57,880 nucleotides of DNA, from positions 1-57,880 of the IMG/VR virus record IMGVR_UViG_3300033388_001119. One strand, written 5' to 3'. Positions 1-57,880 of this stretch are shown here, one piece after another. This stretch comes from a virus. Taxonomy: Duplodnaviria; Caudoviricetes. The notes below the pieces were generated by a model. It was not told the origin of the DNA. It searched no databases and saw only the letters and a list, made by a program, of their open reading frames with translations. The position numbers were made by a program, and so were the translations under genes. Within the stretch, counting starts at the first letter, position 1, and the number at the start of each line of letters is the position of its first letter.

Positions 1-95
1 TTTACTATAGTTTGTTGTAAATCCCATATCAATGTTGATACGTGTTTAGTGTCTACCTCATGTTGTATGAGGGCGTGTTGTGCTATTGCGTCCAT
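1..95 (-). CDS. Hypothetical early protein, runs off the left end (MDAIAQHALIQHEVDTKHV...)
   Basis: Hand translation; ATG at 95 after an A-rich leader; same strand as neighbours. Confidence 0.55.
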   Translation of the reverse strand, partial: MDAIAQHALIQHEVDTKHVSTLIWDLQQTIV

Positions 96-116
96 ATGTT
101 CTCTGTTTTTTATTAT

Positions 117-347
117 TTAATGTATAATTCTAAAGTTAAGTTCGTTTACAAGTTCAATTGCTTGTTCTCGAGTTAATTGTATGGTGGCACTTTGTATTCC
201 ATCACCTCTATCTCTATCGGGAGTAATGTTAAGCTGCACCATATGTCCGTTCTCTCCTCCACTAAATCGAGTTAAGTGTAGGTCTGTTGTTATGTATCCG
301 AACTCTGTTTCTTTGCGACCTTTAATTGTTTTAAGATTTGTGCTCAT
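117..347 (-). CDS. Hypothetical early protein (76 aa)
   Basis: ORF track; A-rich start context; tightly packed in the minus-strand run. Confidence 0.75.
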   Translation of the reverse strand: MSTNLKTIKGRKETEFGYITTDLHLTRFSGGENGHMVQLNITPDRDRGDGIQSATIQLTREQAIELVNELNFRIIH

Positions 348-355
348 GATTTTAT

Positions 356-691
356 TTATTTAAATGTTATACCTAATCTTTTAGCTTTTCTCTCGCTATT
401 GTATTGTGCCCACGCTCTCTCCTTTGCAAGTTCCCAGGCTTTGTCGTCTTTTAGGAATGGTCTGTCTGCTATTAGTTCTCGTTTGATTTGCTCAGCAAGT
501 GGTCTGATTATTCGTTTGATTTGCTCAGCAAGTGGTCTGATTATTTCGGTCCATCTAAAGTTTCTGAGTTCTCTTCTGTGTTGTTGTCGTTCCATCTCTT
601 GTTGGATTATTTCTTGAGTGTGTTTCTTAGCCATACGAGCTTGCCACATTCTTTTAAACTTCTCTGTAATAATTGTTTCTTGTGTTTCCAT
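356..691 (-). CDS. Hypothetical helical protein (111 aa) with an 11-aa tandem duplication
   Basis: ORF track; IIRPLAEQIKR occurs twice. Confidence 0.75.
   Translation of the reverse strand: METQETIITEKFKRMWQARMAKKHTQEIIQQEMERQQHRRELRNFRWTEIIRPLAEQIKRIIRPLAEQIKRELIADRPFLKDDKAWELAKERAWAQYNSERKAKRLGITFK
479..544. repeat. Perfect 33-bp tandem duplication (2 copies)
   Basis: tcgtttgatttgctcagcaagtggtctgattat at 479-511 and 512-544. Confidence 0.95.
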
Positions 692-1328
692 TTTATATAT
701 GTATTGGTTAGTGGATAGGTAGGTTCCGATGTGTTCGACTTACATACATGTGAGTATGTATCTATCCATTGTAATTTGTTGACTCTCCGTTCTCTTGGTG
801 TCGGCAGTTTACTCTCTGCCCAGGACTCCTGGTTTCCGTCATATGTATCTGTTTGTCGATTGTATGCGTTTTGAATGTGTTTGAAGTTTTTTGTCTCTCC
901 CTCAGTTCAACTGTCTTGAGACCACACCCGTTACTTTCACTGCCCCCTACTCGATCGGTCGCACTCTCTCCTATGAGTGTGAACAGACCTTTTGGCTTGA
1001 ACTCAGCATGTAACCCTAACCCTATAAAGATTGTAGCTCACCTTTCATTGGTTGTTATACAATAACATACAGTTATTATACACGTTCCCAATGCACTGGA
1101 TTTTGTGTTTTATATAGGTTTCAAGAAATAAAGAACGTCATTACAATAACTTCAAAACATTACCATCTTGGGCTTATGTTTATAAATTGCTTACCTCGTT
1201 GGGCTTAGCTAATTGTACGAAATTAAAGAACGGATATTTTTGAAGGAAATAACAAACCTTATTTGGTGGGTGTGTTGCATTCGATTAACAACATACAAAG
1301 GTTTAAACCTTTACACCCATATATTAAA
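692..1328 (-). ncRNA. Candidate large structured non-coding RNA or leader, family not recognised
   Basis: About 630-nt gap in a gene-dense minus-strand run; many stems found by eye (712-718/762-768, 804-820, 820-832, 904-910/997-1003, 1155-1181, 1185-1214, 1267-1273/1313-1319). Confidence 0.55.
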
Positions 1329-1874
1329 TTATTTAGTGGTATTTATAAAATCTAAACCAATAGTCAAAGCACGTTTATTTAATTCTGCTTTTTTGTCTGC
1401 TGTAATTAGCCTATCAAGTTTTGATAATTCACGTTCCTTTTTAACTTTCTTAAATTCTTCATTGTTAGGGTTGGAAAATTTCGCCTTTCTTTTAAGTAAT
1501 TCAAGCATAAAATTTGCACTAAAATAACCTTTCTTTTCACCATATTCAATGGCTTTTTTATCGTCTGATAATTTGCAAGAGGTAACCTCATAACGATAAG
1601 CAAATGACAACAATTTAAAATTAAGTGCTGTACTTGTAACATTACTTTTAAAAGATGCATTTATTTCGGTGACATATTTATCTGTCAAATTTTGTGCTAT
1701 CTCAGAATTAAAAAACTTGTAAATTGCTTTTGGCGTTAAGGTTTCCTCTTTCCATAGATTAACTCAATTCTTTTTACTTTCAGTTAGTGCACTTACTTTT
1801 TTAGGTGTAAACTTAACTCCTTTTTTTGTCGTTGCTTTTTTAGTGTTAGCATTCACTTTTTTAGTTGTATTCAT
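1329..1874 (-). pseudogene. Lys-rich early protein frame (about 181 codons) interrupted by one in-frame TGA at 1766-1764
   Basis: Hand translation from ATG 1874: MNTTKKVNANTKK...ESKKN*VNLWKEETLTPKAIYKFF..., continuing in frame into the tracked ORF 1329..1688. Confidence 0.6.
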
Positions 1875-2320
1875 TTGATATATTTTTAATTGATTAATAC
1901 ACTACAATAATATGAACTAATATTTAATTAAACTAATATTAAACTAATTTTTTTTAGAATTATACTAAATTTGAAACATTATTTGGTAAACACAGGATCC
2001 ATCAGAATATAATTGTGCTAAATGCCTGGACTACAGAATATTATTTTAAACATTTGAGTTAACACAATATTTTATTTGGAATACTTATGCAGCTTTAACC
2101 TTTACCCCCTTATTAAGTGTAAAGTGTAGAGAATTATTAAAACAATATTGTAAAACATAAGTTAAGGGTAATAGATACCGCAATGAAAAAAGCTAAAAAA
2201 ATTCAAACCTTTTTAAAAAAAACAGCACCCCCCCAAACGAAAAAAAAACAATTTAAAAATCAACAACAACACAAAAAAACAACAATGAACCCAGTACTTC
2301 TATATATGCCATATTAATTA
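1875..2320. other. AT-rich divergence region between early (minus) and late (plus) units; candidate genome terminus or packaging region
   Basis: No credible ORF; strand switch; phased A-tracts and a C-run near 2185-2290; AACTAAT three times near 1915-1948. Confidence 0.4.
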
Positions 2321-2321
2321 T

Positions 2322-2329
2322 TACCTTTG
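2322..2329 (+). promoter_or_regulatory. Bacteroidota -7 promoter box TACCTTTG
   Basis: Matches TAnnTTTG, directly before ATG 2333. Confidence 0.7.
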
Positions 2330-2332
2330 TGT

Positions 2333-2470
2333 ATGGAGATATACTTAGAGAGTTTACTTAGATCGGGCATAGTAGTAGGAATAGAGTACTTCCCAGAAAC
2401 TGATAAAGTAAATTACCATGAACTATGTATCTCACTTCTTCTTGTCCGCCTCGTGTTTATATGGAAATAA
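2333..2470 (+). CDS. Small hypothetical protein (45 aa, MEIYLESLLRSG...)
   Basis: Hand translation; follows a promoter box. Confidence 0.65.
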   Translation: MEIYLESLLRSGIVVGIEYFPETDKVNYHELCISLLLVRLVFIWK

Positions 2471-2475
2471 TTTAG

Positions 2476-2483
2476 TATATTTG
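2476..2483 (+). promoter_or_regulatory. Bacteroidota -7 promoter box TATATTTG
   Basis: TAnnTTTG directly before ATG 2488. Confidence 0.7.
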
Positions 2484-2487
2484 CTCT

Positions 2488-2667
2488 ATGGATTATAACT
2501 ACAAAATAAAAAACGGAAGGCTTATAAATACTGCGCCTGAATTAGAGAATGGAATCTCTAGAGCTGCTAAACTTAGAAAGCAGATGAAAAGAGCAGAAAA
2601 AGTTAGAATGATTGCTGAAGGTAACGAGCTAGCAAACGCTAACATTAATTTATTTAAGAAGCTATAA
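2488..2667 (+). CDS. Small hypothetical protein (59 aa, MDYNYKIKNGRLINTAPE...)
   Basis: Hand translation; bounded by a promoter box and a terminator. Confidence 0.7.
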   Translation: MDYNYKIKNGRLINTAPELENGISRAAKLRKQMKRAEKVRMIAEGNELANANINLFKKL

Positions 2668-2714
2668 AATATTTCTTTCTCCATATATAGTTCTCGTTCT
2701 CTGAAAGAAGGAAA

Positions 2715-2751
2715 GGGTACTAGTTGTTAAAAGCTAGTGCTCTTTTTTTTT
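2715..2751 (+). terminator. Intrinsic terminator
   Basis: 11-bp stem 2715-2725/2732-2742 with G.U pairs, followed by T9. Confidence 0.7.
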
Positions 2752-2772
2752 ACACACATTAAAACATTTATT

Positions 2773-2931
2773 ATGAATATCGAAAAACAAATAGAAGACT
2801 TAAAGAAACAACTAACAGGTGATATGATGAAGGACCTGGATATACGTGATCAGATACATAACTTAGAAATGAAACTAAAAGGAGTAAAGCCTGAAGACTC
2901 CCATTTTGACTGTATTGGGTGTGGTTCATAG
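2773..2931 (+). CDS. Small protein (52 aa) ending in CIGCGS
   Basis: ORF track frame with start moved to ATG 2773 after an A-rich leader; C-terminal CxxC. Confidence 0.75.
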   Translation: MNIEKQIEDLKKQLTGDMMKDLDIRDQIHNLEMKLKGVKPEDSHFDCIGCGS

Positions 2932-3300
2932 TAACACTTTGTCATAACACTTAGTGTTGGTTTTCAACACGAATTGACACTTTTTTAAGTCTGACCACTT
3001 TCTGACCACTTTTTTACAGTACGAATTAGCCGACATTAAACGTTTTAAAACGGATATAATTATACTAGAATTCGAAAAAATGTTGATTCATAACACGAAC
3101 GTGTTGCTATAAATTTAAACTAACACTTTAATTAAAGTTACTTAACTTACTGATAATCAATATATTAATATAGTAGTAGTGTTAGAATGTTGGTTTTCTC
3201 ACACACAAGAGAAAAATAAAAAAGAAAAAGAGAAGTAAGTAAATAAAAAAAAGAAAGTATAGAGCGAAAAAGTAACATTCCAACACTTTGGGTGTTTTGA
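2932..3300. repeat. Non-coding region with about 10 AACAC/GTGTT words; candidate replication origin
   Basis: AACAC at 2933, 2946, 2966, 3092, 3122, 3282; GTGTT at 2954, 3101, 3179, 3292; tandem tctgaccactt near 2990-3011; A-rich stretch 3210-3270. Confidence 0.5.
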
Positions 3301-3318
3301 GATACTTTTCTATCTTTG
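3287..3318 (+). promoter_or_regulatory. Bacteroidota -33/-7 promoter for groEL
   Basis: TTTG (3287-3290), 20-nt spacer, TATCTTTG (3311-3318). Confidence 0.75.
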
Positions 3319-3344
3319 TGACATAACTACTTAAATTCAATGTA

Positions 3345-4907
3345 ATGATTATAAAAGACATCAGCTTTGGTGAAGAAGCTAAAGAGCGCTTGCTTAGTGG
3401 CGTTGATAAAATAGCTAACGCAGTAAAGAGCACGTTAGGGGCTCAAGGTCAAACAGTCCTAATAGAATCAGAAAGTCATACAGGTGGGGTAACAATAACA
3501 AAGGATGGGGTAACTGTTGCTAAGAGCATCCATGTATTAGATCCTGCTGAGGACTTAGCTATACGTGTAATACGTGAGGCTTCAGTTAAGACAGCTACAG
3601 AAGCTGGTGATGGAACTACTACAGCTATTGTTTTAGCTCAAGCAATAATTCACGCAGCTCTAAAGCGAGTTAAGCCACATATGAATAACACTACGATAAT
3701 TCGCCACATGCAATCCTTAGGCGAACAGATTTGTAAAGAACTCGATAAGAAAAGTAAAAAGGTTACGTCTAAAAGATTAATTGATGTTGCTACTATATCC
3801 TCAAACAATGACAAGGAGTTAGGTAAGATTATATCATCCACATATGAACAAGTAGGTAAATCGGGAGTTGTGTTAGTAGAGAATGCTGACGGTAGTGAAA
3901 CAACAAGCGACCTAACTGAAGGAATGAGAATAGAGAGAGGGTTTACTTCTAGATACTTCATCAACAATCCTAAACTAGAAGAGTGTGTCTTAACTAATCC
4001 AAAGATATTATGTCTTAACACTATGATAGAGTCTATCGGAACTATTGAGCATGTGTTAGCCGATATCATGAAACAAAATCAATCATTGCTTATTATTGGT
4101 GAACTTGATCCGAAAGTCTTAAATACATTGAATTTAAATAAAATGAGAAACGGATTAAAGGTTTGTGCGATTAAGCCACCGAACTTCGGGTGGAGAAAAG
4201 ACGACCTTATGGCTGATATAGCATTAGCAACAGGAGCTACTTGTTTTACTGAAGAAGCTGGAGATGCTTATCAGATGGTTAGATATGAAGATTTAGGTAG
4301 AGCAGATAAAGTTGTAGTAAACCATGACAATACCATCATAGTTCTTAATGAAGAAGATAAACCATACATAACGGAACACGTGGAAGGTATATGGGAAAGC
4401 ATGGACTCATCTAAGCATAAGGATTTTTTAAAAGAACGAATAGCAACAATCTCCGGTAAAATTGGCGTAATCTATGTGGGAGCTAACTCAGAAATAGAAC
4501 AAAAAGAAAAAAGAGACAGAGTGGACGATGCGGTCTGTGCAACAAGAGCGGCTCTTGAAGAAGGGATTCTACCCGGAGGAGGCGTGGCTTTAAAAGAAAT
4601 TTCGGACGACCTCGCTCAGCGAGGTGATGGTGAGTCGCAAAGAGTTGCGACAATGATTTTAACCGAGGCGCTAAAAACACCATTCCAACAAATACTCCTC
4701 AACGCAGGACTAGATCCTAAGCAAATAGACAATTGTTTAGACCCTGGAGTAGGTTACGATGTAAAGAATGATCAATATGGCAACATGTTTAAAATGGGAA
4801 TCATAGACCCTACTAAAGTAACTAAGTCAGCTGTATTAAATGCCATATCAGTAGCTAGTACATTCCTAAGTACAAATGCCATTATAACTAACGTACGAGA
4901 AAAATGA
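3345..4907 (+). CDS. groEL: Phage-encoded chaperonin GroEL (Cpn60), 520 aa
   Basis: ITKDGVTVAK, AGDGTTTA, ERIA, DDAVCATRAALEEGILPGGGVAL and GIIDPTKV motifs. Confidence 0.97.
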   Translation: MIIKDISFGEEAKERLLSGVDKIANAVKSTLGAQGQTVLIESESHTGGVTITKDGVTVAKSIHVLDPAEDLAIRVIREASVKTATEAGDGTTTAIVLAQAIIHAALKRVKPHMNNTTIIRHMQSLGEQICKELDKKSKKVTSKRLIDVATISSNNDKELGKIISSTYEQVGKSGVVLVENADGSETTSDLTEGMRIERGFTSRYFINNPKLEECVLTNPKILCLNTMIESIGTIEHVLADIMKQNQSLLIIGELDPKVLNTLNLNKMRNGLKVCAIKPPNFGWRKDDLMADIALATGATCFTEEAGDAYQMVRYEDLGRADKVVVNHDNTIIVLNEEDKPYITEHVEGIWESMDSSKHKDFLKERIATISGKIGVIYVGANSEIEQKEKRDRVDDAVCATRAALEEGILPGGGVALKEISDDLAQRGDGESQRVATMILTEALKTPFQQILLNAGLDPKQIDNCLDPGVGYDVKNDQYGNMFKMGIIDPTKVTKSAVLNAISVASTFLSTNAIITNVREK

Positions 4908-5140
4908 GACCAGTAATTTATGTTTTATCGATAATATGTGTTACCTTACTACTATTCAACTTCTACTTAATAGAGAAACTTGACAAGTCATTAGAAAGGG
5001 AAAGTGAATGGAAGTTTAAATATGAAACAAGCCAACGCATATACGACCTAACAAGAGATGAGGTTCTAAGATTAGAAGATGAAAATCAATTATTAGGATC
5101 TTTATTAGGTCAATATGAAGTTGACCCCACAATAGAATAA
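4904..5140 (+). CDS. Small membrane-anchored coiled-coil protein
   Basis: N-terminal hydrophobic helix then heptad pattern; ATGA overlap with groEL. Confidence 0.7.
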   Translation: MRPVIYVLSIICVTLLLFNFYLIEKLDKSLERESEWKFKYETSQRIYDLTRDEVLRLEDENQLLGSLLGQYEVDPTIE

Positions 5141-5142
5141 AA

Positions 5143-5400
5143 ATGAAAGCAGTAGGTAAATTTATAATTACAAAAGAAGAAAGAGAGTCTTACAAAAGTA
5201 AGGGAGGTCTTTTATTAACCGGTGAGGATAGAATCGGTATGAACTTTAGAAAGGGAGAGATTGTTAGTGTAGGGGATTTGATAACAAAGCTAAAACCAGG
5301 GCAAACCATTTACTACAACAAGTCTATGTCTCATGAAGCTAGGATAGAAGGAGATGTTTTTACAGTCCTGCAAGAAAGAGATGTCGCTGTTGTTATATGA
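5143..5400 (+). CDS. groES: Co-chaperonin GroES (Cpn10)
   Basis: SKGGLLL mobile loop, GEIVSVG, LKPGQTIYY, VLQERDVAVV; next to groEL. Confidence 0.9.
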   Translation: MKAVGKFIITKEERESYKSKGGLLLTGEDRIGMNFRKGEIVSVGDLITKLKPGQTIYYNKSMSHEARIEGDVFTVLQERDVAVVI

Positions 5401-5407
5401 GTTTTTG

Positions 5408-5422
5408 TATCTTTGTTACAAA
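5408..5422 (+). promoter_or_regulatory. -7 box TATCTTTG overlapped by palindrome TTTGTTACAAA
   Basis: Direct reading; upstream of ATG 5429. Confidence 0.7.
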
Positions 5423-5428
5423 AAGATA

Positions 5429-5743
5429 ATGTCTAAACTGAGTAGAACCGCCAGATATTACAGAAAAAGTAAAAAAGGGCGAGCCAAACATAACGAGTAT
5501 CAAAAGAAATACAACAAAAAGAAATCGCAAGTAAAGCGAAGAGTATTTGATAATAAAAAGAATCGAGAGTTTGGAACTTACGGTAACTACGATGGTAAGG
5601 ATGTTTCTCACAAAGGAAAACGAATTGTATTAGAATCCGAACACAAAAACAGAGGAAGTAAATCAGCAACAAAAGGAGATAGACGAGCTCGAGGTAAAAA
5701 AGGTAAAGGAAGAAAAAACAAGGGCAATACTGGTGGGAAATAA
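5429..5743 (+). CDS. Very basic protein (104 aa) with a degenerate HNH-like segment
   Basis: ORF track frame with start moved to ATG 5429; K/R-rich; DGKDVSH...NR resembles a minimal HNH. Confidence 0.7.
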   Translation: MSKLSRTARYYRKSKKGRAKHNEYQKKYNKKKSQVKRRVFDNKKNREFGTYGNYDGKDVSHKGKRIVLESEHKNRGSKSATKGDRRARGKKGKGRKNKGNTGGK

Positions 5744-5748
5744 ATTAT

Positions 5749-5756
5749 TATCTTTG
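5749..5756 (+). promoter_or_regulatory. -7 promoter box TATCTTTG
   Basis: TAnnTTTG, intergenic. Confidence 0.7.
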
Positions 5757-5773
5757 TAAAAAGATTAAAAACC

Positions 5774-6895
5774 ATGGCAATTCCAGTAGGCACAAAATTC
5801 GCAGGTATACCACCGAGTAACCCTAATGTAAATAAAAAATCAAAGCAACTAAACATTGATGCTCCAATTTACGATATATCTGAGTTTGGCGGTGGAGCTG
5901 CTCAAGATGTACAAACTTTAATTCTTCAAGGAACTTCAAGTGCTACCACATCTCAAGCAATATATGGAATTAACGTAATAGATGTAGCTACACAAAGCGA
6001 CTTAGCTACGAAATTACCAGACCCTGTAACAGGAAAACAAACATCTTTTGTAAATAACTCTACCATGCCTATACTAGTTTTTCCTTCCGTAGTAGGAGGT
6101 AGTATCAATGGTGTTGTAAATGGATTTGCAAGTATTCCAAATGACGGTAAAGTATATACTTTTTATTGTTACGAAAACCCACTACCAGGTGCTTGGACAT
6201 GGAGCCCTCCAGCTACTACTCAATACGATAGTGGTGAAATAACATTTGATAGTGTAGTTTCTGGAGTAGGGTCTTACAATGTGAGTATAAGTAACAACTA
6301 CAATAAAGACTGGAACACATCTGGACAACCTGGTACAGGATATGTATTTGATTGTCAAAACGCAGAGCTAATACCAAGTAACCCAGCTATCCCTCCATAT
6401 ACAGCTGGCGACACTGGAGGGGTGTCAGGAGTACCTTTATCAGCTACGGTTATGAACGCAACTAGGTTAAAAATTTACACCAACGCCTACATACCTAACG
6501 GAATATACGCAGGATTAGCAGTTGTTAATGGGTTTTCAGTTTATGATAGTGATCAGCCAGGGGGTAACTTTATCACTAACGGAGTGGCTAGTGCAGGCAC
6601 AGGCCCAAACACACAAAGCATAGCAACCCCATGGTTGACAGTACCAGGTGCTACATTACCAAATAACTCAGTATCTACCAATATCGGAGACCCAGGGACT
6701 CAATATATTATATTAGATATAGCAAACGAGTTAACTCAGATACCTCACTTTATAAACTTTGGACCAGCTCAATATATAGGACCCAATACTAATCCAGGTG
6801 AATTTCTTTGGTACATGGGAGTTTGGCAGTTTTTTATAAAACCAGGTCCAGCATTAACAGGGTTTAAATACCGTTTTATAATGGAATACTCTTAA
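5774..6895 (+). CDS. Putative virion spike or decoration protein, paralogue 1
   Basis: G/P/T/N-rich beta-type composition; N-terminal module shared with 6913 and 9411. Confidence 0.6.
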   Translation: MAIPVGTKFAGIPPSNPNVNKKSKQLNIDAPIYDISEFGGGAAQDVQTLILQGTSSATTSQAIYGINVIDVATQSDLATKLPDPVTGKQTSFVNNSTMPILVFPSVVGGSINGVVNGFASIPNDGKVYTFYCYENPLPGAWTWSPPATTQYDSGEITFDSVVSGVGSYNVSISNNYNKDWNTSGQPGTGYVFDCQNAELIPSNPAIPPYTAGDTGGVSGVPLSATVMNATRLKIYTNAYIPNGIYAGLAVVNGFSVYDSDQPGGNFITNGVASAGTGPNTQSIATPWLTVPGATLPNNSVSTNIGDPGTQYIILDIANELTQIPHFINFGPAQYIGPNTNPGEFLWYMGVWQFFIKPGPALTGFKYRFIMEYS

Positions 6896-6912
6896 TACTT
6901 AAAATTAAAAAA

Positions 6913-8457
6913 ATGACAATACCAGCAGGAACTAAATTTGCGGCTATACCGCCTAGTAACCCAAACATCAACAAGAAATCGGGATATTTAAATGAGATTG
7001 CCCCTATATACGACATCTCGGAATTCGGAGGAGGAAGTTCTGAATTACCCGTAGTAAATAAAGACGCTCAAGGAGTAGATGAAAACACAACTACTATTTT
7101 AGAATATAGCTCAATTAATGTTATTCAAACATCAGATGTAAATAATTTTTGTTGTAAACTACCTGTTGGTGTTACAGGAAAAAGCCTTATTATAATAAAT
7201 AGAACAGCTACAGACATTAATGTGTTTCCACCAGATAACGCTAGCACTATCAACACTAGCCCAGGGTTACCAGCTGTTATACCACCAGACAACAAACCTT
7301 ACACTTTTTATTGTATAGATAATCCAGTTCCTTCTATTTGGTCAATATCTACACCAGCTACTAATTCTTTTAGTTTTGATTTTGAAGTGTCGCACACTCA
7401 AGGGTCAGCTACTAATGGATGGGTTGGAAGCGGAGGCTTTCAATCTGGATTTACACCTGGATCAAATTATACTTTTCCTGTTTACCCTTATCAATCGGGA
7501 AGTATTTATTGGTCGCAAGGTGCTCAAGCATCAGACTTTTTAGTAGGACCAACACCCTTAACACTAACTAAATTTACTTTGTTTAGTAATATTCAAAACG
7601 AAATGAGTCTAGGTAGTAATAACTGTACTAACGGAAATTGTAACACTTACGGCCTTCCAAACGATTACCCTGAAAACAATCCTCCTGGAAATGAAATATA
7701 TCAAACAGGCCCAACATTACAATGGAATAGAGTGCAAAAAACACTAGAAGCAAACGGAACAAGCACCGGAGGCAGCTCTACTACACTCCAAGATTCTAGT
7801 GTAGATTTTACTACAATACTTAATGGATCAGCTCCATTTACAAGCACTCAATCAGGCTTTCCTACAGTAGGGGCTGGAATAATACAATACGGCAGTTCAA
7901 CTTATGGAAATGAGTATTTACAAGCTTTAGGAGTAATAACCAACGTCACACCCAATGAAATAACTTTTAATCAACCCTCCGCAACTCAATCCTTCGGTAC
8001 TTTTGATTTTTCTCCACAAGCAGGTGTGGCTCCATCTAAGTATAAAATAATTCAAAATAGTTTTGGAGATAGAACAGCCTTTTTACCTAATTACTTTTAC
8101 CCTGTGCTGTGTTGTACTTTAAATAATACATTCCCAAGGTCATCAGCTACATTAACAGGTCAAATACAAATGGGACTACAAATGAGAATAGCTGGAGATA
8201 ATGGGGTGCCAGCACCACCGTATAATGGACTACCTGGAGATTCAGGAACTCAATACATAGAATACCTTGCTAATTATAATCCACCGGGTAATCAATACCC
8301 TTTATTACCATTAGGAGCTACAGGGCAAATAGGTTCAGCTCCTGCGCCAGGGACAAGTTTAGTCACTGGAGATACATATAACTCTTTTACAATATACATT
8401 CCACCATACATGGCAACTAAAGTTTATAAATTTACAGCTGTGTTTGAAGGATTTTAA
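6913..8457 (+). CDS. Putative virion spike or decoration protein, paralogue 2
   Basis: Aligns by eye with 5774 over about 150 N-terminal aa and at GD(P/S)GTQYI. Confidence 0.6.
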   Translation: MTIPAGTKFAAIPPSNPNINKKSGYLNEIAPIYDISEFGGGSSELPVVNKDAQGVDENTTTILEYSSINVIQTSDVNNFCCKLPVGVTGKSLIIINRTATDINVFPPDNASTINTSPGLPAVIPPDNKPYTFYCIDNPVPSIWSISTPATNSFSFDFEVSHTQGSATNGWVGSGGFQSGFTPGSNYTFPVYPYQSGSIYWSQGAQASDFLVGPTPLTLTKFTLFSNIQNEMSLGSNNCTNGNCNTYGLPNDYPENNPPGNEIYQTGPTLQWNRVQKTLEANGTSTGGSSTTLQDSSVDFTTILNGSAPFTSTQSGFPTVGAGIIQYGSSTYGNEYLQALGVITNVTPNEITFNQPSATQSFGTFDFSPQAGVAPSKYKIIQNSFGDRTAFLPNYFYPVLCCTLNNTFPRSSATLTGQIQMGLQMRIAGDNGVPAPPYNGLPGDSGTQYIEYLANYNPPGNQYPLLPLGATGQIGSAPAPGTSLVTGDTYNSFTIYIPPYMATKVYKFTAVFEGF

Positions 8458-8467
8458 AAAATAAATT

Positions 8468-9103
8468 ATGCCAACAGAATACCCAAACGGACGAGTGAGT
8501 GTAGATATCACACCACAACAAAACCTTTCTAGCGCTTTAGCTGCTTCTCAGCAAGCAACCATAGAAGCTTTAGAAGTTCAAATACAAGCCTGTATAATAG
8601 CTGGCGATGAGATTTGCGAAGAAACATGGACTGGAGTAAAAAACGGAATAGAGGATGGTATTGCATCTGAGTTGTTTGTTTATCTAAATAACGAAGGTGG
8701 TGAGTTTATATCTAACGTAAGATTACACACTTCTACTGATTTTGTAAGAATAGGTTTGTTATGGCATCAATATAGCCCAGAAACACAAGCGTCAGCAGAA
8801 CAAGTAATGTCTTTACCTAACTATATTGAACCATGGACGTCAGAATCCCCTAGCTCTTTAGAGGGGTTTGAAGAAGAAGAAACTGCGTTTGTGTGGACTA
8901 ATTGTGAAGATTTTCAACAAAAAGGTACAGTTCTCAACTCAGGGTTAGCTATTGGTGATGCCATTGATAACCTACAAGGAGAAGGGGGAGAATCAATAGA
9001 AGGCATATGGGTATTACAAGGGACACAAGGTAATGCTGAGAACATAAACGCTACAGCTCCTGAAAATCCTAATGTTGTTTTTTGTAATTCAAACTTAGGA
9101 TAA
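8468..9103 (+). CDS. Acidic hypothetical protein (211 aa)
   Basis: ORF track; operon position. Confidence 0.75.
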   Translation: MPTEYPNGRVSVDITPQQNLSSALAASQQATIEALEVQIQACIIAGDEICEETWTGVKNGIEDGIASELFVYLNNEGGEFISNVRLHTSTDFVRIGLLWHQYSPETQASAEQVMSLPNYIEPWTSESPSSLEGFEEEETAFVWTNCEDFQQKGTVLNSGLAIGDAIDNLQGEGGESIEGIWVLQGTQGNAENINATAPENPNVVFCNSNLG

Positions 9104-9393
9104 TGGCAAAGAAAAAAGACCCTAGATTAGCTAGAGCCGGTGTGTCCGGGTTTAACAAACCAAAACGAACCCCTAATCACCCTAAGAAATCTCACATTGT
9201 GGTAGCAAAAGTGGGTGATAAGATTAAAACAATTAGGTTTGGACAAAAAGGAGCTAAGACCGCAGGTAAACCCAAGAAGGGAGAATCTGCTAGAATGAAA
9301 GCTAAAAGAAAAAGCTTTAAAGCAAGGCACGGCAGAAATATAGCTAAAGGCAAAATGTCGGCTGCTTATTGGGCAAACAAAGTAAAGTGGTAA
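9103..9393 (+). CDS. Small basic phage protein (96 aa)
   Basis: KTIRFGQKG...RKSFKARH...SAAYWA, recalled as a widespread viral family of unknown function; TAATG coupling. Confidence 0.8.
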   Translation: MAKKKDPRLARAGVSGFNKPKRTPNHPKKSHIVVAKVGDKIKTIRFGQKGAKTAGKPKKGESARMKAKRKSFKARHGRNIAKGKMSAAYWANKVKW

Positions 9394-9410
9394 TATAAAA
9401 TAGTAAAAAA

Positions 9411-9833
9411 ATGGCAATACCTCCAGGAACCAAATTCGCAGGCATACCGCCTGAAAATACAGACATAAATAAAAAGTCTAAAAGATTAAATAACAGCGCA
9501 CCCTTATACGAAGCTACTGATTTTCCAGGGGGATCTTCAGGGGCGGTCATGTATGTTTTAAAGAAAGTAAGCGTTAATACCGAGGGGCCAGAGCCTGTAT
9601 GCACACCTGAGAATTTAAGAGGCGACAACTCCTGGTTATTTACCACAGCTGATTTTTCTTCATATGTTGGGGAGTTAGTTTCGCTTGAAAATAATGGTGT
9701 AGCGCTAGCATATGATCCAAATGGAGAAGGTGAGTGGAGAAACTGTTGGTATGTAGAATTATGGAACCCTCAAGTAATAGGAGTCATAGATTGTGGTATA
9801 TGTGCGGACGTTGTTCCTCCACCAGGTAACTAA
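9411..9833 (+). CDS. Putative virion protein, paralogue 3 (shares only the N-terminal module)
   Basis: MAIPPGTKFAGIPP...NKKS...APLYE...GG. Confidence 0.7.
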   Translation: MAIPPGTKFAGIPPENTDINKKSKRLNNSAPLYEATDFPGGSSGAVMYVLKKVSVNTEGPEPVCTPENLRGDNSWLFTTADFSSYVGELVSLENNGVALAYDPNGEGEWRNCWYVELWNPQVIGVIDCGICADVVPPPGN

Positions 9834-9841
9834 AATTTTAC

Positions 9842-9849
9842 TATATTTG
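9842..9849 (+). promoter_or_regulatory. -7 promoter box TATATTTG
   Basis: Directly before ATG 9853. Confidence 0.65.
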
Positions 9850-9852
9850 TAC

Positions 9853-10038
9853 ATGGCAAAGAAAAAAGTAAAAGGATTTAAAAATGTTGCTAAGTCAATT
9901 GCAAGTAAGCAAGGGATAAGCAAGAATGCAGCTTCAGCTATTTTGGCGGCAAGCTCTAGAAAAGCTTCTAAAAAAGCAAAAGCTAAAAACCCTAAACTAA
10001 AAAAAGTTAAAGGGAAAGCTAAAAGAAAAAAGAAATAA
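9853..10038 (+). CDS. Lys/Ala-rich basic protein (61 aa)
   Basis: ORF track frame with start moved to MAKKKVKG; no acidic residues. Confidence 0.8.
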   Translation: MAKKKVKGFKNVAKSIASKQGISKNAASAILAASSRKASKKAKAKNPKLKKVKGKAKRKKK

Positions 10039-10148
10039 TGCCAACAGTAGGAAAAAAGAAATTTGCATACACAAAAGATGGTATGAAAAAAGCGAAAGCA
10101 TACGCTAAAAAAACAAAGAAAAAAGTAAAAAAGAAAAAAAAATACTAA
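10038..10148 (+). CDS. Lys-rich peptide (36 aa, MPTVGKKKFAYTKDGMKKAKAYAKK...)
   Basis: Hand translation; TAATG coupling. Confidence 0.75.
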   Translation: MPTVGKKKFAYTKDGMKKAKAYAKKTKKKVKKKKKY

Positions 10149-10150
10149 TT

Positions 10151-10363
10151 ATGAAACAAGGATACAACGCAAGATTAGATGAGTCTTTAGGAAACAAGCA
10201 TAAAGGTCATCACAAGCAGTCTTTAAAAGACAGAAGAGATGAATCTAAAGCTATGTCTAAGAAGATTTATGGACACGCTTATGGTGGAGATCATTCTATG
10301 AAGTATGAGAAGCACTACCCAAAAAGTGTTCATTCTCACTTAGGAAGGATAATCAAGAAGTAA
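10151..10363 (+). CDS. Basic His-rich small protein (70 aa)
   Basis: ORF track; operon packing. Confidence 0.8.
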   Translation: MKQGYNARLDESLGNKHKGHHKQSLKDRRDESKAMSKKIYGHAYGGDHSMKYEKHYPKSVHSHLGRIIKK

Positions 10364-10515
10364 TGGCGGCTAAAAAAGCTAAAAGAAAATCAAGGATTAA
10401 AAAAATGAAAGGTACAGTTTTCGGACTAAACCCTTTTCAAAACATAACACCTAGGCATATGCGAACCGGCGGACCAAGAAGAACCCCAGGCACACGCATG
10501 AGAAACCGAAGGTAA
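10363..10515 (+). CDS. Arg/Lys-rich peptide (50 aa, MAAKKAKRKSRIKKMKG...)
   Basis: Hand translation; TAATG coupling. Confidence 0.7.
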   Translation: MAAKKAKRKSRIKKMKGTVFGLNPFQNITPRHMRTGGPRRTPGTRMRNRR

Positions 10516-10525
10516 AAACAATCTT

Positions 10526-10678
10526 ATGGAAAAAATTAAACAAATAGTTAATCACCCATTATCTAAAGCTGTAGCAGCTGGGGCAATAGGTGTAGCTTTA
10601 TTATTAGAAAAACATCCGCTTTATGCAGGTGTAGCGTTTGGTTACGCAATTAGAGAAACATTCTTAGCTTTCAAATAA
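10526..10678 (+). CDS. Small hydrophobic or membrane protein (50 aa, MEKIKQIVNHPLSKAVAAG...)
   Basis: Hand translation; two short hydrophobic segments; followed by a terminator. Confidence 0.7.
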   Translation: MEKIKQIVNHPLSKAVAAGAIGVALLLEKHPLYAGVAFGYAIRETFLAFK

Positions 10679-10701
10679 TAGAATTATCTCAAAAATTAAT
10701 T

Positions 10702-10731
10702 AGGGTAGGTTTTTATCTACCCTTTTTTTTT
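10702..10731 (+). terminator. Intrinsic terminator
   Basis: agggtaggt-tttt-atctaccct followed by a T-run. Confidence 0.85.
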
Positions 10732-10857
10732 GGAAGTGTAGTAGAAAAACTCTACATTTGAAATAATTATCCAGAAAACAATTGAGAAATTTCTTTATAA
10801 TTGAAGTAATTATACAAAGAACGTCTAAAAATTCTTTTTAATTAACTCGGGGCACTT

Positions 10858-11274
10858 CTAACGATTTGCCCTTTTTTTATTATTTATATCATCCATAGCT
10901 CTTTTATACCTCCACTCCATATATTTTTTAGGAGAACTCACAGGATTTCTTTCTGAAGACGGAAAATCTTCCTCACCTAGTAATAATCTATATACCCTAG
11001 CACACATTAGTTTTCCTTTATGAGTAACAGCATAAGTAGCTCTTCTTTTTTTATAATTAGACCCCCATTTTTTAATCCAACCATCTTCGGTTAATTTGGA
11101 AAACCTTTTCGGATTCCACGGAACAATAGCTGAATACCACTCAAAATCATCCTTGGTAAACCTCCCTTCGCTATATAAAAACAAAAGCAATTCTAGTTCC
11201 TCCTGACTAAGGCTATATTGTTGTTTTATTAAGTATCTAACAACCCTCCAATGTTTTAAAAATTCATATTTCAT
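10858..11274 (-). CDS. Winged-helix (MarR-like) DNA-binding protein, sole inverted gene in the late region
   Basis: LSQEELELLLFLY...LTEDGWIKK...YAVTHKG pattern. Confidence 0.7.
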   Translation of the reverse strand: MKYEFLKHWRVVRYLIKQQYSLSQEELELLLFLYSEGRFTKDDFEWYSAIVPWNPKRFSKLTEDGWIKKWGSNYKKRRATYAVTHKGKLMCARVYRLLLGEEDFPSSERNPVSSPKKYMEWRYKRAMDDINNKKRANR

Positions 11275-11293
11275 TTAAGTAGTATTTTATTCT

Positions 11294-11301
11294 TATCTTT
11301 G
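11294..11301 (+). promoter_or_regulatory. -7 promoter box TATCTTTG
   Basis: Intergenic TAnnTTTG. Confidence 0.7.
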
Positions 11302-11322
11302 CAAGTAACGAATTAAACTATT

Positions 11323-11511
11323 ATGACACAAGAAAATACCACGGAAAACAAACAATCTAAAGGATTGGGTGATACAGTAGAGAAGTTTACAACAAAAACC
11401 GGTATAAAAAAAGTGGTAGATAAAGTGTCTGAAATAACAAAAAAACCATGTAATTGTGGTAAAAGGAAAGATGCTTTAAATAATATGTTTCCTTATAATA
11501 ATAAAAAATAA
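11323..11511 (+). CDS. Small phage protein (SKGLGDT...CNCGKRK)
   Basis: ORF track; motif recalled from Bacteroidota phages. Confidence 0.8.
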   Translation: MTQENTTENKQSKGLGDTVEKFTTKTGIKKVVDKVSEITKKPCNCGKRKDALNNMFPYNNKK

Positions 11512-11515
11512 AAAA

Positions 11516-12004
11516 ATGGCATATCAAAAATTACAAGTATCTGGCGCTATAAGAGTTATACCAAGTGATAATGTAAATATTCCTATACCTACATCACCAA
11601 ATGTAGAGGGAGCTATTCAAGCTAAGGGACCTAATGATGAGATTCAGTTTACAGAAGACATATTAGAAGGAACAGAGTTTAAGCGTGGGGCTATTATTAT
11701 TAACACCACAGCAGGCATTATAGGCACTATAGAGTCTGTGGTTGCTCCAGGAGTAGCCGCAGTTGATAATGACTTTTACACTGGATCTAATAACAATGAT
11801 GCAATTATTATCTACGCTAACGAAAATGAAGGATGTATTATATATGTAGGAGACACTTCTGGAGGAGGTGACCTCAATGTAGAGACAGCTTCAGGTCAAG
11901 AGGTGATATATAAAAACGTACCACAAGGGAGCTTTTTACCTGTTCAGGTAGTAAGAGTAAATGCGGCACTAACAACCGCTAGCGAATTAATAGCAAACTG
12001 GTAA
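11516..12004 (+). CDS. Putative virion structural protein (162 aa)
   Basis: IYVG...GDLNV...GSFLPVQVVRV beta-rich C-terminus; context. Confidence 0.65.
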   Translation: MAYQKLQVSGAIRVIPSDNVNIPIPTSPNVEGAIQAKGPNDEIQFTEDILEGTEFKRGAIIINTTAGIIGTIESVVAPGVAAVDNDFYTGSNNNDAIIIYANENEGCIIYVGDTSGGGDLNVETASGQEVIYKNVPQGSFLPVQVVRVNAALTTASELIANW

Positions 12005-12168
12005 TGATTACAAGTATAGGCATAGGAATAACTACAAGTGTGTATGGCCAAACAATCCCAGGAGGAGCGCCGCCACCACCCACTAATTTTATAATAACAG
12101 AGTTATCTTTTACACCCAGCTTAGACACTATAGTAACAGAAACAAATGTACCAATAGAAGTACAATAA
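12004..12168 (+). CDS. Small structural peptide (54 aa, MITSIGIGITTS...)
   Basis: Hand translation; TAATG coupling; fills the gap. Confidence 0.65.
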   Translation: MITSIGIGITTSVYGQTIPGGAPPPPTNFIITELSFTPSLDTIVTETNVPIEVQ

Positions 12169-12178
12169 ATAATTAAAA

Positions 12179-14374
12179 ATGGCAACAAAATTTTCAAACT
12201 TTAGTTTAGTAGCAAACCCAAGTGCAGGAACTATTATCGTTGGTCTTGACGGTGGGTTAAACTCCCAATTTACAATCGGAACCATTAATCTACAAGATTT
12301 AAATGGAGTATTAACCGTTTCAAAAGGTGGAACTGGAGTAGGCTCTCTAGCAGCTGGAAGGATTCTTCTAGGTGACGGTACAAACGCTATCGCCACCCTA
12401 GACGCTACGGTAAAAGGAAACATCATTACAGGATACACGCACCCTATAACAGGAATTGATACATCTACCACTATTTTAGTAGGAGCTGATCGCACGGTTT
12501 TAACAGCTGACAGCAGTGATCCTACAGGTATAGCGTGGACCAATGTAGTACAAGCTAACCCAGGCGGAACTCCAGGTTTAACACTTAGCACGGTAAAAAT
12601 TCATGGAGCGGATTATGCAATCGACTCGGGTACAATTGTTGTTGCTAACCCAGGAGGGAACCCTCCAACCGATTTAGATACTATAACTATAGGAGCTACA
12701 GATTACAAAATACCAACCTCATCAGGAGGCGTAAGCTCTTTTACCACCATCACAACTGATAACGCTACAGGAGAAGCTGAGTGGGATATAGCATCTGATG
12801 GCCCAAACATATTTTTTCAACCCACCAACGGACAACAAAATATTATAACTCTTGCCGGGGGAACAACCCCAGCAGATGGAGCTTCCGGGTATTTAGTCTT
12901 AGACCCGTCTCAAAGTGGTCAATTTCAATTACCACCAGACGCTAAGATTAATAACGGTCAAGTCTTTACAGGCGGAACTAATTTAGTTTTATACTCGTGG
13001 GTTTATGATGGAACTTACTTTTATTGGCAAAGAGACATTAACTTAATCGACCCAATATACGCTCCATTTAATCCTTTCCCAACTCAAAATTTAATAGGAG
13101 TATGGGACCCTGTTACAATTAACCCAGGGTTTTTATTAGCTGGTAATCCATATGACGATGCTATAGTTCCTGACGACCCAGCCAACGCTGGTGATATAGC
13201 CATTAATTATGGAGTTCCAAGCACAGGTAGCTGGACAAACTCTATAACTAACTCTGGTGTAATTGACGAATTAATCGCTTCAACCAATCCAGAAAGTACT
13301 AGCAGTCTTTATAAACCTTCTTTCGTGGTTAATGGCGTAGGGTCACTAGCACTAGCCACATACAATGCAGCTTCTACTCCTGCGGTAATAGTTCCGAACC
13401 CAACAGGAGGTAGTGTAGTAAATACTCAAACTTTCTTTACTCAAGATTTTAATGCGTCAGGCGCCGGAAGCTATGCGCTATCAGCAGCTGAGATTACAAT
13501 TGAAAATGGTAGTATTGGTTCTGGGAGTGGGGTAACAGCTACAGTAACATCGGACGGAAGTGACTGTACAGCTATTCAAATAACTAACGGAGGTTCAGGT
13601 TATTCTAGAGGAGATTTACTAAAGCTAGACATGAATGCATCTACTATTGGAAGCGGTGAAATTTATATTTTACTTGAAACCGATGTAATGAGCAATATTA
13701 TTCCTTGTGTTCAATTTGGACACCCTACAGAAGCAGAATTTGGAGCAGCAACATACAATGAAGGATATGATTTTCAAAATACATCTCTTGCTACAGCTCA
13801 AAATAATATTTTAACAGTTATGATGTGGATTCATGGACCGTATCCGCAAGATGGAAACTACAATGCTCTTTTTGATGTTAGAGACACCGGAGGCTCTTCT
13901 TTCAATGAAGCTTTATACTTTGATGGAGTAACAGGATATTTTGATACATTTAGCCCATCTACAACATTTGTGGACTTACCTAAGTTGTTTGACTACAGCG
14001 GAAGTGGGGGAGTTAACTTTTACAACCAATGGACTTTCTTCTGTTTTACTTATTTTCCTAATGGAAACTCTGGTTTTATTGCTACATTTTTAGCTAATCA
14101 AGACACCGTAAATAACGCCAACACTCCAAACTGGGATTATTCAGGAGGTCTTCATCCAACTGTAGCGGTAGATGTTGATGGATTTTGTACTAGCACAGTA
14201 GGAAATTTAACATTAGACGAAGATGACTGGGATGAACTTAGTATTGGAAATACTTTTAGCGATGAAGGCTTTAGAGCTAAGGTAGGTAAAGTGGCAGTAT
14301 ATAATGCTATTGTTCCAGGAGCAAGTATTATACAAGCATTTAACACCTCTAAAGGGTATTACGGAATAACTTAA
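12179..14374 (+). CDS. Tail fibre or adhesin with C-terminal LamG/ConA-like domain
   Basis: LTVSKGGTG fibre motif; LTVMMWI...WTFFCFTY...VGKVAVYN...IIQAFN LamG pattern. Confidence 0.7.
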   Translation: MATKFSNFSLVANPSAGTIIVGLDGGLNSQFTIGTINLQDLNGVLTVSKGGTGVGSLAAGRILLGDGTNAIATLDATVKGNIITGYTHPITGIDTSTTILVGADRTVLTADSSDPTGIAWTNVVQANPGGTPGLTLSTVKIHGADYAIDSGTIVVANPGGNPPTDLDTITIGATDYKIPTSSGGVSSFTTITTDNATGEAEWDIASDGPNIFFQPTNGQQNIITLAGGTTPADGASGYLVLDPSQSGQFQLPPDAKINNGQVFTGGTNLVLYSWVYDGTYFYWQRDINLIDPIYAPFNPFPTQNLIGVWDPVTINPGFLLAGNPYDDAIVPDDPANAGDIAINYGVPSTGSWTNSITNSGVIDELIASTNPESTSSLYKPSFVVNGVGSLALATYNAASTPAVIVPNPTGGSVVNTQTFFTQDFNASGAGSYALSAAEITIENGSIGSGSGVTATVTSDGSDCTAIQITNGGSGYSRGDLLKLDMNASTIGSGEIYILLETDVMSNIIPCVQFGHPTEAEFGAATYNEGYDFQNTSLATAQNNILTVMMWIHGPYPQDGNYNALFDVRDTGGSSFNEALYFDGVTGYFDTFSPSTTFVDLPKLFDYSGSGGVNFYNQWTFFCFTYFPNGNSGFIATFLANQDTVNNANTPNWDYSGGLHPTVAVDVDGFCTSTVGNLTLDEDDWDELSIGNTFSDEGFRAKVGKVAVYNAIVPGASIIQAFNTSKGYYGIT

Positions 14375-14377
14375 TAA

Positions 14378-14698
14378 ATGAACACTAAAAAAATAATAAG
14401 AATGGAAGATCACTCACTCCTCATGGTTATTACATCATTGGTAGGGGCCCTAGGCTTGAAGTCTGTATGGGACATTATAAAGAAGAAAGTAGACATTAAA
14501 GCTGCTAAAGAAGAAAGAATTGACAACCTATCAGTAGCTGTTATAGAGGAGTTAAAAGATAAGATTGTTGCGTTAGAATTAAAGATTGACGCTTTGATTA
14601 CTGAAAATACAGCCCTAAGAGAAAAGCTTGCTAGAATGGAGGAGAGGCTTGTTTTAAACGCTAAGAAAAGCGCAGGAAGAAAAAGAAATAATGGGTAA
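14378..14698 (+). CDS. Membrane-anchored coiled-coil protein of the lysis cassette
   Basis: One N-terminal TM segment plus coiled coil; precedes the endolysin. Confidence 0.55.
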   Translation: MNTKKIIRMEDHSLLMVITSLVGALGLKSVWDIIKKKVDIKAAKEERIDNLSVAVIEELKDKIVALELKIDALITENTALREKLARMEERLVLNAKKSAGRKRNNG

Positions 14699-15272
14699 CG
14701 TTTCACAACTTATAGAGCTCGTAGAAAAGAACGGTCATGTTGTTTTTAAATCTGACTCTAAACCTTTTAATTTAAACATCGTAGGCGTAAGAAGTAAAAA
14801 CCCTACTACCAACCTATTTAACGATTATATCGCTACATTTTGGAAGTATGAAGGAAGGTGGAATTATTTAGAGTTTCAAGCTACTACACTACCTGGATTA
14901 AAATACTTAGAAACACCAATGAATCCCAAGGGCTGTGCAATCTTAGTACCCAATCAATATAGGGGAGTTTGGAAGCTAGGGTTGCACAATGGGAAATACA
15001 CCGCCCTAACACAAAGAGGTGGAGAAGTAGAGGTTTATAGAGACGAGGATGAGGATAAAGATTATGACATGATAACAGACTCTATTATGTCTGGGTATTT
15101 CGGAATAAATATACACAAAGCTAGCGAAGGAGAAAGAGAAACTGTAGATGGATATTCTGCTGGTTGTCAAGTCTTTCAAAATTCAGATGAGTTTGATATA
15201 TTTATAGATGTATGCAAAAAAGCAGAAAAGTATTGGGGAAATAGTTTTTCTTACACACTAATTGAAGAATAA
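14691..15272 (+). CDS. Putative endolysin with L,D-transpeptidase (YkuD)-like catalytic motif
   Basis: GINIHKA...YSAGCQV (His...S-x-G-C). Confidence 0.7.
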   Translation: MGNVSQLIELVEKNGHVVFKSDSKPFNLNIVGVRSKNPTTNLFNDYIATFWKYEGRWNYLEFQATTLPGLKYLETPMNPKGCAILVPNQYRGVWKLGLHNGKYTALTQRGGEVEVYRDEDEDKDYDMITDSIMSGYFGINIHKASEGERETVDGYSAGCQVFQNSDEFDIFIDVCKKAEKYWGNSFSYTLIEE

Positions 15273-15736
15273 TGGCTGATAAAAAAACAAGGAAAAAATT
15301 TAAAGAAACTAAGGTTGGTAAGTTTTTAAAAGAAAAAGCTCCTCATATTTTAGATATAGTTGGAGACGTTTTGCCTTCCCAAGGAACCCTCGGAATTGTA
15401 AAAAACATTATAGACCGAGATGACAAACTAAGTCCTGAAGATAAAGCTCAATTACACAACCACTTAGTTGAAGCTTATAAAACAGAAGTAGAAGATAGAG
15501 ATTCAGCCAGAAAAAGAGAAATAGAAGTTTCTAAATTAAAAGACTTTGACTTTATGTTTAATATTACTGGAGTTATAGGGCTAGGTGTATTTGTGTTTAT
15601 GGTTTATGCTATTATATACATAGATGTGCCTGAAGAAAATAAACACGTGTGGATTCATTTAATCGGGATTTCAGAAGGAATAGTAATGTCTATTTTCGGA
15701 TATTTCTACGGAGCAACAATGAGAGCAAAAAAATAA
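15272..15736 (+). CDS. Putative holin
   Basis: DRDSARKRE followed by two TM helices and GYFYG; next to the endolysin. Confidence 0.7.
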   Translation: MADKKTRKKFKETKVGKFLKEKAPHILDIVGDVLPSQGTLGIVKNIIDRDDKLSPEDKAQLHNHLVEAYKTEVEDRDSARKREIEVSKLKDFDFMFNITGVIGLGVFVFMVYAIIYIDVPEENKHVWIHLIGISEGIVMSIFGYFYGATMRAKK

Positions 15737-15737
15737 C

Positions 15738-15745
15738 TATCTTTG
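15738..15745 (+). promoter_or_regulatory. -7 promoter box TATCTTTG
   Basis: Intergenic TAnnTTTG. Confidence 0.7.
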
Positions 15746-15772
15746 TAGTTAAACCAATATAAATAAAATACA

Positions 15773-16042
15773 ATGGAAAAAGTAGCAGAAAAAAAAGAAG
15801 TAAAAAAAATTAAAGACGAAGAATTAAAAGAATTACAATCACTTCAGTCTGATTTTACGGTGTTGAAAAGCCAACTAGCTGATGCAGAATTAACTAAGCA
15901 TCAAGTTTTAACTAACATAGATAAAGTAAAAGAACACTTTATAAAATTAGAAGTAAAACTAATGAAAGAATATGGTGAAGACGCATCTATAGATATTAAG
16001 ACTGGTGAAATAACACCAAAAAAAGATGGCAAAGATAAGTAA
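15773..16042 (+). CDS. Coiled-coil protein (89 aa), possible fibre chaperone
   Basis: ORF track; EYG...IDIKTGEI C-terminus. Confidence 0.7.
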   Translation: MEKVAEKKEVKKIKDEELKELQSLQSDFTVLKSQLADAELTKHQVLTNIDKVKEHFIKLEVKLMKEYGEDASIDIKTGEITPKKDGKDK

Positions 16043-17369
16043 CACTATTAGTTATCCCTTAGTAACACCAACGGTAGATGACTATGTAATAGGAACCTCA
16101 CCAGGATCAAACCCTACTAACCAAACGTCTAACTTCAAGTTAGGTGCTTTAAAAAGTCTATTTGAGCAAGATTTACAAGAAACCTTAGCTATAGGAAACT
16201 TAGCCAATTACGCTATTAGGTTGTCTAATTTTGGAGGAGCTAATATATTGAACTTGCAAAGTGGAGGTGTTGTTTCAGAAGAAGGTGATTTACAAGTGGG
16301 AACAAATGCTCTATTAAGTAGACTAACCTTATTCTCTACCGATCGAACAATTATTAATGTAGGTGCCGACCTTAGAATAAACGCAGCTACCGACACTACA
16401 ATGGAGTCAGGTAATACAACTACAATAGTTGCTGGTTCTGGAACCTTCACTGGTAAACTTGTATTAGGCACAGACGCTTCCACTCAACAAGCTACCACTA
16501 GAATGGAGTTTGAAAACGGAATAACGAAGTCATTTAACATACTAGATTTAGCTGCTAACGGTGGTGTACTACTAGATGGTGTTGCTGGAGCAGTTGGACA
16601 AACTTTAGTTAGCCAAGGGCCAGGATCTCCATTAACATGGGGGTCAGCATTACCAGCCCTAACAGACACTAATGTTTACACAGGAGATGTAAATAACAAT
16701 CCAGTAGTTACAGATGTAGTCACTATAGATAGCACTAATGGTGATATAAAGATTGGGAATAGCTCTGGAGCATTAGCAGGAACACTAACTCTTAACGGAA
16801 CGTGGTCACCTCAAGTTTATCACATATACGGAAGCGACAACACTTCCTTAGGTGTAGAGGTATTCTCAGACCCTACTTTAGTGGGCTCAAGAAACGTAGG
16901 TGTAGGAACCGCAGCTGGAAATAACCTATCAGACACAGCATCAAATAACACCTTAGTAGGTCACACAGCTGGTAGTTCAATAAATGTAGCTAACGGAAAC
17001 ACTTTAATCGGACAAGGGTCTGATGTAGCTTCACCTATCACCGGAAGAGGAACAGCATTAGGTGGTTCTACTACTGTAGCTAATGAATCTGTAGCTTTAG
17101 GTAGTGGCGCTAGCGCTGAAAAAGGCTGTATAGCTATAGGGTATAATGCAGATGCACAAACAGCTCCAGGAGGGGCTAATCCTACAATTAATTTTACCCA
17201 TGATGTAGTAGACGGCTTAATTGCCAATAATAATGTTTACGCTAACAACGGTGATGCATCAGTAGATTTAAACCCAGGGGATGTTTATTTATTAGACAAC
17301 TCCACAATTGGTTTACCTGACTTTAATAATGGTGGCCCAGCCATCATGTGTATGGTGTACACTGGATAA
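16026..17369 (+). CDS. Tail fibre with YadA-head-like beta-roll repeats
   Basis: NTSLG, NVGVG, NTLVG, NTLIG, TALG, SVALG, IAIG repeats. Confidence 0.7.
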   Translation: MAKISNTISYPLVTPTVDDYVIGTSPGSNPTNQTSNFKLGALKSLFEQDLQETLAIGNLANYAIRLSNFGGANILNLQSGGVVSEEGDLQVGTNALLSRLTLFSTDRTIINVGADLRINAATDTTMESGNTTTIVAGSGTFTGKLVLGTDASTQQATTRMEFENGITKSFNILDLAANGGVLLDGVAGAVGQTLVSQGPGSPLTWGSALPALTDTNVYTGDVNNNPVVTDVVTIDSTNGDIKIGNSSGALAGTLTLNGTWSPQVYHIYGSDNTSLGVEVFSDPTLVGSRNVGVGTAAGNNLSDTASNNTLVGHTAGSSINVANGNTLIGQGSDVASPITGRGTALGGSTTVANESVALGSGASAEKGCIAIGYNADAQTAPGGANPTINFTHDVVDGLIANNNVYANNGDASVDLNPGDVYLLDNSTIGLPDFNNGGPAIMCMVYTG

Positions 17370-17407
17370 ACTAAACATAGTTTAGTAACGTATTAAAATT
17401 AAATAAA

Positions 17408-17626
17408 ATGCAAATTAGAAAAATATCCATAGGGTATGACTATAAGAATTCTATGAATTATATCGTTGGACAAAAAGCCCTTAATCATTACATTATCCAC
17501 ATAATTAGACAAGAAGACGATGGTAGTATTTCCGTATGGTTAGAGAATGAAAAAAACGAAGTGGTTTTATGGAAGTCCTTTAGTGTTTCTATGCCTGTTA
17601 GTATTGAGTACAACATAAACTACTAA
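17408..17626 (+). CDS. Conserved hypothetical protein of the head module (72 aa)
   Basis: ORF track; A-rich start. Confidence 0.8.
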   Translation: MQIRKISIGYDYKNSMNYIVGQKALNHYIIHIIRQEDDGSISVWLENEKNEVVLWKSFSVSMPVSIEYNINY

Positions 17627-17627
17627 C

Positions 17628-18200
17628 ATGAAGCCAGTAAATGAGTTTTTGATAACACCTAAAAATGGTGAGAGATATGACAATCATAGTAGGTTTGGTA
17701 ATCAACAATTAATCGTTAATACTTCTATAGAAAACCACACTTACGTAAATCGAGTCGGTATAATAGAAAAGGTACCCATTGATTATGATGGGCCAATAAA
17801 TGAAGATGATGAAGTCATACTTCACCATAACGTTTTTAGAATATATTATGACATGAAAGGAAATGAACAATCAGGGCCGTGTCATTTTTTTAACGATTAT
17901 TATTTAGTTCCCGAGGACCAGGTGTATTTCTATAAAAGCTCAAATTCGGATTGGAAATCTACAGGTGATTACTGCTTTATAAAACCTTTAGATAAGATTC
18001 AAGGTGATGTAATGCATTTAGATCAATATGAAGAATTAAGAGGAAAAATAACTCATGATAATCAATATTTGAATAATTTAGGTATATTTAATAACGATGT
18101 GGTTTCATTTCATCCCGATGTTGAATATGAATTTAGAGTTGGAGAAGATGTACTGTATAGAGTAAAAAATCAACGAATATGCATGAAGCTGACAAAATAA
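17628..18200 (+). CDS. GroES-like protein, probably two tandem GroES folds
   Basis: Two halves each with a GroES-like pattern (FLITP...GIIEKVP...DEVILH and CFIKP...GKITH...DVVSF). Confidence 0.55.
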   Translation: MKPVNEFLITPKNGERYDNHSRFGNQQLIVNTSIENHTYVNRVGIIEKVPIDYDGPINEDDEVILHHNVFRIYYDMKGNEQSGPCHFFNDYYLVPEDQVYFYKSSNSDWKSTGDYCFIKPLDKIQGDVMHLDQYEELRGKITHDNQYLNNLGIFNNDVVSFHPDVEYEFRVGEDVLYRVKNQRICMKLTK

Positions 18201-18463
18201 AAAAACTTAAGAAAGATATTATTACCGCTGGAGAGATAGCTGTAAGGGAATTAATTAAGGTAGCTAAAGAAGATATTATAAAATATGATGCAGAAGATGA
18301 CTTAGCAGCTGATAGGTTAAAAAACGCAGCGGCCACAAAAAAGCTAGCGATATTTGATGCATTTGAAATATTAAATAGAATCACTACAGAGAAAGCTATA
18401 TTAGAAGAAAAGCCATTAGAATCTAAAAAATTAACTGGATTTGCTGAAGGAAAAGCAACATAA
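18179..18463 (+). CDS. Probable terminase small subunit
   Basis: Small helical protein directly upstream of TerL; positional inference. Confidence 0.45.
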   Translation: MHEADKIKKLKKDIITAGEIAVRELIKVAKEDIIKYDAEDDLAADRLKNAAATKKLAIFDAFEILNRITTEKAILEEKPLESKKLTGFAEGKAT

Positions 18464-20684
18464 TGACGGATTGGTATTATATAAAGTATTAAAAGATTTT
18501 ATACCAAAGAGTGTTATATCCACCAAAAACAAAGCTAAAAGCTGGAAGTATGGATATGACCCTAAGTATGATGTAGTAGTTATATCTAAGGACGGTACCT
18601 TAGGAGAGGTGTATGAAATAAATGGTCTAAATGTAGGGTTACCATCTCAACCTAAAAAAATAGAAACCCGACATAATAAGTGGTTTAAAGAAGAACTACC
18701 TAGTAAGTTGAAAAACTTAAAATCAATTTTTGATTGGGAAAAAACAGAGTCTTATTTTAAAGAAGAGTGGGTTGGATATGTAGAGGAAGAGTTTGATAGA
18801 AGGGAGTATGGTTATTGGTTTACTAACAACTCTATCCCAACCTACATTACTGGAACTCACTACATGTATCTTCAATGGACTAAAATAGATATAGGAAGCC
18901 CTGAATTTAGAGAAGCTAATAGAATATTTTATATTTTTTGGGAAGCCTGTGTAGCTGATGATAGAAGTTTTGGGATGTGTTATTTAAAAAATAGGCGTTC
19001 AGGATTTTCATTTATGAGCTCATGTGAAGCGGTAAACACGGCTACAATTAGTAGAAATTCTAGAGTTGGAATACTATCTAAAACGGGTTCGGATGCTAAG
19101 AAAATGTTTACAGATAAAGTAGTTCCTATATCTAGTAATTACCCTTTCTTTTTCAAGCCAATTCAAGACGGAATGGATAAGCCTAAAACAGAGTTAGCTT
19201 ATAGGGTTCCAGCTAGTAAAATAACTAGAAAGAGTTTAGGAAAAGCTAACGAACTAAAACTAGATGGTTTAGACACAGTTATTGATTGGAAAAACACAGC
19301 TGATAATAGTTATGACGGAGAAAAACTAAAAAGGTTGATTCATGACGAAAGTGGAAAGTGGGAAAAACCAGAAAACATACTTAACAACTGGAGAGTAACC
19401 AAAACATGCTTAAGACTAGGTAGGAAGATAGTAGGAAAGTGCTTAATGGGCTCAACCTCAAATGCTTTAGATAAAGGAGGGGAAAATTTTAAGAAACTAT
19501 ATAACGACTCCTTAGCGTCAAGTAGAAATGCTAACGGACAAACTAAATCAGGTTTATATTGTTTATTTATTCCAATGGAATGGAATATGGAGGGCTTTAT
19601 AGATGAGTTTGGTCACCCCGTTCTTTATAACCCAACCACACCCACCTACGGACCAGAGGGTGAACAAATACATCAAGGCGCTATAGATTACTGGGAAAAC
19701 GAAGTAGAGTCCTTAAAGGGGGACCCAGACGCTTTAAATGAATTTTACAGACAATTCCCCAGGACGGAACAACACGCATTTAGAGATGAAAGCAAGCAAG
19801 CTTTATTTAATTTAACTAAAATATATCAACAAATAGATTATAATGATTCAGTAATTAAAGAACATTATTTAACTAGGGGAAAATTTTATTGGAAGAATGG
19901 AGTGCAAGACACGCAAGTGGCTTGGTCGCCCGACCCTAAAGGTAGGTTTATAACTTCTTGGATGCCTAGTAAGAACTTACAGAATAGAGTTATAGTAAAA
20001 AATAACATAAAATACCCAGGTAATGAACATTTAGGGGCGTTTGGATGCGACTCTTACGATATAAGCGGAACTGTAGGTGGTTCAGGGTCTAACGGAGCTC
20101 TACATGGACTTACATGTTTTAATATGGAGGACGCACCTAGTAATGAGTTTTTTTTAGAATATATAGCTCGACCTCAAACAGCAGAAATATTTTTTGAAGA
20201 AGTATTAATGGCGTGTGTATTTTATGGTATGCCAATCTTAATTGAAAATAACAAACCTCGATTATTGTATCATTTTAAAAATAGAGGCTATAGGGGGTTT
20301 TCTTTAAATAGACCTGATAAACCCAGAAACAAGTTATCGGGGAGCGAAAGAGAATTAGGGGGAGTTCCTAACTCTAGTGAAGATATGAAACAGTCACACG
20401 CTGCAGCTATCGAAGCTTATATTGAAAAATACATTGGAATGTCAGAAGATAACACCTACCGACCAAAAGACGATTTCGGTTCCATGTGGTTTAATAGAAC
20501 TTTAGTAGATTGGGCTAAATTTGATATAAACAAAAGAACTAAATATGATGCCTCAATTAGCTCAGGGTTAGCTATTATGGCCACCCAAAGACACTTATAT
20601 CAACCAATTAAAAAAGAATCAAAAATAAGCCTTAACTTTGCAAGATACGACAATAAAGGTCGAATTAGCACAATATTGAAATAA
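18441..20684 (+). CDS. terL: Terminase large subunit
   Basis: Walker A-like KNRRSGFS, Walker B LIHDESGK, coupling motif MGST, nuclease FGCDSYD and terminal YDA. Confidence 0.92.
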   Translation: MLKEKQHNDGLVLYKVLKDFIPKSVISTKNKAKSWKYGYDPKYDVVVISKDGTLGEVYEINGLNVGLPSQPKKIETRHNKWFKEELPSKLKNLKSIFDWEKTESYFKEEWVGYVEEEFDRREYGYWFTNNSIPTYITGTHYMYLQWTKIDIGSPEFREANRIFYIFWEACVADDRSFGMCYLKNRRSGFSFMSSCEAVNTATISRNSRVGILSKTGSDAKKMFTDKVVPISSNYPFFFKPIQDGMDKPKTELAYRVPASKITRKSLGKANELKLDGLDTVIDWKNTADNSYDGEKLKRLIHDESGKWEKPENILNNWRVTKTCLRLGRKIVGKCLMGSTSNALDKGGENFKKLYNDSLASSRNANGQTKSGLYCLFIPMEWNMEGFIDEFGHPVLYNPTTPTYGPEGEQIHQGAIDYWENEVESLKGDPDALNEFYRQFPRTEQHAFRDESKQALFNLTKIYQQIDYNDSVIKEHYLTRGKFYWKNGVQDTQVAWSPDPKGRFITSWMPSKNLQNRVIVKNNIKYPGNEHLGAFGCDSYDISGTVGGSGSNGALHGLTCFNMEDAPSNEFFLEYIARPQTAEIFFEEVLMACVFYGMPILIENNKPRLLYHFKNRGYRGFSLNRPDKPRNKLSGSERELGGVPNSSEDMKQSHAAAIEAYIEKYIGMSEDNTYRPKDDFGSMWFNRTLVDWAKFDINKRTKYDASISSGLAIMATQRHLYQPIKKESKISLNFARYDNKGRISTILK

Positions 20685-23117
20685 ATGAAAGATTTTAACG
20701 TAACAATTACACCGACTAATTTTCCTAATCAAGAAGCATCTGACAGCACTAAAGCCACCGAAGAGTATGGGAGAATAGTGGGCGAGGCAATACAATATGA
20801 ATGGTTTAGAAGAGACGGCAATGGTTGTAGGTTTTATAATCAATGGGTGAACTTTCATAGATTAAGGCTATACGCTAGAGGAGAACAACCAATAGGTAAA
20901 TATAAAAATGAAATAGCTGTAGATGGAGATTTATCTTACCTAAACTTAGATTGGACGCCTGTTCCAATTATTCCAAAGTTTGTAGATATTGTGGTGAATG
21001 GAATGGGAGATAGATTATTTGACGTTAAAGCATATGCTCAAGACGCTTTGTCAAATGAAAAGAAAATGGAGTTTCAAAATCTAATACAAGCAGACATGGT
21101 TGCTAAAGACGTTTTAGCTACAGCTGCAACCGAATTAGATTTAAACATGTTTAATGTAGAGCCAGACACCTTACCTGAATCTGATGAAGAGTTAGATTTA
21201 TATATGAACATGCATTACAAACCAGCTTTAGAAATAGCAGAAGAGGAGGGTATTAATACTATTCTAGAGATGAATCATTATAAAAGCAGGTTAAGGAGTA
21301 GAGTGAATTATGATTTAACGGTATTGGGGTTAGGCTTTGTAAAACATGAGTTTATGCCAGGGACTGGGGTAGAGGTTAAATATGTAGATCCCGCAACTTT
21401 AGTTTATAGCTATACTGAAAGCCCTACTTTTGAGGATTGTTTTTACTTCGGCGAGGTTAAGCAAGTTCCCATTACGGAATTAGTTAAAATTAAACCAGAT
21501 ATATCTCAGGAAGAGATGAAAGAGATAGCTCAACTTTCTACGTTGTGGTATAATTATTATGGAATTATAAGACCTTATCAAGATACTTTATTTAGAGAAG
21601 ATACAGTAACTCTTTTGTTTTATAATTATAAGACCACCAAAAACATGGTCTACAAAAAGAAAAAATTAGAAAACGGAGGAGAAAGGATTATTCCAAAAAC
21701 AGACGACTTTAATCCACCAGAAGAAGTTACTGAAAAATTTGAGAAACTATCAAAAAGAGTAGAGGTTTGGTACGAGGGTATTATGGTGATGGGAGCTCCT
21801 AAAATGTTAAAGTGGGAATTAGCCAAAAACATGGTTAGACCTAAGTCCGCTTCACAAATGGCCTTAGCTAATTACATAGGGTCAGCGCCAAGAATGTATA
21901 AAGGAGTTGTTGAGTCATTAGTTCGTAGAATGATTACGTTCGCAGACTTAATTCAAATAACACACCTAAAATTACAACAAGTTATATCTAAAACAGTACC
22001 AGATGGTGTATTCATAGATGCAGACGGGTTGAATGAAGTAGACTTAGGAACAGGTCAAGCATATAATCCAGAAGACGCATTAAAGCTATATTTTCAGACG
22101 GGTTCAGTCATAGGTAGAAGTTACACTCAAGATGGCGAATTTAATAACGCTAGAGTTCCAATTTCTGAATTAGGCAATGGAAGTGGGCAAGCTAAAATGC
22201 AAGCCTTAATAGGGGCTTACAATCATTACCTAAACATGTTAAGAGATGTAACAGGGCTTAATCAAGCTAGAGACGCCTCCACTCCTGACCAATATAGTTT
22301 GGTAGGGTTACAAAAATTAGCAGCTTTAAATTCCAATGTAGCTACTAGACATATTTTAGACGCCACTTTACAGATTTCTCAAAAACTAGCAGAAGCCATT
22401 TCGTTAAGAATGGGAGATATTTTAGAATATGCTGATTTTAAAGAAGAATTTGCTAATCAAATAGGAAAATATAATGTTAAGTTAGTAGAGGAAATAAAAG
22501 ACCTATACCTACATGATTTCGGTATATTTTTAGAAGTAGCCCCTGATGAAGAAGAAAAAGCTCAACTAGAAGAAAATATTAAGATAGCTCTACAAAGAGA
22601 CCAGATAGGATTAGAGGACGCAATAGACATACGTGAGGTTCGAAACTTAAAAATGGCTAATGAAGTTCTTAAATTAAAAACTAAAAAGAAAGAAGCGGCT
22701 AAAGCTCAAGCTGAAAAGGCTAAGCAAGCTATGCAAGCTCAAATTAATCAACAGTCTCAACAGATGGCAGCTCAAGCCGCAATGCAGAAGGTGCAGATGG
22801 AGACTCAAGCTAAAATACAAATCGAACAAGCAGAAGCTCAGTTTCAAATAGAAAAGTACAAAGCTGAGGCAGATCTTAAAAAACAATTAATGGCAGAAGA
22901 GTTTCAATATCAAATGCAATTAAAAGGAATAGAAACACAAGGTTTAGCTCAAAGAGAAGACAAGAGAGAGCAGGCGAAGTCGGATAGGATATCACAACAA
23001 AATACTGAGCAATCAAAATTAATACAACAAAGACAAGAAAAGACAGCTCCAATGAGTTTTGAATCTAACGAAGATTCTCTCGATGGTTTTAGTTTATCTG
23101 AGTTTGAGCCAAGATAA
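20685..23117 (+). CDS. Portal protein (crAss-like type)
   Basis: Position after TerL; 810 aa; PIIPKFVDIVVNG motif; Q/A-rich C-terminal coiled coil. Confidence 0.88.
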   Translation: MKDFNVTITPTNFPNQEASDSTKATEEYGRIVGEAIQYEWFRRDGNGCRFYNQWVNFHRLRLYARGEQPIGKYKNEIAVDGDLSYLNLDWTPVPIIPKFVDIVVNGMGDRLFDVKAYAQDALSNEKKMEFQNLIQADMVAKDVLATAATELDLNMFNVEPDTLPESDEELDLYMNMHYKPALEIAEEEGINTILEMNHYKSRLRSRVNYDLTVLGLGFVKHEFMPGTGVEVKYVDPATLVYSYTESPTFEDCFYFGEVKQVPITELVKIKPDISQEEMKEIAQLSTLWYNYYGIIRPYQDTLFREDTVTLLFYNYKTTKNMVYKKKKLENGGERIIPKTDDFNPPEEVTEKFEKLSKRVEVWYEGIMVMGAPKMLKWELAKNMVRPKSASQMALANYIGSAPRMYKGVVESLVRRMITFADLIQITHLKLQQVISKTVPDGVFIDADGLNEVDLGTGQAYNPEDALKLYFQTGSVIGRSYTQDGEFNNARVPISELGNGSGQAKMQALIGAYNHYLNMLRDVTGLNQARDASTPDQYSLVGLQKLAALNSNVATRHILDATLQISQKLAEAISLRMGDILEYADFKEEFANQIGKYNVKLVEEIKDLYLHDFGIFLEVAPDEEEKAQLEENIKIALQRDQIGLEDAIDIREVRNLKMANEVLKLKTKKKEAAKAQAEKAKQAMQAQINQQSQQMAAQAAMQKVQMETQAKIQIEQAEAQFQIEKYKAEADLKKQLMAEEFQYQMQLKGIETQGLAQREDKREQAKSDRISQQNTEQSKLIQQRQEKTAPMSFESNEDSLDGFSLSEFEPR

Positions 23118-23127
23118 AAAGTTTTTG

Positions 23128-23142
23128 TAACTTTGTAACAAA
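23128..23142 (+). promoter_or_regulatory. -7 box TAACTTTG overlapped by palindrome TTTGTAACAAA
   Basis: Direct reading. Confidence 0.7.
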
Positions 23143-23157
23143 TTAAAATTAAATTAA

Positions 23158-24267
23158 ATGGAAAATTGGAAAGTAAGAGAGGTTTCAGCAGACCCTGAAA
23201 AGAGTACTGCGGAAATTGAAAAAGAATTAGTAGAGAAAGCAGAAGCTAAATTTGCAGAAGGTGAAGAGTCGCCTACTGAAGAGGTTTCTGAAGAAAAAAT
23301 TGATGACAAATCCACAAGTCAGGAAGTTCCTGTTACGGACGAATCAATACCCCCTCAGTTAAATGAGGAACAAGTTCTTTCTTTTTTGAAAAACAGATAT
23401 GATAAAGAGATAAACACTTTGGATGACTTAGTTAATACTAAGACTGAAGAAATGCCTCAAGAAGTTTCTGATTATTTGACGTTTAAGAAAAACACTGGTA
23501 AATCTTTTGATGAGTTTTTAAAATTCAATAGAGATTTCGATAATATAGACGATGATTCTGTATTAAAAGAGTTTTACGCTTCAACTAAAAAACATTTAGA
23601 TTCTGATGATATTGACTTTGAGTTAAAAAATAAATTTGGATACGATGAGGAAATAGATGCGGATGATACGGTCAGAAAAATCAAAATATCTAAAAAAGAG
23701 GAAGTATTAAAGGCGAGGCAATACTTTAAAGATCGAAAAGACGAATACCTCAAACCTGTTGAGTCAACAAAAACAGAGGCGCCAATCGTGACAAATGAGC
23801 CAAACCAAAGTACGGATAAAGTGAATGTTAAAGAAGAAGCTGAGAAAAGAATGAGTCACTTTACTAAAAAAACTGAAGAATACTTTAATGATACATTTAA
23901 TGGTTTTAATTTTAAAATTGGAGATGATGTCATTAGTTATAACACAGGTGAATTAAGTAAAGTAAAAACAAACCATTCTGATCTTAATAACTTTATAAAA
24001 CAACATATTACGGAAGATGGGTTTTTAACTGATGCTGAAAAGTATCACAAATCCTTAGCCGCTGCTTTTGACCCTGATGGATTAGCTAAATTCTTTTATG
24101 AGAAGGGTAAGGCTGATGCTGTCACTAATGATGTTAAATCAACAAAAAACATCGACATGGGATTAAGAAAAGCACCGGTAACAAGTAGTAAGGGTGAGTT
24201 TAAAGTTAGTGCTGTCAAAACAAGTCACGGAAATTCGTTAAAAATTAGAAGTAATAGGAATAAATAA
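23158..24267 (+). CDS. Probable capsid scaffolding protein
   Basis: Acidic helical protein between portal and capsid genes. Confidence 0.65.
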   Translation: MENWKVREVSADPEKSTAEIEKELVEKAEAKFAEGEESPTEEVSEEKIDDKSTSQEVPVTDESIPPQLNEEQVLSFLKNRYDKEINTLDDLVNTKTEEMPQEVSDYLTFKKNTGKSFDEFLKFNRDFDNIDDDSVLKEFYASTKKHLDSDDIDFELKNKFGYDEEIDADDTVRKIKISKKEEVLKARQYFKDRKDEYLKPVESTKTEAPIVTNEPNQSTDKVNVKEEAEKRMSHFTKKTEEYFNDTFNGFNFKIGDDVISYNTGELSKVKTNHSDLNNFIKQHITEDGFLTDAEKYHKSLAAAFDPDGLAKFFYEKGKADAVTNDVKSTKNIDMGLRKAPVTSSKGEFKVSAVKTSHGNSLKIRSNRNK

Positions 24268-24294
24268 CAAATTAAAAATTAAAAACTAAAAATT

Positions 24295-25716
24295 ATGAGT
24301 TTAGCAGCAATTCCCGGACCGGCATTAACCCCTTCTTCATCGAAGGTGCCTTTGAAGGAAAACTATATTAACAACTTCGATTTCTTAAATCAGTACTTAC
24401 CTGATACTTATGAAAAAGAATTTGAAAGATATGGTAACAGAACAATTTCAGCTTTTTTAAGAATGGTAGGAGCTGAGCTTCCAACTAACTCTGACTTAAT
24501 CAAATGGGCAGAGCAAGGAAGATTACATACCAAATTCGTAGGGTGTACAACACAGAACGGAGCTGGAGCTGTTGGCACACCAGTTACTTGGTTAACAGGT
24601 GGTTTAGCAGCTGGTAATAACCCAGTATGTAACTTTAGAATAGGACAAACTGTTTTCATTTCAGAAGATGGTGGTGCTACTTCAAATAAAGGTATCATTA
24701 CTTCAGTTGGTGTAGGTACAGATGATGAGTTTACAGTAGCTTACTACGAAGCAGACCAAAATGTACCAGCAGCTACAGGATGTAGTGTGTTTGTTTACGG
24801 ATCTGAATTCAGAAAAGGAACCGAAGGAATGATTGGTTCTTTAGAATCTGAAGACATTTTCTTAGAAAACAAGCCTATCATCATTAAAGATAAGTACGCT
24901 GTTAACGGATCAGATATGGCGCAAATCGGATGGGTAGAAGTATCTACTGAAGATGGAGCTACAGGATACCTATGGTACCTAAAGTCTGAGCACGAAACAA
25001 GATTACGTTTTGATGATTACTTAGAGATGGCAATGATTGAAGGAGTAGCAGCTGAAGCTGGCTCTGGAGCATTGGCTGAACTTTCTCCAGGTGGTGCAGG
25101 TGTAACAACTGACGCTGGTACAGAAGGTATGTTCGAAGCAATCTCAACTAGAGGTAATGTTTATTCAGGCGTTCCAGCTAACTTAGCTGATTGGGATACT
25201 ATTATCGAAAGACTAGATAAGCAAGGAGCAATCCAAGAAAATGTAGTTTTCGTTAATAGAGATATGTCTTTTGCAATTGATGACATGTTAGCAGCTCAAA
25301 ACTCTTACGGACAAGGTGGTACTTCTTACGGATTGTTTGACAATGACGAAGAAATGGCACTTAACCTTGGGTTTAAAGGGTTCAGAAGAGGTTATGACTT
25401 CTACAAGTCTGATTGGAAATACTTAAACCAAGTAACCCTACGTGGTGACATCGATGGTGGAAAAGTAAGCGGTACTTTAGTGCCAGCTGGTTCTACTAAC
25501 GTATATGACCAAATTATGGGAAGAAACGCTAAAAGACCATACTTACACGTAAGATACAGAGCTTCAGAAACTGAAGACAGAAAGTATAAAACGTGGATTA
25601 CAGGTAGTGCTGGCGGTGCCGCAACAAGTTCTCTAGATGCTATGGAAGTACACTTCCTATCTGAAAGAGCTCTTTGTACAATGGGCGCAAACAACTTTGT
25701 AATCTTTAAAGACTAA
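24295..25716 (+). CDS. Major capsid protein
   Basis: Position; 473 aa; QYLPDTYEKEFERYGNR and WAEQGRLH recalled from this phage group; strong terminator downstream. Confidence 0.88.
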   Translation: MSLAAIPGPALTPSSSKVPLKENYINNFDFLNQYLPDTYEKEFERYGNRTISAFLRMVGAELPTNSDLIKWAEQGRLHTKFVGCTTQNGAGAVGTPVTWLTGGLAAGNNPVCNFRIGQTVFISEDGGATSNKGIITSVGVGTDDEFTVAYYEADQNVPAATGCSVFVYGSEFRKGTEGMIGSLESEDIFLENKPIIIKDKYAVNGSDMAQIGWVEVSTEDGATGYLWYLKSEHETRLRFDDYLEMAMIEGVAAEAGSGALAELSPGGAGVTTDAGTEGMFEAISTRGNVYSGVPANLADWDTIIERLDKQGAIQENVVFVNRDMSFAIDDMLAAQNSYGQGGTSYGLFDNDEEMALNLGFKGFRRGYDFYKSDWKYLNQVTLRGDIDGGKVSGTLVPAGSTNVYDQIMGRNAKRPYLHVRYRASETEDRKYKTWITGSAGGAATSSLDAMEVHFLSERALCTMGANNFVIFKD

Positions 25717-25733
25717 GATACAAGACAACATAT

Positions 25734-25754
25734 AAAGGGGCTTCGGCCCCTTTT
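25734..25754 (+). terminator. Intrinsic terminator with C(UUCG)G loop
   Basis: aaaggggc-ttcg-gcccctttt. Confidence 0.92.
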
Positions 25755-25781
25755 GTTTATTTACAATTAAAATTTAATACA

Positions 25782-26525
25782 ATGAAAAAAATGACAAGAA
25801 AACCACGAGTATACAAACTCAAATCAAACAAAACTCCCTTAAGCTTATTACTATCTTCTAGGCATTCTAAACATAAGCCTTTAATTTATTGGGACGAAGA
25901 AAAACAAGAAAACAGAACTTTAAGATACGCCACTAACCAGCGATCTATATTTGAAGACGAGCAAGACGGAACAGCTATAGTGGGCTCTATTGTTTTTGAA
26001 GACGGGTTCTTAAACACTAGAATAGAAGACAATTTATTACAACAATTTTTAGAATTACACCCAGATAATGGAACTTTATTTGTAGAGGTGGATGCTGAGC
26101 AAGATGCAGCTAAAGAAGTTGAGGTTTTAAATCACGAAGTAGACGCACTAGTAGCCGCATCGTCTTTAGAGATAGAGCAAATGGAAACTTTAGCTAAACT
26201 TTTATTAGGGTCTAATGTAAGTAGAATGAAGTCCTCTGAAATAAAAAGAGACATTTTACTTTATGCTAAGAATTACCCAACAGAGTTTCTAGAAGCCTTA
26301 GATGATGACGACATGGAACTTCAAGGATTAGTTTTAAAAGCCTTTGATCAGAGCGTTCTTCAGTACAGAGCCAAGAAGAGAGAAATTTACTTTAACTTAA
26401 AGGATAATAAAAAGAGATTAATGGTGGTTCCTTTTGGTGAGGATTACACTAAAGCTTTAATATCTTATTTCCACACTAGCAATGGAGAAGAGGTGTTAGA
26501 CTACCTCGAGAAAAAAGTAAAATAA
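25782..26525 (+). CDS. Conserved protein downstream of the capsid gene (247 aa)
   Basis: ORF track; context. Confidence 0.8.
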   Translation: MKKMTRKPRVYKLKSNKTPLSLLLSSRHSKHKPLIYWDEEKQENRTLRYATNQRSIFEDEQDGTAIVGSIVFEDGFLNTRIEDNLLQQFLELHPDNGTLFVEVDAEQDAAKEVEVLNHEVDALVAASSLEIEQMETLAKLLLGSNVSRMKSSEIKRDILLYAKNYPTEFLEALDDDDMELQGLVLKAFDQSVLQYRAKKREIYFNLKDNKKRLMVVPFGEDYTKALISYFHTSNGEEVLDYLEKKVK

Positions 26526-26531
26526 AATACT

Positions 26532-26539
26532 TACCTTTG
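26532..26539 (+). promoter_or_regulatory. -7 promoter box TACCTTTG
   Basis: Intergenic TAnnTTTG. Confidence 0.7.
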
Positions 26540-26564
26540 TAATAAAGATTAAAACAACTAGATA

Positions 26565-26975
26565 ATGACATTTGCGCAAATAAACACAAAAGGAAGAAGA
26601 CAACCTGACGGAGAGCCATTACCTCAAACAAATTTAGTTTTTAGGCTAGATAAGGTTTTGGATGTAGCTACAGATTCTCCAGCAAGCGATAGGTTTTTAA
26701 TTAGACTACAAGATGCTGGTGAGGCATGTACTACTGCTGTACTTTTGACATTTAGCTATCCAGATGGCGGTGAGCCACCAGCTATAACAACAGATCAAGT
26801 AGCGGCTGTAAACAACAACTTAATAGCTATTATGAATGAAAACTTAACAGGTTCTTATACATCAACTACAGTAAACATTACAGATACTATACTAAAAGGA
26901 GTTGTTGGTTCAAATGGACTACAACCATACGTAAGAGCTGTAGACGTAACGTCAACTCAACCAAACCTCTCTTAA
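26565..26975 (+). CDS. Hypothetical protein (136 aa)
   Basis: ORF track. Confidence 0.75.
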   Translation: MTFAQINTKGRRQPDGEPLPQTNLVFRLDKVLDVATDSPASDRFLIRLQDAGEACTTAVLLTFSYPDGGEPPAITTDQVAAVNNNLIAIMNENLTGSYTSTTVNITDTILKGVVGSNGLQPYVRAVDVTSTQPNLS

Positions 26976-26986
26976 AAACCCGAACA

Positions 26987-27484
26987 ATGATAAAATATTT
27001 AAAAACTAGATATATAGTTCCAAATGATTCAACAGAGTTATTTGAATTACTCCCATTAAACGACATCTTAATTATAAGAAGCCAAGAGGCAGATAGAGTG
27101 GATGTTTTCACCCAACCTTCTGGATTTACTATAGGCTATAAAGGTACTGATCCAGAATCTCTTCCAGGTCAACTAGACGAGGAAACAGGATTAGTAAAAG
27201 GAGAATCTTTAGGAGACATGCTTATAGATGCTATTGAGAGCGCTGTTGGCTCCAACTGGAGAGAAGTTGTAACAGTCCCAGAGGCGTATAACGCTATGAT
27301 TCAATCAGCTTTAGAGCAAGGAGGAAACTGGGCATACCCAGGAATACCTGAAGCTGGTGATAAAGCGTTTATAGAAAGTGCAGCGGCTCAAGCAGCTAAA
27401 AAACAAGCTGAAGACGAAGCGGCTTTAAAAGAAGCTAAGAAAAGAGCGGCTGAAGAAGCTAAAGAGGCAGCTCAAGAAAAGTAA
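26987..27484 (+). CDS. Hypothetical protein with Ala/Glu/Lys-rich C-terminal helix
   Basis: ORF track. Confidence 0.75.
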   Translation: MIKYLKTRYIVPNDSTELFELLPLNDILIIRSQEADRVDVFTQPSGFTIGYKGTDPESLPGQLDEETGLVKGESLGDMLIDAIESAVGSNWREVVTVPEAYNAMIQSALEQGGNWAYPGIPEAGDKAFIESAAAQAAKKQAEDEAALKEAKKRAAEEAKEAAQEK

Positions 27485-27511
27485 TAAGCTTTTTTCATAT
27501 AACACAATATT

Positions 27512-27540
27512 AAGGGTGCTTTAGGGCACTCTTTTTTTTT
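27512..27540 (+). terminator. Intrinsic terminator
   Basis: aagggtgct-ttag-ggcactctt followed by a T-run. Confidence 0.8.
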
Positions 27541-27543
27541 CCT

Positions 27544-27559
27544 TATCTTTGTAACAAAG
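27544..27559 (+). promoter_or_regulatory. -7 box TATCTTTG overlapped by palindrome CTTTGTAACAAAG
   Basis: Direct reading. Confidence 0.75.
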
Positions 27560-27567
27560 TACCTCAG

Positions 27568-28371
27568 ATGATAAATGAAATAAGAAATACAGTCCTCTCT
27601 TTACTTAATAAAAATAACAACGGGTACCTCACTCCTGAAGAGTTTAATTTATTTGCAGCTCAAGCGCAGTTAGAGGTTTATGAGTCTTATTTTTATGACC
27701 TAAATAATTGGATTACTAAAAAAAACATGCGTAGATCGCACTCGGGGAGCGCTGATATAACTAGACAGCTCGAAGAAGTTATCGACACATTTACACAGTT
27801 CACCGAGTTAACTAGTATTGTAGGAAGTGATCAAACGTTTCAACTACCTGAAGACTGGTACACAACTGTAGAGGTTTTACGTAAAGAGGTTTGCGAAGGA
27901 CCTCCTACTACTATTATAGAGAGAACTGCCGAAAGAGTTAGTGAGTATAAAATAAGAGAACTACTCAGAAGTAATCTTACAGCTCCTACAGCTACTTTTC
28001 CGGCATATATATTTAGTCAACAAGGTGTGGCATTACCCGAAGGTACAGGAACATCTGCATACGGAAATTTAGGAAATCAAATTACACTTTACCCTGGACC
28101 AAGTAATTGCCCAGGCCCAGTTCTAACTTGTTTTTTATCTTACTTAAGATACCCATTAACACCAAAATGGACATATAGTTCTATTGGACCAGATGGAGAC
28201 CCTATATACAATCCTAGTGCAGCTGATTACCAAGATTTTGAATTACCATTATCCGACTCTATAGATATAACTATAAAGATATGTGAATACGCTGGCTTAA
28301 GTATTAGAGAGAAAGAAGTTATACAGTTTGAGGCTATGCAAGAACAACAGCAACAACAACAAGAATCTTAA
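27568..28371 (+). CDS. Tail ring or adaptor protein 1
   Basis: GYLTPEEFNLFA...AQ, FQLPEDW and YLRYP patterns recalled from crAss-like ring proteins; context. Confidence 0.65.
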   Translation: MINEIRNTVLSLLNKNNNGYLTPEEFNLFAAQAQLEVYESYFYDLNNWITKKNMRRSHSGSADITRQLEEVIDTFTQFTELTSIVGSDQTFQLPEDWYTTVEVLRKEVCEGPPTTIIERTAERVSEYKIRELLRSNLTAPTATFPAYIFSQQGVALPEGTGTSAYGNLGNQITLYPGPSNCPGPVLTCFLSYLRYPLTPKWTYSSIGPDGDPIYNPSAADYQDFELPLSDSIDITIKICEYAGLSIREKEVIQFEAMQEQQQQQQES

Positions 28372-28374
28372 GAT

Positions 28375-29289
28375 ATGAATGATATAACCTACTACACTAA
28401 TAATGGTCAAAACCCTACTAACTTAAACTGGGGAAGCTATCAGTATGTATCATTAGAGGATATTGTTAGAAATTTTGAGTTAATGTTTGCTGGTGATGAA
28501 AACCTAGTAAGTAAACAAAACAGATATGTAATTAGATTTCACGCTAAAAGAGGAATCCAAGAAATAAACTATGATGCATTAAAGAATATTAAAATATTAG
28601 AGATGCAGGTTTGCAAAGACTTGAAGTATGTATTACCTCCTGACTATGTAAACTATGTAAGAATATCTCTATATGAAGGTGGTGTATTGTATCCTTTAAT
28701 TGAAAACTTTCAAACTAACTACTCATCAGCTTATCTACAAGACAACAACTGTGAAGTCCTATTTGACTTAGACGGAAACGCCTTAACCCCAAACAACTCT
28801 ACAATTGATATGCAGAGAATAAAAGGGGTAAGACCAACGCTTTATTTAAATTTAGGACACCCCTACCACGAAAGAATGGGGTATTGTTGTGACGGCTTAT
28901 GGTATTTCGACTATGGAGTAGGAGCTCATTATGGCTTAGAAACTTCTTTAGCTAATCAAAACCCTAACTATAGAATAGATAAAAGAGCAGGTGTAATTAA
29001 CTTTAGCTCAGATATGGCAGACAAGTTAGTGGTTTTAGAATATGTATCAGACGGTTTAGAAAAAGGAGATGATGACGAAGTGGTGATAAATAAATTAGCA
29101 GAAGACTATTTATATGCGTACATTAGATGGGCGATATTAGGAAATAAACTAGGAGTTCAAGAATATATTGTTAATAGAGCAAGAAAAGAGAAGACGGCAA
29201 AATTAAGAAACGCTAAAATAAGGTTAGGAAATCTTCACCCAAGTAGATTGCTAATGCCTTTACGTGGCAGAGATAAATGGATTAAATGA
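28375..29289 (+). CDS. Tail ring or adaptor protein 2
   Basis: LPPDYVNYVRI and LEYVSDG; directly before the nozzle gene. Confidence 0.65.
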   Translation: MNDITYYTNNGQNPTNLNWGSYQYVSLEDIVRNFELMFAGDENLVSKQNRYVIRFHAKRGIQEINYDALKNIKILEMQVCKDLKYVLPPDYVNYVRISLYEGGVLYPLIENFQTNYSSAYLQDNNCEVLFDLDGNALTPNNSTIDMQRIKGVRPTLYLNLGHPYHERMGYCCDGLWYFDYGVGAHYGLETSLANQNPNYRIDKRAGVINFSSDMADKLVVLEYVSDGLEKGDDDEVVINKLAEDYLYAYIRWAILGNKLGVQEYIVNRARKEKTAKLRNAKIRLGNLHPSRLLMPLRGRDKWIK

Positions 29290-32200
29290 AAACTACCGGG
29301 ACTTTTACTTCAGGCATAATGAATAAGGATCTCGATGAAAGGCTCATACCAAAGGGTCAGTATCGAGATGCTTTAAATATAGGGGTTTCTACTTCAGAAG
29401 CCTCTAACGTAGGAGCTATAGAGAACATACTAGGAAACGTTCAAGCTGGAGGAGATTTATCTTTTTTAACAGATGACGCTGTTACGATTGGAGCTATAGC
29501 TCAAGGAGATAAGGAACAATTTTTTTGGTTTGTAAGCGACACTAATTTTGATTATGTTTTAAGATACCATGAGCCATCCGACACCACCGCTATACTCTTA
29601 AAAGACACTAAAGGCAGGGTGTTGAAATTTGATAATGAACACATAATAACAGGTGTTAATTTAATAGATGATTATTTATTTTGGACCGACAATTTAAATC
29701 AACCAAGAAGAATATTATCCACTAGAAGTTTTCCTTTAGACGGGTTTGAAGAGGATGATATTAGGGTAATAAGGAAACCACCTTTAAGTCCGGCAACTTT
29801 TATAATGAATAATACTTATCAAGGGACAACAACGCCTTCGTCTGATATTAGGTTTGATAAAACAAATAATATTATACATAAGTATTTTAGGTTTGGTTAT
29901 AGATGGAAATATGAATACAATGAGTATAGTTCGTTGTCACCATTTACCGCTACTGCATTTCAGCCTTTTTTTTATTTCTACAATTATGCCAATGTGAGTT
30001 TTTATTCCATGCAAAATACTTTTGATGAGATTGTATTAAGTGATATAGAAACAGGAGATGAGCAAGTAACAGATATTCAGGTTGTTTTTTATGACGAATA
30101 TACCGGGTCTGTTTATGTGGTTGACACTTTTGATAAGGAAAAAAATGGATGGGGTAATAATACTTCGATTTCCATTAATTTCAATAATAATAAAATATCT
30201 GCACTTTTAGCTAATGATGAAATCACAAGATTATTTGACAACGTACCTTTACGTGCTAAGGCTCAAGAAGTTATTGGAAGCCGATTAATATATGGTAATT
30301 ATGTTCAGGGTTATGACATAAGAAATACTAGAAATGAACCTATAACTATAGATTTTTACGCCGAACCCTTTAGTGTTGATTTCAACTCCCTTACTCTTGG
30401 GGCTAACCCATTTAGTGGAAATTATCCTAGAAGAAGTTTTCATAGCAATCGAAACTATGAAGTAGGGTTAGTTTATTTAGATGATTACGGAAGAATGTCT
30501 ACGGTTCTTACTCCTGAAATACTAAACACTCAGTTTACTAACACAGTAGCAATGGACCCAACCACAGCTACCACTATAAATGACATTAGGGTTTATATCA
30601 ATAGCGAGCCCCCACAATGGGCTTCAAAATATAGAATTTACTTAAAACAATCAGACGCTAATGATTATGTAACTATATGGCCTTTGTTTTCTATAAAGAC
30701 TGGAACAGGTGATTATTGGTTTAAGATTTTAGGGTCTGACGTAGACAAGGTTCCTGAAGGAGCTTATATTTACATTAAAGCCATTAATGGAGTTGCTTTT
30801 GACAGCTCAGAGGAATATAAAGTATTAGAAGTTAAACAGCAAGAAGAAGGTTTTGTTCAAATAGGAAACTCAAACTCAACAGTTGACGCTCCAGCTGGAA
30901 CTTACTTTAAACTACACTCAGAATACGTAGACTTATCTACAGATATAAATGTTTTCGATTCCCAGCAAGTAGATCAAGTAGCTCAAGGTGCTTATTATTG
31001 GGGGTACAGAAATTATGATACTTTTGGAAAATACATAGGGCCATTAACAACAGACCCTGGAGTTGGTTCTTCCGTAATTAACGCAGCTACCGGTGGTTTA
31101 CCTACACAACACATTAAACAAATAGACCCTCCAATTTATTATGGTAATAGTGGTTATTTCAACGAAATAGAACTTAGAAAAAACTGGAAAGCCTCTCCTT
31201 ATGAGACCGATTCTACCAAGGATAGAAGGATTAAAGTTCAGATTTATCCAAATGAAAAATTCATGGTTCAGTTGATGAATAATAGCGGCAACTGGTATAA
31301 TTATCAAACTTGGCAACCAGTTGATATTGCTCCCTACGTAAATAGTGACTACTTAATCGGGGACTCAGGTAATGGAATATGGTGCTATATACGATTTAAT
31401 AAAGGAACTAATTACGTTCCAGGGGATTATTTTATAATAAACATTCACACAGCTTTTGGAGCTAATGTTTTTGGACAGGTACCTGGGGACGATACAGAAG
31501 GAAGTGGAGCTCATTATAAAATATATGAATTTCAAGCGGCTAAATTATGTCTAACGGCTAATCTAGAAGACGGAGGAAGTGCTGATAGTGTCTACGGGTT
31601 ATCACAACCGATGAATGGTTTAAATACCTACCTCCCATTAAGAGATGTACCTATTGAGCCTGGTGCTATAATAGAGATAACTATTGCAGAAGATTATACG
31701 GTGGGGCCAGTCACTAATAACACTATTGGTGATACTGAAACAACCTACACTTCACCACCGTGTTCTAAGCGCTATAAAAACATAGAAGAATGGTGGTATG
31801 AAGAAGAGATATGGAGAGATGTAGAACACAAAACGGCTTACAAGTATCAACAAGACAGCGATATGAGTAGCTTTCAAAATATTAATGGAAAAAGGTTTTT
31901 CTTTAGGAGACTGCTTAATTATAAGTCCTTAGATTGGCAAAGTATTCCTGGAGCAACCGCAAGTGCCGCAATATTTGGTGGTATGGCATATACCTCACAC
32001 GTTGGTGATTTTACTTTAAAAAATTGGTGGCAAGCGTACTCAAACAGAAGTCCACTTGATGATGGAATGGGTAATTACGCCACCTATGCTGAAATGGTTA
32101 CTGAAGAAAGCGGAATTCAAATGTTTGTTTCATCTCAAGGGACTCATATTCAAGAATTTGATACCGATAAGAGAACTGTGATTCAAGTTGCAATGCAGGG

Positions 32201-35200
32201 AAGGGTAAAAATAATACAAACCGCTCCTGATGCTAAACCGATATTAGAAACTAAACCCACCATGGTGGATAACGACATTTTCCATGAAGCTCCATTTACC
32301 TTTGATGTGTTTCCAGGAACAGCAGGAAGACTTCTTCATGAGGGTAATATCGCTAATCAATCTCAAGGAGGTAATCCGGCTATTATTAGCTTAAACCCTT
32401 CATCTACCATATCTAACCCATCATACCCTTTAGACCCAACTCAATTTAATAGTGAGTTTAATTGCTTCACCTACGGAAATGGCGTAGAGGCTACTAAAAT
32501 AAAAGGAGAATTAAGCGAGGCTCATCTTAAATATAGCCCTAGGGTTAGTTCTTTTATTGAAAAATATCAACAAGAATATTTACCGAGTAGCTTAACCTAT
32601 AGTGGGGTTTTTGTAGAAAACACAAATATTAACAACTTAAACGAATTTAATCTTTCCTTAGGTAATTATAAAGACTTAAGTAGAGAGTATGGTCCTGTTG
32701 AAAAACTTCACGCTAGAGATAATGATTTAGTGGCCTTGCAAGAGGATAAAGTATCTAAAGTGCTATATGGTAAAAACTTACTTTCTGACGCCACGGGAGG
32801 AGGTTCTATAGCTTCTATTCCAGAGGTATTAGGAACTCAAATACCATATGTAGGAGAATACGGAATAAGTAATAATCCTGAAAGTTTTGCAGCTTGGGGT
32901 CCTAATATGTTTTTTACAGATGTTAAGAGGGGTTCGGTAATGAGGTTAGGTAGAGATGGGTTGTTTGAGATATCTAATTTAGGTATGACAGATTACTTTA
33001 AAGATTTGAGTTCTAATGAATTTAATAAACAAAAACTAGGATGTATTGACCCATTTAAAGAGCAATATGTTTTATCAAGTACAGAAACTCTAGCGCCAGC
33101 ATGTACTTACTCTTTACGCCCTACATTTATACCTAGGTTCCCTAGAGTAACTAATGGCATTGATTATATCATAGAACTATTTTCTTCTGGAAATTGGCTG
33201 GTAGAGTTTACAGATACCGGTGATGGTACCAACTGGCTTACGGTGAATGGACAAACTCCTTCGTTAGGTGGCTTTGGAGATGAGGTTTTAACATTTAACT
33301 TAACTAACAACGGAGGGCTACAGTCTCCCTCTAGAGAGTGTTTGGTTACATTTACATTTTGTGATGGAAGTACAGCGTCTGAAGTGTTTAAACAATCAGG
33401 AGCGCCAAAATTAGGAGGCTTAGTGTATGGTGTTGGAAAACCTACAGGAGGTAAAAAGGGCCTTGCAACTGGCTTAAAAAACACAACAATTAACTTTCAA
33501 GTAGAAGCTAACCCAGGTGGTTTAGTGCAAGAGTTTATTAACCAACCTATAGGAGTTGATGCTGAGGTTGCAACTCAAAAAGAGACAGTAGGTATAGAAG
33601 GAGAGGACGGTGTTCCAACTAATGGCCAAGATGTAACTATAAGAGCATCTCAAGTAGGTGCTGTAGATACGTTACCATTCTGCTTTCTTTTAGGGCAAAA
33701 AATGTATTATTTAGTTTCAGACACGTTCTATACATCTACCCAAATAGATGAGTTAATAAATGACCCAAACACCGTAGAAATAACTCCTACTCTTAATGTT
33801 GGGACACAGTTATGGGAAGGAACTTATACTTTTAACCGACCTAATGATGAAGCTTATGTGTATAATGTAATAGACTATCGTGCACAAATAGAAGCGTCTG
33901 CTACAGCGCAATTCGATATACCTCTAGAAATGAACAATGTAGCTGACACATTTAGAGGAAAAGTTGATTTTACAAACAAAAACGGAAACGTAGAGTTTGA
34001 TTACATAGCTCCAGCTGGTGGCGCTAGATTTAGAGTGTTGATAGAAGATAGAGTTATAAGTACAACTGGTAGTGTTCCGGTAATAGGAGCAGGGTCGATG
34101 CCTATTTTTAATGTGCCGTTTGATGGCCCTTCTGTTTACGATGTAGAAATAGATTATCTAGGAACTAATGAAGCGGTTAGATTAATTACGCCTCTTCCCA
34201 CTTTAACAGAGTTTAAGTATCAAGTAGCCACAGGCAGTTTAGACCCTACTGATCCAGCTTACGTGTGTTCAGCGATACCAGCGTATTCTTCTAAGTGGCA
34301 TGATGGAACAGCAGCACTTCCTGAAATTGGAAATATTATATATGAAAACCCATTTGGAACTACGCCGATGGTATCTCCTTTAAATATTCACCCTATAGAT
34401 GAAAACCCCGTAGTTGGTGGTAATCAAGAGTGGCTTAAGTTTGATGCGTCATCTACAGGTAAGGTTTTACAAAGAGGAGTGTGTACCCCATGTGCGGAAG
34501 TGGCGGTTCCTGTGATTACTGTTCCAGCTGTATATTCATTTAACACTAATGAAAACGTTAATATCCTACTAGAAGCTACAAATAACCCCACCTCTTTTCA
34601 AATTGTTAGTTCATCACCATGCGTAGGTTATTTATTGAGCTCTCAAGAAGGGGGTGTTGTTTCTTATACTGATTGTGATGGTAATGCAGCTTCTATAACT
34701 ATTCAAGGGACTAATACTAATTCTAGAAACGCACCGGCTTTACCAGCAGTTAATACAAATGATATAACTATCGTGTCTACCACAGTTCCTGTTGTTTCAA
34801 GTGGAAATGTTACGGTTGTAAATAAAGGCTTCAAAACAAACACGCCACAAGGCATGGATTTTGACGGAGAGCAAGGTAGAATTGTTATACCTAACGCACC
34901 GTCAGGAGTTTATGATTTCGAGGTTAGGGCTAGTAACTGCTTTGGAACAAGTAATACTGTGTCTGTAGTAATGGAAATAACAGATAATGTAACGAAAATG
35001 TTCCAAATGGATATAGAAACACCATCACCCACTTCAGCTATAGCTTGTAGCATAACAGCTAGTTATATCCCTATGTTGCACACAGGAGACAATATAAACC
35101 CTCAAGTTAACGACACTATAATATTACCTAGCCCAGATAAGGGTAAGCCAAATACAACAGCCTATGGAGGTTTTGGTTTAGAAAAAGGTGTACTAGAGCC

Positions 35201-35321
35201 TAATTATGATTTCAAAGGGGGTTATAATTGGTATAAAGCTAATTTTGATAGTGGACCAGGAAATGGAAGTGTATTATTAATAGACAACACTGGGGTTGTT
35301 ATAGAAATAGTTGAATGTTAA
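29286..35321 (+). CDS. Tail nozzle (muzzle/stabilisation) protein, N-terminal part, with BACON-like and Ig-like C-terminal domains
   Basis: MNKDLDERL...YRDALNI start; LFWTDNLNQPR; YGISNNPESFA; FFTDVKRG. Confidence 0.78.
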   Translation: MKTTGTFTSGIMNKDLDERLIPKGQYRDALNIGVSTSEASNVGAIENILGNVQAGGDLSFLTDDAVTIGAIAQGDKEQFFWFVSDTNFDYVLRYHEPSDTTAILLKDTKGRVLKFDNEHIITGVNLIDDYLFWTDNLNQPRRILSTRSFPLDGFEEDDIRVIRKPPLSPATFIMNNTYQGTTTPSSDIRFDKTNNIIHKYFRFGYRWKYEYNEYSSLSPFTATAFQPFFYFYNYANVSFYSMQNTFDEIVLSDIETGDEQVTDIQVVFYDEYTGSVYVVDTFDKEKNGWGNNTSISINFNNNKISALLANDEITRLFDNVPLRAKAQEVIGSRLIYGNYVQGYDIRNTRNEPITIDFYAEPFSVDFNSLTLGANPFSGNYPRRSFHSNRNYEVGLVYLDDYGRMSTVLTPEILNTQFTNTVAMDPTTATTINDIRVYINSEPPQWASKYRIYLKQSDANDYVTIWPLFSIKTGTGDYWFKILGSDVDKVPEGAYIYIKAINGVAFDSSEEYKVLEVKQQEEGFVQIGNSNSTVDAPAGTYFKLHSEYVDLSTDINVFDSQQVDQVAQGAYYWGYRNYDTFGKYIGPLTTDPGVGSSVINAATGGLPTQHIKQIDPPIYYGNSGYFNEIELRKNWKASPYETDSTKDRRIKVQIYPNEKFMVQLMNNSGNWYNYQTWQPVDIAPYVNSDYLIGDSGNGIWCYIRFNKGTNYVPGDYFIINIHTAFGANVFGQVPGDDTEGSGAHYKIYEFQAAKLCLTANLEDGGSADSVYGLSQPMNGLNTYLPLRDVPIEPGAIIEITIAEDYTVGPVTNNTIGDTETTYTSPPCSKRYKNIEEWWYEEEIWRDVEHKTAYKYQQDSDMSSFQNINGKRFFFRRLLNYKSLDWQSIPGATASAAIFGGMAYTSHVGDFTLKNWWQAYSNRSPLDDGMGNYATYAEMVTEESGIQMFVSSQGTHIQEFDTDKRTVIQVAMQGRVKIIQTAPDAKPILETKPTMVDNDIFHEAPFTFDVFPGTAGRLLHEGNIANQSQGGNPAIISLNPSSTISNPSYPLDPTQFNSEFNCFTYGNGVEATKIKGELSEAHLKYSPRVSSFIEKYQQEYLPSSLTYSGVFVENTNINNLNEFNLSLGNYKDLSREYGPVEKLHARDNDLVALQEDKVSKVLYGKNLLSDATGGGSIASIPEVLGTQIPYVGEYGISNNPESFAAWGPNMFFTDVKRGSVMRLGRDGLFEISNLGMTDYFKDLSSNEFNKQKLGCIDPFKEQYVLSSTETLAPACTYSLRPTFIPRFPRVTNGIDYIIELFSSGNWLVEFTDTGDGTNWLTVNGQTPSLGGFGDEVLTFNLTNNGGLQSPSRECLVTFTFCDGSTASEVFKQSGAPKLGGLVYGVGKPTGGKKGLATGLKNTTINFQVEANPGGLVQEFINQPIGVDAEVATQKETVGIEGEDGVPTNGQDVTIRASQVGAVDTLPFCFLLGQKMYYLVSDTFYTSTQIDELINDPNTVEITPTLNVGTQLWEGTYTFNRPNDEAYVYNVIDYRAQIEASATAQFDIPLEMNNVADTFRGKVDFTNKNGNVEFDYIAPAGGARFRVLIEDRVISTTGSVPVIGAGSMPIFNVPFDGPSVYDVEIDYLGTNEAVRLITPLPTLTEFKYQVATGSLDPTDPAYVCSAIPAYSSKWHDGTAALPEIGNIIYENPFGTTPMVSPLNIHPIDENPVVGGNQEWLKFDASSTGKVLQRGVCTPCAEVAVPVITVPAVYSFNTNENVNILLEATNNPTSFQIVSSSPCVGYLLSSQEGGVVSYTDCDGNAASITIQGTNTNSRNAPALPAVNTNDITIVSTTVPVVSSGNVTVVNKGFKTNTPQGMDFDGEQGRIVIPNAPSGVYDFEVRASNCFGTSNTVSVVMEITDNVTKMFQMDIETPSPTSAIACSITASYIPMLHTGDNINPQVNDTIILPSPDKGKPNTTAYGGFGLEKGVLEPNYDFKGGYNWYKANFDSGPGNGSVLLIDNTGVVIEIVEC

Positions 35322-35322
35322 A

Positions 35323-36090
35323 ATGCCAGTAACAATAACATATAGTCAAGGTGCAAAAGGGTGGACATCGTTTCACTCTTATTTTCCTCAATGGTTGTTG
35401 GGGATGAATAGTTCTTATTATTCTTTTTATAAAGGTAAGCCATGGAGACACTATCAAAACCCTATAAGAAACTCTTACTACGATAGCCCTACATTCCCTT
35501 CTATTGTAGAGTTTATTTTAAACGAAGCTCCTTTAGAAACTAAAATGTTTAAAACTCTAGAGCTAGAAGGTACGGATGCTTGGACAGCTGGTTTAGTAAG
35601 TGATTTACATATAGGTCAAATAAATAAAGATTATTTTGTACAAAAAGAAGGGGTTTGGTTTGCTAACATTAGGAGAACTCAAGAACAAGGGGCCGCATCT
35701 GATTTATCTCAAATATCTGCTCAAGGTATTGGTGAGTATGATACTTTTGTTACGGTAGGAACTGAATTGAAAATAAACTTTTTAACACCTATTAATCCTA
35801 TAGTAAGTATAGGGGATGTGGCTTTTGAACAAAACACTCAAACTACTACTTTAGAATTAGGACCCATTACTGACATTGTAGGTAACTCTATTATTATTGA
35901 TCCGTTTATAAACATCCCTTCTGTTCCGTGGAATCCACCAAGTGAGAATGTTATTTTTGCTGTTAAAAATTCTGTCGCAGAAAGCTATGGTTTACGTGGG
36001 CATTACGCTAAAGTTTACTTAACAAACATTAATCCTGATGAGGCAGAATTATTTGCAGTTAGTAGTTCAATATTCAAGAGTTATCCTTAA
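35323..36090 (+). CDS. Tail nozzle C-terminal part as a separate gene
   Basis: TITYS...GWTSFHSY, KMFKTLELEG, KEGVWFA, GLRGHY; ATG 35323 directly after the previous stop. Confidence 0.7.
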   Translation: MPVTITYSQGAKGWTSFHSYFPQWLLGMNSSYYSFYKGKPWRHYQNPIRNSYYDSPTFPSIVEFILNEAPLETKMFKTLELEGTDAWTAGLVSDLHIGQINKDYFVQKEGVWFANIRRTQEQGAASDLSQISAQGIGEYDTFVTVGTELKINFLTPINPIVSIGDVAFEQNTQTTTLELGPITDIVGNSIIIDPFINIPSVPWNPPSENVIFAVKNSVAESYGLRGHYAKVYLTNINPDEAELFAVSSSIFKSYP

Positions 36091-36095
36091 TTTAG

Positions 36096-36110
36096 TATCT
36101 TTGTAACAAA
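36096..36110 (+). promoter_or_regulatory. -7 box TATCTTTG overlapped by palindrome TTTGTAACAAA
   Basis: Direct reading. Confidence 0.72.
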
Positions 36111-36120
36111 CCGTATCAAT

Positions 36121-37104
36121 ATGAAAAAAAATCCTATTAATTTACGAATAAAACTATTTCAATTTGTTGCAATACTTGTAACAGGACTTATTTGGTACTT
36201 TTCTGAAGATGCACAGGGCGTAGATTACGCAGCTTTCCCAGCTATGCTAGTTATGGGTTTAGCTCAAGTTGGGTTTAGTGCTTATGATAAGATGCAGGCT
36301 GAAGACGATTTAAAAGCCTCAAAAATAGCGTTAGCTAATGCTAATGATGACTTGGAAAATCTTAAATATACTAATACTTTAAAATCAGTAGCTGTCCCTA
36401 AGAATCAAGTAGCTATGGATCAGTTAGGTCAACAAACCACACAAATTGTAGACGCCGCACAAGAGTCTGGGCAAAGAGGAGTCTTAGGAGCTGCAGGAAA
36501 AATGAATCAATTATTTGACAAAGGAACAATGAAGGTGAGTCAAGCTGACCAAATGAAACAATACGAAAGAGATTTGCTAGTTGCTGAAAACGAACAGAAC
36601 ATTAACAACATGAACGTAAATAAAGATTTACAGCTAGGTATGCAAAATATTTACGGATTACAAAGTGCTATGGGGTATGAACAAGGCCGTATAAATAACG
36701 CAACAAACCAAATGTATAGTGGAGTAGGTACAGCCCTTGCTGGAATGGGACAATTGAAGGCTCCTAATAAAACCGCTAATCTAAATACAACAATAGACCC
36801 TGCTACAGGCACACCAATGAGTAATTCTATGGGAAGACTTAATCCTAATATGACTTATGATGATTACCTTGCAACAACTGAGGCTGGGGCTTTGGATGTT
36901 TTGAGTCCTGGTGAGTTTTACAATGCACAGATGATGGGAACACCAGGCATGCAAGCTGGAATCGGTTCTGGCCCCATGAATACATTTAACAACCCGTTAG
37001 CTAATCTAGTTAGCAACAATCCTCAATTAGGAACAGGAACAAATAATACTATGACGCAAGATGAATTTATGAGATTAGCAGCGTTAGGCTTAATAAACAT
37101 TTAA
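36121..37104 (+). CDS. Probable internal virion (ejection) protein 1
   Basis: Hydrophobic N-terminus, G/A/Q/M-rich helices; podovirus gene order. Confidence 0.6.
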   Translation: MKKNPINLRIKLFQFVAILVTGLIWYFSEDAQGVDYAAFPAMLVMGLAQVGFSAYDKMQAEDDLKASKIALANANDDLENLKYTNTLKSVAVPKNQVAMDQLGQQTTQIVDAAQESGQRGVLGAAGKMNQLFDKGTMKVSQADQMKQYERDLLVAENEQNINNMNVNKDLQLGMQNIYGLQSAMGYEQGRINNATNQMYSGVGTALAGMGQLKAPNKTANLNTTIDPATGTPMSNSMGRLNPNMTYDDYLATTEAGALDVLSPGEFYNAQMMGTPGMQAGIGSGPMNTFNNPLANLVSNNPQLGTGTNNTMTQDEFMRLAALGLINI

Positions 37105-37106
37105 TT

Positions 37107-39221
37107 ATGGCAGACAGAGCAACACATATAGGTTATCAAGCCCCTAACAATTATGTAAATCCAGACAATATATTGAAAGGATATCTTGCCGCCTCTCAAG
37201 TTGGGGCTAAACAACAGCAGAAAGATGATTTAAAGCAACGTGGAGTGTATGATAAGGCAACTATGGAGCTAAAAGATTTTACTTCAGATATTAGCCCTAA
37301 CCTTCAGTCCTTTGTTGCAGAATCTTTAGGTGGTATTAGAAATCAAATGTTTGGCCAGTACAATACTTACGCCGCAGGAGGGGACAACGCTACTCACAAT
37401 CAAATGTACATGAATAACGCCTCTAATGAGTTTCAGATGTTTGCTGCTTACGGAAAAGGGTTTGAGAAACATTTATTGGATTACGAGAAAAGAACTTCTG
37501 AAGGTAAATCAAGTAATGTAGAGAGTGGGTACTTTGCTAAAAGGTTTGCGGCTCAAGCAGACTTCACTAATAAAAAAATGGTGTTAGATAATGATGGTCA
37601 CCTATGGATGATGCAGTTAGATGAGAACGGAAAATTTCTATCTAGAGAAAGTATGTCTATAAACCAGTTGAATAACATGCAAGCATTACACCAAGATAAA
37701 GTTACGTTTACTGATTACACTCAAGGGTTCTCTAAGAATATCAAACAATTTAAAGAATCTTTTAAAGCGGTTGAGTTAGGGTTAGGAGCAGGTGAGAGGG
37801 TTACGTTAGAAGGTATGGCGATGCAAATGAACAACGTTCCTAATAGTGGAGGAAAGCAAGCTTTTGAGGAAATGTACCAAAACACTATAGACGGTATTAC
37901 TCAATCCATGATTACTCAACCTAATGTTGGAGCTGCAGCGTTAACTGAAAATCTAGCTCCCAATGGACAACCTTACTTTTTTTATAACGATAAAGGTGAT
38001 AATGGGCGTCAATTTTCTTTAAATGGAAGAGACCCTGAGAATGGCATATATATGGCTACTGACGGAGACTTACATGAAAGAGCTGTATTAACAGATAATC
38101 AAAAGGAGTTATTAAAAGATAATGTCACGGACATGTTAAACACCCAAATAGGGTTTAAGTCAACTACTAGTTCTAACTCGGGATACTATAGAAGATTAAA
38201 TAAAAAGCATCAAGCCTCTAATGACATTGCCTTAGCTATGAAAATGAGAATGGGAGATGAAAACACATGGAAAGATGTTATTCAATCATGGAATGAAAAC
38301 TCCAAAACTAAAGATGATGAGAAAATACTTAGCTACCGTGTAGACCCTAATGGAGTTTCTTTAACATTTGCTGGTGGTAGTGCGGACAGACAAAGCGTGT
38401 ATGAGCACCCATTTAGCGGTGAGGACGCAGGTATTATAAAAAGTGACATATCAGCTTTACTGAGATACGTTAATCCAACAAAATATGGAACAGTAGGTCA
38501 AGCTATGGATGCGTTTGATTTAGGAAAAGATAGCCTACCTCCTGATGCTAAAGCGTTTTACGACAAAGGCTACGTTGGTACTAGAGGAACTTATTCCAAT
38601 CAAAAATTACACAAAAACATGTTGTCGGAGTTAGTTGAAGGCTTTAGTTTTGTTGAAGTTCCTAGTAGTGGTAATCAAACCTTTCAAACTAATCTCGCTA
38701 ATTTCATTGATAAACTTAGTGAAGGTACACAAGTTAACTTTGATCCAGTGACTGGAGGTAAAGATGCCACTTCCCCTATAATAGCTATAAAAACCACCAC
38801 CCAAAACCCTGTTACTTTACCTGGTGGAGCCACTACAACTAATATGCAAACTAGCCCCTCAGGTTTGATAGGTGGATCAGCCGGACTTACAGGTGACGAT
38901 TACTTAAATAGTATAAACACAGATGCAGTAACTGCTCTTCAGCAGGCAGCTTCTAGTGCGGACAGGGTTTTTACTGAAATAACTGTAAAAGGAGGCCCAG
39001 ATGGAAACGCAACACAAACCTTTAAATTTAGACACGACTTTAGAGGAAATGACCCAAACAATATGGCAACGCCAACTACCGCTATTCAGTCTGCTAACGA
39101 AACTACATATAAAGATATGTTGAAATTTATGAAAGAGCCTTTACGTGATCAAAGTGCGTATAATTTCCCAGCAGGTTCTTTCTCAGCAAATTATTTACCC
39201 GGAATGTTAAACTTTAGATAA
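37107..39221 (+). CDS. Probable internal virion (ejection) protein 2
   Basis: 704 aa; position between small and giant cargo genes. Confidence 0.6.
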   Translation: MADRATHIGYQAPNNYVNPDNILKGYLAASQVGAKQQQKDDLKQRGVYDKATMELKDFTSDISPNLQSFVAESLGGIRNQMFGQYNTYAAGGDNATHNQMYMNNASNEFQMFAAYGKGFEKHLLDYEKRTSEGKSSNVESGYFAKRFAAQADFTNKKMVLDNDGHLWMMQLDENGKFLSRESMSINQLNNMQALHQDKVTFTDYTQGFSKNIKQFKESFKAVELGLGAGERVTLEGMAMQMNNVPNSGGKQAFEEMYQNTIDGITQSMITQPNVGAAALTENLAPNGQPYFFYNDKGDNGRQFSLNGRDPENGIYMATDGDLHERAVLTDNQKELLKDNVTDMLNTQIGFKSTTSSNSGYYRRLNKKHQASNDIALAMKMRMGDENTWKDVIQSWNENSKTKDDEKILSYRVDPNGVSLTFAGGSADRQSVYEHPFSGEDAGIIKSDISALLRYVNPTKYGTVGQAMDAFDLGKDSLPPDAKAFYDKGYVGTRGTYSNQKLHKNMLSELVEGFSFVEVPSSGNQTFQTNLANFIDKLSEGTQVNFDPVTGGKDATSPIIAIKTTTQNPVTLPGGATTTNMQTSPSGLIGGSAGLTGDDYLNSINTDAVTALQQAASSADRVFTEITVKGGPDGNATQTFKFRHDFRGNDPNNMATPTTAIQSANETTYKDMLKFMKEPLRDQSAYNFPAGSFSANYLPGMLNFR

Positions 39222-39224
39222 GAT

Positions 39225-42200
39225 ATGAGTGTAAACAATTTTTTAAACGACTTTTATGTAGAAAATACTGGTCAAGCTCCAACAGAAGAGATGGTTACTA
39301 GGATTACTCAGCAATACGGAGATAATTATGACGGTTTAATTAATGACTTAGCTATAGAGATTGGGGGAGCTAAAGAAGTAAATACCGATATAATAAATAA
39401 GATAAAGACTCAATACAATTTGATGAGTGTGAACAACACTCCTAACACTCCTGACACTCCTGTAAAAAAAAAAGGAGAAACTATTACTACTCAAGAGGAT
39501 GTTATGGTTTCCGATTCAAATGGAGAGGAAGATATTATTTCATCGGACTCTTTAGAAGTTCAGCCAACAACTGATACAGACCCACCTAATAAAGCTTTTG
39601 GTAGAGTTAGCGATAAGGATGTGTACGTAAGCGAAAGTTCACCTGAGGTAAAATTCAATCCTATATATAAAGGTCAACAACCATCTACTCATTTAATGAG
39701 GGCTGAGCAATTAGAGAATGGTGATTGGGTTGGATTCCCCTCTTTAATGCAAGATAAAAACGGAGATTGGATTAATATGTCTTATTTACCAGATGAAGAT
39801 TGGGAGCAAATATATAAAAAAGCAGACGAGTTAGGAGAGGTGGTTAATTTTGGTAGCGATAAAGAATCGGCTTTAGCTTATGGTGAAGGCTCATGGAAAG
39901 AGAGTTATAATAAAGGTGAACATTCAGAAAGTTTATATGAGAAGAAAATAGCAGCTGATACCAAAAAGCTTTTGCAAGAACAGAGTGACGCTATTGAAGA
40001 GGAAGCGAAAGAAAGGCAAGAAAGGGAAGACTCTAGAATGGAAATTACCAACACCGTTGGTTATGATGATGGTCCAGGTAGTACATTTGGAATGTATAAA
40101 ATAGAAATACCAGAGTATACTGACCTTGCAGACCCTAAAAGAGATTATGCAGCTAGTGTTATAGGTGAGCTGTATGAGGGGACCCTAGGACTTAATGACG
40201 ATGGTAGTTTAATTATGCCTACTCCAAACCAAATGATGGGTGGTGATAATATTTTTTATTACGGACCTCAAGAAGCTACCGCAATGATTCAAGCGTTTAG
40301 TGAAGATGGTTTTTTTGGAGATGATAAATGGACGCTTAAGCAGATGTATGAGAATAATCCAGTTAATAACTATATGCAAGCTCAATACAATAACGGAGCT
40401 CAATCATATGGAAGTATAGATGGTTACATGAGAAGTAAGTATCCTGGTTATAATTCTATAGCCGACACACATAAAGAATATGAAGGTGGTAATTACGGTA
40501 TAAAAGATTGGGATAATATTTCTGAAGATGATGCTAACTTTATTAGGATGAAGTTTAATTCTAGAGCAGGAGATTTAACTATTAATAGCGCTAACACAGC
40601 TGATAAAAATAACGCTTACTTAAGAGCTGGACTATACGATTTAAAAACAGACATCACTTATGAGGTGACTAAACTAAATGCTTTAAATCAAGACTTATTG
40701 TATAACAATTATACTATGGCAGCTATTCCTTTAGAGGAGTTAAGTAAAAATGAAAAGAAGCAATATGAGGAAAACATGCGTAAAATGCTTGCGCTAACAG
40801 CTGATTATAATATGGTAAATCAAGAATGGGCTAACCTTCAAGAACCGGACTTACGAATGTATAACCCATTTACAAATCAACTAATAGATGCCTCAAATCC
40901 TAATTCTCAATTGATAGGGAATTATAATGATAAAATAGACGAAGAGGCAGCTAAGCTTGCTATAGAAAAGAATCCGAAAGAACTGCAAGAAGCTTTTGAT
41001 GTGAACTATCAGCATGTAATGAACTTAGCGAAGAAGATTAAATTAAACTATAAATACAACAAACCAGTAACACATAACGGAGTAACATACCAAAAGGGAG
41101 ATGTTATTGATAGAACTAATTTACAAGTAGTAGCTGAGTGGATGGGCGAAATGGGTGGGGTAAATGAGTATGAAGACCTTGCAATGAACCCATTAGCATT
41201 AGTGTCAGGTCAGCCTACAGAAGATTTAATAGACATGTTCCCTGATCCAGAAGCGGTAGTAGCCTCCGCTGGGTTTCCTATGATAACTAGTAACACGGAG
41301 ATAGCTATGGAATACAATAGGGCTATTTATGAGCTAGCAGTAATCAATACAGCGTTAAAAGAAAATAGAGACCCTAGTAAACTACAAAAGGGAGAAAGCA
41401 TTGTGACTGGTTCTTTAATTGGCTCTGGGCGTGTAAAAAACAACGGAACCTTAGATTACGTTTATAATAACATGGATGAAGGTGATAATGAGTTACCTTT
41501 TTATGTATCTACCCTAGCCGAAATGGATAAAACACTACCTGAAACTGCTAGGTTTCTTAATAGAGTTAACGAGGGGTTTTGGAGCACATTATATGGAGAT
41601 GCTACAGGAGAATATTTATTTGGAAACGTTTATAACCAAGCAAGCTACCTTTCTACAGCTCTTGATAAAGTAGGACTAGAGGGTAGTTACATAGACGACT
41701 TAAGGACTAGGTCACAACCAGATAATATAGATTTTGCAGGTGGGTTAACAGGAACTGTATTTGGAATAGTTTTAGAATTTGGTGGAGCACAGGGATTATT
41801 AAAAGCGCCAGCTGCTATAGCTGAAGGTGTTATGGCTACTGAACTTTTAACCGTAGGAGGAGCAACTGAAAAGGTTACTAGGGGATTAACATATACTAAT
41901 ATAGATAAAGTCTTTGGGTCTGCTTATGAATTAAACAGACTGAAGTTGATATCAGGTGGTAGCCCATACACTATATTTGGTAGTAATGTAGTATTAAGGT
42001 CCATGCAAGGTGGTATCGAGTTTGGTACAACAGGATTAGTCTTAGATAAAACAGATGAATATAGGTGGCGAGATGGGTTAGCTTTTGGTGCTGGTTATGG
42101 AATATATAGTGAAATGGGAGCTCTTATTAGTAGAAGCCCGTCATACCAAAAAATATCTCAAAAGGTAAATGATTTTAAATACAGTTATACCCCGTCCGTA

Positions 42201-45200
42201 GGTGTATATAAAAAACCAAGTATCCTTCAAAGAATCAAACAAGGAGGTATCGGTACAGCTCAAGCGACTACAAAAGTTGCAGGAAGCGCCGCTATTGGTA
42301 CAGGTATTTCGTATGCCATAGAGTTATTTGATGAAACAATTTCTCCTGACGACCCCTTAATGGCCGAGCAGCTAAACAACTTACCAGAGGAGATTCAAGG
42401 AAACTCTAAAGCACTAACTACTTTTTACACATTTGCAGGATTAGGACTCTTAAACAAATCACTTGGTAAGCAATTAATGACAGACATAAAAGGTTTAAAA
42501 CCATTTGATGTATCCTTTAATCATTTCTTTAGAAGTCAAGAAGCTTATCGTGCTTGGAAGAATAAACAAGGAACTCCACAAGGCATGAAGCTACTAACCG
42601 AAGGCGCTAAAGATGTAATGGAGAATGGAACACCAGAACAAAAACAAAACTTAAAAAACCAAGAAGCTATATCCTCGTATAATAATGGTTTAACTGAGGC
42701 GAAAAATGAAATATATAAGTACGATAAAAAAGTAGAGGATTATAATAATTCTATTTCTGTTGTTAATAGTGTAAATAACAACCCTTCTAAAAAACCAAAC
42801 AATATACCTGTAAAGCCGGTGCCTAACGCTCAAGGAGACGGAGAGATAGAGGTTCCTGACAATGGAACTGAAGAAGGTAACTTGCAGAATATTGAAAATA
42901 TTATTTCCACTCCATCGAAAGATTTAGAAAACGCAGCTAAAGGAGAAGTGAAAGATGGAAACATTTCAGAAGAAAATGGAATGAATGGAATAAACGCTGT
43001 TCAAGATGTGTTAGCCACTAATAGTAAAGTAAAAGGAATTCAGAACACTAAAGTTAGAGCTAGAGCGGTCCAAGCACTACAGACTAAGAAAGAACTACAA
43101 AGAGAGTTAGATAAATTAAATGAGGACCACAAGAATGGTGTGGTGGCTAACTTTGAAGCAGAAAAAAAGAATCTAGAGGAAAAGATTAAAAACGTTGATC
43201 AACAAATTACTGAAATAGAAAGCTACGAAGAAACAGAAGCTGACTACGTAACTGACTTAATTAAAAATAAAGATAGACGCAATCACGATGTTAGTGGACC
43301 TGGAATCCCAGGGTTAAAGGAAAAGTATCCTAAGTTAGCGGAGTTCTTACAACAAAAACACGCAGAAGGTATGACACCTGTAGAGGCGTTAAAAGAATAT
43401 CAAAAGCAACCGCCTGAGGTTACAGAGGTTGAGTCAAAAGCAGAAGTTGTAGAGGGAGAGGGTGGCGCTCCAGTTAGTGGTAAACAGGACTTACCGACAG
43501 CATCAACTGAACAGTCAGCGGAAACCACACAAGAGAGTAATCAAAATGTAGAAGAAGTTGTACAAGAAACTGCACAAGAAACAGTAGTAAAACCTTCTAA
43601 ATTTACTTGGGATCCAATCCAAGAAGCATTTGTAGAATCAACTCCTCCCGAAACTTTAGAAGTATCTGTTAGTGGTAATTTTGATGGCTTAAGAACACAG
43701 GGGAAAGAGACTATGGATTTACGAGGTGACGCTAGAGGTAAAGATGGTGAGATAATAGAAACTAAAAACAAAGAAGGCGAAACAGTTTTAACCTTAGTAA
43801 AAGAAACTTACGACGCTGAGGGGAGACCTGGATATGTAGGCGTGTCAGTTACTTTACCTGAAGGTAGTACTAAAACAGCTGATGATGTTAGAGCTGAGCT
43901 AGAGAATCAAATGAATAAACTAACTAATGGGGAGGATATTTCAGGAAAAAGTTTTAGTAATATTAATGATTTAAACCCCTCAGCTGTAGATAAAAATGTA
44001 GAATTTAAAACACAAGAAGATGCCATTCAAGAGCCAAGCGCAGAGAGCGTACCTGTACAAGAATCACCCGGAGATAGCGAAGCGGTGGTCGAAAGCGTAC
44101 CCGAACCAGAGGTCGCTCCCGAAAAAGTTGAAGTCGAAGAAAAAATCGAAGTTGAGGAGACGCCGAAAGAAGAAGTAATAGAAGCAGAGGTAGTTGAAGA
44201 GCCTGTAGTAGATAATAAGGAACCTAGACAACCTGGTAAAGTAGAACAACCACCTAAAAGAGGTTCTCAAATAGACCAAGACTTAGACGCTGTTATTAAT
44301 AGCGGCACGAAAGGAGAGGCTTTATTAAGACAAAACTTAGAAGCTAAAGGATATAGAAAAGACCAAATAGATAGAGCGATTAGAAGAAAAGATAGAGAAG
44401 CTTTAGTCGAGTTAAAAAATCTAAAGAAAGACTTACAGTTACAAGGTAAAGCTAATAAGAAGTATACTGTTAAAGCCACGGATGAATTTAAGAAGCAGCT
44501 TAAAGATGTTATTGATAGATTAGCCGGTGATAGGAATATAAAATTTACTAAAGGCGAACTAAATAAAATACTAGAAGCGGCTACAGGTACCGAAATGCAA
44601 GGTCTTAAAGTGGAAAAAGCGATAGAGAAAGCGGTGGAAGTGGTAGAGAAAAGTGTTAAGCGTTCATTAAATAACAACATTAATGACTTACTTAAACTTA
44701 AAAATGTAGAGAAAAAACAAGGAAAAAGAAAGGTAGGAAAAATTAGCATTGACTCTAGAAGACAATTTAACGACTTGAGAGATGAGTGGAAAAAAATTAA
44801 TCCTAAAGATTTAACTATAGGTGAAATGGAGGCTATAGAAACTGAATTAAGTAGTTTGATTTATGAAGGTAAACTAGCTGTAGAGCCTGCGCAACGCATA
44901 ATAAGAGACACTAGAAGAAGTGTTAAAGGTCAAGTAAATGAATCACTATACAGTGATCAAACTCCAAAGACAGATTTTAAAAACGGGGTACCTGACGTAG
45001 AAGCTTATTTAAAAGATAATACTAATAATTTTGTGATTATAAACGGTCGTCAAGTTAGTTCTGTCTCTGGGCTTAATGATTTTATTAAAGACAATCCGTT
45101 TGTAGATGTATCTCAAGCTAAAGGATATGTAGCTACTACTCCAGCAGAAGCAGCTCAAGCAGGTAGACCTAGCATATTAAGCGGTTTAAAATATTGGACT

Positions 45201-47528
45201 CTAGATAATTGGCAAACTATTAGAAATACAACTGCTAAACTGAGAGGTAGAGGAGGTAAAGCTGTTCATAAAAACGTGACATCTTTAATTGATAATATAT
45301 ATAGGTCGGAGTATAGGGAAATTGTAGGTAAACATCAAACTAGAGAATATGTGAGGAGTCAAATAAAAGACATCCCAGGCTACTCTAATAACAAACTAGG
45401 GAGAATAGAATTTAAAAACTACTTAACTAACTCGGCTCCAAGTAATATTACTACTAGTAAAAATTTAGACATAACAAACGACCAGGCGGTCTATATGTAT
45501 TTATTAGGAAAAAGAGATGGTGTAAAAAGATTGGAAGATAATAAGATAGACCCATTAGCTTTAAGTAATTATATAGAAAATAATCCAGCATTAAAAACCT
45601 GGGCTAGTAAAGTGGCTAAGATATTTGGTCAATATGGATATGATAGATATAATGAAAGATATGAGGTTATCACCGGTAAACCAATGCCAAAGGCTAGTGG
45701 AGAAATTACCGCTAGTATGGAGGGTGACCCTACAAGTGTATATATACCTATTCAGATAAATCCCGATGTAGCCCCTGTGGACCCGTTTGGAGAAAAGGGT
45801 GAAGACGCTCAATATTCAGGGCTTAACGTTTTGTCAGCTCACTTATTAGAGAAAACTAGTGACAGAGGAGCTACAAAAATAATTGGAACCATGGATGCTA
45901 TGGATAGATACTTTACTACTATGGAACATATGAGCGCTTTTTATGATGTAGCTCAACAATATAACAACATATTCAATCCTCAAGCTAGACCTCAAATGAT
46001 AAACATATTAGGAAGGGGAGGTTCTAATAAATTAGACAAAATAATGGAAGTTCTTAATGAGGGGATTACTGGAAACAGAAGAGTTACTATTGGAGATAGA
46101 GATAAAATAGATAAGACGATAACTCAAATTGGTAGATTTCCGGTCTTCTGGGGACTAGCTGGAAAGACTAAAACAATGATAGGACAAGCTAGTAGTGGTG
46201 TAGCCTATCCAAAAGAGTTCTTAAAATACTTAACCCCTAAGGAGTTAGTAGGTGGATACATGAATGTAGGTAAAGGGTTGATAGGTAAAGGTGCTTCTGT
46301 GGCACAACAGTTAGGTATTAAAAAACCCACTGATAAAAGAATTCTAGAGGAAGATACATTTTTCTTAGAAAAATGGGTAACCGACCCTCAGTTTGCTGAC
46401 AGGTGGAATAAAAATAAAATAGATCCCTTATTTCAAATACAAGATGTTGGGGGCGGAAAAGATTTATGGGATAGAGCAGCTAATGTGCTTCTTTTGGGTG
46501 TAAAAACAGGAGACATGATGGCTTTACAAATGGGTGTCGGTGGAACAAACGCCCTATATCATAAGTACATTAACGAAGGAATGAGTAAAGAAGATGCGTA
46601 TGATAAAGCGGCTGGTATTTATTACATGATAACTCAAGAAGCTCAACAAACAGGAAGTAGGCTAGGGTTACCAGATTACCTTAATAATAGGTTTAGTAGA
46701 GCAGGAATTACTTTTACTACTAGTATTAACTCTATAATGAATAAAGGAGTTGGGGGTGGAAAAGAGTTTTACTATAGAGGTAAAGATATGACTGGAGGTG
46801 AGAAACTTCACGCTTTAACAGACCTTGGTTTTTATACAACAGTTTTATCTGGATTATTCATATCCCTCGTGGGTCAAGATGATGAACGAGAAAAAGAAAT
46901 TGAAATGTTAAAGACAAGGTACCCAAACACTTTTGACGACAATCAGGCTACTACGAAAAAAAATATTTCTTTTGGACTAGACTTAATACAAAGTGATTTA
47001 CAAGGTTTAGGACCCGTTGGTGTTGTTGGGAATATGTTTTTAAACTCAGACGCTATTAATCCATTTGACTTTCATAGAGGTAAGCCTCAAAGTTTCAGTG
47101 AGCTACCTTTGACTTCTGCCGCAAAGAAAGTATATAATGCTATGGATGTAATGACTAACGCTAAAGGAGAAACTTATGAGGAAAAATATAACAGTTTAAG
47201 TGATTATGAAAAATATCAAGTAGATGCAGCTTATGGGGCTTTTGGTAAGTTCATGGAACGCATGGAAAAAGCAGGAAAAGGAGAAGTAAGTTTAATAGAT
47301 TTTATAATGGAAAGAGATGAGGATTATGGGTTAACAAGAAGACGAATGGAAGAGATGGATGGGGATAAGATATTAGATTGGGTGTATTATATGTACACTG
47401 GTATAAGACCTCCTCAAGAAGCAATAGGTGGTAATGCAGGCACAGGCTCTACATATAAGAAGACAGAGAGTAAATCTACTTACGAAACAAAAAGTAATTA
47501 TGATGAGGGAAGTACTTATGGTAATTAA
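39225..47528 (+). CDS. Giant probable ejection protein (2767 aa)
   Basis: Last late gene; Gly-rich hydrophobic middle, acidic linker, helical C-terminal half; no catalytic motif recognised. Confidence 0.7.
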   Translation: MSVNNFLNDFYVENTGQAPTEEMVTRITQQYGDNYDGLINDLAIEIGGAKEVNTDIINKIKTQYNLMSVNNTPNTPDTPVKKKGETITTQEDVMVSDSNGEEDIISSDSLEVQPTTDTDPPNKAFGRVSDKDVYVSESSPEVKFNPIYKGQQPSTHLMRAEQLENGDWVGFPSLMQDKNGDWINMSYLPDEDWEQIYKKADELGEVVNFGSDKESALAYGEGSWKESYNKGEHSESLYEKKIAADTKKLLQEQSDAIEEEAKERQEREDSRMEITNTVGYDDGPGSTFGMYKIEIPEYTDLADPKRDYAASVIGELYEGTLGLNDDGSLIMPTPNQMMGGDNIFYYGPQEATAMIQAFSEDGFFGDDKWTLKQMYENNPVNNYMQAQYNNGAQSYGSIDGYMRSKYPGYNSIADTHKEYEGGNYGIKDWDNISEDDANFIRMKFNSRAGDLTINSANTADKNNAYLRAGLYDLKTDITYEVTKLNALNQDLLYNNYTMAAIPLEELSKNEKKQYEENMRKMLALTADYNMVNQEWANLQEPDLRMYNPFTNQLIDASNPNSQLIGNYNDKIDEEAAKLAIEKNPKELQEAFDVNYQHVMNLAKKIKLNYKYNKPVTHNGVTYQKGDVIDRTNLQVVAEWMGEMGGVNEYEDLAMNPLALVSGQPTEDLIDMFPDPEAVVASAGFPMITSNTEIAMEYNRAIYELAVINTALKENRDPSKLQKGESIVTGSLIGSGRVKNNGTLDYVYNNMDEGDNELPFYVSTLAEMDKTLPETARFLNRVNEGFWSTLYGDATGEYLFGNVYNQASYLSTALDKVGLEGSYIDDLRTRSQPDNIDFAGGLTGTVFGIVLEFGGAQGLLKAPAAIAEGVMATELLTVGGATEKVTRGLTYTNIDKVFGSAYELNRLKLISGGSPYTIFGSNVVLRSMQGGIEFGTTGLVLDKTDEYRWRDGLAFGAGYGIYSEMGALISRSPSYQKISQKVNDFKYSYTPSVGVYKKPSILQRIKQGGIGTAQATTKVAGSAAIGTGISYAIELFDETISPDDPLMAEQLNNLPEEIQGNSKALTTFYTFAGLGLLNKSLGKQLMTDIKGLKPFDVSFNHFFRSQEAYRAWKNKQGTPQGMKLLTEGAKDVMENGTPEQKQNLKNQEAISSYNNGLTEAKNEIYKYDKKVEDYNNSISVVNSVNNNPSKKPNNIPVKPVPNAQGDGEIEVPDNGTEEGNLQNIENIISTPSKDLENAAKGEVKDGNISEENGMNGINAVQDVLATNSKVKGIQNTKVRARAVQALQTKKELQRELDKLNEDHKNGVVANFEAEKKNLEEKIKNVDQQITEIESYEETEADYVTDLIKNKDRRNHDVSGPGIPGLKEKYPKLAEFLQQKHAEGMTPVEALKEYQKQPPEVTEVESKAEVVEGEGGAPVSGKQDLPTASTEQSAETTQESNQNVEEVVQETAQETVVKPSKFTWDPIQEAFVESTPPETLEVSVSGNFDGLRTQGKETMDLRGDARGKDGEIIETKNKEGETVLTLVKETYDAEGRPGYVGVSVTLPEGSTKTADDVRAELENQMNKLTNGEDISGKSFSNINDLNPSAVDKNVEFKTQEDAIQEPSAESVPVQESPGDSEAVVESVPEPEVAPEKVEVEEKIEVEETPKEEVIEAEVVEEPVVDNKEPRQPGKVEQPPKRGSQIDQDLDAVINSGTKGEALLRQNLEAKGYRKDQIDRAIRRKDREALVELKNLKKDLQLQGKANKKYTVKATDEFKKQLKDVIDRLAGDRNIKFTKGELNKILEAATGTEMQGLKVEKAIEKAVEVVEKSVKRSLNNNINDLLKLKNVEKKQGKRKVGKISIDSRRQFNDLRDEWKKINPKDLTIGEMEAIETELSSLIYEGKLAVEPAQRIIRDTRRSVKGQVNESLYSDQTPKTDFKNGVPDVEAYLKDNTNNFVIINGRQVSSVSGLNDFIKDNPFVDVSQAKGYVATTPAEAAQAGRPSILSGLKYWTLDNWQTIRNTTAKLRGRGGKAVHKNVTSLIDNIYRSEYREIVGKHQTREYVRSQIKDIPGYSNNKLGRIEFKNYLTNSAPSNITTSKNLDITNDQAVYMYLLGKRDGVKRLEDNKIDPLALSNYIENNPALKTWASKVAKIFGQYGYDRYNERYEVITGKPMPKASGEITASMEGDPTSVYIPIQINPDVAPVDPFGEKGEDAQYSGLNVLSAHLLEKTSDRGATKIIGTMDAMDRYFTTMEHMSAFYDVAQQYNNIFNPQARPQMINILGRGGSNKLDKIMEVLNEGITGNRRVTIGDRDKIDKTITQIGRFPVFWGLAGKTKTMIGQASSGVAYPKEFLKYLTPKELVGGYMNVGKGLIGKGASVAQQLGIKKPTDKRILEEDTFFLEKWVTDPQFADRWNKNKIDPLFQIQDVGGGKDLWDRAANVLLLGVKTGDMMALQMGVGGTNALYHKYINEGMSKEDAYDKAAGIYYMITQEAQQTGSRLGLPDYLNNRFSRAGITFTTSINSIMNKGVGGGKEFYYRGKDMTGGEKLHALTDLGFYTTVLSGLFISLVGQDDEREKEIEMLKTRYPNTFDDNQATTKKNISFGLDLIQSDLQGLGPVGVVGNMFLNSDAINPFDFHRGKPQSFSELPLTSAAKKVYNAMDVMTNAKGETYEEKYNSLSDYEKYQVDAAYGAFGKFMERMEKAGKGEVSLIDFIMERDEDYGLTRRRMEEMDGDKILDWVYYMYTGIRPPQEAIGGNAGTGSTYKKTESKSTYETKSNYDEGSTYGN
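39464..39511 (+). other. Candidate -1 frameshift or slippage signal (A10 plus hairpin)
   Basis: GTA AAA AAA AAA GGA; stem GAAACTAT 39477-39484 with ATGGTTTC 39504-39511. Confidence 0.55.
44020..44178 (+). CDS. Nested +1-frame basic protein (52 aa, MPFKSQAQRAYLYKNHPEIAKRW...)
   Basis: Hand translation; A-rich leader; local rise in GC; N-terminus recalled from stand-alone small phage proteins. Confidence 0.75.
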   Translation: MPFKSQAQRAYLYKNHPEIAKRWSKAYPNQRSLPKKLKSKKKSKLRRRRKKK

Positions 47529-47911
47529 TCATGCAGCTCGGCGTGACATCTTGCACACAATACTATGCATTTGTTTATTTCATCCATTATAGTTTGCTTA
47601 CCAAAACCTCTGTGAATTAAGTTACTCACTTCTGCTAGTTTGTCGTCATTTGGATGATGAAACTGTAAAGCTCTAACGCTAAATGAAGGGTGAGTTTCTT
47701 TAGAGTAACCGCATTTTGCACACTTTAATTTAGACTTATACTGAGCGGACCACACTCTATTAACTTCCCTGTAATGAGTTTTACCATGTTGATAACACTT
47801 TTTACATATATGTCTATAATATTTTTTACCTTTCTTAATACCTGCCGAGGGGAAGGATGTGGGAGGGAAGGACGCTGAACACTTCTTACACTTTCTTTTG
47901 TTCACACTCAT
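47525..47911 (-). CDS. HNH endonuclease with Zn-binding CxxC pairs
   Basis: CAKCG...LQFHH...KCIVLCARCHAELH. Confidence 0.88.
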   Translation of the reverse strand: MSVNKRKCKKCSASFPPTSFPSAGIKKGKKYYRHICKKCYQHGKTHYREVNRVWSAQYKSKLKCAKCGYSKETHPSFSVRALQFHHPNDDKLAEVSNLIHRGFGKQTIMDEINKCIVLCARCHAELHD

Positions 47912-48089
47912 AAGAGACAGAAGAGTTAATCTCTTTTAGTTTTAAAATAAGGGCCGAGATTTTACCCTGGGTAGTATAATACTCCTCATCTATTAACGAT
48001 TCATAAATGTCGTCCGTTAGGTCGTTGATCTCCTTCATAACGAAGTTGACATGGTTAACCTTGTGAAATTTTACACCGGACTTTTTCAT
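47886..48089 (-). CDS. Hypothetical protein (67 aa)
   Basis: ORF track. Confidence 0.75.
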   Translation of the reverse strand: MKKSGVKFHKVNHVNFVMKEINDLTDDIYESLIDEEYYTTQGKISALILKLKEINSSVSYECEQKKV

Positions 48090-48092
48090 AAA

Positions 48093-48269
48093 TCAATCAA
48101 TCTTAACTAATGAATCTATATTTACTTTAAACACTTTTTGGTTACCTTCTTTAATATAAGAAACTAATGCATAGTTAGGTGTTAAAGTTTTAATATAGAC
48201 TCTATTTCCGTTATGGGTTAGTCTACGTTTCATTAATTCATAATCAATTCCTTCTTCAAATGTAAACAT
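48093..48269 (-). CDS. Small hypothetical protein (58 aa; alternative start 48233)
   Basis: Hand translation MFTFEEGIDYELMKRRLTHNG...; fills the gap. Confidence 0.6.
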   Translation of the reverse strand: MFTFEEGIDYELMKRRLTHNGNRVYIKTLTPNYALVSYIKEGNQKVFKVNIDSLVKID

Positions 48270-48286
48270 AATTTTCGAATTTATTT

Positions 48287-48598
48287 TTAATTATCCTTTA
48301 AATAGATGTCAATTTCATCTAAACTCAAGTCTATAAGGGAATATTTAAGCCTAGGAGCATACTCCATCTCTGTTTCGTAATAAGGAGTGGTCTTGTGACC
48401 CATCCCTGTGTTTTTATCTACATGGTAATTGTAGGGCTCCCATATTATTCTATATCGTCTTACAGCTCCTGATGGTATGTTGTGACGCCTAGCCGTGGCG
48501 TATACACTTCTCCCTTTTAACATGTCTTTTATAACACTTAACTTCTCCTCTTCAGAAAGATAGTAAGGGATTCCAGCTGGAATTTTATTTTGTTTCAT
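48287..48598 (-). CDS. Helix-turn-helix protein
   Basis: SEEEKLSVI...GRSVYATARRHNIPSGAVRRY. Confidence 0.7.
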   Translation of the reverse strand: MKQNKIPAGIPYYLSEEEKLSVIKDMLKGRSVYATARRHNIPSGAVRRYRIIWEPYNYHVDKNTGMGHKTTPYYETEMEYAPRLKYSLIDLSLDEIDIYLKDN

Positions 48599-49002
48599 AC
48601 CATAGATCTTACAGGGGTATCACTTAACTCCACTCTTTTTCCTTCTAATAATAAGTCTAGAAACTTATCAGACGATACAACCTTATAGTGGTCGACAATA
48701 TACGAATTTTCCTTATTACTTTCAAAGTATATTTCTACAAATATCTGCTCACCATCAATATTGAATACATGCCCTAGGTTCCATACTTTATATCCGTCTG
48801 CATAATTAGCATAAAGAATATCTCTTGGAGACATAGGCTCCTGTTTAGATATATCATTGGTTATACGTTTTAATAAGTCTTCAAAATGTTTCCATTCGAT
48901 AACCCCATGTATTGTCCCATCGTTTAATATTTCTATTAAATCATATGTTATTGTTATTTCTATTGCGCTCATTTCCTTTGTATATTTCTGTTTTACATCC
49001 AT
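48595..49002 (-). CDS. Hypothetical protein (135 aa; start uncertain)
   Basis: ORF track. Confidence 0.7.
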   Translation of the reverse strand: MDVKQKYTKEMSAIEITITYDLIEILNDGTIHGVIEWKHFEDLLKRITNDISKQEPMSPRDILYANYADGYKVWNLGHVFNIDGEQIFVEIYFESNKENSYIVDHYKVVSSDKFLDLLLEGKRVELSDTPVRSMV

Positions 49003-49210
49003 GTTTCTCTATCTCTTTTAATCGATACTCTTGTAGTTTAGATAACTTACCGGTTGGTGTTTTTATTTCTGAAAACAAAACATCCGCACCTGGTGGTATA
49101 GCTATTAAATCAGGAATACCGTTCTTGTTTGTTTTTATTAATTTAATTACATAGAACCCTTGTGATTCTAATTCTTTTATTCTCTTTGCTTGTATTTGTT
49201 GTTCGGTCAT
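48941..49210 (-). CDS. VRR-NUC family nuclease
   Basis: TEQQIQ...GIPDLI...FSEIKTPTGKLSKLQ. Confidence 0.88.
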   Translation of the reverse strand: MTEQQIQAKRIKELESQGFYVIKLIKTNKNGIPDLIAIPPGADVLFSEIKTPTGKLSKLQEYRLKEIEKHGCKTEIYKGNERNRNNNNI

Positions 49211-50439
49211 ATAGCAAAGTCTTTCTTAAAGTGTTTTAATGTATAATCTTTTTTATTATTAACAGCCCTGTAGATTTTATCTTCGATACCTCCTTTAGAG
49301 AATACCCAATACACTTTATTATATGTTCTATCTTTGGTTGTCATTCGATCACGACTCTGCCAATAACTAGTAGCGCTAAAGTCTATGTTGTAATATACTA
49401 AATATTTAGCCTCCCTCAAAGATATACCTTCCCTACCACTCACAATTTGTAAAGCAATATTCTTACCGGTGGAGTTGAATTCTTCTAAGTCTGTGGTTAA
49501 GTTGTCTTCAAATACTTCTTTAAGTAGCCTGAGTTCAGCCTGAAACTTATAGAATATACCTATCTTTACATCCTTAAATTTTTCCGCAATAAACTTAGCC
49601 TTAGCCTTATCTATTATCATACTGTTTTTAGATTCAAATATTACTGTGCCAGAGTACATTTGATGCAGCTTCTGCATAACTTTAACACCTGTGTCTGCCA
49701 ATATGACCTCCTCTTTACCTTCTATAACCTTATCTCGCTGTAGTTGTTTACATAGTTTGTAGGTGGTAGGATTCATATCTACGTATAATATCTCCTCATC
49801 AATAGATGAAGCAAACCCAGCTTCTTGCTGAGTAAAGGAAATAGTATAAGGTTTCATAGCGTCTATAACTAAGCTGCGTTTAGTGTATGAATAATCGGTT
49901 GTTGTTTGAATACCATACCTAATTGTTTTCTTATTGACATAATCATTAGCCCATCCGTAAAAGTTTTTATAAGATTTAAAAGGGTTGTTTTTATATCCGT
50001 ATACCTGGTGATACATTTGAGAAAAACTTTCTGGTGTAGGTGTACCTGACATTAAAATCAACTTAGAACCCCATGTTCTTAGGTCTGCTTTTAGTCTCTT
50101 AGCCCTTGATGAAGGCTTCGGAAACGCACCTAATGAATGAGCCTCATCAGCTACAATAACATCAGGATGAAAATGTAAATCAATCTTATGGGAGCTTTCG
50201 TAGTTGATTACTTGTAAATCAAACCCAGGGTTTAACATTTTGTAGTCGTACTCAATACTTGATATCGCTTTCTTTTTAGTAAGGAACAATACACGATTAA
50301 CGTTTAGTTTATCACAGATACCTAAAGCAGTAAGCGTCTTGCCTGTCCTAACCTCCATTGCTAAATACAGGAGTCCATGTTCTTGTATTATATCTGTTCC
50401 TTCATTTATTATTCTCGTTTGATAGTCTCTAAATTCCAT
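49207..50439 (-). CDS. SF2 (SNF2-like) helicase
   Basis: RTGKT, VADEAH, MSGTP, GREGISL, QSRDR motifs. Confidence 0.9.
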   Translation of the reverse strand: MEFRDYQTRIINEGTDIIQEHGLLYLAMEVRTGKTLTALGICDKLNVNRVLFLTKKKAISSIEYDYKMLNPGFDLQVINYESSHKIDLHFHPDVIVADEAHSLGAFPKPSSRAKRLKADLRTWGSKLILMSGTPTPESFSQMYHQVYGYKNNPFKSYKNFYGWANDYVNKKTIRYGIQTTTDYSYTKRSLVIDAMKPYTISFTQQEAGFASSIDEEILYVDMNPTTYKLCKQLQRDKVIEGKEEVILADTGVKVMQKLHQMYSGTVIFESKNSMIIDKAKAKFIAEKFKDVKIGIFYKFQAELRLLKEVFEDNLTTDLEEFNSTGKNIALQIVSGREGISLREAKYLVYYNIDFSATSYWQSRDRMTTKDRTYNKVYWVFSKGGIEDKIYRAVNNKKDYTLKHFKKDFAI

Positions 50440-50705
50440 TCTTTTTCTAATAATTTTCTCTCGTTAAATAATCTCTGACACCTTTCGTATAACTCTAATT
50501 CTTCATAGTGTTCAATTAATATAGTATATATATCTTCCTTATGGTCGTCACTTTTAAAACCGTTATAAGGATCGAATAAGAACATATGAACCCTATCGTC
50601 ATCTTCTAGGATATCTTCTATTTCTTTGTTTCGTACCAACACTTGATAGGTGTTGTCTATTATTTCATCTAGGTGTTCGTAAAACCAGTGGTCGTCTAAT
50701 TCCAT
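50409..50705 (-). CDS. Acidic hypothetical protein (98 aa)
   Basis: ORF track; E.YE.C C-terminal motif. Confidence 0.75.
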   Translation of the reverse strand: MELDDHWFYEHLDEIIDNTYQVLVRNKEIEDILEDDDRVHMFLFDPYNGFKSDDHKEDIYTILIEHYEELELYERCQRLFNERKLLEKEWNLETIKRE

Positions 50706-53068
50706 AAGGCAGCTTGAGTTATAGGTTCCTTGAAAATAAAGTATATTCCTGTGTTGTCCCTACCTTGCTCCGCTTCTTTTTTAGTCATGTGTTTACACGC
50801 AATTTTAATCCACTTATTCCATTTACTATGAGATAGTTTACTATAGTCTGGGTTCTGTAAAACAAACTCAATCCTTACAGAGTTACTATTTATCTTGGTA
50901 TCGTACGGAAATAACTCTTTATTTTCAGCTATAAAGGTAACGAATTCTCTGCAAGTCTCAGCCTCAAACTTCCTATCTTTAAGATTTTTAAACGGCGCTG
51001 ATATCAATCCTTTACTTAAAAACAATTGCAAACACTTAACCATATAGTTATCGAAACTGCACCATTCATCTGAGTCCCAGTCATTAAAGAACAGCTTACC
51101 AAACTCATCTAAGGGAGTAAACTCTTTAGAGTAGTGAGCGTAAAATTCTAATTCCCACTTTCTTCTTTCATATGAATTACCCTTACCCTTTATGGCGTAG
51201 TTAGTGGTGATAACAACTTTAGGTGAGTCTTTGAAAGCTATCTTGATAGCGTCCTTGTTTTTCTTTTCCAAAGTAATACCCTCAGTAATTAAGCTAAACA
51301 ACCTTTCAAACTCAAAGTTTTTCTTTACATCATCAAAGGTTAATATTTGAGTATCAACGGATACTAATTGGTAAGCAAAGGAGCGTTCAAATAAGAAAGC
51401 TTTACCATCTATGGTAACATTCTTTTTTAATTGAGATACTCCTTGAACAAATAAACCTTTGCCTGTTCCACCCTCAGGATCATCAGATATAACCTCATCA
51501 TTTATAATTACAGCCGGGCAATACCCAGCATTCTTAAATCCATGTAGTAAAAAACCTATCGTACTTCTTACTGCTAAAATTCTATTTAAATTAGACTCAC
51601 TAACGTTAGAAATAAACTTAGAATAATCACAGTCTATATCATCACATATTTCAAATTCCCTATCAATTATCTGGTCCTTCCAAACAAACCCTGGTAAGTT
51701 ATCGTATTCAATTAAGTTTAAATTATTTTTAGTAACTTCCAGGGCTACGTTTTTGTAGTACAAGTATGAGTGGGTGGTGGTGTCGCTCATAAAATGTATT
51801 TGCTTGTAAGATAAAAGAGATAAGAAATCGTCTTTAAAATACTTAGTTCTTTCAGCAAAGTGGTTGTAAATAGATAAGTCTTCTAGGTTAATTAGGAAGT
51901 CTAGCACATGGTCTTTAATCCTGTCCTCGGTAGTAATATCAATTACATTAGAGGTTATAGAAATAAAAATGTAGTTCTCACTCCCTTCTGGTTTGTACTT
52001 ATAAAAGCCAACCTTCTCTAGATATTCCTTAAACTTGAACGGTATTAAGCTGACCACTCCTCGTTCTGATTTTACCCAGAAGTCTGAGCTGCCTATCTTC
52101 TCTTCTTCGTTCTTTATAACTAGGTCTATAGTTTCGCCCTCGAACCCTTGTGTTTTGAGCTGAGAGCGTATCTCCTTTTTTGGCACACCTACTCGTAACT
52201 TTCTACTAACCTCCTCTCTAGCGCTTGTGTCTTCAAAGAAACGTGTGTTAAAGTTTGCTACATTAGCATATGCACTATTAATAGTGGTCTGCATTTCTGA
52301 AGAAGAAAACCCATTACCTATGTATTCGCTTAATACATAAACAGCTGATGTCTTATCTATGCCGAAATCATTTAAAGCAGAGGCTAAAATAAATATATTA
52401 TTATTTCGTTGCCCCTCAATCATTCCGTATTTACTTTCCCACCATTTTTTTAATCGCTTGATTATAGTGTCGTGTTCAGTTAAAACAAACGTAGGTTGTG
52501 CTGATGTATACTCTAGCTGTTCATGACTTACAATCTCTAAGCTATCATAAACTTTGCTCTCTTTATTTATATAAATATCAGGGTCGTAACTTTCATAACA
52601 AACTCTAGATATATTTTTAGACGTTGGGTCAAACTCATCAATGTTGTAATAGTCTTGCAAAGACATAAAATACTTGACATGATTCTCAGGATCCTGCGGT
52701 ATCTTAACTATAACCTTTAAACCATTGCCACTTGGTGAGGTAAAAACTGAATATGAATATTCATCACTAGTTAAAGTGTTGCGTGTTTTAAGTAAGTCTT
52801 TAGTAGATTTAAATCCATCAAAGTCTAAACAAATAAAACCGCTGTGTTGAAGTATTGACTTATCTTTTCTTTCACTAAACTCTCCGCTAAAACATACAGC
52901 TGGTAGCTGTTGCTTAATAAGGTTTCTTTTCTCCTTGTCTTCCTCTTTGCGAATTGTTTCAATTAAGCCCTTACTTTTCCCCTCTTTAATTCTATTTAAT
53001 ATAGGTCCTATATCACGATAGAAGGGAACAGATGTGTCTTTAATACTTTTAAATATAGTTACTCGCAT
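50696..53068 (-). CDS. Primase-helicase (BT4734/VirE-N-like primase, PriCT, P-loop helicase)
   Basis: KQQLPAV.FSG, ICLDFD, SPSGNGLK, GQRNN, GGTGKG, TFDD, ITTN. Confidence 0.85.
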   Translation of the reverse strand: MRVTIFKSIKDTSVPFYRDIGPILNRIKEGKSKGLIETIRKEEDKEKRNLIKQQLPAVCFSGEFSERKDKSILQHSGFICLDFDGFKSTKDLLKTRNTLTSDEYSYSVFTSPSGNGLKVIVKIPQDPENHVKYFMSLQDYYNIDEFDPTSKNISRVCYESYDPDIYINKESKVYDSLEIVSHEQLEYTSAQPTFVLTEHDTIIKRLKKWWESKYGMIEGQRNNNIFILASALNDFGIDKTSAVYVLSEYIGNGFSSSEMQTTINSAYANVANFNTRFFEDTSAREEVSRKLRVGVPKKEIRSQLKTQGFEGETIDLVIKNEEEKIGSSDFWVKSERGVVSLIPFKFKEYLEKVGFYKYKPEGSENYIFISITSNVIDITTEDRIKDHVLDFLINLEDLSIYNHFAERTKYFKDDFLSLLSYKQIHFMSDTTTHSYLYYKNVALEVTKNNLNLIEYDNLPGFVWKDQIIDREFEICDDIDCDYSKFISNVSESNLNRILAVRSTIGFLLHGFKNAGYCPAVIINDEVISDDPEGGTGKGLFVQGVSQLKKNVTIDGKAFLFERSFAYQLVSVDTQILTFDDVKKNFEFERLFSLITEGITLEKKNKDAIKIAFKDSPKVVITTNYAIKGKGNSYERRKWELEFYAHYSKEFTPLDEFGKLFFNDWDSDEWCSFDNYMVKCLQLFLSKGLISAPFKNLKDRKFEAETCREFVTFIAENKELFPYDTKINSNSVRIEFVLQNPDYSKLSHSKWNKWIKIACKHMTKKEAEQGRDNTGIYFIFKEPITQAALWN

Positions 53069-53073
53069 ATTCT

Positions 53074-53148
53074 AAAAAAGGGTGGCGAGCGTGTATTAAT
53101 CAGATATCAAATCACAAACAACTATGTTTATAAAATGCCACCACCCTA
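53074..53148 (-). terminator. Terminator-like stem with an unusually large loop
   Basis: Minus strand agggtgg...ccaccct followed by a T-run; loop over 50 nt. Confidence 0.55.
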
Positions 53149-53163
53149 AATTTTAAAAGTTAA

Positions 53164-53457
53164 TTAAAACGGTAAGTCCTCAGCAGGAGGCATCGCTCCA
53201 TTACTAGATGATACTTCCCCTTCTTTCTCAGCCACAGCAATCGCTCCGTCTGTCCATACTACCTTTCCGTTACCTATGTAGTTACGTTTCTTTTTAGCCT
53301 CCCTTTCTTCTTTTGTGGGGGTCTCGTACGTGCCTACGTTGTTACCGAATTTTGTCTCGTCATTTACTGCGGTTGTAACTAATAGTAATTTACCGTCTTT
53401 TAATCTAGACTTATCTACTTTAGTTAAGTCAATGTAATGATTAATAATTGTTGCCAT
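53164..53457 (-). CDS. Probable single-stranded DNA-binding protein
   Basis: Acidic EDLPF tail; sits after the recombination genes. Confidence 0.7.
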   Translation of the reverse strand: MATIINHYIDLTKVDKSRLKDGKLLLVTTAVNDETKFGNNVGTYETPTKEEREAKKKRNYIGNGKVVWTDGAIAVAEKEGEVSSSNGAMPPAEDLPF

Positions 53458-53467
53458 AATTTAAAAT

Positions 53468-54229
53468 TTATAGTGTTTGGTTAATAAAATATTGATTGAT
53501 ATCTTCGGGAGCATTCGCAACGAAAAACTTCTCGTAAACCTCAATCGCTCTGAATACTTTTTGTCTTCCGTATTCAAGGAAGTCTTCTGAACATTCAAAT
53601 AATCCTGTCTTGCAACTGTTTTTCTCAACCACAATAAACTTTAATGGCCTATCAAAGAACTGACCATAAAGCCATGCTTGGCTGTCGTAATTATATTTGC
53701 GTGCAGAGTATTTAAAATCCTCTATTGATGAAGTTGTTTTGAGATCTATTAAGCAATCTGGCGCTACAATATCAGCCTTTCCTTTCCACAAATGACCTCC
53801 TATTTCTTTTATAATAGGTTGTTCAAATTTATTTTTAGGGGAATACATCATATCATAGAACACAAAATTCATTCTAATAGATTTAGCCATCTGAGACAAC
53901 ATATCTATCTCTTTGCTAAGCAACGCTTGCTTGCCAAACTCTTTATAGATTTTAGTATTTCTACTTGAGCAATCTACAATGTCGTATTCGCTTAGCTTTT
54001 GTGGCTCTAATAAATGTGTGTGGAAGTAACGACCTTGCAACATAGCGACTGTGGCGTCCTTTGTTTTTCTAAAGTCCTTAGGGTTCCCTAATAAAGAACC
54101 TATATCAGAATTAGATAAATAATTTCTACCAAAGTCACCATAGTAATGAGTGTCATCCTCTAATTTCTTGATGTCCTTCTTGGTGAAAGCTGCAGCCATA
54201 GGCTTAGTATTAAGTTCGTCTAAAATCAT
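53468..54229 (-). CDS. RecE/ExoVIII-like PD-(D/E)XK exonuclease
   Basis: LSNSDI, GRYFH...LEP, KGKAD...IDLKTT, YDSQAWLY. Confidence 0.85.
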   Translation of the reverse strand: MILDELNTKPMAAAFTKKDIKKLEDDTHYYGDFGRNYLSNSDIGSLLGNPKDFRKTKDATVAMLQGRYFHTHLLEPQKLSEYDIVDCSSRNTKIYKEFGKQALLSKEIDMLSQMAKSIRMNFVFYDMMYSPKNKFEQPIIKEIGGHLWKGKADIVAPDCLIDLKTTSSIEDFKYSARKYNYDSQAWLYGQFFDRPLKFIVVEKNSCKTGLFECSEDFLEYGRQKVFRAIEVYEKFFVANAPEDINQYFINQTL

Positions 54230-54813
54230 ACCGCTACATATTTATTTAATTCTTCCTGAACTGTTGGTGCTATCTTATATTTCTGAGATAAAGAATCAAT
54301 TATCTTATTCATTCCCATCTTTTTGTTTTCAATAACCCAATTCAAAACCTTCTCCCAATTATCATCCTCAATCTCTAACTTCTTTATAACTCTCTTAACT
54401 ACCGGTGCGGTGTCGATTAAATCTTCACCTGCATATACTGACAGTCCTAATCCATGTAAAGCTAATGCTTTAACTGTTGATCGCTGTATAGAAGTATTAA
54501 CATCGAAGCTTGTTATTTGGTCTAGCTTTATAGACTTTGGCCTACCAGCTGTATTCATAATTGGCAAGTAATCAATGTACTCTACACCATTTATCTCTAC
54601 ACCTACTTTAACCCAAGCTGTATGTCCATCAGTAAAGTAATTCATACCTTCTGTTGTTTCGTATACTATTCTTCTTAAGGTTGGATAATGTTTCTTAGCA
54701 AATGCCCAAGCGTGTGCCCAGGATAAGTAAGATAGTTGTCCTTTCTTTTCTACTTTCTCTGCTACTTTGACAGCAGAAAGCGTGTCAAATACTGACTTTG
54801 TTGTTGTTCCCAT
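54226..54813 (-). CDS. Sak3/DUF1071-like single-strand annealing protein
   Basis: LSYLSWAHAW...QRSTVKALALHGLGLSVYAGEDL. Confidence 0.85.
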   Translation of the reverse strand: MGTTTKSVFDTLSAVKVAEKVEKKGQLSYLSWAHAWAFAKKHYPTLRRIVYETTEGMNYFTDGHTAWVKVGVEINGVEYIDYLPIMNTAGRPKSIKLDQITSFDVNTSIQRSTVKALALHGLGLSVYAGEDLIDTAPVVKRVIKKLEIEDDNWEKVLNWVIENKKMGMNKIIDSLSQKYKIAPTVQEELNKYVAV

Positions 54814-54833
54814 ATATATTTATTTTATGATTA

Positions 54834-55202
54834 TTATTTCCATCTACTTATAAACTCAGCCAACGAGTTATCCGTAGATAGTTTATCTTGAATTTGCTTT
54901 ACTCCGTATAAAATTGTGGAGTTGGCCGCATTGTAACCATTAGTCTTCATACATCTCGATATTGTAGCTAACTTATACCCATTCTCTTTAAGTATATAGT
55001 AAATTATGTATCGTGATTGTGTGATGTGGTTGTCTTTAGTTTTTTGAAATAATTCTGAAGGCTCAGTTCTAGTTATATTAGATACTGCTTCTACTACTTC
55101 ATCAAACAAATCGTAGTCTACTATCATTTTATTATATTTTAAGTAATCCTCTTCTGTGGGGGGATATCTTGTGTCTGCCCATATTTCCTTAGTTCTCTGC
55201 AT
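54834..55202 (-). CDS. Stand-alone DnaA domain-IV-like DNA-binding protein
   Basis: SRYIIYYIL...LATISR...NSTILYGVKQI parallels DnaA RQIAMYL...DHTTVLHA. Confidence 0.65.
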   Translation of the reverse strand: MQRTKEIWADTRYPPTEEDYLKYNKMIVDYDLFDEVVEAVSNITRTEPSELFQKTKDNHITQSRYIIYYILKENGYKLATISRCMKTNGYNAANSTILYGVKQIQDKLSTDNSLAEFISRWK

Positions 55203-55218
55203 AGGTTTAATATTTATT

Positions 55219-55226
55219 CAAATGTA
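55219..55226 (-). promoter_or_regulatory. -7 promoter box TACATTTG
   Basis: Intergenic, upstream of ATG 55202. Confidence 0.55.
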
Positions 55227-55514
55227 TTATAATTTATTATCAATTCCAAATATTTTATTTATATTTTTTCCTAGGTCTGAATAGTTCGGGCATTCCTTAC
55301 ATAAGCCTGTGATTTCATTGACTAATTGTATAATACCTACCGCCATCATCTTCTCACTACCTGTGCCGCTGTTGAGTTTTTTATGTGCTTTATTAACTAA
55401 ATCTGTTATCTTTTTATTAACTTTATCTGTTTGGTCTTCACATTTTTCTTCAACAGTCTTAGGTTTGTAATACTCCTTTGTTTGCCTAAGTTCATTAAGT
55501 GTACGTTTCTTCAT
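55227..55514 (-). CDS. Hypothetical protein (95 aa)
   Basis: ORF track. Confidence 0.75.
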   Translation of the reverse strand: MKKRTLNELRQTKEYYKPKTVEEKCEDQTDKVNKKITDLVNKAHKKLNSGTGSEKMMAVGIIQLVNEITGLCKECPNYSDLGKNINKIFGIDNKL

Positions 55515-55573
55515 AGTGTTTAAATTATCCTTCCCTCATCAATGATGAGTGTGAACAAGGTAATTATTTTTAT

Positions 55574-56851
55574 TCATTTAGACAAATCCATATTACTTAG
55601 GATATGTGATATAACGTCTATTGTCCATCCATTGCCTAGCATTTTATATCGCTGACTATTAGATACGTGGTTGGTATAGTTATCAGGCACGGTTTGTAAC
55701 CTCTCACATTCAAGTGGTGTTAACTTCCTGTAGTGATAACCATCCACCACGTTAGGATTTTCTTCATCCGATTGTTTAGTTGGTACCATAGTTCTCTGTT
55801 TACGTTCTATCGAATTCCAAGCTACAGCTCCTCCATAGCTCGCTGTTAATGAATACGCTTTACCGGTCTTAGTCGCTGACTTATTCTCAAACACCATATA
55901 GTCGTAGTTGGCAGCTGTTAGGCAGTTAGATTTATCCTTCATGTTTCTACCTCTACGTGTCTTACTATTAGGAAATGTAAAGTCGAAGCAGTCGCCCTCC
56001 TGGATTTCAGTATACCCTTTCTTTGTCGCTTCTTTGACTATTAACACTTTAGGCTCTCTATTACCTCCCGTACATGTATTGACTGTCGGTGACTTAGCTT
56101 TGCTACCATACACTCTTTTTAATGATGCATGCCCATTGATGTCGTCTGCGTCCGCAACATGATGACATACAGCATTAACATCAAAATCTCTAGGTGTAGC
56201 TGGCCTAATACCGGTCATTGCTTGATTACCAAAACCTTTATAATCTCTAGCTAATAAACAATGTGACTTATCTATATTAGACTTAGTAGCTTTCTTTCCT
56301 TGGTTAGCTACCATATCAGCAACTTCGTTAGGTGATAGTAATATATCCCTTAACACTATACCTTTGTCTTTAGGTTGTGTAACATTAGGAATGTTAGTCC
56401 AATATAATCTTCGTCTATTCTGAGCTGATAGTAGTGAGGAGTTAATGTCTATAGGTTCTACACCCATTTCTTTAGTTATAATATCCTTATACTCTTTCTT
56501 CATATTCACGTTCTCTAATAAAAAGTATTTAGGTTTTAACTCTCTTACTAATCTAACAAACTCAAAGAATAACTTACTACGTGGATCGTCAAAGTTAAGT
56601 TGCTTACCTGCGAAACTAAAACCTTGACATGGTGAACCAGCAAGTATAAGGTCTATCTTCTCGTCTCCAAAATCATCAGCCTTAATCTGTGTTACATCTC
56701 CAATTTGTATTGTGTTAGGATAGTTGGCTTGCGTTACTTTAATCGCATACTTATCTATCTCACTTGCGTAATAGGTATCGTACTCAATACCCAATCGGTT
56801 GAGGGCAAGCTGACCGCAGCTCATCCCATCAAATAAACTTAGTACATTCAT
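55574..56851 (-). CDS. DNA (cytosine-5) methyltransferase
   Basis: LSLFDG, GSPCQ, ENV, QNRRR, RKLTPLECERLQ, LGNGW motifs. Confidence 0.95.
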   Translation of the reverse strand: MNVLSLFDGMSCGQLALNRLGIEYDTYYASEIDKYAIKVTQANYPNTIQIGDVTQIKADDFGDEKIDLILAGSPCQGFSFAGKQLNFDDPRSKLFFEFVRLVRELKPKYFLLENVNMKKEYKDIITKEMGVEPIDINSSLLSAQNRRRLYWTNIPNVTQPKDKGIVLRDILLSPNEVADMVANQGKKATKSNIDKSHCLLARDYKGFGNQAMTGIRPATPRDFDVNAVCHHVADADDINGHASLKRVYGSKAKSPTVNTCTGGNREPKVLIVKEATKKGYTEIQEGDCFDFTFPNSKTRRGRNMKDKSNCLTAANYDYMVFENKSATKTGKAYSLTASYGGAVAWNSIERKQRTMVPTKQSDEENPNVVDGYHYRKLTPLECERLQTVPDNYTNHVSNSQRYKMLGNGWTIDVISHILSNMDLSK

Positions 56852-56852
56852 G

Positions 56853-57152
56853 TTATATTTCTTTTATAATTCTCATAGCCTTAGCTAATAACCAAGTCCC
56901 ACCTTGAGACTTTGGCCTATCTTCGTAGGTAAAATCATCTACCTCTACTTCTACCCATACTCTACCTTTAGTTCCTAAATGTGGCGCCTCCGGTTTTAGA
57001 GTACAATGCCACCCAGGTCTGAACGCAAAGCCTTTTGTGTTATGTTCTTCTGCTTCCATCCATACCCCAAGTGGTAGTCTATTTCTCTTGTTTATAAATA
57101 AGGACGACAAGCTGCCATCCTTCATCTTTCTTACTAATTTGTATGCTTTCAT
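56853..57152 (-). CDS. Conserved hypothetical phage protein (99 aa)
   Basis: ORF track; KAYK...RPGWH...RVWVEVEV. Confidence 0.8.
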   Translation of the reverse strand: MKAYKLVRKMKDGSLSSLFINKRNRLPLGVWMEAEEHNTKGFAFRPGWHCTLKPEAPHLGTKGRVWVEVEVDDFTYEDRPKSQGGTWLLAKAMRIIKEI

Positions 57153-57298
57153 ATGTCGTGTATAAATTTAATTAAATCAGCATGAGCTCTAAGTACTTTC
57201 TTCTTGCCGTACTCATGCCACTTACATTGTCTTAAAGCTCGCTCCACTACAGTTAAGTCGTGTACGGCTTGTAGTATTTCTTCTTCTCTAGTAGTCAT
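57149..57298 (-). CDS. Small hypothetical protein (49 aa, MTTREEEILQ...)
   Basis: ORF track frame with start moved to avoid a long overlap. Confidence 0.6.
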   Translation of the reverse strand: MTTREEEILQAVHDLTVVERALRQCKWHEYGKKKVLRAHADLIKFIHDI

Positions 57299-57707
57299 AA
57301 AAGTATCCTTGATATTCGCAATCTTTTGGTTTATTGTCAATCCATTGCCAGTTGTTAGCTTCAGTAAGATTAGGAAACTTAGCTTCATCAGCATAATCGC
57401 CAAAGGCTATTTCGATTCCTATATCTCGCAAAGGTAATTCATTTCCAGGTTCTAACCTCATGTCATTGGTTAATTTTGAAAATAATCCCTGTGATCGTAT
57501 CTCTTCAATTATATGCGGATTCATCATGGCTACTAAAACATAATAATCCATCCCTCCAAATACACCGTATCCTTCATACGCATGTTCTCTCCAATGATTA
57601 CCTTGATTGTCTGTCATTGTAACCGACATGTGTTTTCTACCCCCTGGGTTGCCCGCTATTGCTATACTTTTCTTTGTGTCTTGTGTTATCCAACTAAATA
57701 CTCCCAT
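57288..57707 (-). CDS. Conserved hypothetical phage protein (139 aa)
   Basis: MGVFSW...YEGYGVFGGMDYY...QGYFY. Confidence 0.8.
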   Translation of the reverse strand: MGVFSWITQDTKKSIAIAGNPGGRKHMSVTMTDNQGNHWREHAYEGYGVFGGMDYYVLVAMMNPHIIEEIRSQGLFSKLTNDMRLEPGNELPLRDIGIEIAFGDYADEAKFPNLTEANNWQWIDNKPKDCEYQGYFYDY

Positions 57708-57712
57708 AATTT

Positions 57713-57880
57713 CTATTTGTTATATTGGTTTATAAATTCTACTACTGCTTGGTATGTTGCATCTATTTTGTTATCTCCATTCATTTCAATAATAACATCC
57801 ATTGATTCTCCATCAAGTATGTAAACAAAATTTTGTTCTATTCTGAAATTATATAAATGCCCTCTCATCGAATCTCCATC
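57713..57880 (-). CDS. 3' part of a gene truncated by the window end (...ATYQAVVEFINQYNK)
   Basis: Hand translation; open from 57880 to TAG at 57715-57713. Confidence 0.65.
   Translation of the reverse strand, partial: DGDSMRGHLYNFRIEQNFVYILDGESMDVIIEMNGDNKIDATYQAVVEFINQYNK

What the first reader, a model, noticed from the sequence alone, without database searches (positions are those of the whole stretch)
964..55558. Dispersed 13-mer ATGAGTGTGAACA: sense at Met codons, antisense in non-coding RNA regions
Seen: exact copies at 973-985(+), 39423-39435(+), 47899-47911(-) and 55545-55557(+), plus a one-mismatch copy at 39225-39237(+). Four exact copies of a 13-mer in 58 kb are very unlikely by chance on a rough 4^-13 estimate. 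Relative to the transcribed strand, three copies read Met-Ser-Val-Asn in frame: the HNH start, the giant gene start and giant Met67. The other two are reverse complements lying in structured non-coding parts of the early minus-strand transcript. The match extends: 964-985 equals the HNH initiation region (47920-47899) at 20 of 22 nt, and one difference is G.U-compatible. 55543-55558 matches 39421-39436 at 16 of 16 nt. Inference: early trans-acting antisense elements that occlude start codons of a nuclease and an ejection protein. Alternative: a non-palindromic DNA binding or nicking site.
Basis: partly seen in the sequence, partly recalled or inferred. Interest (0 to 1): 0.9.

Follow-up and report, generated by a model that had tools for sequence, protein, structure and literature searches.

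The report
Conserved 13-mer signal in marine phages
A 13-letter DNA word that this phage carries five times is kept letter for letter, several times per genome, by a whole group of uncultured marine phages, so it is a real signal of unknown function rather than chance.

Summary
In detail: ATGAGTGTGAACA occurs exactly at 973(+), 39423(+), 47899(-) and 55545(+), and with one mismatch at 39225(+). Shuffles expect 0.10 matches, and 0 of 100 shuffles gave 5. It is also a family trait. Ten related virus records of about 27-63 kb carry 3-5 exact copies each, in two separate clades of the primase tree. Five complete relatives carry none, and 401 Flavobacteriaceae genomes show no enrichment.

Selection acts on the nucleotides. 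The word is pushed into a helicase loop by a one-codon insertion, into a conserved primase block (Y-T-Y becomes H-T-H), into HNH starts and into linkers of the giant virion gene. Intergenic copies always lie on the late-gene strand, mostly 2-16 nt after an early gene's stop.

The start-codon occlusion idea does not generalise. Most sense copies in relatives sit at internal Met codons, variants are not compensatory, no complementarity extends beyond the word, and the flanks are not structured.

My reading is a compact 15-bp (K-13mer-A), strand-specific DNA recognition site whose reader is unidentified. It most likely acts as a polar protein-binding or nicking site (confidence about 0.4). The rivals are an antisense RNA pair, a late-strand transcription signal and a recombination junction. 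Only wet-lab or raw-read data can decide between them.

The parts
973..985 (+). Exact copy A, in the ORF-poor region 700-3300. It lies on the late-gene strand and is antisense to the early (-) transcription unit, between ORFs 356-691(-) and 1329-1688(-).
   Evidence: The only ORF from its ATG is 30 codons. The flank is not significantly structured.
39225..39237 (+). One-mismatch copy (ATGAGTGTAAACA) at codon 1 of the 2767-aa giant virion gene.
39423..39435 (+). Exact copy at codon 67 of the giant gene (in frame, M-S-V-N). It is followed by a low-complexity NTPNTPDTP linker and forms a local GAGTGT/ACACTC hairpin.
47899..47911 (-). Exact copy on the early strand (the 'flipped' copy). It is codons 1-4 of the HNH endonuclease gene 47525-47911(-) and overlaps the last codons of the 67-aa ORF 47886-48089(-).
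   Evidence: phrog_2255 HNH endonuclease, E 8e-21; HNH homologues at 52-61% identity keep the identical 13 nt at their start.
55545..55557 (+). Exact copy E. It is intergenic and on the late strand, 16 nt after the stop of the C5 methyltransferase gene 55574-56851(-) and 30 nt before the start of the 95-aa ORF 55227-55514(-).
   Evidence: Orthologous copies are in L116 (1191), G426 (9060) and G427 (538).
39225..47528 (+). Giant late gene (2767 aa, no family match). It is the last gene of the late block and hosts two copies.
47525..57707 (-). Early/replication block that hosts or borders the other copies. It encodes HNH, an SNF2-type helicase (49207-50439), a PrimPol-SF3 helicase (50696-53068), a PDDEXK exonuclease, the Sak SSAP, a DnaA_C-like HTH (54834-55202) and a C5 methyltransferase.

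Best explanation
The 13-mer is the core of a compact, non-palindromic, about 15-bp cis-acting signal, (G/T)-ATGAGTGTGAACA-A. A lineage of roughly 50-63 kb phages, apparently of Flavobacteriia, keeps it at 3-6 places per genome. All copies fall in the third of the genome that runs from the distal late genes (the giant virion gene) through the early/replication block.

I think it is read as DNA, in a strand-specific way, by a sequence-specific protein that I could not identify. It most likely acts as a polar site on the late-gene strand: a fixed nick or entry site of the kind known from T5 and phiKMV-like phages, or a directional protein barrier. One copy, or a few, faces the other way near the junction where the early and late blocks converge.

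Shown here:
- the copies are real and conserved, and selection acts at the nucleotide level;
- the copies are strongly biased to one strand;
- the signal has no second element, no local hairpin and no host-genome counterpart.

Inferred:
- that the effect is polar;
- the biological role, which may be organising late replication, recombination, packaging or the early-to-late switch.
For: **Family-wide multi-copy conservation.**
- Exact copies per record are: window 4, G006 3, G009 4, G010 3, G012 4, G014 4, G015 4, G019 contig 9 5, G426 5 and G427 3.
- The reversed-word control gave 0 or 1 per record.
- L048 and L020 were found through the primase, not the motif.
- In the 88-sequence primase tree the carriers form two separate clades.

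**Nucleotide-level selection.**
- The helicase carries the word in a variable loop with a one-codon insertion, and the 13 nt are invariant while neighbouring codons vary synonymously.
- In L116/G426 the word lies antisense in the conserved primase block, where D-x-Y-T-Y-S becomes D-V-H-T-H-S.
- HNH N-termini differ in non-carriers (MKSETQVC, MSSKPKQKVC). Four carriers share the identical 13 nt.

**Strand bias.**
- All 15 early-region intergenic copies tabulated lie on the late strand. So do the late intergenic copies in G010 and G427.
- 12 of the 15 lie 2-16 nt after an early stop codon.

**Compact, stand-alone signal.**
- Over 45 non-redundant contexts, only positions -1 (G/T) and +13 (A) carry information within 50 nt on either side.
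- There is no local complementary partner above background.

**Not a host repeat.**
- 401 Flavobacteriaceae genomes gave 29 exact hits, never more than 2 per genome. The reversed control gave about 17 by my count.

**Evidence against RNA-level accounts.**
- Both orientations are conserved, and no conserved small ORF starts at the motif ATG (6-37 codons).
- Variants are not compensatory.
Against: **No reader was found.**
- Among all window ORFs of 45 aa or more, only the C5 methyltransferase is present in 6 of 7 carrier genomes and absent from 5 of 5 complete non-carriers.
- That enzyme also occurs in non-carriers L060 and L085, and is missing from carrier G010.
- The HNH gene is absent from clade B.
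- The primase C-terminal domain and the DnaA_C-like protein do not co-vary with the motif.

**The flipped copies need an extra assumption.** The copies at helicase codon 47, the HNH start and DnaA_C-like codon 18 are just as strongly conserved as the majority orientation, so a simple one-strand model does not cover them.

**Sense copies in coding sequence keep the ATG in frame.** Of the 19 sense rows, 18 are in frame 1. The window's HNH-start copy is scored there against the overlapping 67-aa ORF as frame 2, and it is codon 1 of the HNH ORF. One search adds three more frame-1 copies. A pure DNA site explains this only by assuming that M-S-V-N is the best-tolerated reading.

**Nicks may not be under such selection.** Nicks in T5 are dispensable (recalled), which fits poorly with selection strong enough to change a conserved primase block.

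**No physical evidence could be obtained.** No data on nicks or binding exist here, because only assembled contigs are available.
Confidence: 0.4

Rival explanations
1. Sense/antisense RNA pairing, a generalised form of the first reader's idea. Early transcripts carry UGUUCACACUCAU in their intergenic spacers. Late (giant gene) and some early mRNAs carry AUGAGUGUGAACA. The resulting 13-16 bp duplexes block translation or trigger cleavage, coupling early and late expression without any protein reader.
For: - Every carrier genome that covers both blocks has the word antisense in early transcripts. It also has a sense copy in a late gene, or immediately upstream of one, or in an early gene.
- No co-distributed protein reader exists, as this model expects.
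- In the window the HNH and giant starts are the two best predicted partners among 60 initiation regions.
- Sense copies always keep ATG in frame.
- Relatives process early transcripts with hammerhead ribozymes at equivalent intergenic places, so RNA-level devices are used in this family.
Against: - In relatives the sense copies are mostly internal (helicase codon 47; giant codons 190-1776), so start-codon occlusion is not the general mechanism.
- Variants in G010 and G011 and the window's 39225 copy create mismatches, not compensatory or wobble pairs.
- Complementarity does not extend beyond 13-16 nt, and extensions occur between same-strand pairs as often as between opposite pairs.
- L048 lacks any early-strand sense copy in the early-distal region held.
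- Copies antisense inside primase and helicase would have to be explained as additional 'antisense' sites.
- No RNA data are available.
Confidence: 0.15
2. A compact transcription signal read in the ATGAGTGTGAACA direction, that is a late-type promoter or initiator recognised by an unidentified phage factor. Copies on the late strand inside the early block would fire back through early genes, giving antisense shut-off, and on toward the late operon. Copies in or before distal late genes would boost them. Flipped copies would give late expression of distal early genes.
For: - Every copy points along a gene block or toward the late operon.
- All late-region copies are in sense orientation.
- The copies in G010 and G427 lie 13-17 nt upstream of the start of the same roughly 260-aa late gene in two different clades.
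- Early intergenic copies abut the 3' ends of early genes, with 12 of 15 within 2-16 nt of the stop. That is where an antisense promoter would sit.
- T4 late promoters (recalled) are similarly compact and are few-letter, single-element signals.
Against: - There is no second promoter element within 50 nt on either side.
- The word does not resemble the Bacteroidetes -7/-33 consensus (recalled).
- No RNA polymerase or sigma factor was recognised among the ORFs scanned.
- Copies that include a gene's own start codon (the HNH and the window's giant gene) could not yield an mRNA for that gene.
- No transcript data are available.
Confidence: 0.15
3. A recombination junction or hotspot. The word would be a short shared sequence at which modules are exchanged between co-infecting relatives, by the phage's Sak/exonuclease system or after cleavage. 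It may also be spread by gene conversion, which would explain genome-specific variants shared by several copies.
For: - Ends of blastn homology blocks between seven clade-B genomes pile up within 20 nt of motif copies: 33 observed against 5.2 expected if uniform.
- Protein-level blocks in the giant gene begin at M-S-V-N.
- Flank types are recombined on the two sides of the word.
- Three G011 copies share the variant ATGGGTGTGAACA, and the G010 early copies share a T at position 5.
Against: - The excess comes mainly from the giant-gene copy (22 of the 33), which follows a length-variable linker where alignments would break anyway.
- The helicase and exo-SSB copies show no block ends.
- 13-16 nt is short for annealing-type recombination (recalled).
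- No site-specific recombinase was recognised.
- This account does not explain the strand bias.
Confidence: 0.1
4. Origin iterons for the phage PrimPol-helicase, as with P4 alpha protein and its type-1 repeats, or a DnaA-box-like site for host DnaA or the phage DnaA_C-like protein.
For: - The reverse complement TGTTCACACTCAT contains the P4 type-1 repeat TGTTCACA/TGTTCACC. It shares 10 contiguous nt with P4 crr.
- The 790-aa protein is a PrimPol plus SF3 helicase by fold, with best PDB matches the ASFV PrimPol and the SaPI5 primase-helicase at E 1e-13 to 1e-11.
- Its model ends in a helix-helix-helix-beta-hairpin domain.
- With the conserved flanking base, the word reads TTGTTCACA, one step from the relaxed DnaA-box consensus (recalled).
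Against: - Copies are single and kilobases apart, and the short cores are not clustered or enriched.
- The C-terminal domain of the primase in clade B resembles that of non-carrier L026 more than it resembles the window's.
- DnaA_C-like proteins of the two carrier clades are only 26-31% identical, no closer than to non-carriers.
- Neither 9-mer clusters in three Flavobacteriaceae genomes, and both are at or below the reversed control.
Confidence: 0.08

Closest known systems
Localised single-strand interruptions (nick consensus sites) of T5 and phiKMV-like phages (recalled; not tested against their sequences here)
   Same: A handful of copies per genome of a conserved non-palindromic consensus. 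The consensus is shared by related phages, lies predominantly on one strand, and is placed without regard to coding or non-coding context.
   Different: No nick has been shown here and no nickase co-occurs with the word. Copies are confined to about one third of the genome and include conserved flipped copies. Selection looks stronger than expected for dispensable nicks.
Phage P4 type-1 iterons (ori/crr) bound by the alpha primase-helicase
   Same: The core TGTTCAC(A/C) is shared. Both phages encode a large primase plus SF3 helicase replication protein. P4 also needs sites kilobases apart (ori and crr).
   Different: P4 iterons are 8-mers clustered 5-6 per 100-300 bp. Here single 13-15-mers are dispersed. 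The primase C-terminal domain does not track the motif, and there is no sequence homology to any solved chain.
Single-element phage promoters and regulator boxes (T4 late promoter TATAAATA, T4 MotA boxes, PeSL elements of T4-like phages; recalled)
   Same: Short, repeated, orientation-specific words that sit in tight gaps after early genes or inside upstream coding sequence, and that mark module boundaries.
   Different: There is no accompanying -10/-7 element and no recognisable sigma or activator. Many copies are antisense to the local genes, and some include a gene's own start codon.
Phage antisense RNA regulators (for example lambda OOP, P22 sar; recalled)
   Same: There is perfect complementarity between a segment of one transcript and the initiation region of another gene in this window.
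   Different: Known examples are cis-encoded opposite their target. Here the copies are dispersed and mostly not at initiation codons in relatives, and they show no compensatory change.
Genome-specific palindromes plus type III hammerhead ribozymes in the early intergenic gaps of sister lineages
   Same: They have the same kind of location, the gaps of the early operon. The arms GAGTGTG/CACACTC of some relatives (L029, L052) resemble the core of the word.
   Different: Those elements are perfect hairpins, each lineage has its own arms, and some are followed by a ribozyme. The 13-mer is not palindromic, has no local partner and matches no Rfam family.

Membership tests
Trans-acting antisense RNA that occludes start codons | Complementarity to the translation initiation region of the target | tested here: met
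   In the window only. HNH (-37.2 and -33.3 kcal/mol) and giant codon 1 (-22.9 and -19.3) rank first and second of 60 initiation regions. This follows by construction from the shared word.
Trans-acting antisense RNA that occludes start codons | The target copy stays at an initiation codon in relatives | tested here: not met
   Copies sit at helicase codon 47, giant codons 190, 786 and 986-1776, DnaA_C-like codon 18 and late-gene codon 269. Only the HNH copies are at codon 1.
Trans-acting antisense RNA that occludes start codons | Compensatory or wobble-compatible change between partners | tested here: not met
   The variants in G010 (position 5 G>T), G011 (position 4 A>G; position 12 C>A) and the window's 39225 copy (position 9 G>A) are not matched in the partner copies.
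Trans-acting antisense RNA that occludes start codons | Both partners are transcribed | not testable with these tools
   No RNA holder is listed, and the runs are kept as contigs only.
P4-type origin iterons | Several iterons clustered within a few hundred bp | tested here: not met
   GTGAACA and TGTGAACA occur at or near the expected count and are never clustered in 7 genomes.
P4-type origin iterons | Replication protein with primase, SF3 helicase and a C-terminal DNA-binding domain whose specificity tracks the iteron | tested here: inconclusive
   The fold is PrimPol plus SF3 helicase with a C-terminal helix/beta-hairpin domain. The domain's sequence in clade B is closer to non-carrier L026 than to the window's.
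Bipartite or T7-like promoter | A second conserved element, or a conserved block of 20 bp or more around the start site | tested here: not met
   Outside the 13-mer, only -1 and +13 (and weakly -3) carry information within 50 nt on either side, in 45 contexts.
Bipartite or T7-like promoter | A cognate phage RNA polymerase or sigma factor | tested here: inconclusive
   None was recognised in the ORFs scanned with Pfam and PHROGs. Several large ORFs have no family.
Site-specific nick sites (T5 / phiKMV type) | A few copies of a conserved asymmetric consensus, mostly on one strand, shared by relatives | tested here: met
Site-specific nick sites (T5 / phiKMV type) | A physical single-strand break at the consensus in virion DNA | not testable with these tools
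   Only assembled contigs are available, and no molecule ends are reported.
Site-specific nick sites (T5 / phiKMV type) | A nicking enzyme that co-occurs with the sites | tested here: not met
   The only candidate tested was the HNH. It is absent from clade B genomes and present in non-carriers L026 and L028.
Host-genome signals (Chi, uptake sequences, REP-like repeats) | Over-representation in the host chromosome | tested here: not met
   29 exact hits in 28 of 401 Flavobacteriaceae genomes, against about 17 for the reversed word, with at most 2 per genome. The true host species is unknown.
Known RNA families (ribozymes, riboswitches, sRNAs) | A match to an Rfam covariance model | tested here: not met
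   There are 0 matches at gathering score in the whole window. Nothing relevant appears at E <= 5 in 1-3400 or at E <= 1 in 47400-57880.

The most novel reading that the evidence does not exclude
The word needs no protein reader. It would be a self-recognising nucleic-acid signal, in which copies in opposite sense on early and late transcripts (or on the two DNA strands during recombination-dependent replication) find each other by 13-16 bp pairing. That pairing would couple the early block to the giant virion gene, so that one word both encodes Met-Ser-Val-Asn and serves as the address. Because it is self-recognising, it could be kept identical across phages whose proteins are only 50% alike, and it could spread by gene conversion.
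Probability: 0.12. Interest if true: 0.85.

Novelty: new variant of a known kind. Interest (0 to 1): 0.6.

Why it matters
A 13-nt word is held invariant across phage clades whose core proteins share only about 50% identity. It is forced into a conserved primase block and into a helicase loop. That marks an essential cis-acting step in the life cycle of an abundant, uncultured group of marine phages, apparently of Flavobacteriia, and no component of that step is known. Sister lineages use genome-specific hairpins and hammerhead ribozymes at the same kind of place, so the family offers a natural comparison of alternative solutions. In practice, the word is a simple marker for recognising members of this lineage in metagenomes. 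It is also a precise target for the first experiments: nick mapping, footprinting and 5'-end mapping.

Tried and rejected
**Chance.** Rejected.

**Small genes starting at the motif ATG.** Rejected. Intergenic copies open ORFs of only 6-37 codons with no conservation.

**Local hairpin partner.** Rejected. The best local match to the complementary word within 70 nt on either side averages 8.06 of 13, against 7.75 in 5000 random windows. 4 of 18 sites reach 9 or more, against a null fraction of 0.15. RNAfold of 18 sites shows no common structure.

**Structured non-coding RNA around copies A and E.** Not supported.

**Known RNA families.** None found.

**Hammerhead-like reading of TGATGAG.** Rejected on inspection. 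The base before it is rarely C, and no stem II or GAAA follows.

**Constant spacing of about 8 kb between the giant-gene copy and the flipped copy.** Rejected. The spacing is 6,970 nt in G426 and 10,302 nt in G427, against 7.2-8.5 kb elsewhere.

**HNH endonuclease as the universal reader.** Rejected.

**C5 methyltransferase as reader.** There is only a loose association.

**Primase wH domain or DnaA_C-like protein as reader.** Neither co-varies with the motif.

**DnaA-box clustering in hosts.** Nothing seen.

**Host-genome enrichment.** None.

**Searches that gave nothing.**
- Relatives of the giant N-terminus in viral contigs.
- Relatives of the phage GroEL in genome contigs.
- HNH relatives' records, which show no motif excess over the control.
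- blastn of 1-8000 against named phages, which gave only a groEL hit.
- PDB sequence search with the primase, 0 hits.
- Pfam on the giant and five other large ORFs, nothing usable.

**Sequencing runs.**
- 20 DNA holders are listed, and no RNA holder.
- Contigs of 4 runs were laid on 39000-57880. No joints, ends or structural variants appear at the copies. Contigs cannot show nicks, starts or strands.

**Literature.**
- A search for the P4 iteron word found no paper holding it (listing only).
- For the hammerhead/bacteriophage search I saw only the listing and abstract starts. I opened no paper, and supplements were not consulted.

**Ascertainment caveat.**
- G008-G015 and L102-L220 were found by scanning for the 14-mer, so one copy per record is there by construction. 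Multiple copies are not.
- My counts of 'independent placements' are my own grouping of orthologous sites.
- Gene calls in relatives are a crude longest-ORF set. In one search it mislabels a few rows. It scores the window's HNH copy against the overlapping 67-aa ORF, and it lists G012 58713 as intergenic because that giant ORF runs over the contig end.

Full report
**Observation.** ATGAGTGTGAACA is present exactly at 973-985(+), 39423-39435(+), 47899-47911(-) and 55545-55557(+). A one-mismatch copy lies at 39225-39237(+).
- Shuffles that keep dinucleotide content expect 0.10 matches, and none of 100 shuffles reached five.
- It is the only 13-mer with four copies in the window.
- The three copies that lie in the sense of a gene read Met-Ser-Val-Asn. 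They are codon 1 of the HNH ORF and codons 1 and 67 of the 2767-aa ORF.
- The claim that the two non-coding copies lie in structured RNA is not borne out, with z-scores of +0.44, -0.51 and -1.40.

**Context.** The window is a whole IMG/VR virus record, 57,880 bp and estimated 95% complete.
- Late genes run on the plus strand from about 3.3 kb to 47.5 kb. They include GroEL/GroES, terminase, portal, virion proteins, a 2011-aa virion protein and the 2767-aa giant gene.
- The early/replication block runs on the minus strand from about 1.7 kb, across the record end, down to 47.5 kb.
- That block encodes a C5 methyltransferase, a weak DnaA_C-like HTH, the Sak annealing protein, a PDDEXK exonuclease, a 790-aa primase-helicase, an SNF2-type helicase and an HNH endonuclease.
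- The 790-aa protein folds as a PrimPol plus SF3 helicase with a small C-terminal helix/beta-hairpin domain.
- The nearest named phages infect Flavobacterium and other Flavobacteriia, and they are distant.
- Contigs of this family are binned mostly in Flavobacteriaceae and other Bacteroidota MAGs.

**The word is a family trait.**
- Eighty relatives were fetched through the primase, independently of the motif. Among them, L020 has one exact copy and L048 has three.
- A scan of viral contigs for the 14-mer led to further records.
- Whole-record counts of exact copies are: G009 4, G010 3 (two are the same repeated contig end), G012 4 and G008 2. G011 has 2 plus four one-mismatch copies. G014 has 4 and G015 has 4 (3 of 5 handles were held).
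- One contig of MAG G019 has 5, and G426 has 5 and G427 has 3. The reversed word gave 0 or 1 per record.
- Five complete or near-complete relatives without the word have no exact copy.
- In a tree of 88 primases the carriers form two separate clades. Clade A holds the window, L116/G426 and L190/G427/L020. Clade B holds L210, L048, G009-G015 and the G019 contig.
- Non-carriers lie between the two clades. Many of them carry genome-specific 18-20-nt palindromes instead.

**Where the copies are**.
1. Intergenic copies in the early block.
   - All 15 tabulated lie on the late-gene strand, so the early transcript would read TGTTCACACTCAT.
   - 12 of the 15 begin 2-16 nt after the stop codon of the upstream early gene. 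The distance to the next start varies from 12 to more than 500 nt.
   - The window's copy at 55545 (16 nt after the methyltransferase stop) has orthologues in L116, G426 and G427.
2. Copies in coding sequence in the sense of the gene.
   - These are helicase codon 47 (clade B) and HNH codon 1 (clade A, four diverged genes).
   - They are also the giant gene at codons 1 and 67 (window), 190 (G426), 786 (L048) and 986-1776 (clade B).
   - Two more are codon 18 of a DnaA_C-like gene and codon 269 of a 320-aa late gene (G019 contig).
   - All are in the frame that reads ATG as Met.
3. Copies antisense inside genes. These are helicase codon 126 (L048) and primase codon 102 (L116/G426).
4. Two late intergenic copies, 13-17 nt upstream of the same roughly 260-aa late gene in G010 and G427.

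No copy lies in the first 35-38 kb of the late block.

**Selection acts on the nucleotides.**
- In the helicase the word occupies a variable loop and comes with a one-codon insertion. Its 13 nt are identical in five clade-B genomes while neighbouring codons vary synonymously. The window, L048 and ten non-carriers have unrelated sequence there.
- In L116/G426 the antisense copy changes the conserved primase block D-x-Y-T-Y-S to D-V-H-T-H-S.
- HNH proteins of non-carriers begin MKSETQVC or MSSKPKQKVC. Four clade-A HNH genes, 52-61% identical in protein, begin with the same 13 nt.
- Over 45 non-redundant contexts, the only informative flanking positions within 50 nt are -1 (G or T), +13 (A) and weakly -3. 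The signal is therefore about 15 bp and stands alone.

**Test of the antisense-RNA reading.**
- In this window the pairing is feasible. It picks out the HNH and giant starts among 60 initiation regions, but that restates the sequence identity.
- In relatives most sense copies are internal, so start-codon occlusion cannot be the general mechanism.
- The natural variants are not compensated. These are G010 early copies with T at position 5, three G011 copies with G at position 4, one G011 copy with A at position 12, and the window's own 39225 copy.
- Flank identity beyond the word is slight, and it occurs between same-strand pairs as well as opposite pairs.
- L048 has no early-strand sense copy in the part held.
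- Expression could not be examined.
- A weaker form of the idea survives: 13-bp pairing between early spacers and late or early messages, without start-codon occlusion. Every carrier has both senses in transcribed regions, and no protein reader turned up.

**Tests of other readings.**
- *Promoter.* There is no second element and no polymerase or sigma factor was recognised. Some copies contain the start codon of the gene they would have to serve.
- *Hairpin or terminator.* There is no local partner above background and no common fold.
- *Known RNA families.* None match.
- *P4-like iterons.* The reverse complement shares TGTTCAC(A/C), and 10 contiguous nt, with the annotated type-1 repeats of P4 crr, and the replication protein is of the same general class. 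However, the copies are single and dispersed, and the primase C-terminal domain does not track the motif.
- *DnaA box.* The likeness is recalled, not tested, and no clustering of either 9-mer appears in three Flavobacteriaceae genomes.
- *Host repeat such as Chi.* 29 exact hits occur in 401 Flavobacteriaceae genomes, against about 17 for the reversed word.
- *HNH as reader.* It is absent from clade B and present in non-carriers.
- *Presence/absence screen.* I screened all window ORFs against 7 carrier and 5 non-carrier genomes. Only the C5 methyltransferase stands out, and the association is loose.
- *Recombination junction.* Ends of homology blocks are enriched near copies, 33 against 5.2 expected. 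However, 22 of them are at the giant-gene copy, which follows a length-variable linker.

**Interpretation.** The firm facts are these.
- The word is about 15 bp, asymmetric and stand-alone.
- It is kept at 3-6 places in one third of the genome.
- It is under strong nucleotide-level selection in both coding and non-coding DNA.
- Intergenic copies are always on the late-gene strand, and one or two conserved flipped copies lie inside distal early genes.

These facts fit best with a site read on DNA in a strand-specific manner. The closest known pattern is the conserved nick consensus of T5 and phiKMV-like phages, or a polar protein-DNA complex. I put about 0.4 on a DNA-level protein recognition site of this kind. 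The remaining weight goes to sense/antisense RNA pairing (0.15), a compact late-strand transcription signal (0.15), a recombination or gene-conversion junction (0.1) and an origin/DnaA-type site (0.08). The missing reader and the in-frame ATG of every sense copy are the main loose ends for my preferred reading.

**Novelty and limits.**
- I found no description of this word. The only literature searches were made, both read as listings.
- It looks like a new variant of a known kind of element, a dispersed phage cis-signal, in a lineage with no cultivated member.
- All functional statements are inferences from sequence.
- Gene calls in relatives are crude.
- Many sites are orthologous, so the numbers of independent events are my estimates.
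- The clade-B genomes were found through the word itself.

Noticed in passing
L083:597-651, 981-1035, 2027-2081 (+): A non-carrier relative has three type III hammerhead ribozyme matches (E 1.7e-7 to 1.2e-5, scores 36-43, below the gathering score of 48.5). Each lies directly after a copy of its genome-specific palindrome GTGAGGGTTCAAACCCTCAC in early intergenic gaps. L029 and L026 show the same CTGATGAG-containing sequence after their palindromes. Early transcripts of this family seem to be cut by ribozymes.
   Followed up: partly
L052 (8 copies), L083 (9), L041 (11), L026 (5), L075, L082, L029; Each non-carrier lineage has its own perfect 18-20-nt palindrome repeated through the early block, often about 20 nt upstream of a start codon (L052). 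The arms of L029 and L052 (GAGTGTG/CACACTC, GAGTGTC/GACACTC) resemble the core of the 13-mer.
   Followed up: partly
G014:9120-9160, with orthologues in G009, G010, G011, G015 and L189: Between the exonuclease and an SSB-like gene there is a conserved AAGGAGTCAG followed by a hairpin. Its stem covaries (GCGCTG/CAGCGC, GGTGCTT/AAGCACC, AGTAGCTT/AAGCTAC) and its loop CTCCAACT is fixed. It may be a translational operator of the SSB-like gene.
   Followed up: no
G012, G014, G015, G011, 25-40 nt after the copy that precedes the methyltransferase region: A conserved block of about 35 nt, AATCCTTAGTTGTCGCTAATGTAGGCC(G/A)TTGTAATGC, of unknown nature. It lies upstream of the MPNH... gene.
   Followed up: no
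window:700-3300: An ORF-poor region of about 2.6 kb lies between the divergent early and late blocks. Positions 700-1000 are C/T-rich on the plus strand (AT skew -0.40 in 1-1000). Two small ORFs (2499-2684(-), 2737-2931(+)) have homologues in relative G421.
   Followed up: no
window:3345-4907 and 5143-5400; also 17628-18200: The phage encodes a GroEL (520 aa), a GroES and a second GroES-like protein. GroEL is shared by carriers and non-carriers.
   Followed up: no
window:39225-47528 and giant genes of G009-G015: The giant virion gene is a mosaic. There are at least three unrelated types of C-terminal module of about 1220-1330 aa, joined to N-terminal parts of 785-1775 aa through a length-variable acidic/Thr-rich linker. 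Near-identical phages by primase (G014, G015) carry different giant genes.
   Followed up: partly
G019 (a Flavobacteriaceae MAG): contigs behind L241, L242, L252 and contig C9: One MAG holds at least three 62-65 kb contigs of this phage family. This is probably a binning artefact, but it is a hint at the host.
   Followed up: no
L029:14488-14560: A tRNA gene (Rfam 68 bits) sits in a non-carrier relative, immediately followed by one of its GAGTGTG...CACACTC hairpins.
   Followed up: no

Follow-up and report, generated by a model that had tools for sequence, protein, structure and literature searches.

A conserved non-coding core in the early region of a marine Bacteroidota-type podophage is complementary to the start of an HNH endonuclease gene

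Introduction

What occupies several hundred nucleotides near the head of a phage's early operon when no gene does? The window analyzed here comprises all 57,880 bp of an IMG/VR virus record that is listed as linear, with an estimated completeness of 95%. The stretch in question, 692-1328 on the minus strand (637 nt), lies free of ORFs between two early minus-strand genes, 1329-1874(-) and 356-691(-). The phage is a marine Bacteroidota-type podophage of ~58 kb, and to our knowledge almost nothing has been described of phage regulatory biology in marine Bacteroidota hosts.

The gene content comprises terminase, portal and virion proteins, a primase with a BT4734-like N-domain, a C5 methylase, a Sak-type annealing protein, a PDDEXK nuclease and an HNH endonuclease (47525-47911(-); phrog_2255 match, E 8e-21). 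Thousands of relatives of the primase occur in marine metagenomes, and the named phages that match partially have Flavobacterium, Polaribacter and similar bacteria as hosts. Plus-strand genes extend from ~2488 to 47528, and the early and replication genes, on the minus strand, occupy 1874 to 1 and continue from 57880 to 47525. The record is circularly permuted, since synteny with the relative L074 (73% primase identity) crosses the record ends and a small gene spans them. A phage GroEL-like chaperonin of 520 aa is encoded at 3345-4907(+); it is also present in L074 and in MW202828, where a GroES-like gene accompanies it.

Results

The stretch is conserved as nucleotide sequence, not as protein

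On the minus strand, 692-1328 contains no ORF of at least 30 aa with an ATG, GTG or TTG start. Stop-codon reassignment (TAG to Q, TGA to W) opened no credible gene in the stretch, in agreement with the initial annotation, which had seen no credible minus-strand gene here. None of the six candidate ORFs inside 692-1328 is on record in the protein collection; three of the four flanking ORFs are on record as typed and the fourth with a different first letter (P0125). Searches of eight stop-to-stop frames with Pfam and PHROGs gave no credible match. We used the 91-codon open frame of the minus strand as a phmmer query; 1.84 billion representatives yielded three related ORFs and a repetitive 2407-aa protein. 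By word-index search and cluster lists, the related ORFs were raised to 16 predicted proteins of 75-131 aa from ENA/Logan contigs.

We mapped these 16 predicted ORFs onto the three minus frames of the record. The ORFs overlap the stretch and follow at least seven different reading-frame paths (1a, n = 3; 1b, n = 1; 1c, n = 3; 1d, n = 1; 2a, n = 5; 2b, n = 2; 2c, n = 1). Three remain in one frame throughout, five switch after residue 46 and return 39 residues later, two switch without return and three finish in the third frame; the others show a shift near residue 74, a 20-residue deletion and a broken-off end (one each). The record itself has a stop 8 codons past the shared ATG, and its main frame is without a start. 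In the variant contig X2, 1-nt deletions at 992 and 948, on both sides of the unchanged segment 953-990, break the frame; as read from the sequence, the shifted frame around 953-990 runs into a TAG. Because the ORFs take at least seven frame paths and no such ORF exists in the record or in X2, conservation is at the nucleotide level and not at the protein level. A protein frame kept among homologues, which the initial annotation had named as evidence against its non-coding reading, was not found: no single reading frame is retained, as it would be in a protein-coding sequence. The most plausible view of the 16 ORFs is that gene callers produced them as artefacts of a T-poor strand. The stretch 692-1328 is non-coding, mosaic and conserved at the nucleotide level.

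As a coding alternative, a 95-aa orphan ORF could begin with the ATG at 1048 and end with a stop at 762-764; disrupted in the record, it would be either a pseudogene or a gene whose protein evolves fast. In its favor, a length of exactly 95 aa, with a common start and stop, is shared by eight of the 16 predicted ORFs, the initial 46 residues are nearly invariant, and the minus-strand open runs of 91 and 71 codons exceed those of shuffled sequences (P 0.037 and 0.0085). However, the middle 39 residues of the eight 95-aa ORFs are read in two frames, five more paths are found among the remaining eight, and the ORF is absent from the record and from X2 although the nucleotides are kept. Neither Pfam nor PHROGs provided a match, the 1.84 billion representatives contained no relative outside the cluster (the other match, the 2407-aa repeat protein, aligned in 9 short stretches), and the core of the stretch is homologous to non-coding leaders of relatives. 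A decayed small gene is therefore quite improbable; the long open runs and the eight ORFs of 95 aa are the reason for keeping it as a minor rival.

Excess folding is modest and modular

The initial annotation had described the locus as densely structured and listed a series of multi-stem modules. All of these stems are present at the positions given, both on reading the sequence and on folding it. Against plain shuffles (20 each), the whole region had z values of -3.30 (plus strand) and -2.83 (minus strand). With shuffling in 106-nt blocks, which preserves local composition (40 shuffles each), the values were -4.18 on the plus strand (0 of 40 as stable) and -2.52 on the minus strand (1 of 40). 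As controls, eight 637-nt segments were folded on both strands with 18 shuffles each; the resulting 16 z values ranged from +1.52 to -3.31, with one at or below -2.52 and none at or below -4.18. When modules were folded individually (200 shuffles), three of seven reached z ≤ -2.3 on the minus strand (705-775, 1048-1090 and 1260-1324), and among 150-nt windows only 701-850 and 751-900 reached about -2.2 to -2.5. Thus, the excess folding of 692-1328 is modest. One control value also lies at -3.3, and the claim of dense structure is overstated in view of the three modules and the weak 150-nt windows.

Rfam covariance models gave no match at gathering score in the entire 57,880-nt record, in line with the earlier statement that the locus could not be assigned to a known RNA class. 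At E ≤ 10 there were only two junk matches (E 0.22 and 5.8); of the sub-threshold models, DUF805b (16.7 bits versus 35.6) matched outside the region, and the second was a human lncRNA model (11 bits versus 70). A tRNA and tmRNA search found none, and of the listed runs containing 300-1700 none is on record as RNA.

A single large structured non-coding RNA of ~630 nt, with multiple junctions as in GOLLD or ROOL, would be consistent with the whole-region z of -2.5 to -4.2 and with the GC content, which is 0.43-0.47 in 700-1050 versus 0.27-0.30 in the flanks. It is nevertheless very unlikely. Four of the seven modules lack excess stability on the minus strand, Rfam holds no matching model, and natural variants delete or swap single modules, which argues against one integrated 630-nt fold. 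Judging from the residues of the predicted ORFs (eight type-2 ORFs, and a V-to-A change in seven of the eight type-1 ORFs), the long-range stem 904-910/997-1003 is weakened without compensation in 15 of the 16 variants, and the ccagg/cctgg hairpin is broken, likewise uncompensated, in all eight type-2 ORFs. No integrated multi-domain fold is kept across the homologues. This part of the initial annotation could not be upheld.

The stretch consists of exchangeable elements around a core

Contigs from four other metagenomes (X1, X2, X3 and X5) were compared with 1-2600; 40 of 164 differences were listed, and further changes may exist. X2 and X5 have 24 letters in place of 608-688, an exchange that keeps the frame. 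X2 jumps from 1136 to 1272, keeps 1272-1325 and diverges beyond, and in addition to the 1-nt deletions at 948 and 992 it carries one at 1053 and small insertions at 1070-1073. One X1 contig departs after 1009 and another joins at 1100. Joints and loose ends are located at 607/689, 1009, 1100, 1136/1272 and 1325. Among the differences listed, X2 has two in 356-607 and at most three in 689-947, and X5 has three in 96 (flanking coding sequence) versus 10 in 289 (region). The core translation (905-1025) is 97% identical in P0135 and P0136, whereas the adjoining segment of the type-2 ORFs reaches 77-91%, and the 16-ORF alignment has 35 invariant columns across 1025-905. Note that core conservation is partly ascertainment, as the variants were found through the core itself. 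The stretch is pieced together from small, exchangeable elements that surround a single conserved core.

We describe these elements from the upstream gene towards ORF 356-691, with z values for minus and plus strand, respectively. Directly after the stop codon of the upstream gene lies a Y-shaped double stem-loop (1264-1322; module 1260-1324, z -2.3 and -2.2), a terminator- or linker-like cassette without a U-tract. It is kept in X2 (1272-1325), where the sequence on both sides differs. A weak promoter-like lead of 21 nt (1247-1267, minus strand) shares 17 of 21 positions with block 1967-1987 of the main divergent promoter region, which is conserved in L074; the likeness is not significant alone (3 matches versus 2.4 expected). 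The Bacteroidota -7 box has the consensus TAnnTTTG, and the minus strand of 1-2600 contains no exact copy of it. The sole exact TAnnTTTG in the region is on the plus strand (1235-1242), ~25 nt before the Y-shaped stem-loop, and a short plus-strand RNA ending near 1335 is conceivable.

The "twin hairpins" noted earlier correspond to two 17-nt direct repeats, 31 nt apart (1160-1207), without excess fold (module 1150-1218, z -0.8 and -0.3). Among 92 loci these repeats occur only in the record, and the interval 1137-1271 is skipped in X2. They are flanked by 12-nt direct repeats (1126-1137 and 1221-1232; 11 of 12 identical) that resemble the footprint of an inserted cassette. The next element, an 11-bp hairpin (1054-1084; module 1048-1090, z -2.5 and -0.7), is a hot spot of variation in which variants carry compensatory changes. 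In X3 and X5, 1058 T>C is accompanied by 1080 A>G, and 1063 T>C by 1075 A>G, each on a predicted pair (U-A to C-G), so that all four changes listed for the hairpin at 1056-1082 fall on two predicted pairs. X2 has 10 substitutions and 6 gap letters clustered in 1054-1084.

The conserved core of ~120 nt (905-1025, minus strand; module 898-1008, z -0.8 and -0.9) contains an anti-start box and a G-rich tract and has a near-invariant translation in the 16 ORFs. The box is held within a local hairpin, ggtc/gacc around cactc/gagtg (956-989; module 950-995, z -1.5 and -2.2), whose outer ggtc/gacc stem has uncompensated changes in 4 of the 16 variants, again as judged from residues. Beyond the core, the "junction" with the ggcag/ctgcc and ccagg/cctgg hairpins (776-845; z -1.5 and -1.4) is dispensable: P0136 is without ~60 nt spanning 780-841, and P0131 lacks 4 residues in the ccagg/cctgg hairpin. 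The last element is a three-way stem-loop (705-775; z -3.3 and -2.9) located ~20 nt upstream of the ATG (691) of ORF 356-691, likely a 5'-UTR structure. It is identical in contig L083 and unchanged where read through in P0128, P0135 and P0140. On the plus strand its stem is longer by virtue of three G-U pairs.

Several features were noted in the sequences on either side of the stretch. In another contig, the upstream gene (1329-1874(-)) encodes one uninterrupted protein of 181 aa whose N-terminus is rich in lysine (P0126). In the record, an in-frame TGA (1764-1766), at which P0126 has Leu, divides it into pieces of 36 aa and 144 codons; the TGA may be a nonsense mutation, a sequencing error or a case of recoding. 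ORF 356-691 contains a perfect 33-nt tandem duplication (479-544; 11 residues) that is missing from the L083, X1, X2 and X5 contigs. ORF 117-347 (76 aa; 112-355) is an optional early gene cassette, skipped in the X1, X2 and X5 contigs with joints at 111/355 and 112/356. A second long ORF-free stretch (1875-2487; 613 nt, GC 0.27, with A- and C-runs) separates the divergent early and late units; ~130 nt of it (1894-2023) are 76.5% identical to L074 and, from this sequence likeness, probably mark the main early promoter region.

Occurrence of the stretch among relatives

We retrieved 80 loci around primase homologues. In L074, the divergent promoter region and the replication genes align with the record, and the interval matching 1894 to 95 contains unrelated small ORFs packed end to end, with no gap of at least 300 nt. 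This indicates that the stretch is specific to a narrow lineage. No match was obtained by blastn of 1-2500 against INPHARED phages or by tblastn of ORF 356-691 against phages. ORF 356-691, ORF 1329-1688 and the GroEL-like protein, used as locus queries in viral contigs, returned no related loci there, and two DNA patterns gave none either. In metagenome contigs, ORF 356-691 had one match, L083 (1258 nt), which provides no covariation because it is identical over 692-904. A protein scan of genome contigs found none. A DNA-pattern match in these contigs (L092) was rejected as a chance match with no further likeness, and an unannotated gap in MW202828 looks coding and unrelated. The region shared only a 13-mer (see below) with the whole records of the five closest relatives, and was not found in 401 sampled Bacteroidota genomes. 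In 201 sampled Bacteroidota genomes the 13-mer had scattered one-mismatch matches, with no conserved host site.

A 13-mer in the core is complementary to the HNH start

The initial annotation had mentioned an anti-HNH segment. This segment is real: 968-986 matches the reverse strand of 47898-47916 with 2 mismatches in 19 (0 expected by chance). It contains the 13-mer ATGAGTGTGAACA, present as an exact copy in the core (973-985(+)), so that a putative early (minus) transcript would contain the complement. Another exact copy comprises the start codon and the following 10 nt of the HNH endonuclease gene (47899-47911(-)). A second antisense copy (55545-55557(+); exact) is positioned 30 nt upstream of gene 55227-55514(-) and has an orthologous copy in relatives. 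Sense copies are found in the gene for a 2767-aa virion protein (39225-39435(+)), one at the start (1 mismatch) and one at codon 67 (39423; exact and in frame). In total, the record has four exact copies of the 13-mer and one with a single mismatch, four of the five on the plus strand; with up to 2 mismatches there are 6 matches versus 1.65 expected.

The 13-mer also starts the HNH gene in L003, L006, L008, L010 and L074, whose proteins are just 52-61% identical to that of the record. The antisense 13-mer, together with a purine-rich tract, lies upstream of the homologue of 55227-55514 in L003, L004, L006, L008 and L074. In L074, further antisense copies occur within coding sequence (the primase gene and a small ORF), and L091 has a sense copy 17 nt before the ATG of a late gene. 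Apart from the HNH copies, every copy in an early region is oriented antisense to early transcription. The core resembles the leader element of L003 over 23 nt, and both have a downstream G-rich partner for the box; on these grounds we read the core as a duplicated leader element. The segments that pair with the box differ between lineages in position and spacing and engage different parts of it. An iteron-type origin is not apparent, as the region has just two 17-nt repeats and a single copy of the 13-mer.

On the early strand, core and HNH start could form 19 contiguous pairs, one of them G-U, with a calculated energy of -31.5 to -37.2 kcal/mol. Of 2351 early-strand windows, the region is the best partner of the HNH start (-37.2 kcal/mol versus a mean of -11.6, sd 3.65); the site at 55545 ranks second (-33.3 kcal/mol). 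Extended complementarity to a target start, on the strand co-transcribed with the early genes, is what would be expected of an antisense regulator.

Two further observations concern genes that contain or adjoin the 13-mer. The 2767-aa virion protein (39225-47528(+)) starts with MSVNN and has MSVNN again at residue 67, both encoded by the 13-mer; judging from this repetition, the gene may have an internal second start. Just downstream of the conserved antisense copy, 54834-55202(-) encodes a 122-aa protein with a weak match to the DnaA C-terminal helix-turn-helix (26 bits, below the cut-off of 31.5), which could read the box.

Discussion

We tentatively interpret 692-1328 as the leader of an early transcript in which the core acts as an antisense "anti-start" element for the HNH start, a serious possibility rather than a probable one. 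Transcription, its strand and an effect on translation are what we infer from the sequence; the complementarity itself is observed. The stretch would be a long minus-strand leader of ORF 356-691, transcribed with the early genes. In order of transcription, it would present the Y-shaped stem-loop, an AT-rich spacer with two short repeats, the variable hairpin with its pairing kept, the conserved core of ~120 nt, the dispensable hairpin cluster and the three-way stem-loop before the start codon. Such a leader would be a mosaic within a hypervariable early region, its elements swapped or lost one by one in natural variants, and its core would be a second copy of the leader element found upstream of the replication genes of relatives. 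The core in the early RNA may pair with the HNH start region; the nuclease, and perhaps the virion protein too, would then be translated only at a later stage of infection. Bacteroidota largely do without Shine-Dalgarno-led initiation.

The compensatory pairs in the hairpin at 1056-1082 and the three modules with z ≤ -2.3 on the minus strand count in favor of this leader. Against it, the plus strand folds better relative to its own shuffles (z -4.2 versus -2.5), two antisense copies in L074 lie in coding sequence (primase and small ORF), the outer ggtc/gacc stem is changed without compensation in 4 of 16 variants, and on the circular map ~10 kb separate the core from its HNH target. As the box never varies, it can show no covariation with the target, and the antisense strand bias is not significant as there are just ~4 independent antisense sites. 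A broader form of the proposal, which we consider doubtful, is a phage-wide antisense timing switch. An invariant start box of AUG plus 10 nt would mark the HNH and giant virion genes, and early RNAs would silence these late or dangerous genes through complementary boxes on early transcripts, in the leader and, a second time, ahead of the replication genes. The region itself would serve as a dedicated decoy or antisense module gained by duplication of an older leader element.

Alternatively, the 13-mer could be a DNA-level binding site (an operator, promoter element, nicking site or origin site) and the region regulatory DNA, with the DnaA-domain-IV-like protein of 54834-55202 and the HNH enzyme as candidate binders. 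The box indeed occurs on both strands and within coding sequence in relatives, one copy lies just upstream of the operon encoding the weak DnaA C-terminal match (26 bits), and four of the five copies in the record share the plus orientation. Moreover, nine bases of the box complement agree at eight of nine positions with the relaxed DnaA-box consensus, and the compensatory A-T to G-C changes fit a DNA hairpin equally well. Yet the sense copies in the record are all on an in-frame ATG, and that in L091 is 17 nt before a late ATG. A fixed palindromic operator would not be expected to have partner segments whose position and spacing vary between lineages, as those of the box do; the region has a single copy and no iteron-like cluster, and the copies are not followed by a consistent second promoter hexamer. 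An RNA-level role fits better than a fixed DNA operator, because sense copies lie on in-frame ATGs, early copies are complementary and partners differ between lineages. We regard a DNA element as rather unlikely.

The stretch might also be plain spacer, that is, debris or linkers from cassette shuffling in a hyperplastic early region, with recent kinship accounting for the conservation and incidental hairpins for the structure. Flanking coding DNA is about as similar between variants as the region is (X2, two versus at most three differences; X5, 3/96 versus 10/289), relatives with 73% primase identity lack the region, some variants have lost modules, and one control segment has a z of -3.3 as well. 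On the other hand, the core exceeds its neighbors in conservation on the same molecules (97% versus 77-91%), the hairpin at 1056-1082 shows compensatory changes, and the 13-mer occurs far beyond chance and at fixed places across lineages. Mere spacer is thus improbable in our view, and the early leader with an antisense core is the reading that we carry forward.

If the pairing works, it would provide RNA-only timing of a nuclease and a virion protein in a virulent phage of marine Bacteroidota, and would show that regulatory leaders are copied and moved as cassettes. If the pairing fails, the locus would be a clear case of open frames on a T-poor strand misleading gene callers across conserved non-coding DNA.

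The stretch belongs to no known RNA family. Like GOLLD, ROOL and HK022 put, it is non-coding, phage-borne and contains several hairpins. Unlike GOLLD and ROOL, it has no conserved multi-domain fold, and it matches no Rfam model (GOLLD and ROOL included, if among the models searched). HK022 put consists of paired leader stem-loops that act in cis on RNA polymerase to cause read-through of terminators; the likeness to the stretch is limited to hairpins in a leader.

A closer parallel in layout is offered by the promoter-early stem-loops (PeSL) of T4-type phages, described as short cassettes of conserved stem-loop and promoter-like sequence that separate small early ORFs in hyperplastic regions and occupy sites where otherwise unrelated sequences are exchanged (PMC4122927). 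The present stretch, too, lies between small early ORFs of a hypervariable region, at points of exchange, and its Y-shaped element (1272-1325) is kept in X2 with both flanks differing. Compared with the PeSL composite of terminator stem-loop and early promoter, the stem-loop at 1264-1322 has a z of -2.3 and no U-tract, and the promoter part amounts to the 17/21 likeness, the minus strand lacking an exact TAnnTTTG. The T4-type phages belong to another group and their hosts to another phylum, and the stretch is far longer than one cassette.

[quoted passage not shown] Here, too, a phage nuclease of HNH type would be targeted at its translation start, with a proposed delay on early transcripts. 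In the cases described there the structure is a local hairpin beside the start, whereas the complement in the present phage is ~10 kb away and would act in trans or over long range.

The proposed element shares with P1 c4 an antisense position upstream of the target. In P1 c4, the antisense element lies upstream in the target's own operon and blocks downstream protein synthesis. The c4 RNA of the immI operon is described as a trans-acting RNA that represses Ant synthesis, and as a processed RNA of 77 bases (PMC8546580). In contrast to c4, the element in 692-1328 is known from DNA sequence alone, and its target box recurs at several genes.

Follow-up and report, generated by a model that had tools for sequence, protein, structure and literature searches.

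A conserved A10 run early in a giant virion gene of uncultured marine phages is very likely a programmed shift site into a short −1 frame

Results

The giant gene and its N-terminal junction

The window is the whole stretch of DNA analysed here, 57,880 nucleotides of a virus of the Caudoviricetes (Duplodnaviria; IMG/VR record IMGVR_UViG_3300033388_001119) with an A+T content of 64%. The ORF list and its translation place a giant ORF of 2767 aa in frame 0 of the + strand at 39225-47528; this gene closes the virion module and is preceded by the gene of a muzzle-like protein. Its homologues measure 2022-3048 aa. The giant protein gave no family match in Pfam or PHROG and no match in a profile search, and by sequence the PDB returned only a weak UFD1-like match over residues 566-710 (E = 0.017). 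An identity as virion RNA polymerase was considered and dropped; no DxDxD motif is conserved at a common place, and the protein is therefore not given that name.

The N-terminal domain (residues 1-79, 39225-39461, + strand), delimited from alignments and N-domain listings, would be common to the giant protein and to the predicted trans-frame protein described below. Among relatives it is a highly variable module, often of two short helical repeats. Further downstream lies a conserved domain of 72 aa (STHLMRAEQ...GEGSWK; 39684-39899, + strand), which has a confident predicted fold, gave no PDB match at E <= 0.001 and served as bait for finding relatives. The N-terminal domain, the conserved domain and the −1 tail described below had no Pfam match even at E <= 10, and a search of the ESM Atlas gave leads below threshold only.

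The candidate shift site is a run of ten A at 39464-39473 (+ strand), where the small N-terminal domain meets an acidic linker. Frame 0 reads it as GTA AAA AAA AAA GGA, a position and a reading that the initial annotation had given correctly. It is the longest homopolymer of the window and holds two overlapping in-phase A_AAA_AAA heptamers, GT[A AAA AAA] and A[A AAA AAA]. Long homopolymer runs are normally avoided inside coding regions. Dinucleotide-shuffled versions of the window contained 2.55 +/- 2.35 A10/T10 matches, with at least one match in 80 of 100 shuffles, and by itself, within the window alone, the A10 is no more than chance. Among the contigs assembled from four DNA runs, one spans the homopolymer with A10 and the others break nearby, beside adapter-like loose ends.

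It could be that no recoding takes place here. The run would then only spell Lys-Lys-Lys or Lys-Lys-Asn in the preferred AAA codons of an AT-rich phage, or be some other DNA or RNA signal, and the features of the −1 frame would be by-products of a conserved acidic, Ser/Thr-rich linker in frame 0. The A+T content of the window, at which a chance A10 falls about once or twice per window, is in keeping with this, as is the mechanical effect by which a D/E/S/T-rich frame 0 gives R/G/Y/F-rich −1 codons. The comparisons with relatives given below make such an explanation very improbable.

The open −1 frame

In the −1 frame a segment of 39 codons followed by TGA (39455-39574, + strand) is open beyond a codon-resampling null and, as shown further below, appears to be under coding-type constraint. 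Its stop-free part, 39455-39571, is the joint longest among the 403 stop-bounded −1 segments of the giant ORF (median 4), and its openness has P = 0.008 when synonymous codons are resampled; the −1 open stretch in the window exceeds chance. The tail proper occupies 39473-39571 (33 codons) and contains the conserved motifs CYGF and YFIGLFRS. The peptide reads RRNYYYSRGCYGFRFKWRGRYYFIGLFRSSANN before the TGA at 39572-39574, and translation reproduced exactly both this peptide and the composition first reported for it, with 11 aromatic, 8 basic and 0 acidic residues. AlphaFold2 predicted three beta strands for the tail (pLDDT 70). The +1 frame, which would be read if one A were lost, is open for 29 codons and ends at a stop inside a conserved TTTAG (39466-39555, + strand); its openness is inconsistent among relatives, with P < 0.05 in only 8 of 35 contexts.

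Conservation of the run and of the −1 frame

Relatives were retrieved via the downstream protein domain and not via the run, giving 60 viral, 80 metagenome and 2 genome loci. Whole-protein alignment gave no usable conserved stretch, and N-terminal alignments were therefore used. An alignment of N-terminal domains combined with tails came out misaligned, with one row in the wrong frame, and was set aside. A single-protein search of viral contigs for loci gave no match, and cultured relatives were sought with blastn and tblastn in the GenBank phage collection, where nothing was found; two contigs of the phage group sit in bins labelled Bacteroidetes and Flavobacteriaceae.

The homologous junction is exactly A10 in 121 related loci, which carry 86 distinct tail sequences. 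Every locus of the type with a small N-terminal domain plus acidic linker has a long A-run at this junction. Only two loci (L078 and L083) were found with the run broken by AAG or G, and none of the run-bearing loci has AAG inside it. The run occurs in two codon phases, xxA AAA AAA AAA G (V/L/I-KKK) and G AA AAA AAA AA Y (EKKN), both of which contain an in-phase A_AAA_AAA. The encoded peptide varies (VKKK, LKKK, EKKN) while the A10 is constant, so that the conserved feature is the nucleotide run and not the peptide, which argues against a mere string of preferred lysine codons. The same is argued by a census of run lengths over 140 loci (655 kb), in which A6 was counted 908 times, A7 343, A8 63, A9 4, A10 55, A11 3 and A12 2, with A10 thus far above A9.

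The −1 frame of the relatives stays free of stops over 26-36 codons, where synonymous-codon resampling gives null medians of 1-15. Of 35 distinct contexts, 25 had P < 0.05 for this openness and 33 had P < 0.1, and in a test of 12 contexts all 12 had P <= 0.051; stops in −1 are avoided far beyond the synonymous-codon null, which again speaks against by-products of frame 0. No ATG, GTG or TTG was found upstream in the −1 frame in any of 33 contexts, and in 20 of these a stop stands directly before the run's own codons; the −1 frame is without a start codon of its own. Run and −1 ORF are also lost together, a further point against the absence of recoding: in L078 (GAA GAG AAA AAG AAT) and in L083, both without the run, the −1 frame shuts after 7-8 codons. 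The initial annotation had expected homologues to keep the KKK-encoding A-run and a −1 peptide if the shift is programmed. The pure run and the open −1 frame are indeed kept, and a run broken by AAG or G, together with a closed −1 frame, was seen in these two loci only.

Off-length runs are present in some assemblies (A11 in L111, L097 and L098; A9 in L119; A12 in L094 and L096). They make up 6 of the roughly 61 loci with a run that were retrieved through the domain, versus 0 of 66 retrieved through the tail. There are also 19 database clusters of 78-127 aa, known from protein clusters alone, in which N-terminal domain and tail form a single ORF. Both may be sequencing errors or real DNA-level variation. 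In the latter case the run could be a contingency locus, at which replication slippage toggles genomes between A10, with the giant protein on, and A11 or A9, with the short protein made in its place, yielding mixed phage populations and not mixed products from one genome. The four out-of-frame loci (L097, L098, L111 and L119), the two A12 loci and the one-ORF clusters would fit such toggling, and contingency loci in T2, T4 and other phages are described in a preprint, where homopolymer tracts in phage genes likewise change the frame (10.1101/2025.10.21.683753). That the A10 is such a locus is nevertheless very improbable, since nearly all genomes here have an A10 that keeps the frame. Of 66 viral contigs retrieved by the tail motif only, 66 have precisely A10, with the tail in −1 and with the N-terminal domain in frame with the giant ORF, and the run-bearing loci of the first viral scan were exactly A10 and in frame in 21 of 21 cases. 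An 'off' genome would moreover have to do without the 2767-aa virion protein, which all relatives conserve. Most of the off-length cases come from short contigs (P0018, 600 nt; L111, 4266 nt) and may be errors, and the same −1 ORF is served in the sister group described below by a heptamer with a hairpin, which is not a mutable tract.

Coding-type constraint in the −1 frame

Constraint was assessed on 56 non-redundant tails from the 121 loci, related sequences being counted many times in the figures that follow. Amino-acid entropy per column was lowest in the −1 frame (1.90 bits) as compared to frame 0 (2.23) and +1 (2.37). Single-base differences fell on the first, second and third positions of −1 codons 4538, 2258 and 6826 times, respectively; in the control domain, entropy by codon position was 0.68, 0.48 and 1.11. 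Third positions of −1 vary most, and the most variable position is therefore the second position of frame 0. Synonymous differences made up 6153 of 13622 (45%) when read in −1 versus 3171 of 13622 (23%) in frame 0, where 77% of the single-base changes of the tail region are non-synonymous, unlike in a constrained frame; this pattern is not what a conserved frame-0 linker with incidental −1 features would leave. The invariant Gly of the YG motif is written GGA, GGT or GGG, and frame 0 switches there among E, V, G and D. By these comparisons the −1 frame evolves like a protein-coding frame.

They also bear on the view that slippage at the run acts as an attenuator only, cutting the yield of the giant protein while the shifted peptide is waste. 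After a shift at the run, translation stops within 26-36 codons whichever of the other two frames is entered, the giant virion protein is probably required at low copy number, and L058 has an A10 at ORF codons 4-7 with a −1 frame of only 4 codons, all as pure attenuation would have it. A waste peptide would not have retained its invariant Gly, Tyr and aromatic residues, its fixed length and its variation at third positions in 56 diverged lineages, and of the explanations considered this one is given the lowest probability.

RNA structure and the second Met

The initial annotation had read the region as the usual layout of slippery site, spacer and hairpin. The in-phase heptamers exist, and so does the 8-bp stem-loop (39477-39511, + strand), in which 39477-39484 pairs with 39504-39511 through 7 Watson-Crick pairs and 1 G-U pair in the local minimum-energy fold (-7.8 kcal/mol). 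The stem is no better than shuffles (z = -0.97; 36 of 200 shuffles fold equally well), and in longer folds other pairings displace it. The stimulatory structure of a ribosomal cassette would lie 5-9 nt downstream and be conserved among homologues. Downstream of the run, RNAalifold found 0 conserved pairs in 12 and in 31 sequences, and the individual downstream folds of 10 of 10 sequences had z between -1.30 and +1.64. No conserved structure was found upstream of the run, and for an upstream hairpin that stimulates slippage z was below -2 in only 1 of 10 upstream 50-mers, the tenth sequence overlapping the run. No Rfam match was obtained at the site of the window or at that of the sister group. 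In the absence of a conserved hairpin in the window's group, the stem of the annotation is therefore unsupported as a signal.

A second start at Met67 had also been proposed. The repeat of the MSVNN start on which this rested is real and corresponds to a 14-nt direct repeat at 39225-39238 and 39423-39436 with 13 of 14 bases identical. It is limited to the window and its closest relative among 14 N-termini read, and a second start is unsupported.

A ribosomal cassette in the sister group

Among the 19 loci of a sister group, 12 have an in-phase A_AAT_TTT at the same junction and 18 have NNT TTT. After a 6-nt spacer there follows a hairpin of 8 pairs with 98.9% of cells paired. Compensatory changes occur at 3 pairs, and covariation is 0.365 as compared to 0.257 in shuffles, none of which reached the observed value in 500. 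The −1 ORF is 34-77 codons long (34-50 in 17 of 19 loci) and has a YG...FFG tail. The tail profiles of the two groups gave a weak match in hhalign (probability 11%, E = 0.003, 17 columns). From these sequence features the sister group clearly appears to use a ribosomal device, a textbook −1 cassette.

Discussion

Probable recoding at the A10 and its route

The A10 is very likely a real programmed shift site on the comparative evidence, and that recoding of some kind occurs there we consider highly probable. The relatives strongly support the core of the original proposal, a programmed −1 shift giving a second product with a cationic aromatic tail; its hairpin and its Met67 start found no support, and the binding of membrane or nucleic acid and the control of giant-protein dosage that it suggested are conjecture. 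We infer from the compared sequences that shifting occurs at the run, and the efficiency of the shift and the machine that slips are deduced likewise.

Most expression would read straight through the run and give the 2767-aa protein, while a fraction would enter the −1 frame inside the run and give a trans-frame protein of about 116 aa, composed of residues 1-80, lysines and the 33-residue tail, and ending at the TGA at 39572-39574. In our view the shift would mainly be due to slippage of RNA polymerase on the A10/T10 hybrid, by which some of the transcripts gain one A. A ribosomal −1 slip on the in-phase A_AAA_AAA heptamers may contribute, and the shift would also lower the output of the giant protein.

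That polymerase slippage is the main route into −1 is, in our estimate, an evenly balanced proposition. Ten uninterrupted A always make up the run, where a ribosome could do with 7, and there is no hairpin up- or downstream of it, whereas the sister group needs one. Bacterial RNA polymerase is described to slip efficiently at runs of 9 A/T, with insertions predominating, and the RNA:DNA hybrid is 9-10 bp (PMC5009743); the A10 has the length of a slippage site of the type of Thermus dnaX, IS elements and Shigella spa13, a pure A/T run of at least 9 and about as long as the hybrid.

A purely ribosomal −1 frameshift on the tandem in-phase A_AAA_AAA of the unedited A10 mRNA is the main competing account, possible but a good deal less than an even bet. 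According to it two overlapping slip sites make up for the lack of a stimulatory hairpin, which would account for the run having ten bases. It draws on the presence of an in-phase A_AAA_AAA in both codon phases, on the sister group, which reaches the same kind of −1 tail via A_AAT_TTT, spacer and covarying hairpin, and on the conserved alternative frame being −1, as in classical programmed frameshifting. Yet seven bases would be enough for it and A_AAA_AAG would be allowed, while the run is unbroken in 121 of 121 A10 loci, the base that follows the heptamers is likewise kept as A, and no conserved stimulatory structure accompanies it. Iterated AAA codons likewise cause frame loss when ribosomes slide on poly(A), but as reported for the E. 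coli PURE system sliding is robust only from A11, with little at A9 or A10 (PMC4363877). The A10 lies below this threshold, which is that of the PURE system and may differ in the host, just as the host polymerase and ribosome may both differ from the E. coli and Thermus systems of the papers cited.

Comparison to known recoding systems

The closest parallel for slippage of the polymerase is dnaX of Thermus thermophilus (tau/gamma; slippage on nine A/T), in which, as described in PMC5009743, a single open frame likewise encodes the long product, a pure homopolymer run works without RNA structure, and slipped transcripts end soon in the other frames to give a short protein with a common N-terminus. 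In the phages the run is A10, the gene is a virion gene and slippage is only predicted. The few residues before the stop in Thermus dnaX also differ from the 33-codon conserved −1 tail found here, which is apparently functional. E. coli dnaX and the orfA/orfAB of IS elements (A_AAA_AAG with a downstream hairpin) likewise have in-phase heptamers and a −1 product; the window's group differs from them in having no conserved hairpin or other stimulator, and in that the shift truncates the protein rather than extending it. IS elements achieve one and the same end through either ribosomal frameshifting or transcriptional slippage (PMC5009743), and their choice of device parallels that between the A10 group and the sister group with heptamer plus hairpin.

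Potyvirus P3N-PIPO (slippage at GAAAAAA) is likewise a short conserved ORF in −1 of a very long ORF, without a start of its own and fused to the upstream N-terminal part, there after insertion of an A (PMC5009743). It belongs to a plant RNA virus, in contrast to the DNA phage studied here; the polymerase there is a viral RNA-dependent RNA polymerase, and the run is shorter. The tail assembly chaperones gpG/gpGT of lambda likewise combine one start, a common N-terminal part and a −1 shift within the virion module (PMC5009743), but there the shift extends the protein and lies near the 3' end of a small gene, whereas here it would truncate a giant gene after about 80 codons, and no homology to gpG/gpGT was found. 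A literature search found no published description of the A10 site or of the giant-protein family.

Significance for the phages

The short protein keeps the phage-specific N-terminal domain and swaps the giant body for a conserved beta-strand tail, and it may therefore assist the giant protein as partner, adaptor or chaperone, by analogy to the short and long forms of dnaX or lambda G/GT. More broadly, and with rather less than even confidence, we picture an obligatory 'gene within a gene' in uncultured marine phages, in which a conserved three-strand beta tail joined to a fast-evolving N-terminal domain would be accessible by recoding only. The device would have been swapped between a bare A10 used by the polymerase and a heptamer with hairpin used by the ribosome, and the short protein would be a new and widespread partner of the giant protein in virion assembly or ejection that gene callers have missed.

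If this is true, the A10 is a widespread natural recoding signal, present in at least 121 loci with 86 distinct tails in abundant marine phages, and it exposes a conserved small protein that is invisible to annotation pipelines. It would explain why a perfect A10 persists inside a coding region. Two related gene families would then perform the same task with two devices, as is paralleled by dnaX and the IS elements, and having these side by side would make polymerase slippage versus ribosomal frameshifting directly testable. It would also give a first handle on how virion proteins of 2000-3000 aa are handled or dosed.

The A10 run and its surroundings in the window

The longest homopolymer of the window is a run of ten A residues (A10) at 39464-39473, read as GTA AAA AAA AAA GGA in the frame of the giant ORF at 39225-47528 (2767 aa). 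A -1 frameshift with a downstream hairpin was proposed here in the initial annotation, and the A10, the -1 translation behind it, RRNYYYSRGCYGFRFKWRGRYYFIGLFRSSANN followed by TGA at 39572-39574, and an 8-bp stem (39477-39484/39504-39511; -7.8 kcal/mol) were all found in the sequence as described. Within the window alone the run and the stem are unremarkable: shuffled windows yielded 2.55 +/- 2.35 such runs, with at least one in 80 of 100 shuffles, and the stem had z = -0.97 against shuffles. The one feature standing out is the -1 open stretch, which with its 39 codons is the joint longest among the 403 -1 segments of the giant gene (median 4).

No conserved structure was found around the run in the window's group. 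RNAalifold called no base pair 3' of the run with either 12 or 31 sequences, single folds of this region (n=10) gave z from -1.30 to +1.64, upstream 50-mers had z below -2 in 1 of 10, and Rfam had no match at the window site. The hairpin therefore lies outside the signal of which it had been taken to be a part.

Upstream, a 14-nt direct repeat of the gene start (39225-39238, ATGAGTGTAAACAA; 39423-39436, ATGAGTGTGAACAA) encodes MSVNN twice. The repeat at Met67 is thus present as annotated. Of 14 N-termini read, only those of the window and of its closest relative, P0004, have it, and part of the start region may have been duplicated. A 9-nt unit in three tandem copies at 39435-39461 (AACACTCCT, AACACTCCT, GACACTCCT), encoding NTPNTPDTP directly 5' of the run, was absent from the relatives read and is lineage-specific.

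Conservation of the run among relatives

Homologous giant proteins have in common a 72-aa domain (STHLMRAEQ...GEGSWK) encoded approximately 70-110 codons 3' of the run, by which loci were retrieved independently of the run (60 viral contigs, 80 metagenomes and 2 genomes). About half of these have different N-terminal architectures without a long A-run, and no run of at least 8 was present in 70 of the 128 loci where a motif search located the domain. Where a small N-domain leads into an acidic linker, a long A-run lies at the junction, almost always the sole run of at least 9 in its locus; a census over 655 kb counted 908 A6, 343 A7, 63 A8, 4 A9, 55 A10, 3 A11 and 2 A12. The run is read in two codon phases, xxA AAA AAA AAA G (VKKK, LKKK or IKKK) and G AA AAA AAA AA Y (EKKN), and since the ten A's are constant while the peptide varies, selection acts on the nucleotides.

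A profile built from the tail, the 33-codon -1 peptide behind A10 (39473-39571), detected 19 database proteins of 78-127 aa with N-domain, KKK and tail in one ORF, and their conserved motif, back-translated, retrieved 66 viral loci. Every one of these carries a run of exactly A10, with the tail in the -1 frame and the N-domain sharing the frame of a long ORF. Homologues of this architecture have kept both the A-run and the open -1 peptide, with A10 in 121 loci and conserved tail motifs. A run broken by G together with a closed -1 frame was found in L078 (GAA GAG AAA AAG AAT) and L083 (GAG GAA AAA GGT) only; in these two loci the -1 frame closes after 7-8 codons, both features being lost together.

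Out-of-frame runs occur in four loci. L111, with A11, naturally encodes the N-domain joined to the -1 tail, L119 has A9, and A11 is also found in L097 and L098, of a lineage in which A12 is the in-frame length (L094, L096). In L006 a 19-nt deletion makes the -1 frame and the giant ORF continuous, the undeleted form being present in contigs of two DNA sequencing runs, and L005 has a 34-nt deletion. These off-length runs and deletions could stem from misassembly or from true variation, and they keep alive the reading of the A-run as a DNA-level contingency locus, to which we give low odds. L119 also has a second A10 directly 5' of the ATG of the giant gene (L119:1604-1613).

The -1 frame as a coding frame

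In every lineage except L058 the -1 frame continues behind the run for 26-36 codons before a stop, against median open lengths of 1-15 codons when frame 0 was resampled with synonymous codons. This openness had P < 0.05 in 25 and P < 0.1 in 33 of 35 distinct contexts; the +1 frame lacked such consistency (P < 0.05 in 8 of 35). The aligned -1 peptides have two invariant glycines and the motifs [SCR]YG[IF] and [FIL][FI]G[LFWC]F. Tails were pooled from 121 loci (86 distinct tail DNAs), giving 56 tails at <85% identity, in which amino-acid entropy per column was 1.90 bits in -1, 2.23 in frame 0 and 2.37 in +1. Single-base differences in this set, which take in related sequences many times and are therefore descriptive counts and not probabilities, numbered 4538, 2258 and 6826 at -1 codon positions 1, 2 and 3, the usual pattern for a coding frame, with a synonymous share of 45% in -1 vs 23% in frame 0. 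By the same differences frame 0 is most variable at its second codon position. The downstream 72-aa domain, used as control, showed the normal frame-0 pattern (entropy 0.68, 0.48 and 1.11 by position).

The glycine of YG is encoded by GGA, GGT or GGG, with frame 0 giving E, V, G or D there, and Ser/Leu swaps of frame 0 are silent in -1 (Ile or Phe codons). None of 33 contexts had an ATG, GTG or TTG in the -1 frame upstream of the run, and often a stop codon lies directly against it. For its first ~33 codons the acidic linker probably owes its sequence mainly to the frame of the tail.

Heptamer and hairpin in a sister group

In 19 related loci that form a sister group, the A-run is missing and the same junction is occupied by another device. 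Twelve of the 19 have the heptamer A_AAT_TTT in phase and 18 have NNT TTT, and after a 6-nt spacer follows a hairpin of 8 pairs, in which 98.9% of cells are paired and three pairs are changed on both sides. Its covariation of 0.365 exceeded that of shuffles (0.257) and was matched in none of 500; slid controls were 18-53% paired. The -1 ORF that follows is 34-77 codons long, with 17 of the 19 loci at 34-50, and ends in YG..G..FFG. Judged by these elements, the device is a textbook ribosomal -1 cassette for a similar tail; homology between the two tails is weakly supported (hhalign probability 11%). In these sister loci (L080, L084 and L214-L230) the hairpin is GC-rich and the -1 tail is Cys-rich before YG..FFG. 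Sister loci that are otherwise near-identical carry swapped upstream N-domains, and the junction is therefore also a recombination boundary.

Proposed mechanism of the frame change

Recoding into -1 at the run is the only reading that explains jointly the fixed pure A10 in two phases, the startless -1 frame with its coding constraint, the co-loss of both features and the ribosomal cassette at this place in relatives. RNA polymerase is favoured as the slipping machine, and would add one A within the run to reach the -1 frame. This preference is based on the keeping of ten pure A's where seven would serve a ribosome, and on the A10 group being without a stimulator, in contrast to the ribosomal sister cassette. 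It is also based on slippage thresholds from organisms other than the host of the window phage: according to PMC5009743, bacterial RNA polymerase, with a hybrid of 9-10 bp, slips efficiently at runs of at least 9 and mostly adds bases, and according to PMC4363877 E. coli ribosomes robustly lose frame from A11 upward only. That the ribosome contributes to the -1 shift at the run is quite possible.

Phage context and predicted products

The virus record is 57.9 kb (estimated completeness 95%) and encodes a large terminase, a portal and a structural protein. A muzzle-like protein of 2011 aa (29286-35321; PHROG 14478, E = 2e-189) matches the crAss-type muzzle PF25731 over its first ~143 residues (E = 1.2e-10); this phage is merely 58 kb, gut crAss-like phages being much larger. 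A phage-encoded GroEL-type chaperonin is located at 3345-4907 (PHROG 5725, E = 4e-137; Pfam Cpn60_TCP1, E = 1e-59), and a C-5 cytosine DNA methylase on the - strand at 55574-56851 in the replication arm (Pfam PF00145, E = 3e-52). Runs of A7, A8, A9, A7 and C7 are clustered within 85 bases at 2195-2279, a stretch that may lie between genes and may have a regulatory or origin-like role.

Since Pfam, PHROG and PDB searches gave no relative of the giant protein, it is from gene position alone, as the last gene of the virion module, that a virion or ejected protein is suggested. Its residues 566-710 (40920-41354) match the N-domain of UFD1, a double-psi beta-barrel, too weakly (E = 0.017) to name a fold. 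The giant gene was not found in any cultured phage of the collection searched, and two related contigs in bins labelled Bacteroidetes and Flavobacteriaceae give a weak hint of the host.

Frame 0 yields the 2767-aa protein, and a shift at the run would yield one of ~116 aa, counted from Met1. Among relatives the N-domain varies strongly and is mosaic, often with two short helical repeats; in L065-type and many other loci these are mostly two tandem ~25-aa helical units, LYxxLxxxGxYxKSxEEFxxxF, which had no Pfam match and resemble short oligomerisation motifs. For the conserved tail, three beta strands are predicted (pLDDT 70, 25 sequences). By likeness to dnaX and lambda G/GT, the predicted short protein may be a partner or chaperone of the giant protein, and the shift would also cut the yield of the latter. 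The mechanism class is already known; no description of the cassette, the tail or the gene family was found in the literature searched. The breadth and exactness of the cassette and the natural pairing of two devices make it of interest to recoding and phage specialists.

What the first reader, a model, noticed from the sequence alone, without database searches (positions are those of the whole stretch)
44020..44178. Complete basic-protein gene overprinted on the acidic linker of the giant protein
Seen: the +1 frame encodes MPFKSQAQRAYLYKNHPEIAKRWSKAYPNQRSLPKKLKSKKKSKLRRRRKKK*, with an A-rich leader and a local rise in GC and CG content. The main frame is the acidic DAIQEPSAESVPVQESPGDSEAVVES... 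linker. I recall MPFKS.AQR.Y.Y..HPEIAKRW as a stand-alone small phage protein family (not verified). Inference: true dual coding in which one DNA stretch yields a polyanion and a polycation. It is invisible to standard gene callers.
Basis: partly seen in the sequence, partly recalled or inferred. Interest (0 to 1): 0.82.

Follow-up and report, generated by a model that had tools for sequence, protein, structure and literature searches.

The report
Small basic gene nested in giant gene
A 52-codon gene for a small, very basic phage protein really does sit inside a giant virion-protein gene in a second reading frame, and related marine crAss-like phages keep this same small gene nested, always in the same frame, in one of two different virion genes.

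Summary
ORF 44020-44178 (+), 52 aa, lies in the +1 frame of the 2767-aa ORF 39225-47528.

It is not a chance ORF. It belongs to a large, unnamed family of 40-70-aa basic phage proteins:
- 45 of 45 candidates scored E<=0.01, best 1e-12, against 5.8 billion proteins.
- At least 422 IMG/VR loci hold a relative.
- Annotated free-standing genes exist in GenBank phages.

Nesting recurs. Of the 80 best loci, 48 carry the gene wholly inside a same-strand host ORF, always +1. Sixteen hosts are giants and 32 are the ~400-aa gene between portal and major capsid protein.

The small frame is under selection:
- Among 80 host-ascertained orthologues, 78 keep an intact nested ORF.
- Variation concentrates at small-frame third positions, and host synonymous sites are suppressed.
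- Nested copies use Phe TTC; free copies use TTT, which would put a stop in the host frame.
- In the window's own lineage, 7 of 8 listed SNPs are silent in the small frame and non-synonymous in the host frame.

Each of the 8 near-complete genomes examined has exactly one copy. The small gene is the older partner, and the host linker reads over it. Translation itself and function are untested.

The parts
44020..44178 (+). Nested small basic protein gene (52 aa plus stop), in the +1 frame relative to the giant gene. It has a conserved N-terminal two-helix core (residues ~1-36) and a Lys/Arg-rich tail.
   Evidence: ORF and translation. Family membership. AF2 model with helices 6-15, 17-26 and 40-51, mean pLDDT 79. 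SNPs in near relatives, 7 of 8 silent in this frame.
39225..47528 (+). Giant host gene (2767 aa), the last gene of the + strand virion block, downstream of the muzzle-protein gene. It probably encodes a virion-internal or ejected protein (inferred from position only).
   Evidence: The N-part is homologous to the N-parts of P0056 and P0065, which also carry the C-module. Muzzle protein at 29286-35321.
44019..44177 (+). Acidic linker of the giant protein (about 53 codons), read in the host frame across the small gene. Its sequence is largely dictated by the small gene.
   Evidence: The host-frame reading of the nest is less conserved than the small-frame reading.
43990..44019 (+). A/purine-rich, weakly structured leader in front of the internal ATG. 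It is the proposed internal translation-initiation region.
   Evidence: Window: dG(-30..+30) is -1.8 kcal/mol against a host mean of -6.9. The A fraction is 0.60 against 0.38.
44469..47315 (+). Conserved C-terminal module (~950 aa) of the giant protein, shared with many 1000-3085-aa phage proteins. The nest lies about 100 codons upstream of it.
   Evidence: 34 proteins at E<=1e-3, 17 at E<=1e-10. Profile matches. Coordinates were converted from profile matches to residues ~1750-2698.
23158..24267 (+). 369-aa gene between portal and major capsid protein, at the scaffold position. Its orthologues in related phages are the alternative host of the nested small gene. There is no nested copy here.
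   Evidence: tblastn orthology to the ~400-aa hosts. Single copy in the window genome. Translation.

Best explanation
The stretch 44020-44178 codes in two frames.

Frame 0 is an acidic, low-complexity linker of a 2767-aa virion-block protein of a marine crAss-like phage.

Frame +1 is a complete gene for a 52-aa basic protein. That protein belongs to a widespread, unnamed family of small phage proteins. The family has a conserved N-terminal core (MPFKS-x-AQR ... HPEIAKRW ... YPNQ..LP, a predicted helical hairpin) followed by a Lys/Arg tail.

Shown: family membership, recurrence of the +1 nesting in two host genes, purifying selection on the small frame while nested, and codon choices that keep the host frame open.

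Inferred:
- The small protein is made by internal initiation at the invariant ATG. The ATG is reached on the giant gene's late mRNA through an A-rich, unstructured leader. This suits hosts that do not rely on Shine-Dalgarno pairing; that point is my own recalled knowledge of Bacteroidota.
- The nest arose by engulfment or insertion of a pre-existing small gene into a disordered linker, not by de novo overprinting. The gene has since moved between free-standing and nested states.

Best guess for function (low confidence, about 0.3): a late, head-associated small basic protein that binds DNA or acidic internal proteins in the capsid. Free copies sit between portal and scaffold or capsid genes, and both hosts of nested copies lie in the virion-gene block.
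For: Family:
- tblastn hits begin at residue 1 and coincide with the starts of annotated free-standing small basic CDSs.
- 45 of 45 candidates scored E<=0.01, best 1e-12, lengths 42-69 aa. M1, P2, F3, S5, Q8, P17 and A20 are invariant.
- At least 422 IMG/VR loci were confirmed.

Nesting:
- Among the 80 loci kept, 16 lie in giants of 1261-3576 aa and 32 in the portal-MCP gene. Every one is +1 relative to its host.

Openness of the host frame is not intrinsic to the small gene:
- Truly free copies carry 1-14 stops in that frame.
- The Phe3 codon is TTC in 35 of 35 nested copies shown and TTT in 12 of 12 free copies shown. It is TTC in 70 of 70 host-ascertained copies.

Host-ascertained test:
- 78 of 80 orthologues of the ~400-aa host keep an intact nested ORF (70 canonical, 8 a variant allele). 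Two have lost it.
- Pairwise differences by small-frame position 1/2/3 are 5638/5677/12515. A host-only control of equal length gives 8270/3603/26333 by host position.
- Nucleotide identity is 0.874 in the nest and 0.798 in the control.
- Over the same bases, small-frame amino-acid identity is 0.862 and host-frame identity 0.745.

Window lineage: the 8 SNPs listed inside the nest comprise 7 that are silent in the small frame and non-synonymous in the host, and 1 that is R>K in the small frame and silent in the host. No indels are listed in 44020-44178.

Start site: the ATG is invariant, and the leader is less structured and more A-rich than most host windows (median percentiles 0.07 and 0.03 over 34 loci).

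One copy per genome in the window and in 7 genomes that are 96-100% complete.

The giant is a real single gene: its N-part and C-module co-occur in P0056 and P0065.
Against: - There is no direct evidence of translation from 44020.
- The window's giant has no close relatives in IMG/VR. Synonymous-constraint evidence for this particular locus therefore rests on 8 listed SNPs from Logan contigs of 4 runs. A further 59 differences were not shown, and one run may be the source sample.
- The A-rich leader could simply reflect Lys/Glu-rich host coding.
- 2 of 80 host orthologues have lost the nested ORF, so it is dispensable or relocated in some phages.
- Function is not supported by any annotated homologue.
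- The first phase test used loci found through the small protein and is biased. The host-ascertained repeat still excluded the 8 variant-allele loci and the 2 that had lost the ORF.
Confidence: 0.85

Rival explanations
1. Programmed frameshifting rather than, or in addition to, internal initiation. In one version, ribosomes translating the giant gene slip +1 into the small frame and make a truncated giant with a basic tail. In the other, ribosomes that start at the internal ATG slip -1 into the host frame and make a protein with the small-protein core fused to the C-terminal module.
For: The conserved core also occurs as the in-frame N-terminus of long proteins: 926 aa in L029, at least 440 aa in L027, and 186 aa in L051 and L060. 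The host frame is -1 relative to the small frame in every nested case.
Against: The ATG is invariant in all nested copies, while the host codon that overlaps it varies among D, N, Y and H. Free copies are complete genes with their own stop. I saw no conserved slippery motif in the aligned leaders or stop contexts, though I ran no dedicated search. The long forms show no homology to the giants.
Confidence: 0.06
2. The nested copy in this window is a silent relic. A small gene was recently engulfed by the giant ORF, is no longer expressed, and is on its way to decay.
For: 2 of 80 host orthologues have clearly decayed copies. P0056, a relative of the window's giant, has only a degenerate host-frame footprint.
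Against: The window copy is intact and is the only copy in a ~95% complete genome. 7 of 8 listed SNPs in near relatives are silent in the small frame, even in the low-complexity tail. 78 of 80 host orthologues are intact, with coding periodicity in the small frame.
Confidence: 0.05
3. The giant ORF is not one gene. An assembly chimera or sequencing error joined two genes across a free-standing small gene, so there is no real dual coding here.
For: The first ~45 nt of the small gene are shared by many co-occurring phages. Depth spikes to 38-363 against ~5-8 at 44011-44057, and Logan contigs break there. That makes the site prone to mis-joins. No single laid contig spans the whole nest with long flanks. 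A free-standing arrangement beside a giant gene does exist, in L059.
Against: The same N-part plus C-module architecture occurs in independent proteins P0056 and P0065. 16 independent assemblies show giants reading through the nest. The window copy uses TTC and has no stops in the host frame, whereas free copies carry 1-14 stops. No indels are listed within the nest in 4 runs.
Confidence: 0.03
4. A chance open frame produced by the biased composition of an acidic linker (GAA-type host codons read as AAG-type codons in +1), with no gene.
For: A Glu-rich frame necessarily reads Lys-rich in +1. A 50-aa alternative-frame ORF exists elsewhere in the window.
Against: Specific full-core homology to hundreds of free and nested genes. 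Composition cannot produce the conserved non-repetitive core.
Confidence: 0.01

Closest known systems
Rz/Rz1 spanin genes of phage lambda (Rz1 wholly embedded in the +1 frame of Rz). Recalled knowledge, not tested here.
   Same: A small complete gene lies entirely inside a larger gene on the same strand in the +1 frame. It is expressed, or here presumed to be expressed, from its own internal start. In both cases related phages show embedded, overlapped or separate arrangements.
   Different: The small protein here has no lipoprotein signal and no Cys. It is strongly basic, sits in head/virion-module genes rather than the lysis cassette, and shows no sequence relation to spanins. The host segment is a disordered acidic linker.
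Classical viral overprinting (for example phiX174 B in A and E in D). Reviewed in PMC8227390, of which I saw only the search listing and abstract.
   Same: Two proteins are read from one DNA stretch in different frames. One partner is disordered or low-complexity, and synonymous variation is constrained.
   Different: In overprinting the embedded frame is the novel, taxonomically restricted one. Here the embedded gene is the older, widespread one, free-standing in unrelated phages. The host's reading over it is the derived state.
Unnamed family of 40-70-aa basic phage proteins. Examples are the 39-aa CDS of phage 023Pt_psg01, Streptomyces phage FlowerPower gp48, and ESM Atlas clusters of viral hypothetical proteins.
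   Same: The same N-terminal core from Met1, the same length class and the same basic tail.
   Different: Those members are free-standing. The window's member is nested. None has a known function.
Pfam DUF3008 (PF11450)
   Same: It is the nearest named cluster in the ESM Atlas (score 0.81, a lead only). It consists of small viral proteins.
   Different: The Pfam scan of the 52-aa protein found nothing even at E<=10. Membership is not supported.

Membership tests
Unnamed small basic phage protein family (MPFKS...HPEIAKRW core) | N-terminal core starting at Met1, with invariant M1, P2, F3, S5, Q8, P17 and A20 and near-invariant K4, E18 and I19 | tested here: met
   The alignment of 45 sequences includes the window protein as first row. 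Identity to the others is 43-67%.
Unnamed small basic phage protein family (MPFKS...HPEIAKRW core) | Significant sequence similarity to called, free-standing members | tested here: met
   45 of 45 candidates at E<=0.01, best 1e-12. tblastn E 9e-4 to an annotated 39-aa CDS.
Unnamed small basic phage protein family (MPFKS...HPEIAKRW core) | Length of about 40-70 aa with a Lys/Arg-rich C-terminal tail | tested here: met
   52 aa, 21 K+R. Relatives are 42-69 aa.
Embedded (+1) gene pair of the Rz/Rz1 spanin type | Small gene wholly inside a larger same-strand gene in the +1 frame | tested here: met
Embedded (+1) gene pair of the Rz/Rz1 spanin type | Embedded product is an outer-membrane lipoprotein (signal peptide plus lipobox Cys), and the pair sits in the lysis cassette (features recalled) | tested here: not met
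   No Cys and no hydrophobic signal in the 52-aa product. The hosts are virion-module genes.
De novo overprinted gene | The embedded frame is younger and more taxonomically restricted than the host frame, with no free-standing homologues | tested here: not met
   Free-standing homologues occur in unrelated phages. The nest occurs in non-homologous hosts.
Pfam DUF3008 (PF11450) | Match to the Pfam model above its gathering score | tested here: not met
   No Pfam family at E<=10. There is only an Atlas feature score of 0.81 to a cluster in which 37% of members carry DUF3008.
crAss-like phage (context of the window) | Muzzle protein, plus terminase, portal and capsid families shared with crAss-like phages | tested here: met
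   PF25731 crAss_MUZ, E 1.2e-10, above its cut-off. phrog_6681, phrog_6547, phrog_13704 and phrog_14478.

The most novel reading that the evidence does not exclude
A pre-existing small gene behaves as a nomadic nested cassette. Its -1 frame has been purged of stops, so it reads as a harmless acidic linker. It can then be carried inside different virion-protein genes (the scaffold-position gene or the giant gene) or stand free. It switches among these states repeatedly in one phage lineage while always remaining single-copy. The nesting may itself be functional. It could tie synthesis of a polycationic head protein to that of the polyanionic internal proteins it neutralises or accompanies into the capsid.
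Probability: 0.35. Interest if true: 0.85.

Novelty: new variant of a known kind. Interest (0 to 1): 0.72.

Why it matters
Standard gene callers never report genes nested in another frame, so this gene is missing from the annotation of a very abundant group of marine crAss-like phages. At least 570 IMG/VR loci hold the ~400-aa host alone.

It is a clean natural example of same-strand dual coding in a dsDNA phage that runs opposite to textbook overprinting: the old gene is the embedded one.

The system offers three things:
- Many independent natural replicates for studying how two frames share sequence, for example the TTC/TTT switch and the purging of stops.
- A test case for internal initiation in hosts that may lack Shine-Dalgarno-led initiation.
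- A candidate new small virion or head-assembly protein.

The ~45-nt conserved 5' end also breaks metagenome assemblies, which matters for recovering these phages.

Tried and rejected
- Pfam and PHROGs scans of the 52-aa protein found no family. The only PHROGs hit was phrog_14657 at E 0.24.
- A profile search of PDB sequences gave only a chance match to a designed protein, E 1.6.
- Foldseek against BFVD returned only uncharacterised relatives, none at E<=0.001.
- The ESM Atlas returned only unnamed viral clusters, with DUF3008 at 0.81.
- blastn of 42000-46000 against GenBank phages found no match.
- The search for related loci with the giant's C-terminal 1042 aa in IMG/VR found no relative. 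A synonymous-constraint analysis of direct orthologues of this giant was therefore impossible.
- BLASTP of the window giant against the other host ORFs, with the nest masked, found nothing. Only profile searches linked them, through the C-module, and only for L006, L009 and L014 among the 16 giant loci, plus G005 and L059.
- The long proteins that carry the core at their N-terminus have no Pfam family. PHROGs gave only weak matches to phrog_1375 (unknown function; E 0.004 for L029, 0.006 for L051). They have no BLASTP hit to the giants.
- The tree of the small proteins has only 36 columns, and 29 of its 53 inner branches are unresolved. I use it only to say that the three states are intermixed, not to count events.
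- Literature: five searches found no paper describing this family or this nesting. 'MPFKS' matched 7 unrelated papers, and 'DUF3008' matched none.
- I did not run complex prediction, because I claim no specific binding partner.
- L057 did not match my motif pattern and was not examined further.
- L008, L026, L028, L031 and L054 have the small ORF inside 150-701-aa open frames of uncertain reality. I did not count them as nested.
Full report
**1. The observation**

The window is a whole IMG/VR virus record of 57,880 bp, estimated ~95% complete. ORF 44020-44178 on the + strand begins with ATG and ends with TAA.

It lies wholly inside ORF 39225-47528 (2767 aa), one base to the right of that frame. 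Over the same bases the host frame reads an acidic stretch. The host frame has 18 D+E and 3 K+R there, while the small frame has 21 K+R and 1 D+E.

GC rises to 0.48-0.50 at 44000-44150. The 20 bases before the ATG are 60% A.

Length alone is not decisive. This is the longest of 346 same-strand alternative-frame ATG ORFs in 31.4 kb of long genes, but one of 50 aa also exists.

**2. It is a real gene family**

tblastn against GenBank phages gave 16 records. The best matches begin at residue 1 of the query and fall exactly on the starts of small genes:
- A 39-aa annotated CDS in seawater phage 023Pt_psg01 (74% identity over 23 residues, E 9e-4).
- A 72-aa CDS, gp48, in Streptomyces phage FlowerPower and its relatives.
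- An unannotated 34-aa ORF in phage C75C1.

All three have the same N-terminal core followed by a Lys-rich tail.

In the 5.8-billion-protein collection, 45 of 45 candidates scored E<=0.01, best 1e-12. All are 42-69 aa long and share the core over about 36 residues.

No Pfam family matches, no PHROG is significant, and there is no PDB relative. The ESM Atlas places the protein among unnamed viral clusters at 0.94, with DUF3008 only as a 0.81 lead.

AlphaFold2 with the family alignment predicts two short helices (residues 6-15 and 17-26, pLDDT 86-93) and a less confident helical tail. Mean pLDDT is 79.

**3. What the window is**

The + strand block carries these genes:
- terminase, phrog_6681, at 18441-20684
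- portal, phrog_6547, at 20685-23117
- a 369-aa gene at 23158-24267
- major capsid protein, phrog_13704, at 24295-25716
- a 2011-aa muzzle protein, PF25731 and phrog_14478, at 29286-35321

Three further genes and then the giant gene follow. This is a crAss-like phage.

The giant's C-terminal ~950 residues form a module shared with many 1000-3085-aa proteins: 34 hits at E<=1e-3, 17 at E<=1e-10 (profile).

Its N-part is homologous to the N-parts of two of those proteins, P0056 and P0065. The giant is therefore a genuine single gene architecture.

**4. The nesting recurs, always in the same frame**

In the 80 loci found with the small protein:
- 16 have the small ORF wholly inside a giant same-strand open frame of 1261-3576 aa. 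Several of these frames are cut by contig ends.
- 32 have it inside a ~400-aa gene. Thirty-one form one BLAST cluster, and L034 is cut by the contig end.
- 4 have the core as the in-frame N-terminus of a long protein.
- The rest are free or ambiguous.

In every nested case the small frame is +1 relative to the host.

The ~400-aa hosts have their own ATG and a conserved N-terminus about 60 codons upstream of the nest. They lie between portal and major capsid protein. They are orthologues of the window's 369-aa gene, which itself has no nested copy.

The giant-type loci are syntenic with the window: muzzle, the 259-aa gene, then the giant.

With the nest masked, the hosts fall into several BLAST clusters, and the window's giant matches none of them directly. 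Profiles of the C-module do link it to L006, L009 and L014, and to two further giants in G005 and L059.

**5. One copy per genome, in alternative places**

The window, four giant-type genomes (99-100% complete) and three ~400-aa-type genomes (96-100% complete) each have exactly one match to the family profile.

In G005 (~400-aa type, 59% complete) the copy is in the portal-MCP gene. Its 2969-aa giant carries the C-module (E 4.6e-32), but has no footprint of the nest and no alternative-frame ORF of 40 aa or more.

In L059 a giant of the same family (C-module E 4e-55) ends 10 nt before a free-standing copy.

Free copies in other phages sit in the head module. In L005 the order is portal, the small gene 8 nt later, scaffold (phrog_3927), then major head protein. 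L058 and 023Pt_psg01 are similar.

A tree of 56 distinct cores is poorly resolved (36 columns). Even so, giant-nested, ~400-aa-nested and free forms are intermixed, and well-supported branches force several changes of state.

**6. Evidence that the small frame is under selection while nested**

(a) Stops. Truly free copies carry 1-14 stops in the frame that the hosts use. The openness of that frame is therefore not a property of the family.

(b) Codon choice.
- Phe3 is TTC in 35 of 35 nested copies inspected and TTT in 12 of 12 free copies. TTT followed by the Lys codon would create TAA in the host frame.
- TTC and ATG are each present in 70 of 70 host-ascertained copies.

(c) Phase of variation.
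- The first test used loci found through the small protein and is open to ascertainment bias.
- I repeated it on loci found only through the C-terminal domain of the ~400-aa host. At least 570 such loci exist, and the best 80 were kept, at 78-100% identity.
- Of these 80, 70 carry the canonical nested ORF and 8 carry an intact variant allele. Two (L115, L118) have lost the ATG and gained stops.
- In the 70 (56 unique sequences, 41 codons), pairwise differences by small-frame position 1/2/3 are 5638/5677/12515.
- In a host-only stretch of equal length, the figures by host position are 8270/3603/26333.
- Within the nest the host's third positions vary about five times less than in the control, and the most variable positions are the small frame's third positions.
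- Nucleotide identity is higher in the nest (0.874) than in the control (0.798).
- Over the same bases the small protein is more conserved than the host reading (0.862 against 0.745).

(d) The window's own lineage.
- Contigs from four public metagenome runs in three studies were laid on 43400-44800. One run may be the source sample.
- Eight differences are listed inside the nest, and no indels. Seven are third positions of the small frame: silent there and amino-acid-changing in the host, including E>K and K>E.
- One is R>K in the small frame and silent in the host.
- The listing is partial: 59 further differences were not shown.

**7. The start**

The ATG is invariant, whereas the host codon that overlaps it varies among D, N, Y and H.

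Over 34 nested loci, the 60 nt around the ATG are predicted to be less structured than about 93% of windows of the same host gene (median percentile 0.07). The 20 nt upstream are more A-rich than about 97% of those windows (median percentile 0.03).

This fits internal initiation on the host's mRNA. It could also partly reflect Lys/Glu-rich host coding. Translation itself has not been shown.

**8. Direction of evolution**

The small gene is free-standing in unrelated phages, including actinophages. It has a conserved predicted fold and occurs in non-homologous host positions. The host reading across it is poorly conserved and largely dictated by it.

The small gene is therefore the older partner. 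The host ORFs have come to read over it, or it was inserted in a frame that had been cleared of stops. This is the reverse of classical overprinting.

**9. Function**

No homologue has a known function.

The basic tail, the head-module position of free copies and the virion-block hosts of nested copies suggest a late, head-associated small protein that binds DNA or acidic internal proteins. This is inference, with low confidence.

**10. Rivals**

- A chance ORF is excluded by homology.
- A chimeric or mis-assembled giant is unlikely. However, the conserved 5' end of the small gene is a repeat shared by many co-occurring phages. Depth rises to as much as 363 against ~8 there, and Logan contigs break at it.
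- A silent relic is unlikely, given the SNP pattern and the single-copy status.
- Frameshifting cannot be excluded as an additional route, but the invariant ATG and the complete free-standing genes favour initiation.

**11. Novelty**

Same-strand +1 nesting is known (Rz/Rz1, phiX174; recalled). Five literature searches found nothing on this family or this arrangement (listings and abstracts only).

I rate it a new variant of a known kind. An old, widespread small gene is carried single-copy inside one of two different virion genes, or stands free, in an abundant group of marine crAss-like phages.

Noticed in passing
window 44011-44057: In four metagenome runs, summed contig depth spikes here (38, 363, 154 and 80, against ~5-8 on the flanks). 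Many contigs end here with unrelated A-rich or diverse loose ends. The first ~45 nt of the small gene are shared almost identically by many co-occurring phages and act as an assembly-breaking repeat.
   Followed up: partly
L115 and L118 (about 30-60 codons upstream of the LPEN anchor of the ~400-aa host): In two host orthologues the nested ORF has decayed: the ATG is lost and the +1 frame has stops. The host frame stays open with a shortened linker. Both contigs are short fragments, so a relocated copy elsewhere in those genomes cannot be excluded.
   Followed up: partly
L092, L093, L094, L097, L100, L103, L110, L120: A divergent allele of the nested gene (37 aa, starting MPFKH, still basic and intact) replaces the canonical one in 8 of 80 closely related host genes. 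This suggests allele or cassette exchange within the nest.
   Followed up: partly
L029:10001-12781; L027:3422-4741; L051:9832-10389; L060: The family's N-terminal core also occurs as the in-frame N-terminus of longer proteins (926, at least 440, and 186 aa). These have no Pfam family and only weak PHROGs matches to phrog_1375 (unknown function, E 0.004-0.006).
   Followed up: partly
L059:1408-10180: A 2860-aa giant of the same family ends 10 nt before a free-standing copy of the small gene. That copy carries 9 stops in the host-like frame. This is the un-nested state beside the same host gene.
   Followed up: yes
window 7415-7570, inside gene 6913-8457: Two overlapping alternative-frame ORFs (50 aa in +2 and 42 aa in +1) are the next longest in the window after the finding.
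   Followed up: no
window 44267-44749, minus strand: A 160-aa antisense ORF lies inside the giant gene just downstream of the nest.
   Followed up: no
window 43400-43550: A second GC-rich (0.48-0.50) acidic linker of the giant protein has no alternative-frame ORF. The GC rise alone is therefore not diagnostic of nesting.
   Followed up: yes
P0056 (relative of the window's giant), linker before its C-module: This protein has a DAVQ-type stretch that does not match the footprint profile. It may be a decayed nest in a relative. P0065, P0066, P0079 and P0081 do show clear footprints. No DNA was available to check.
   Followed up: partly
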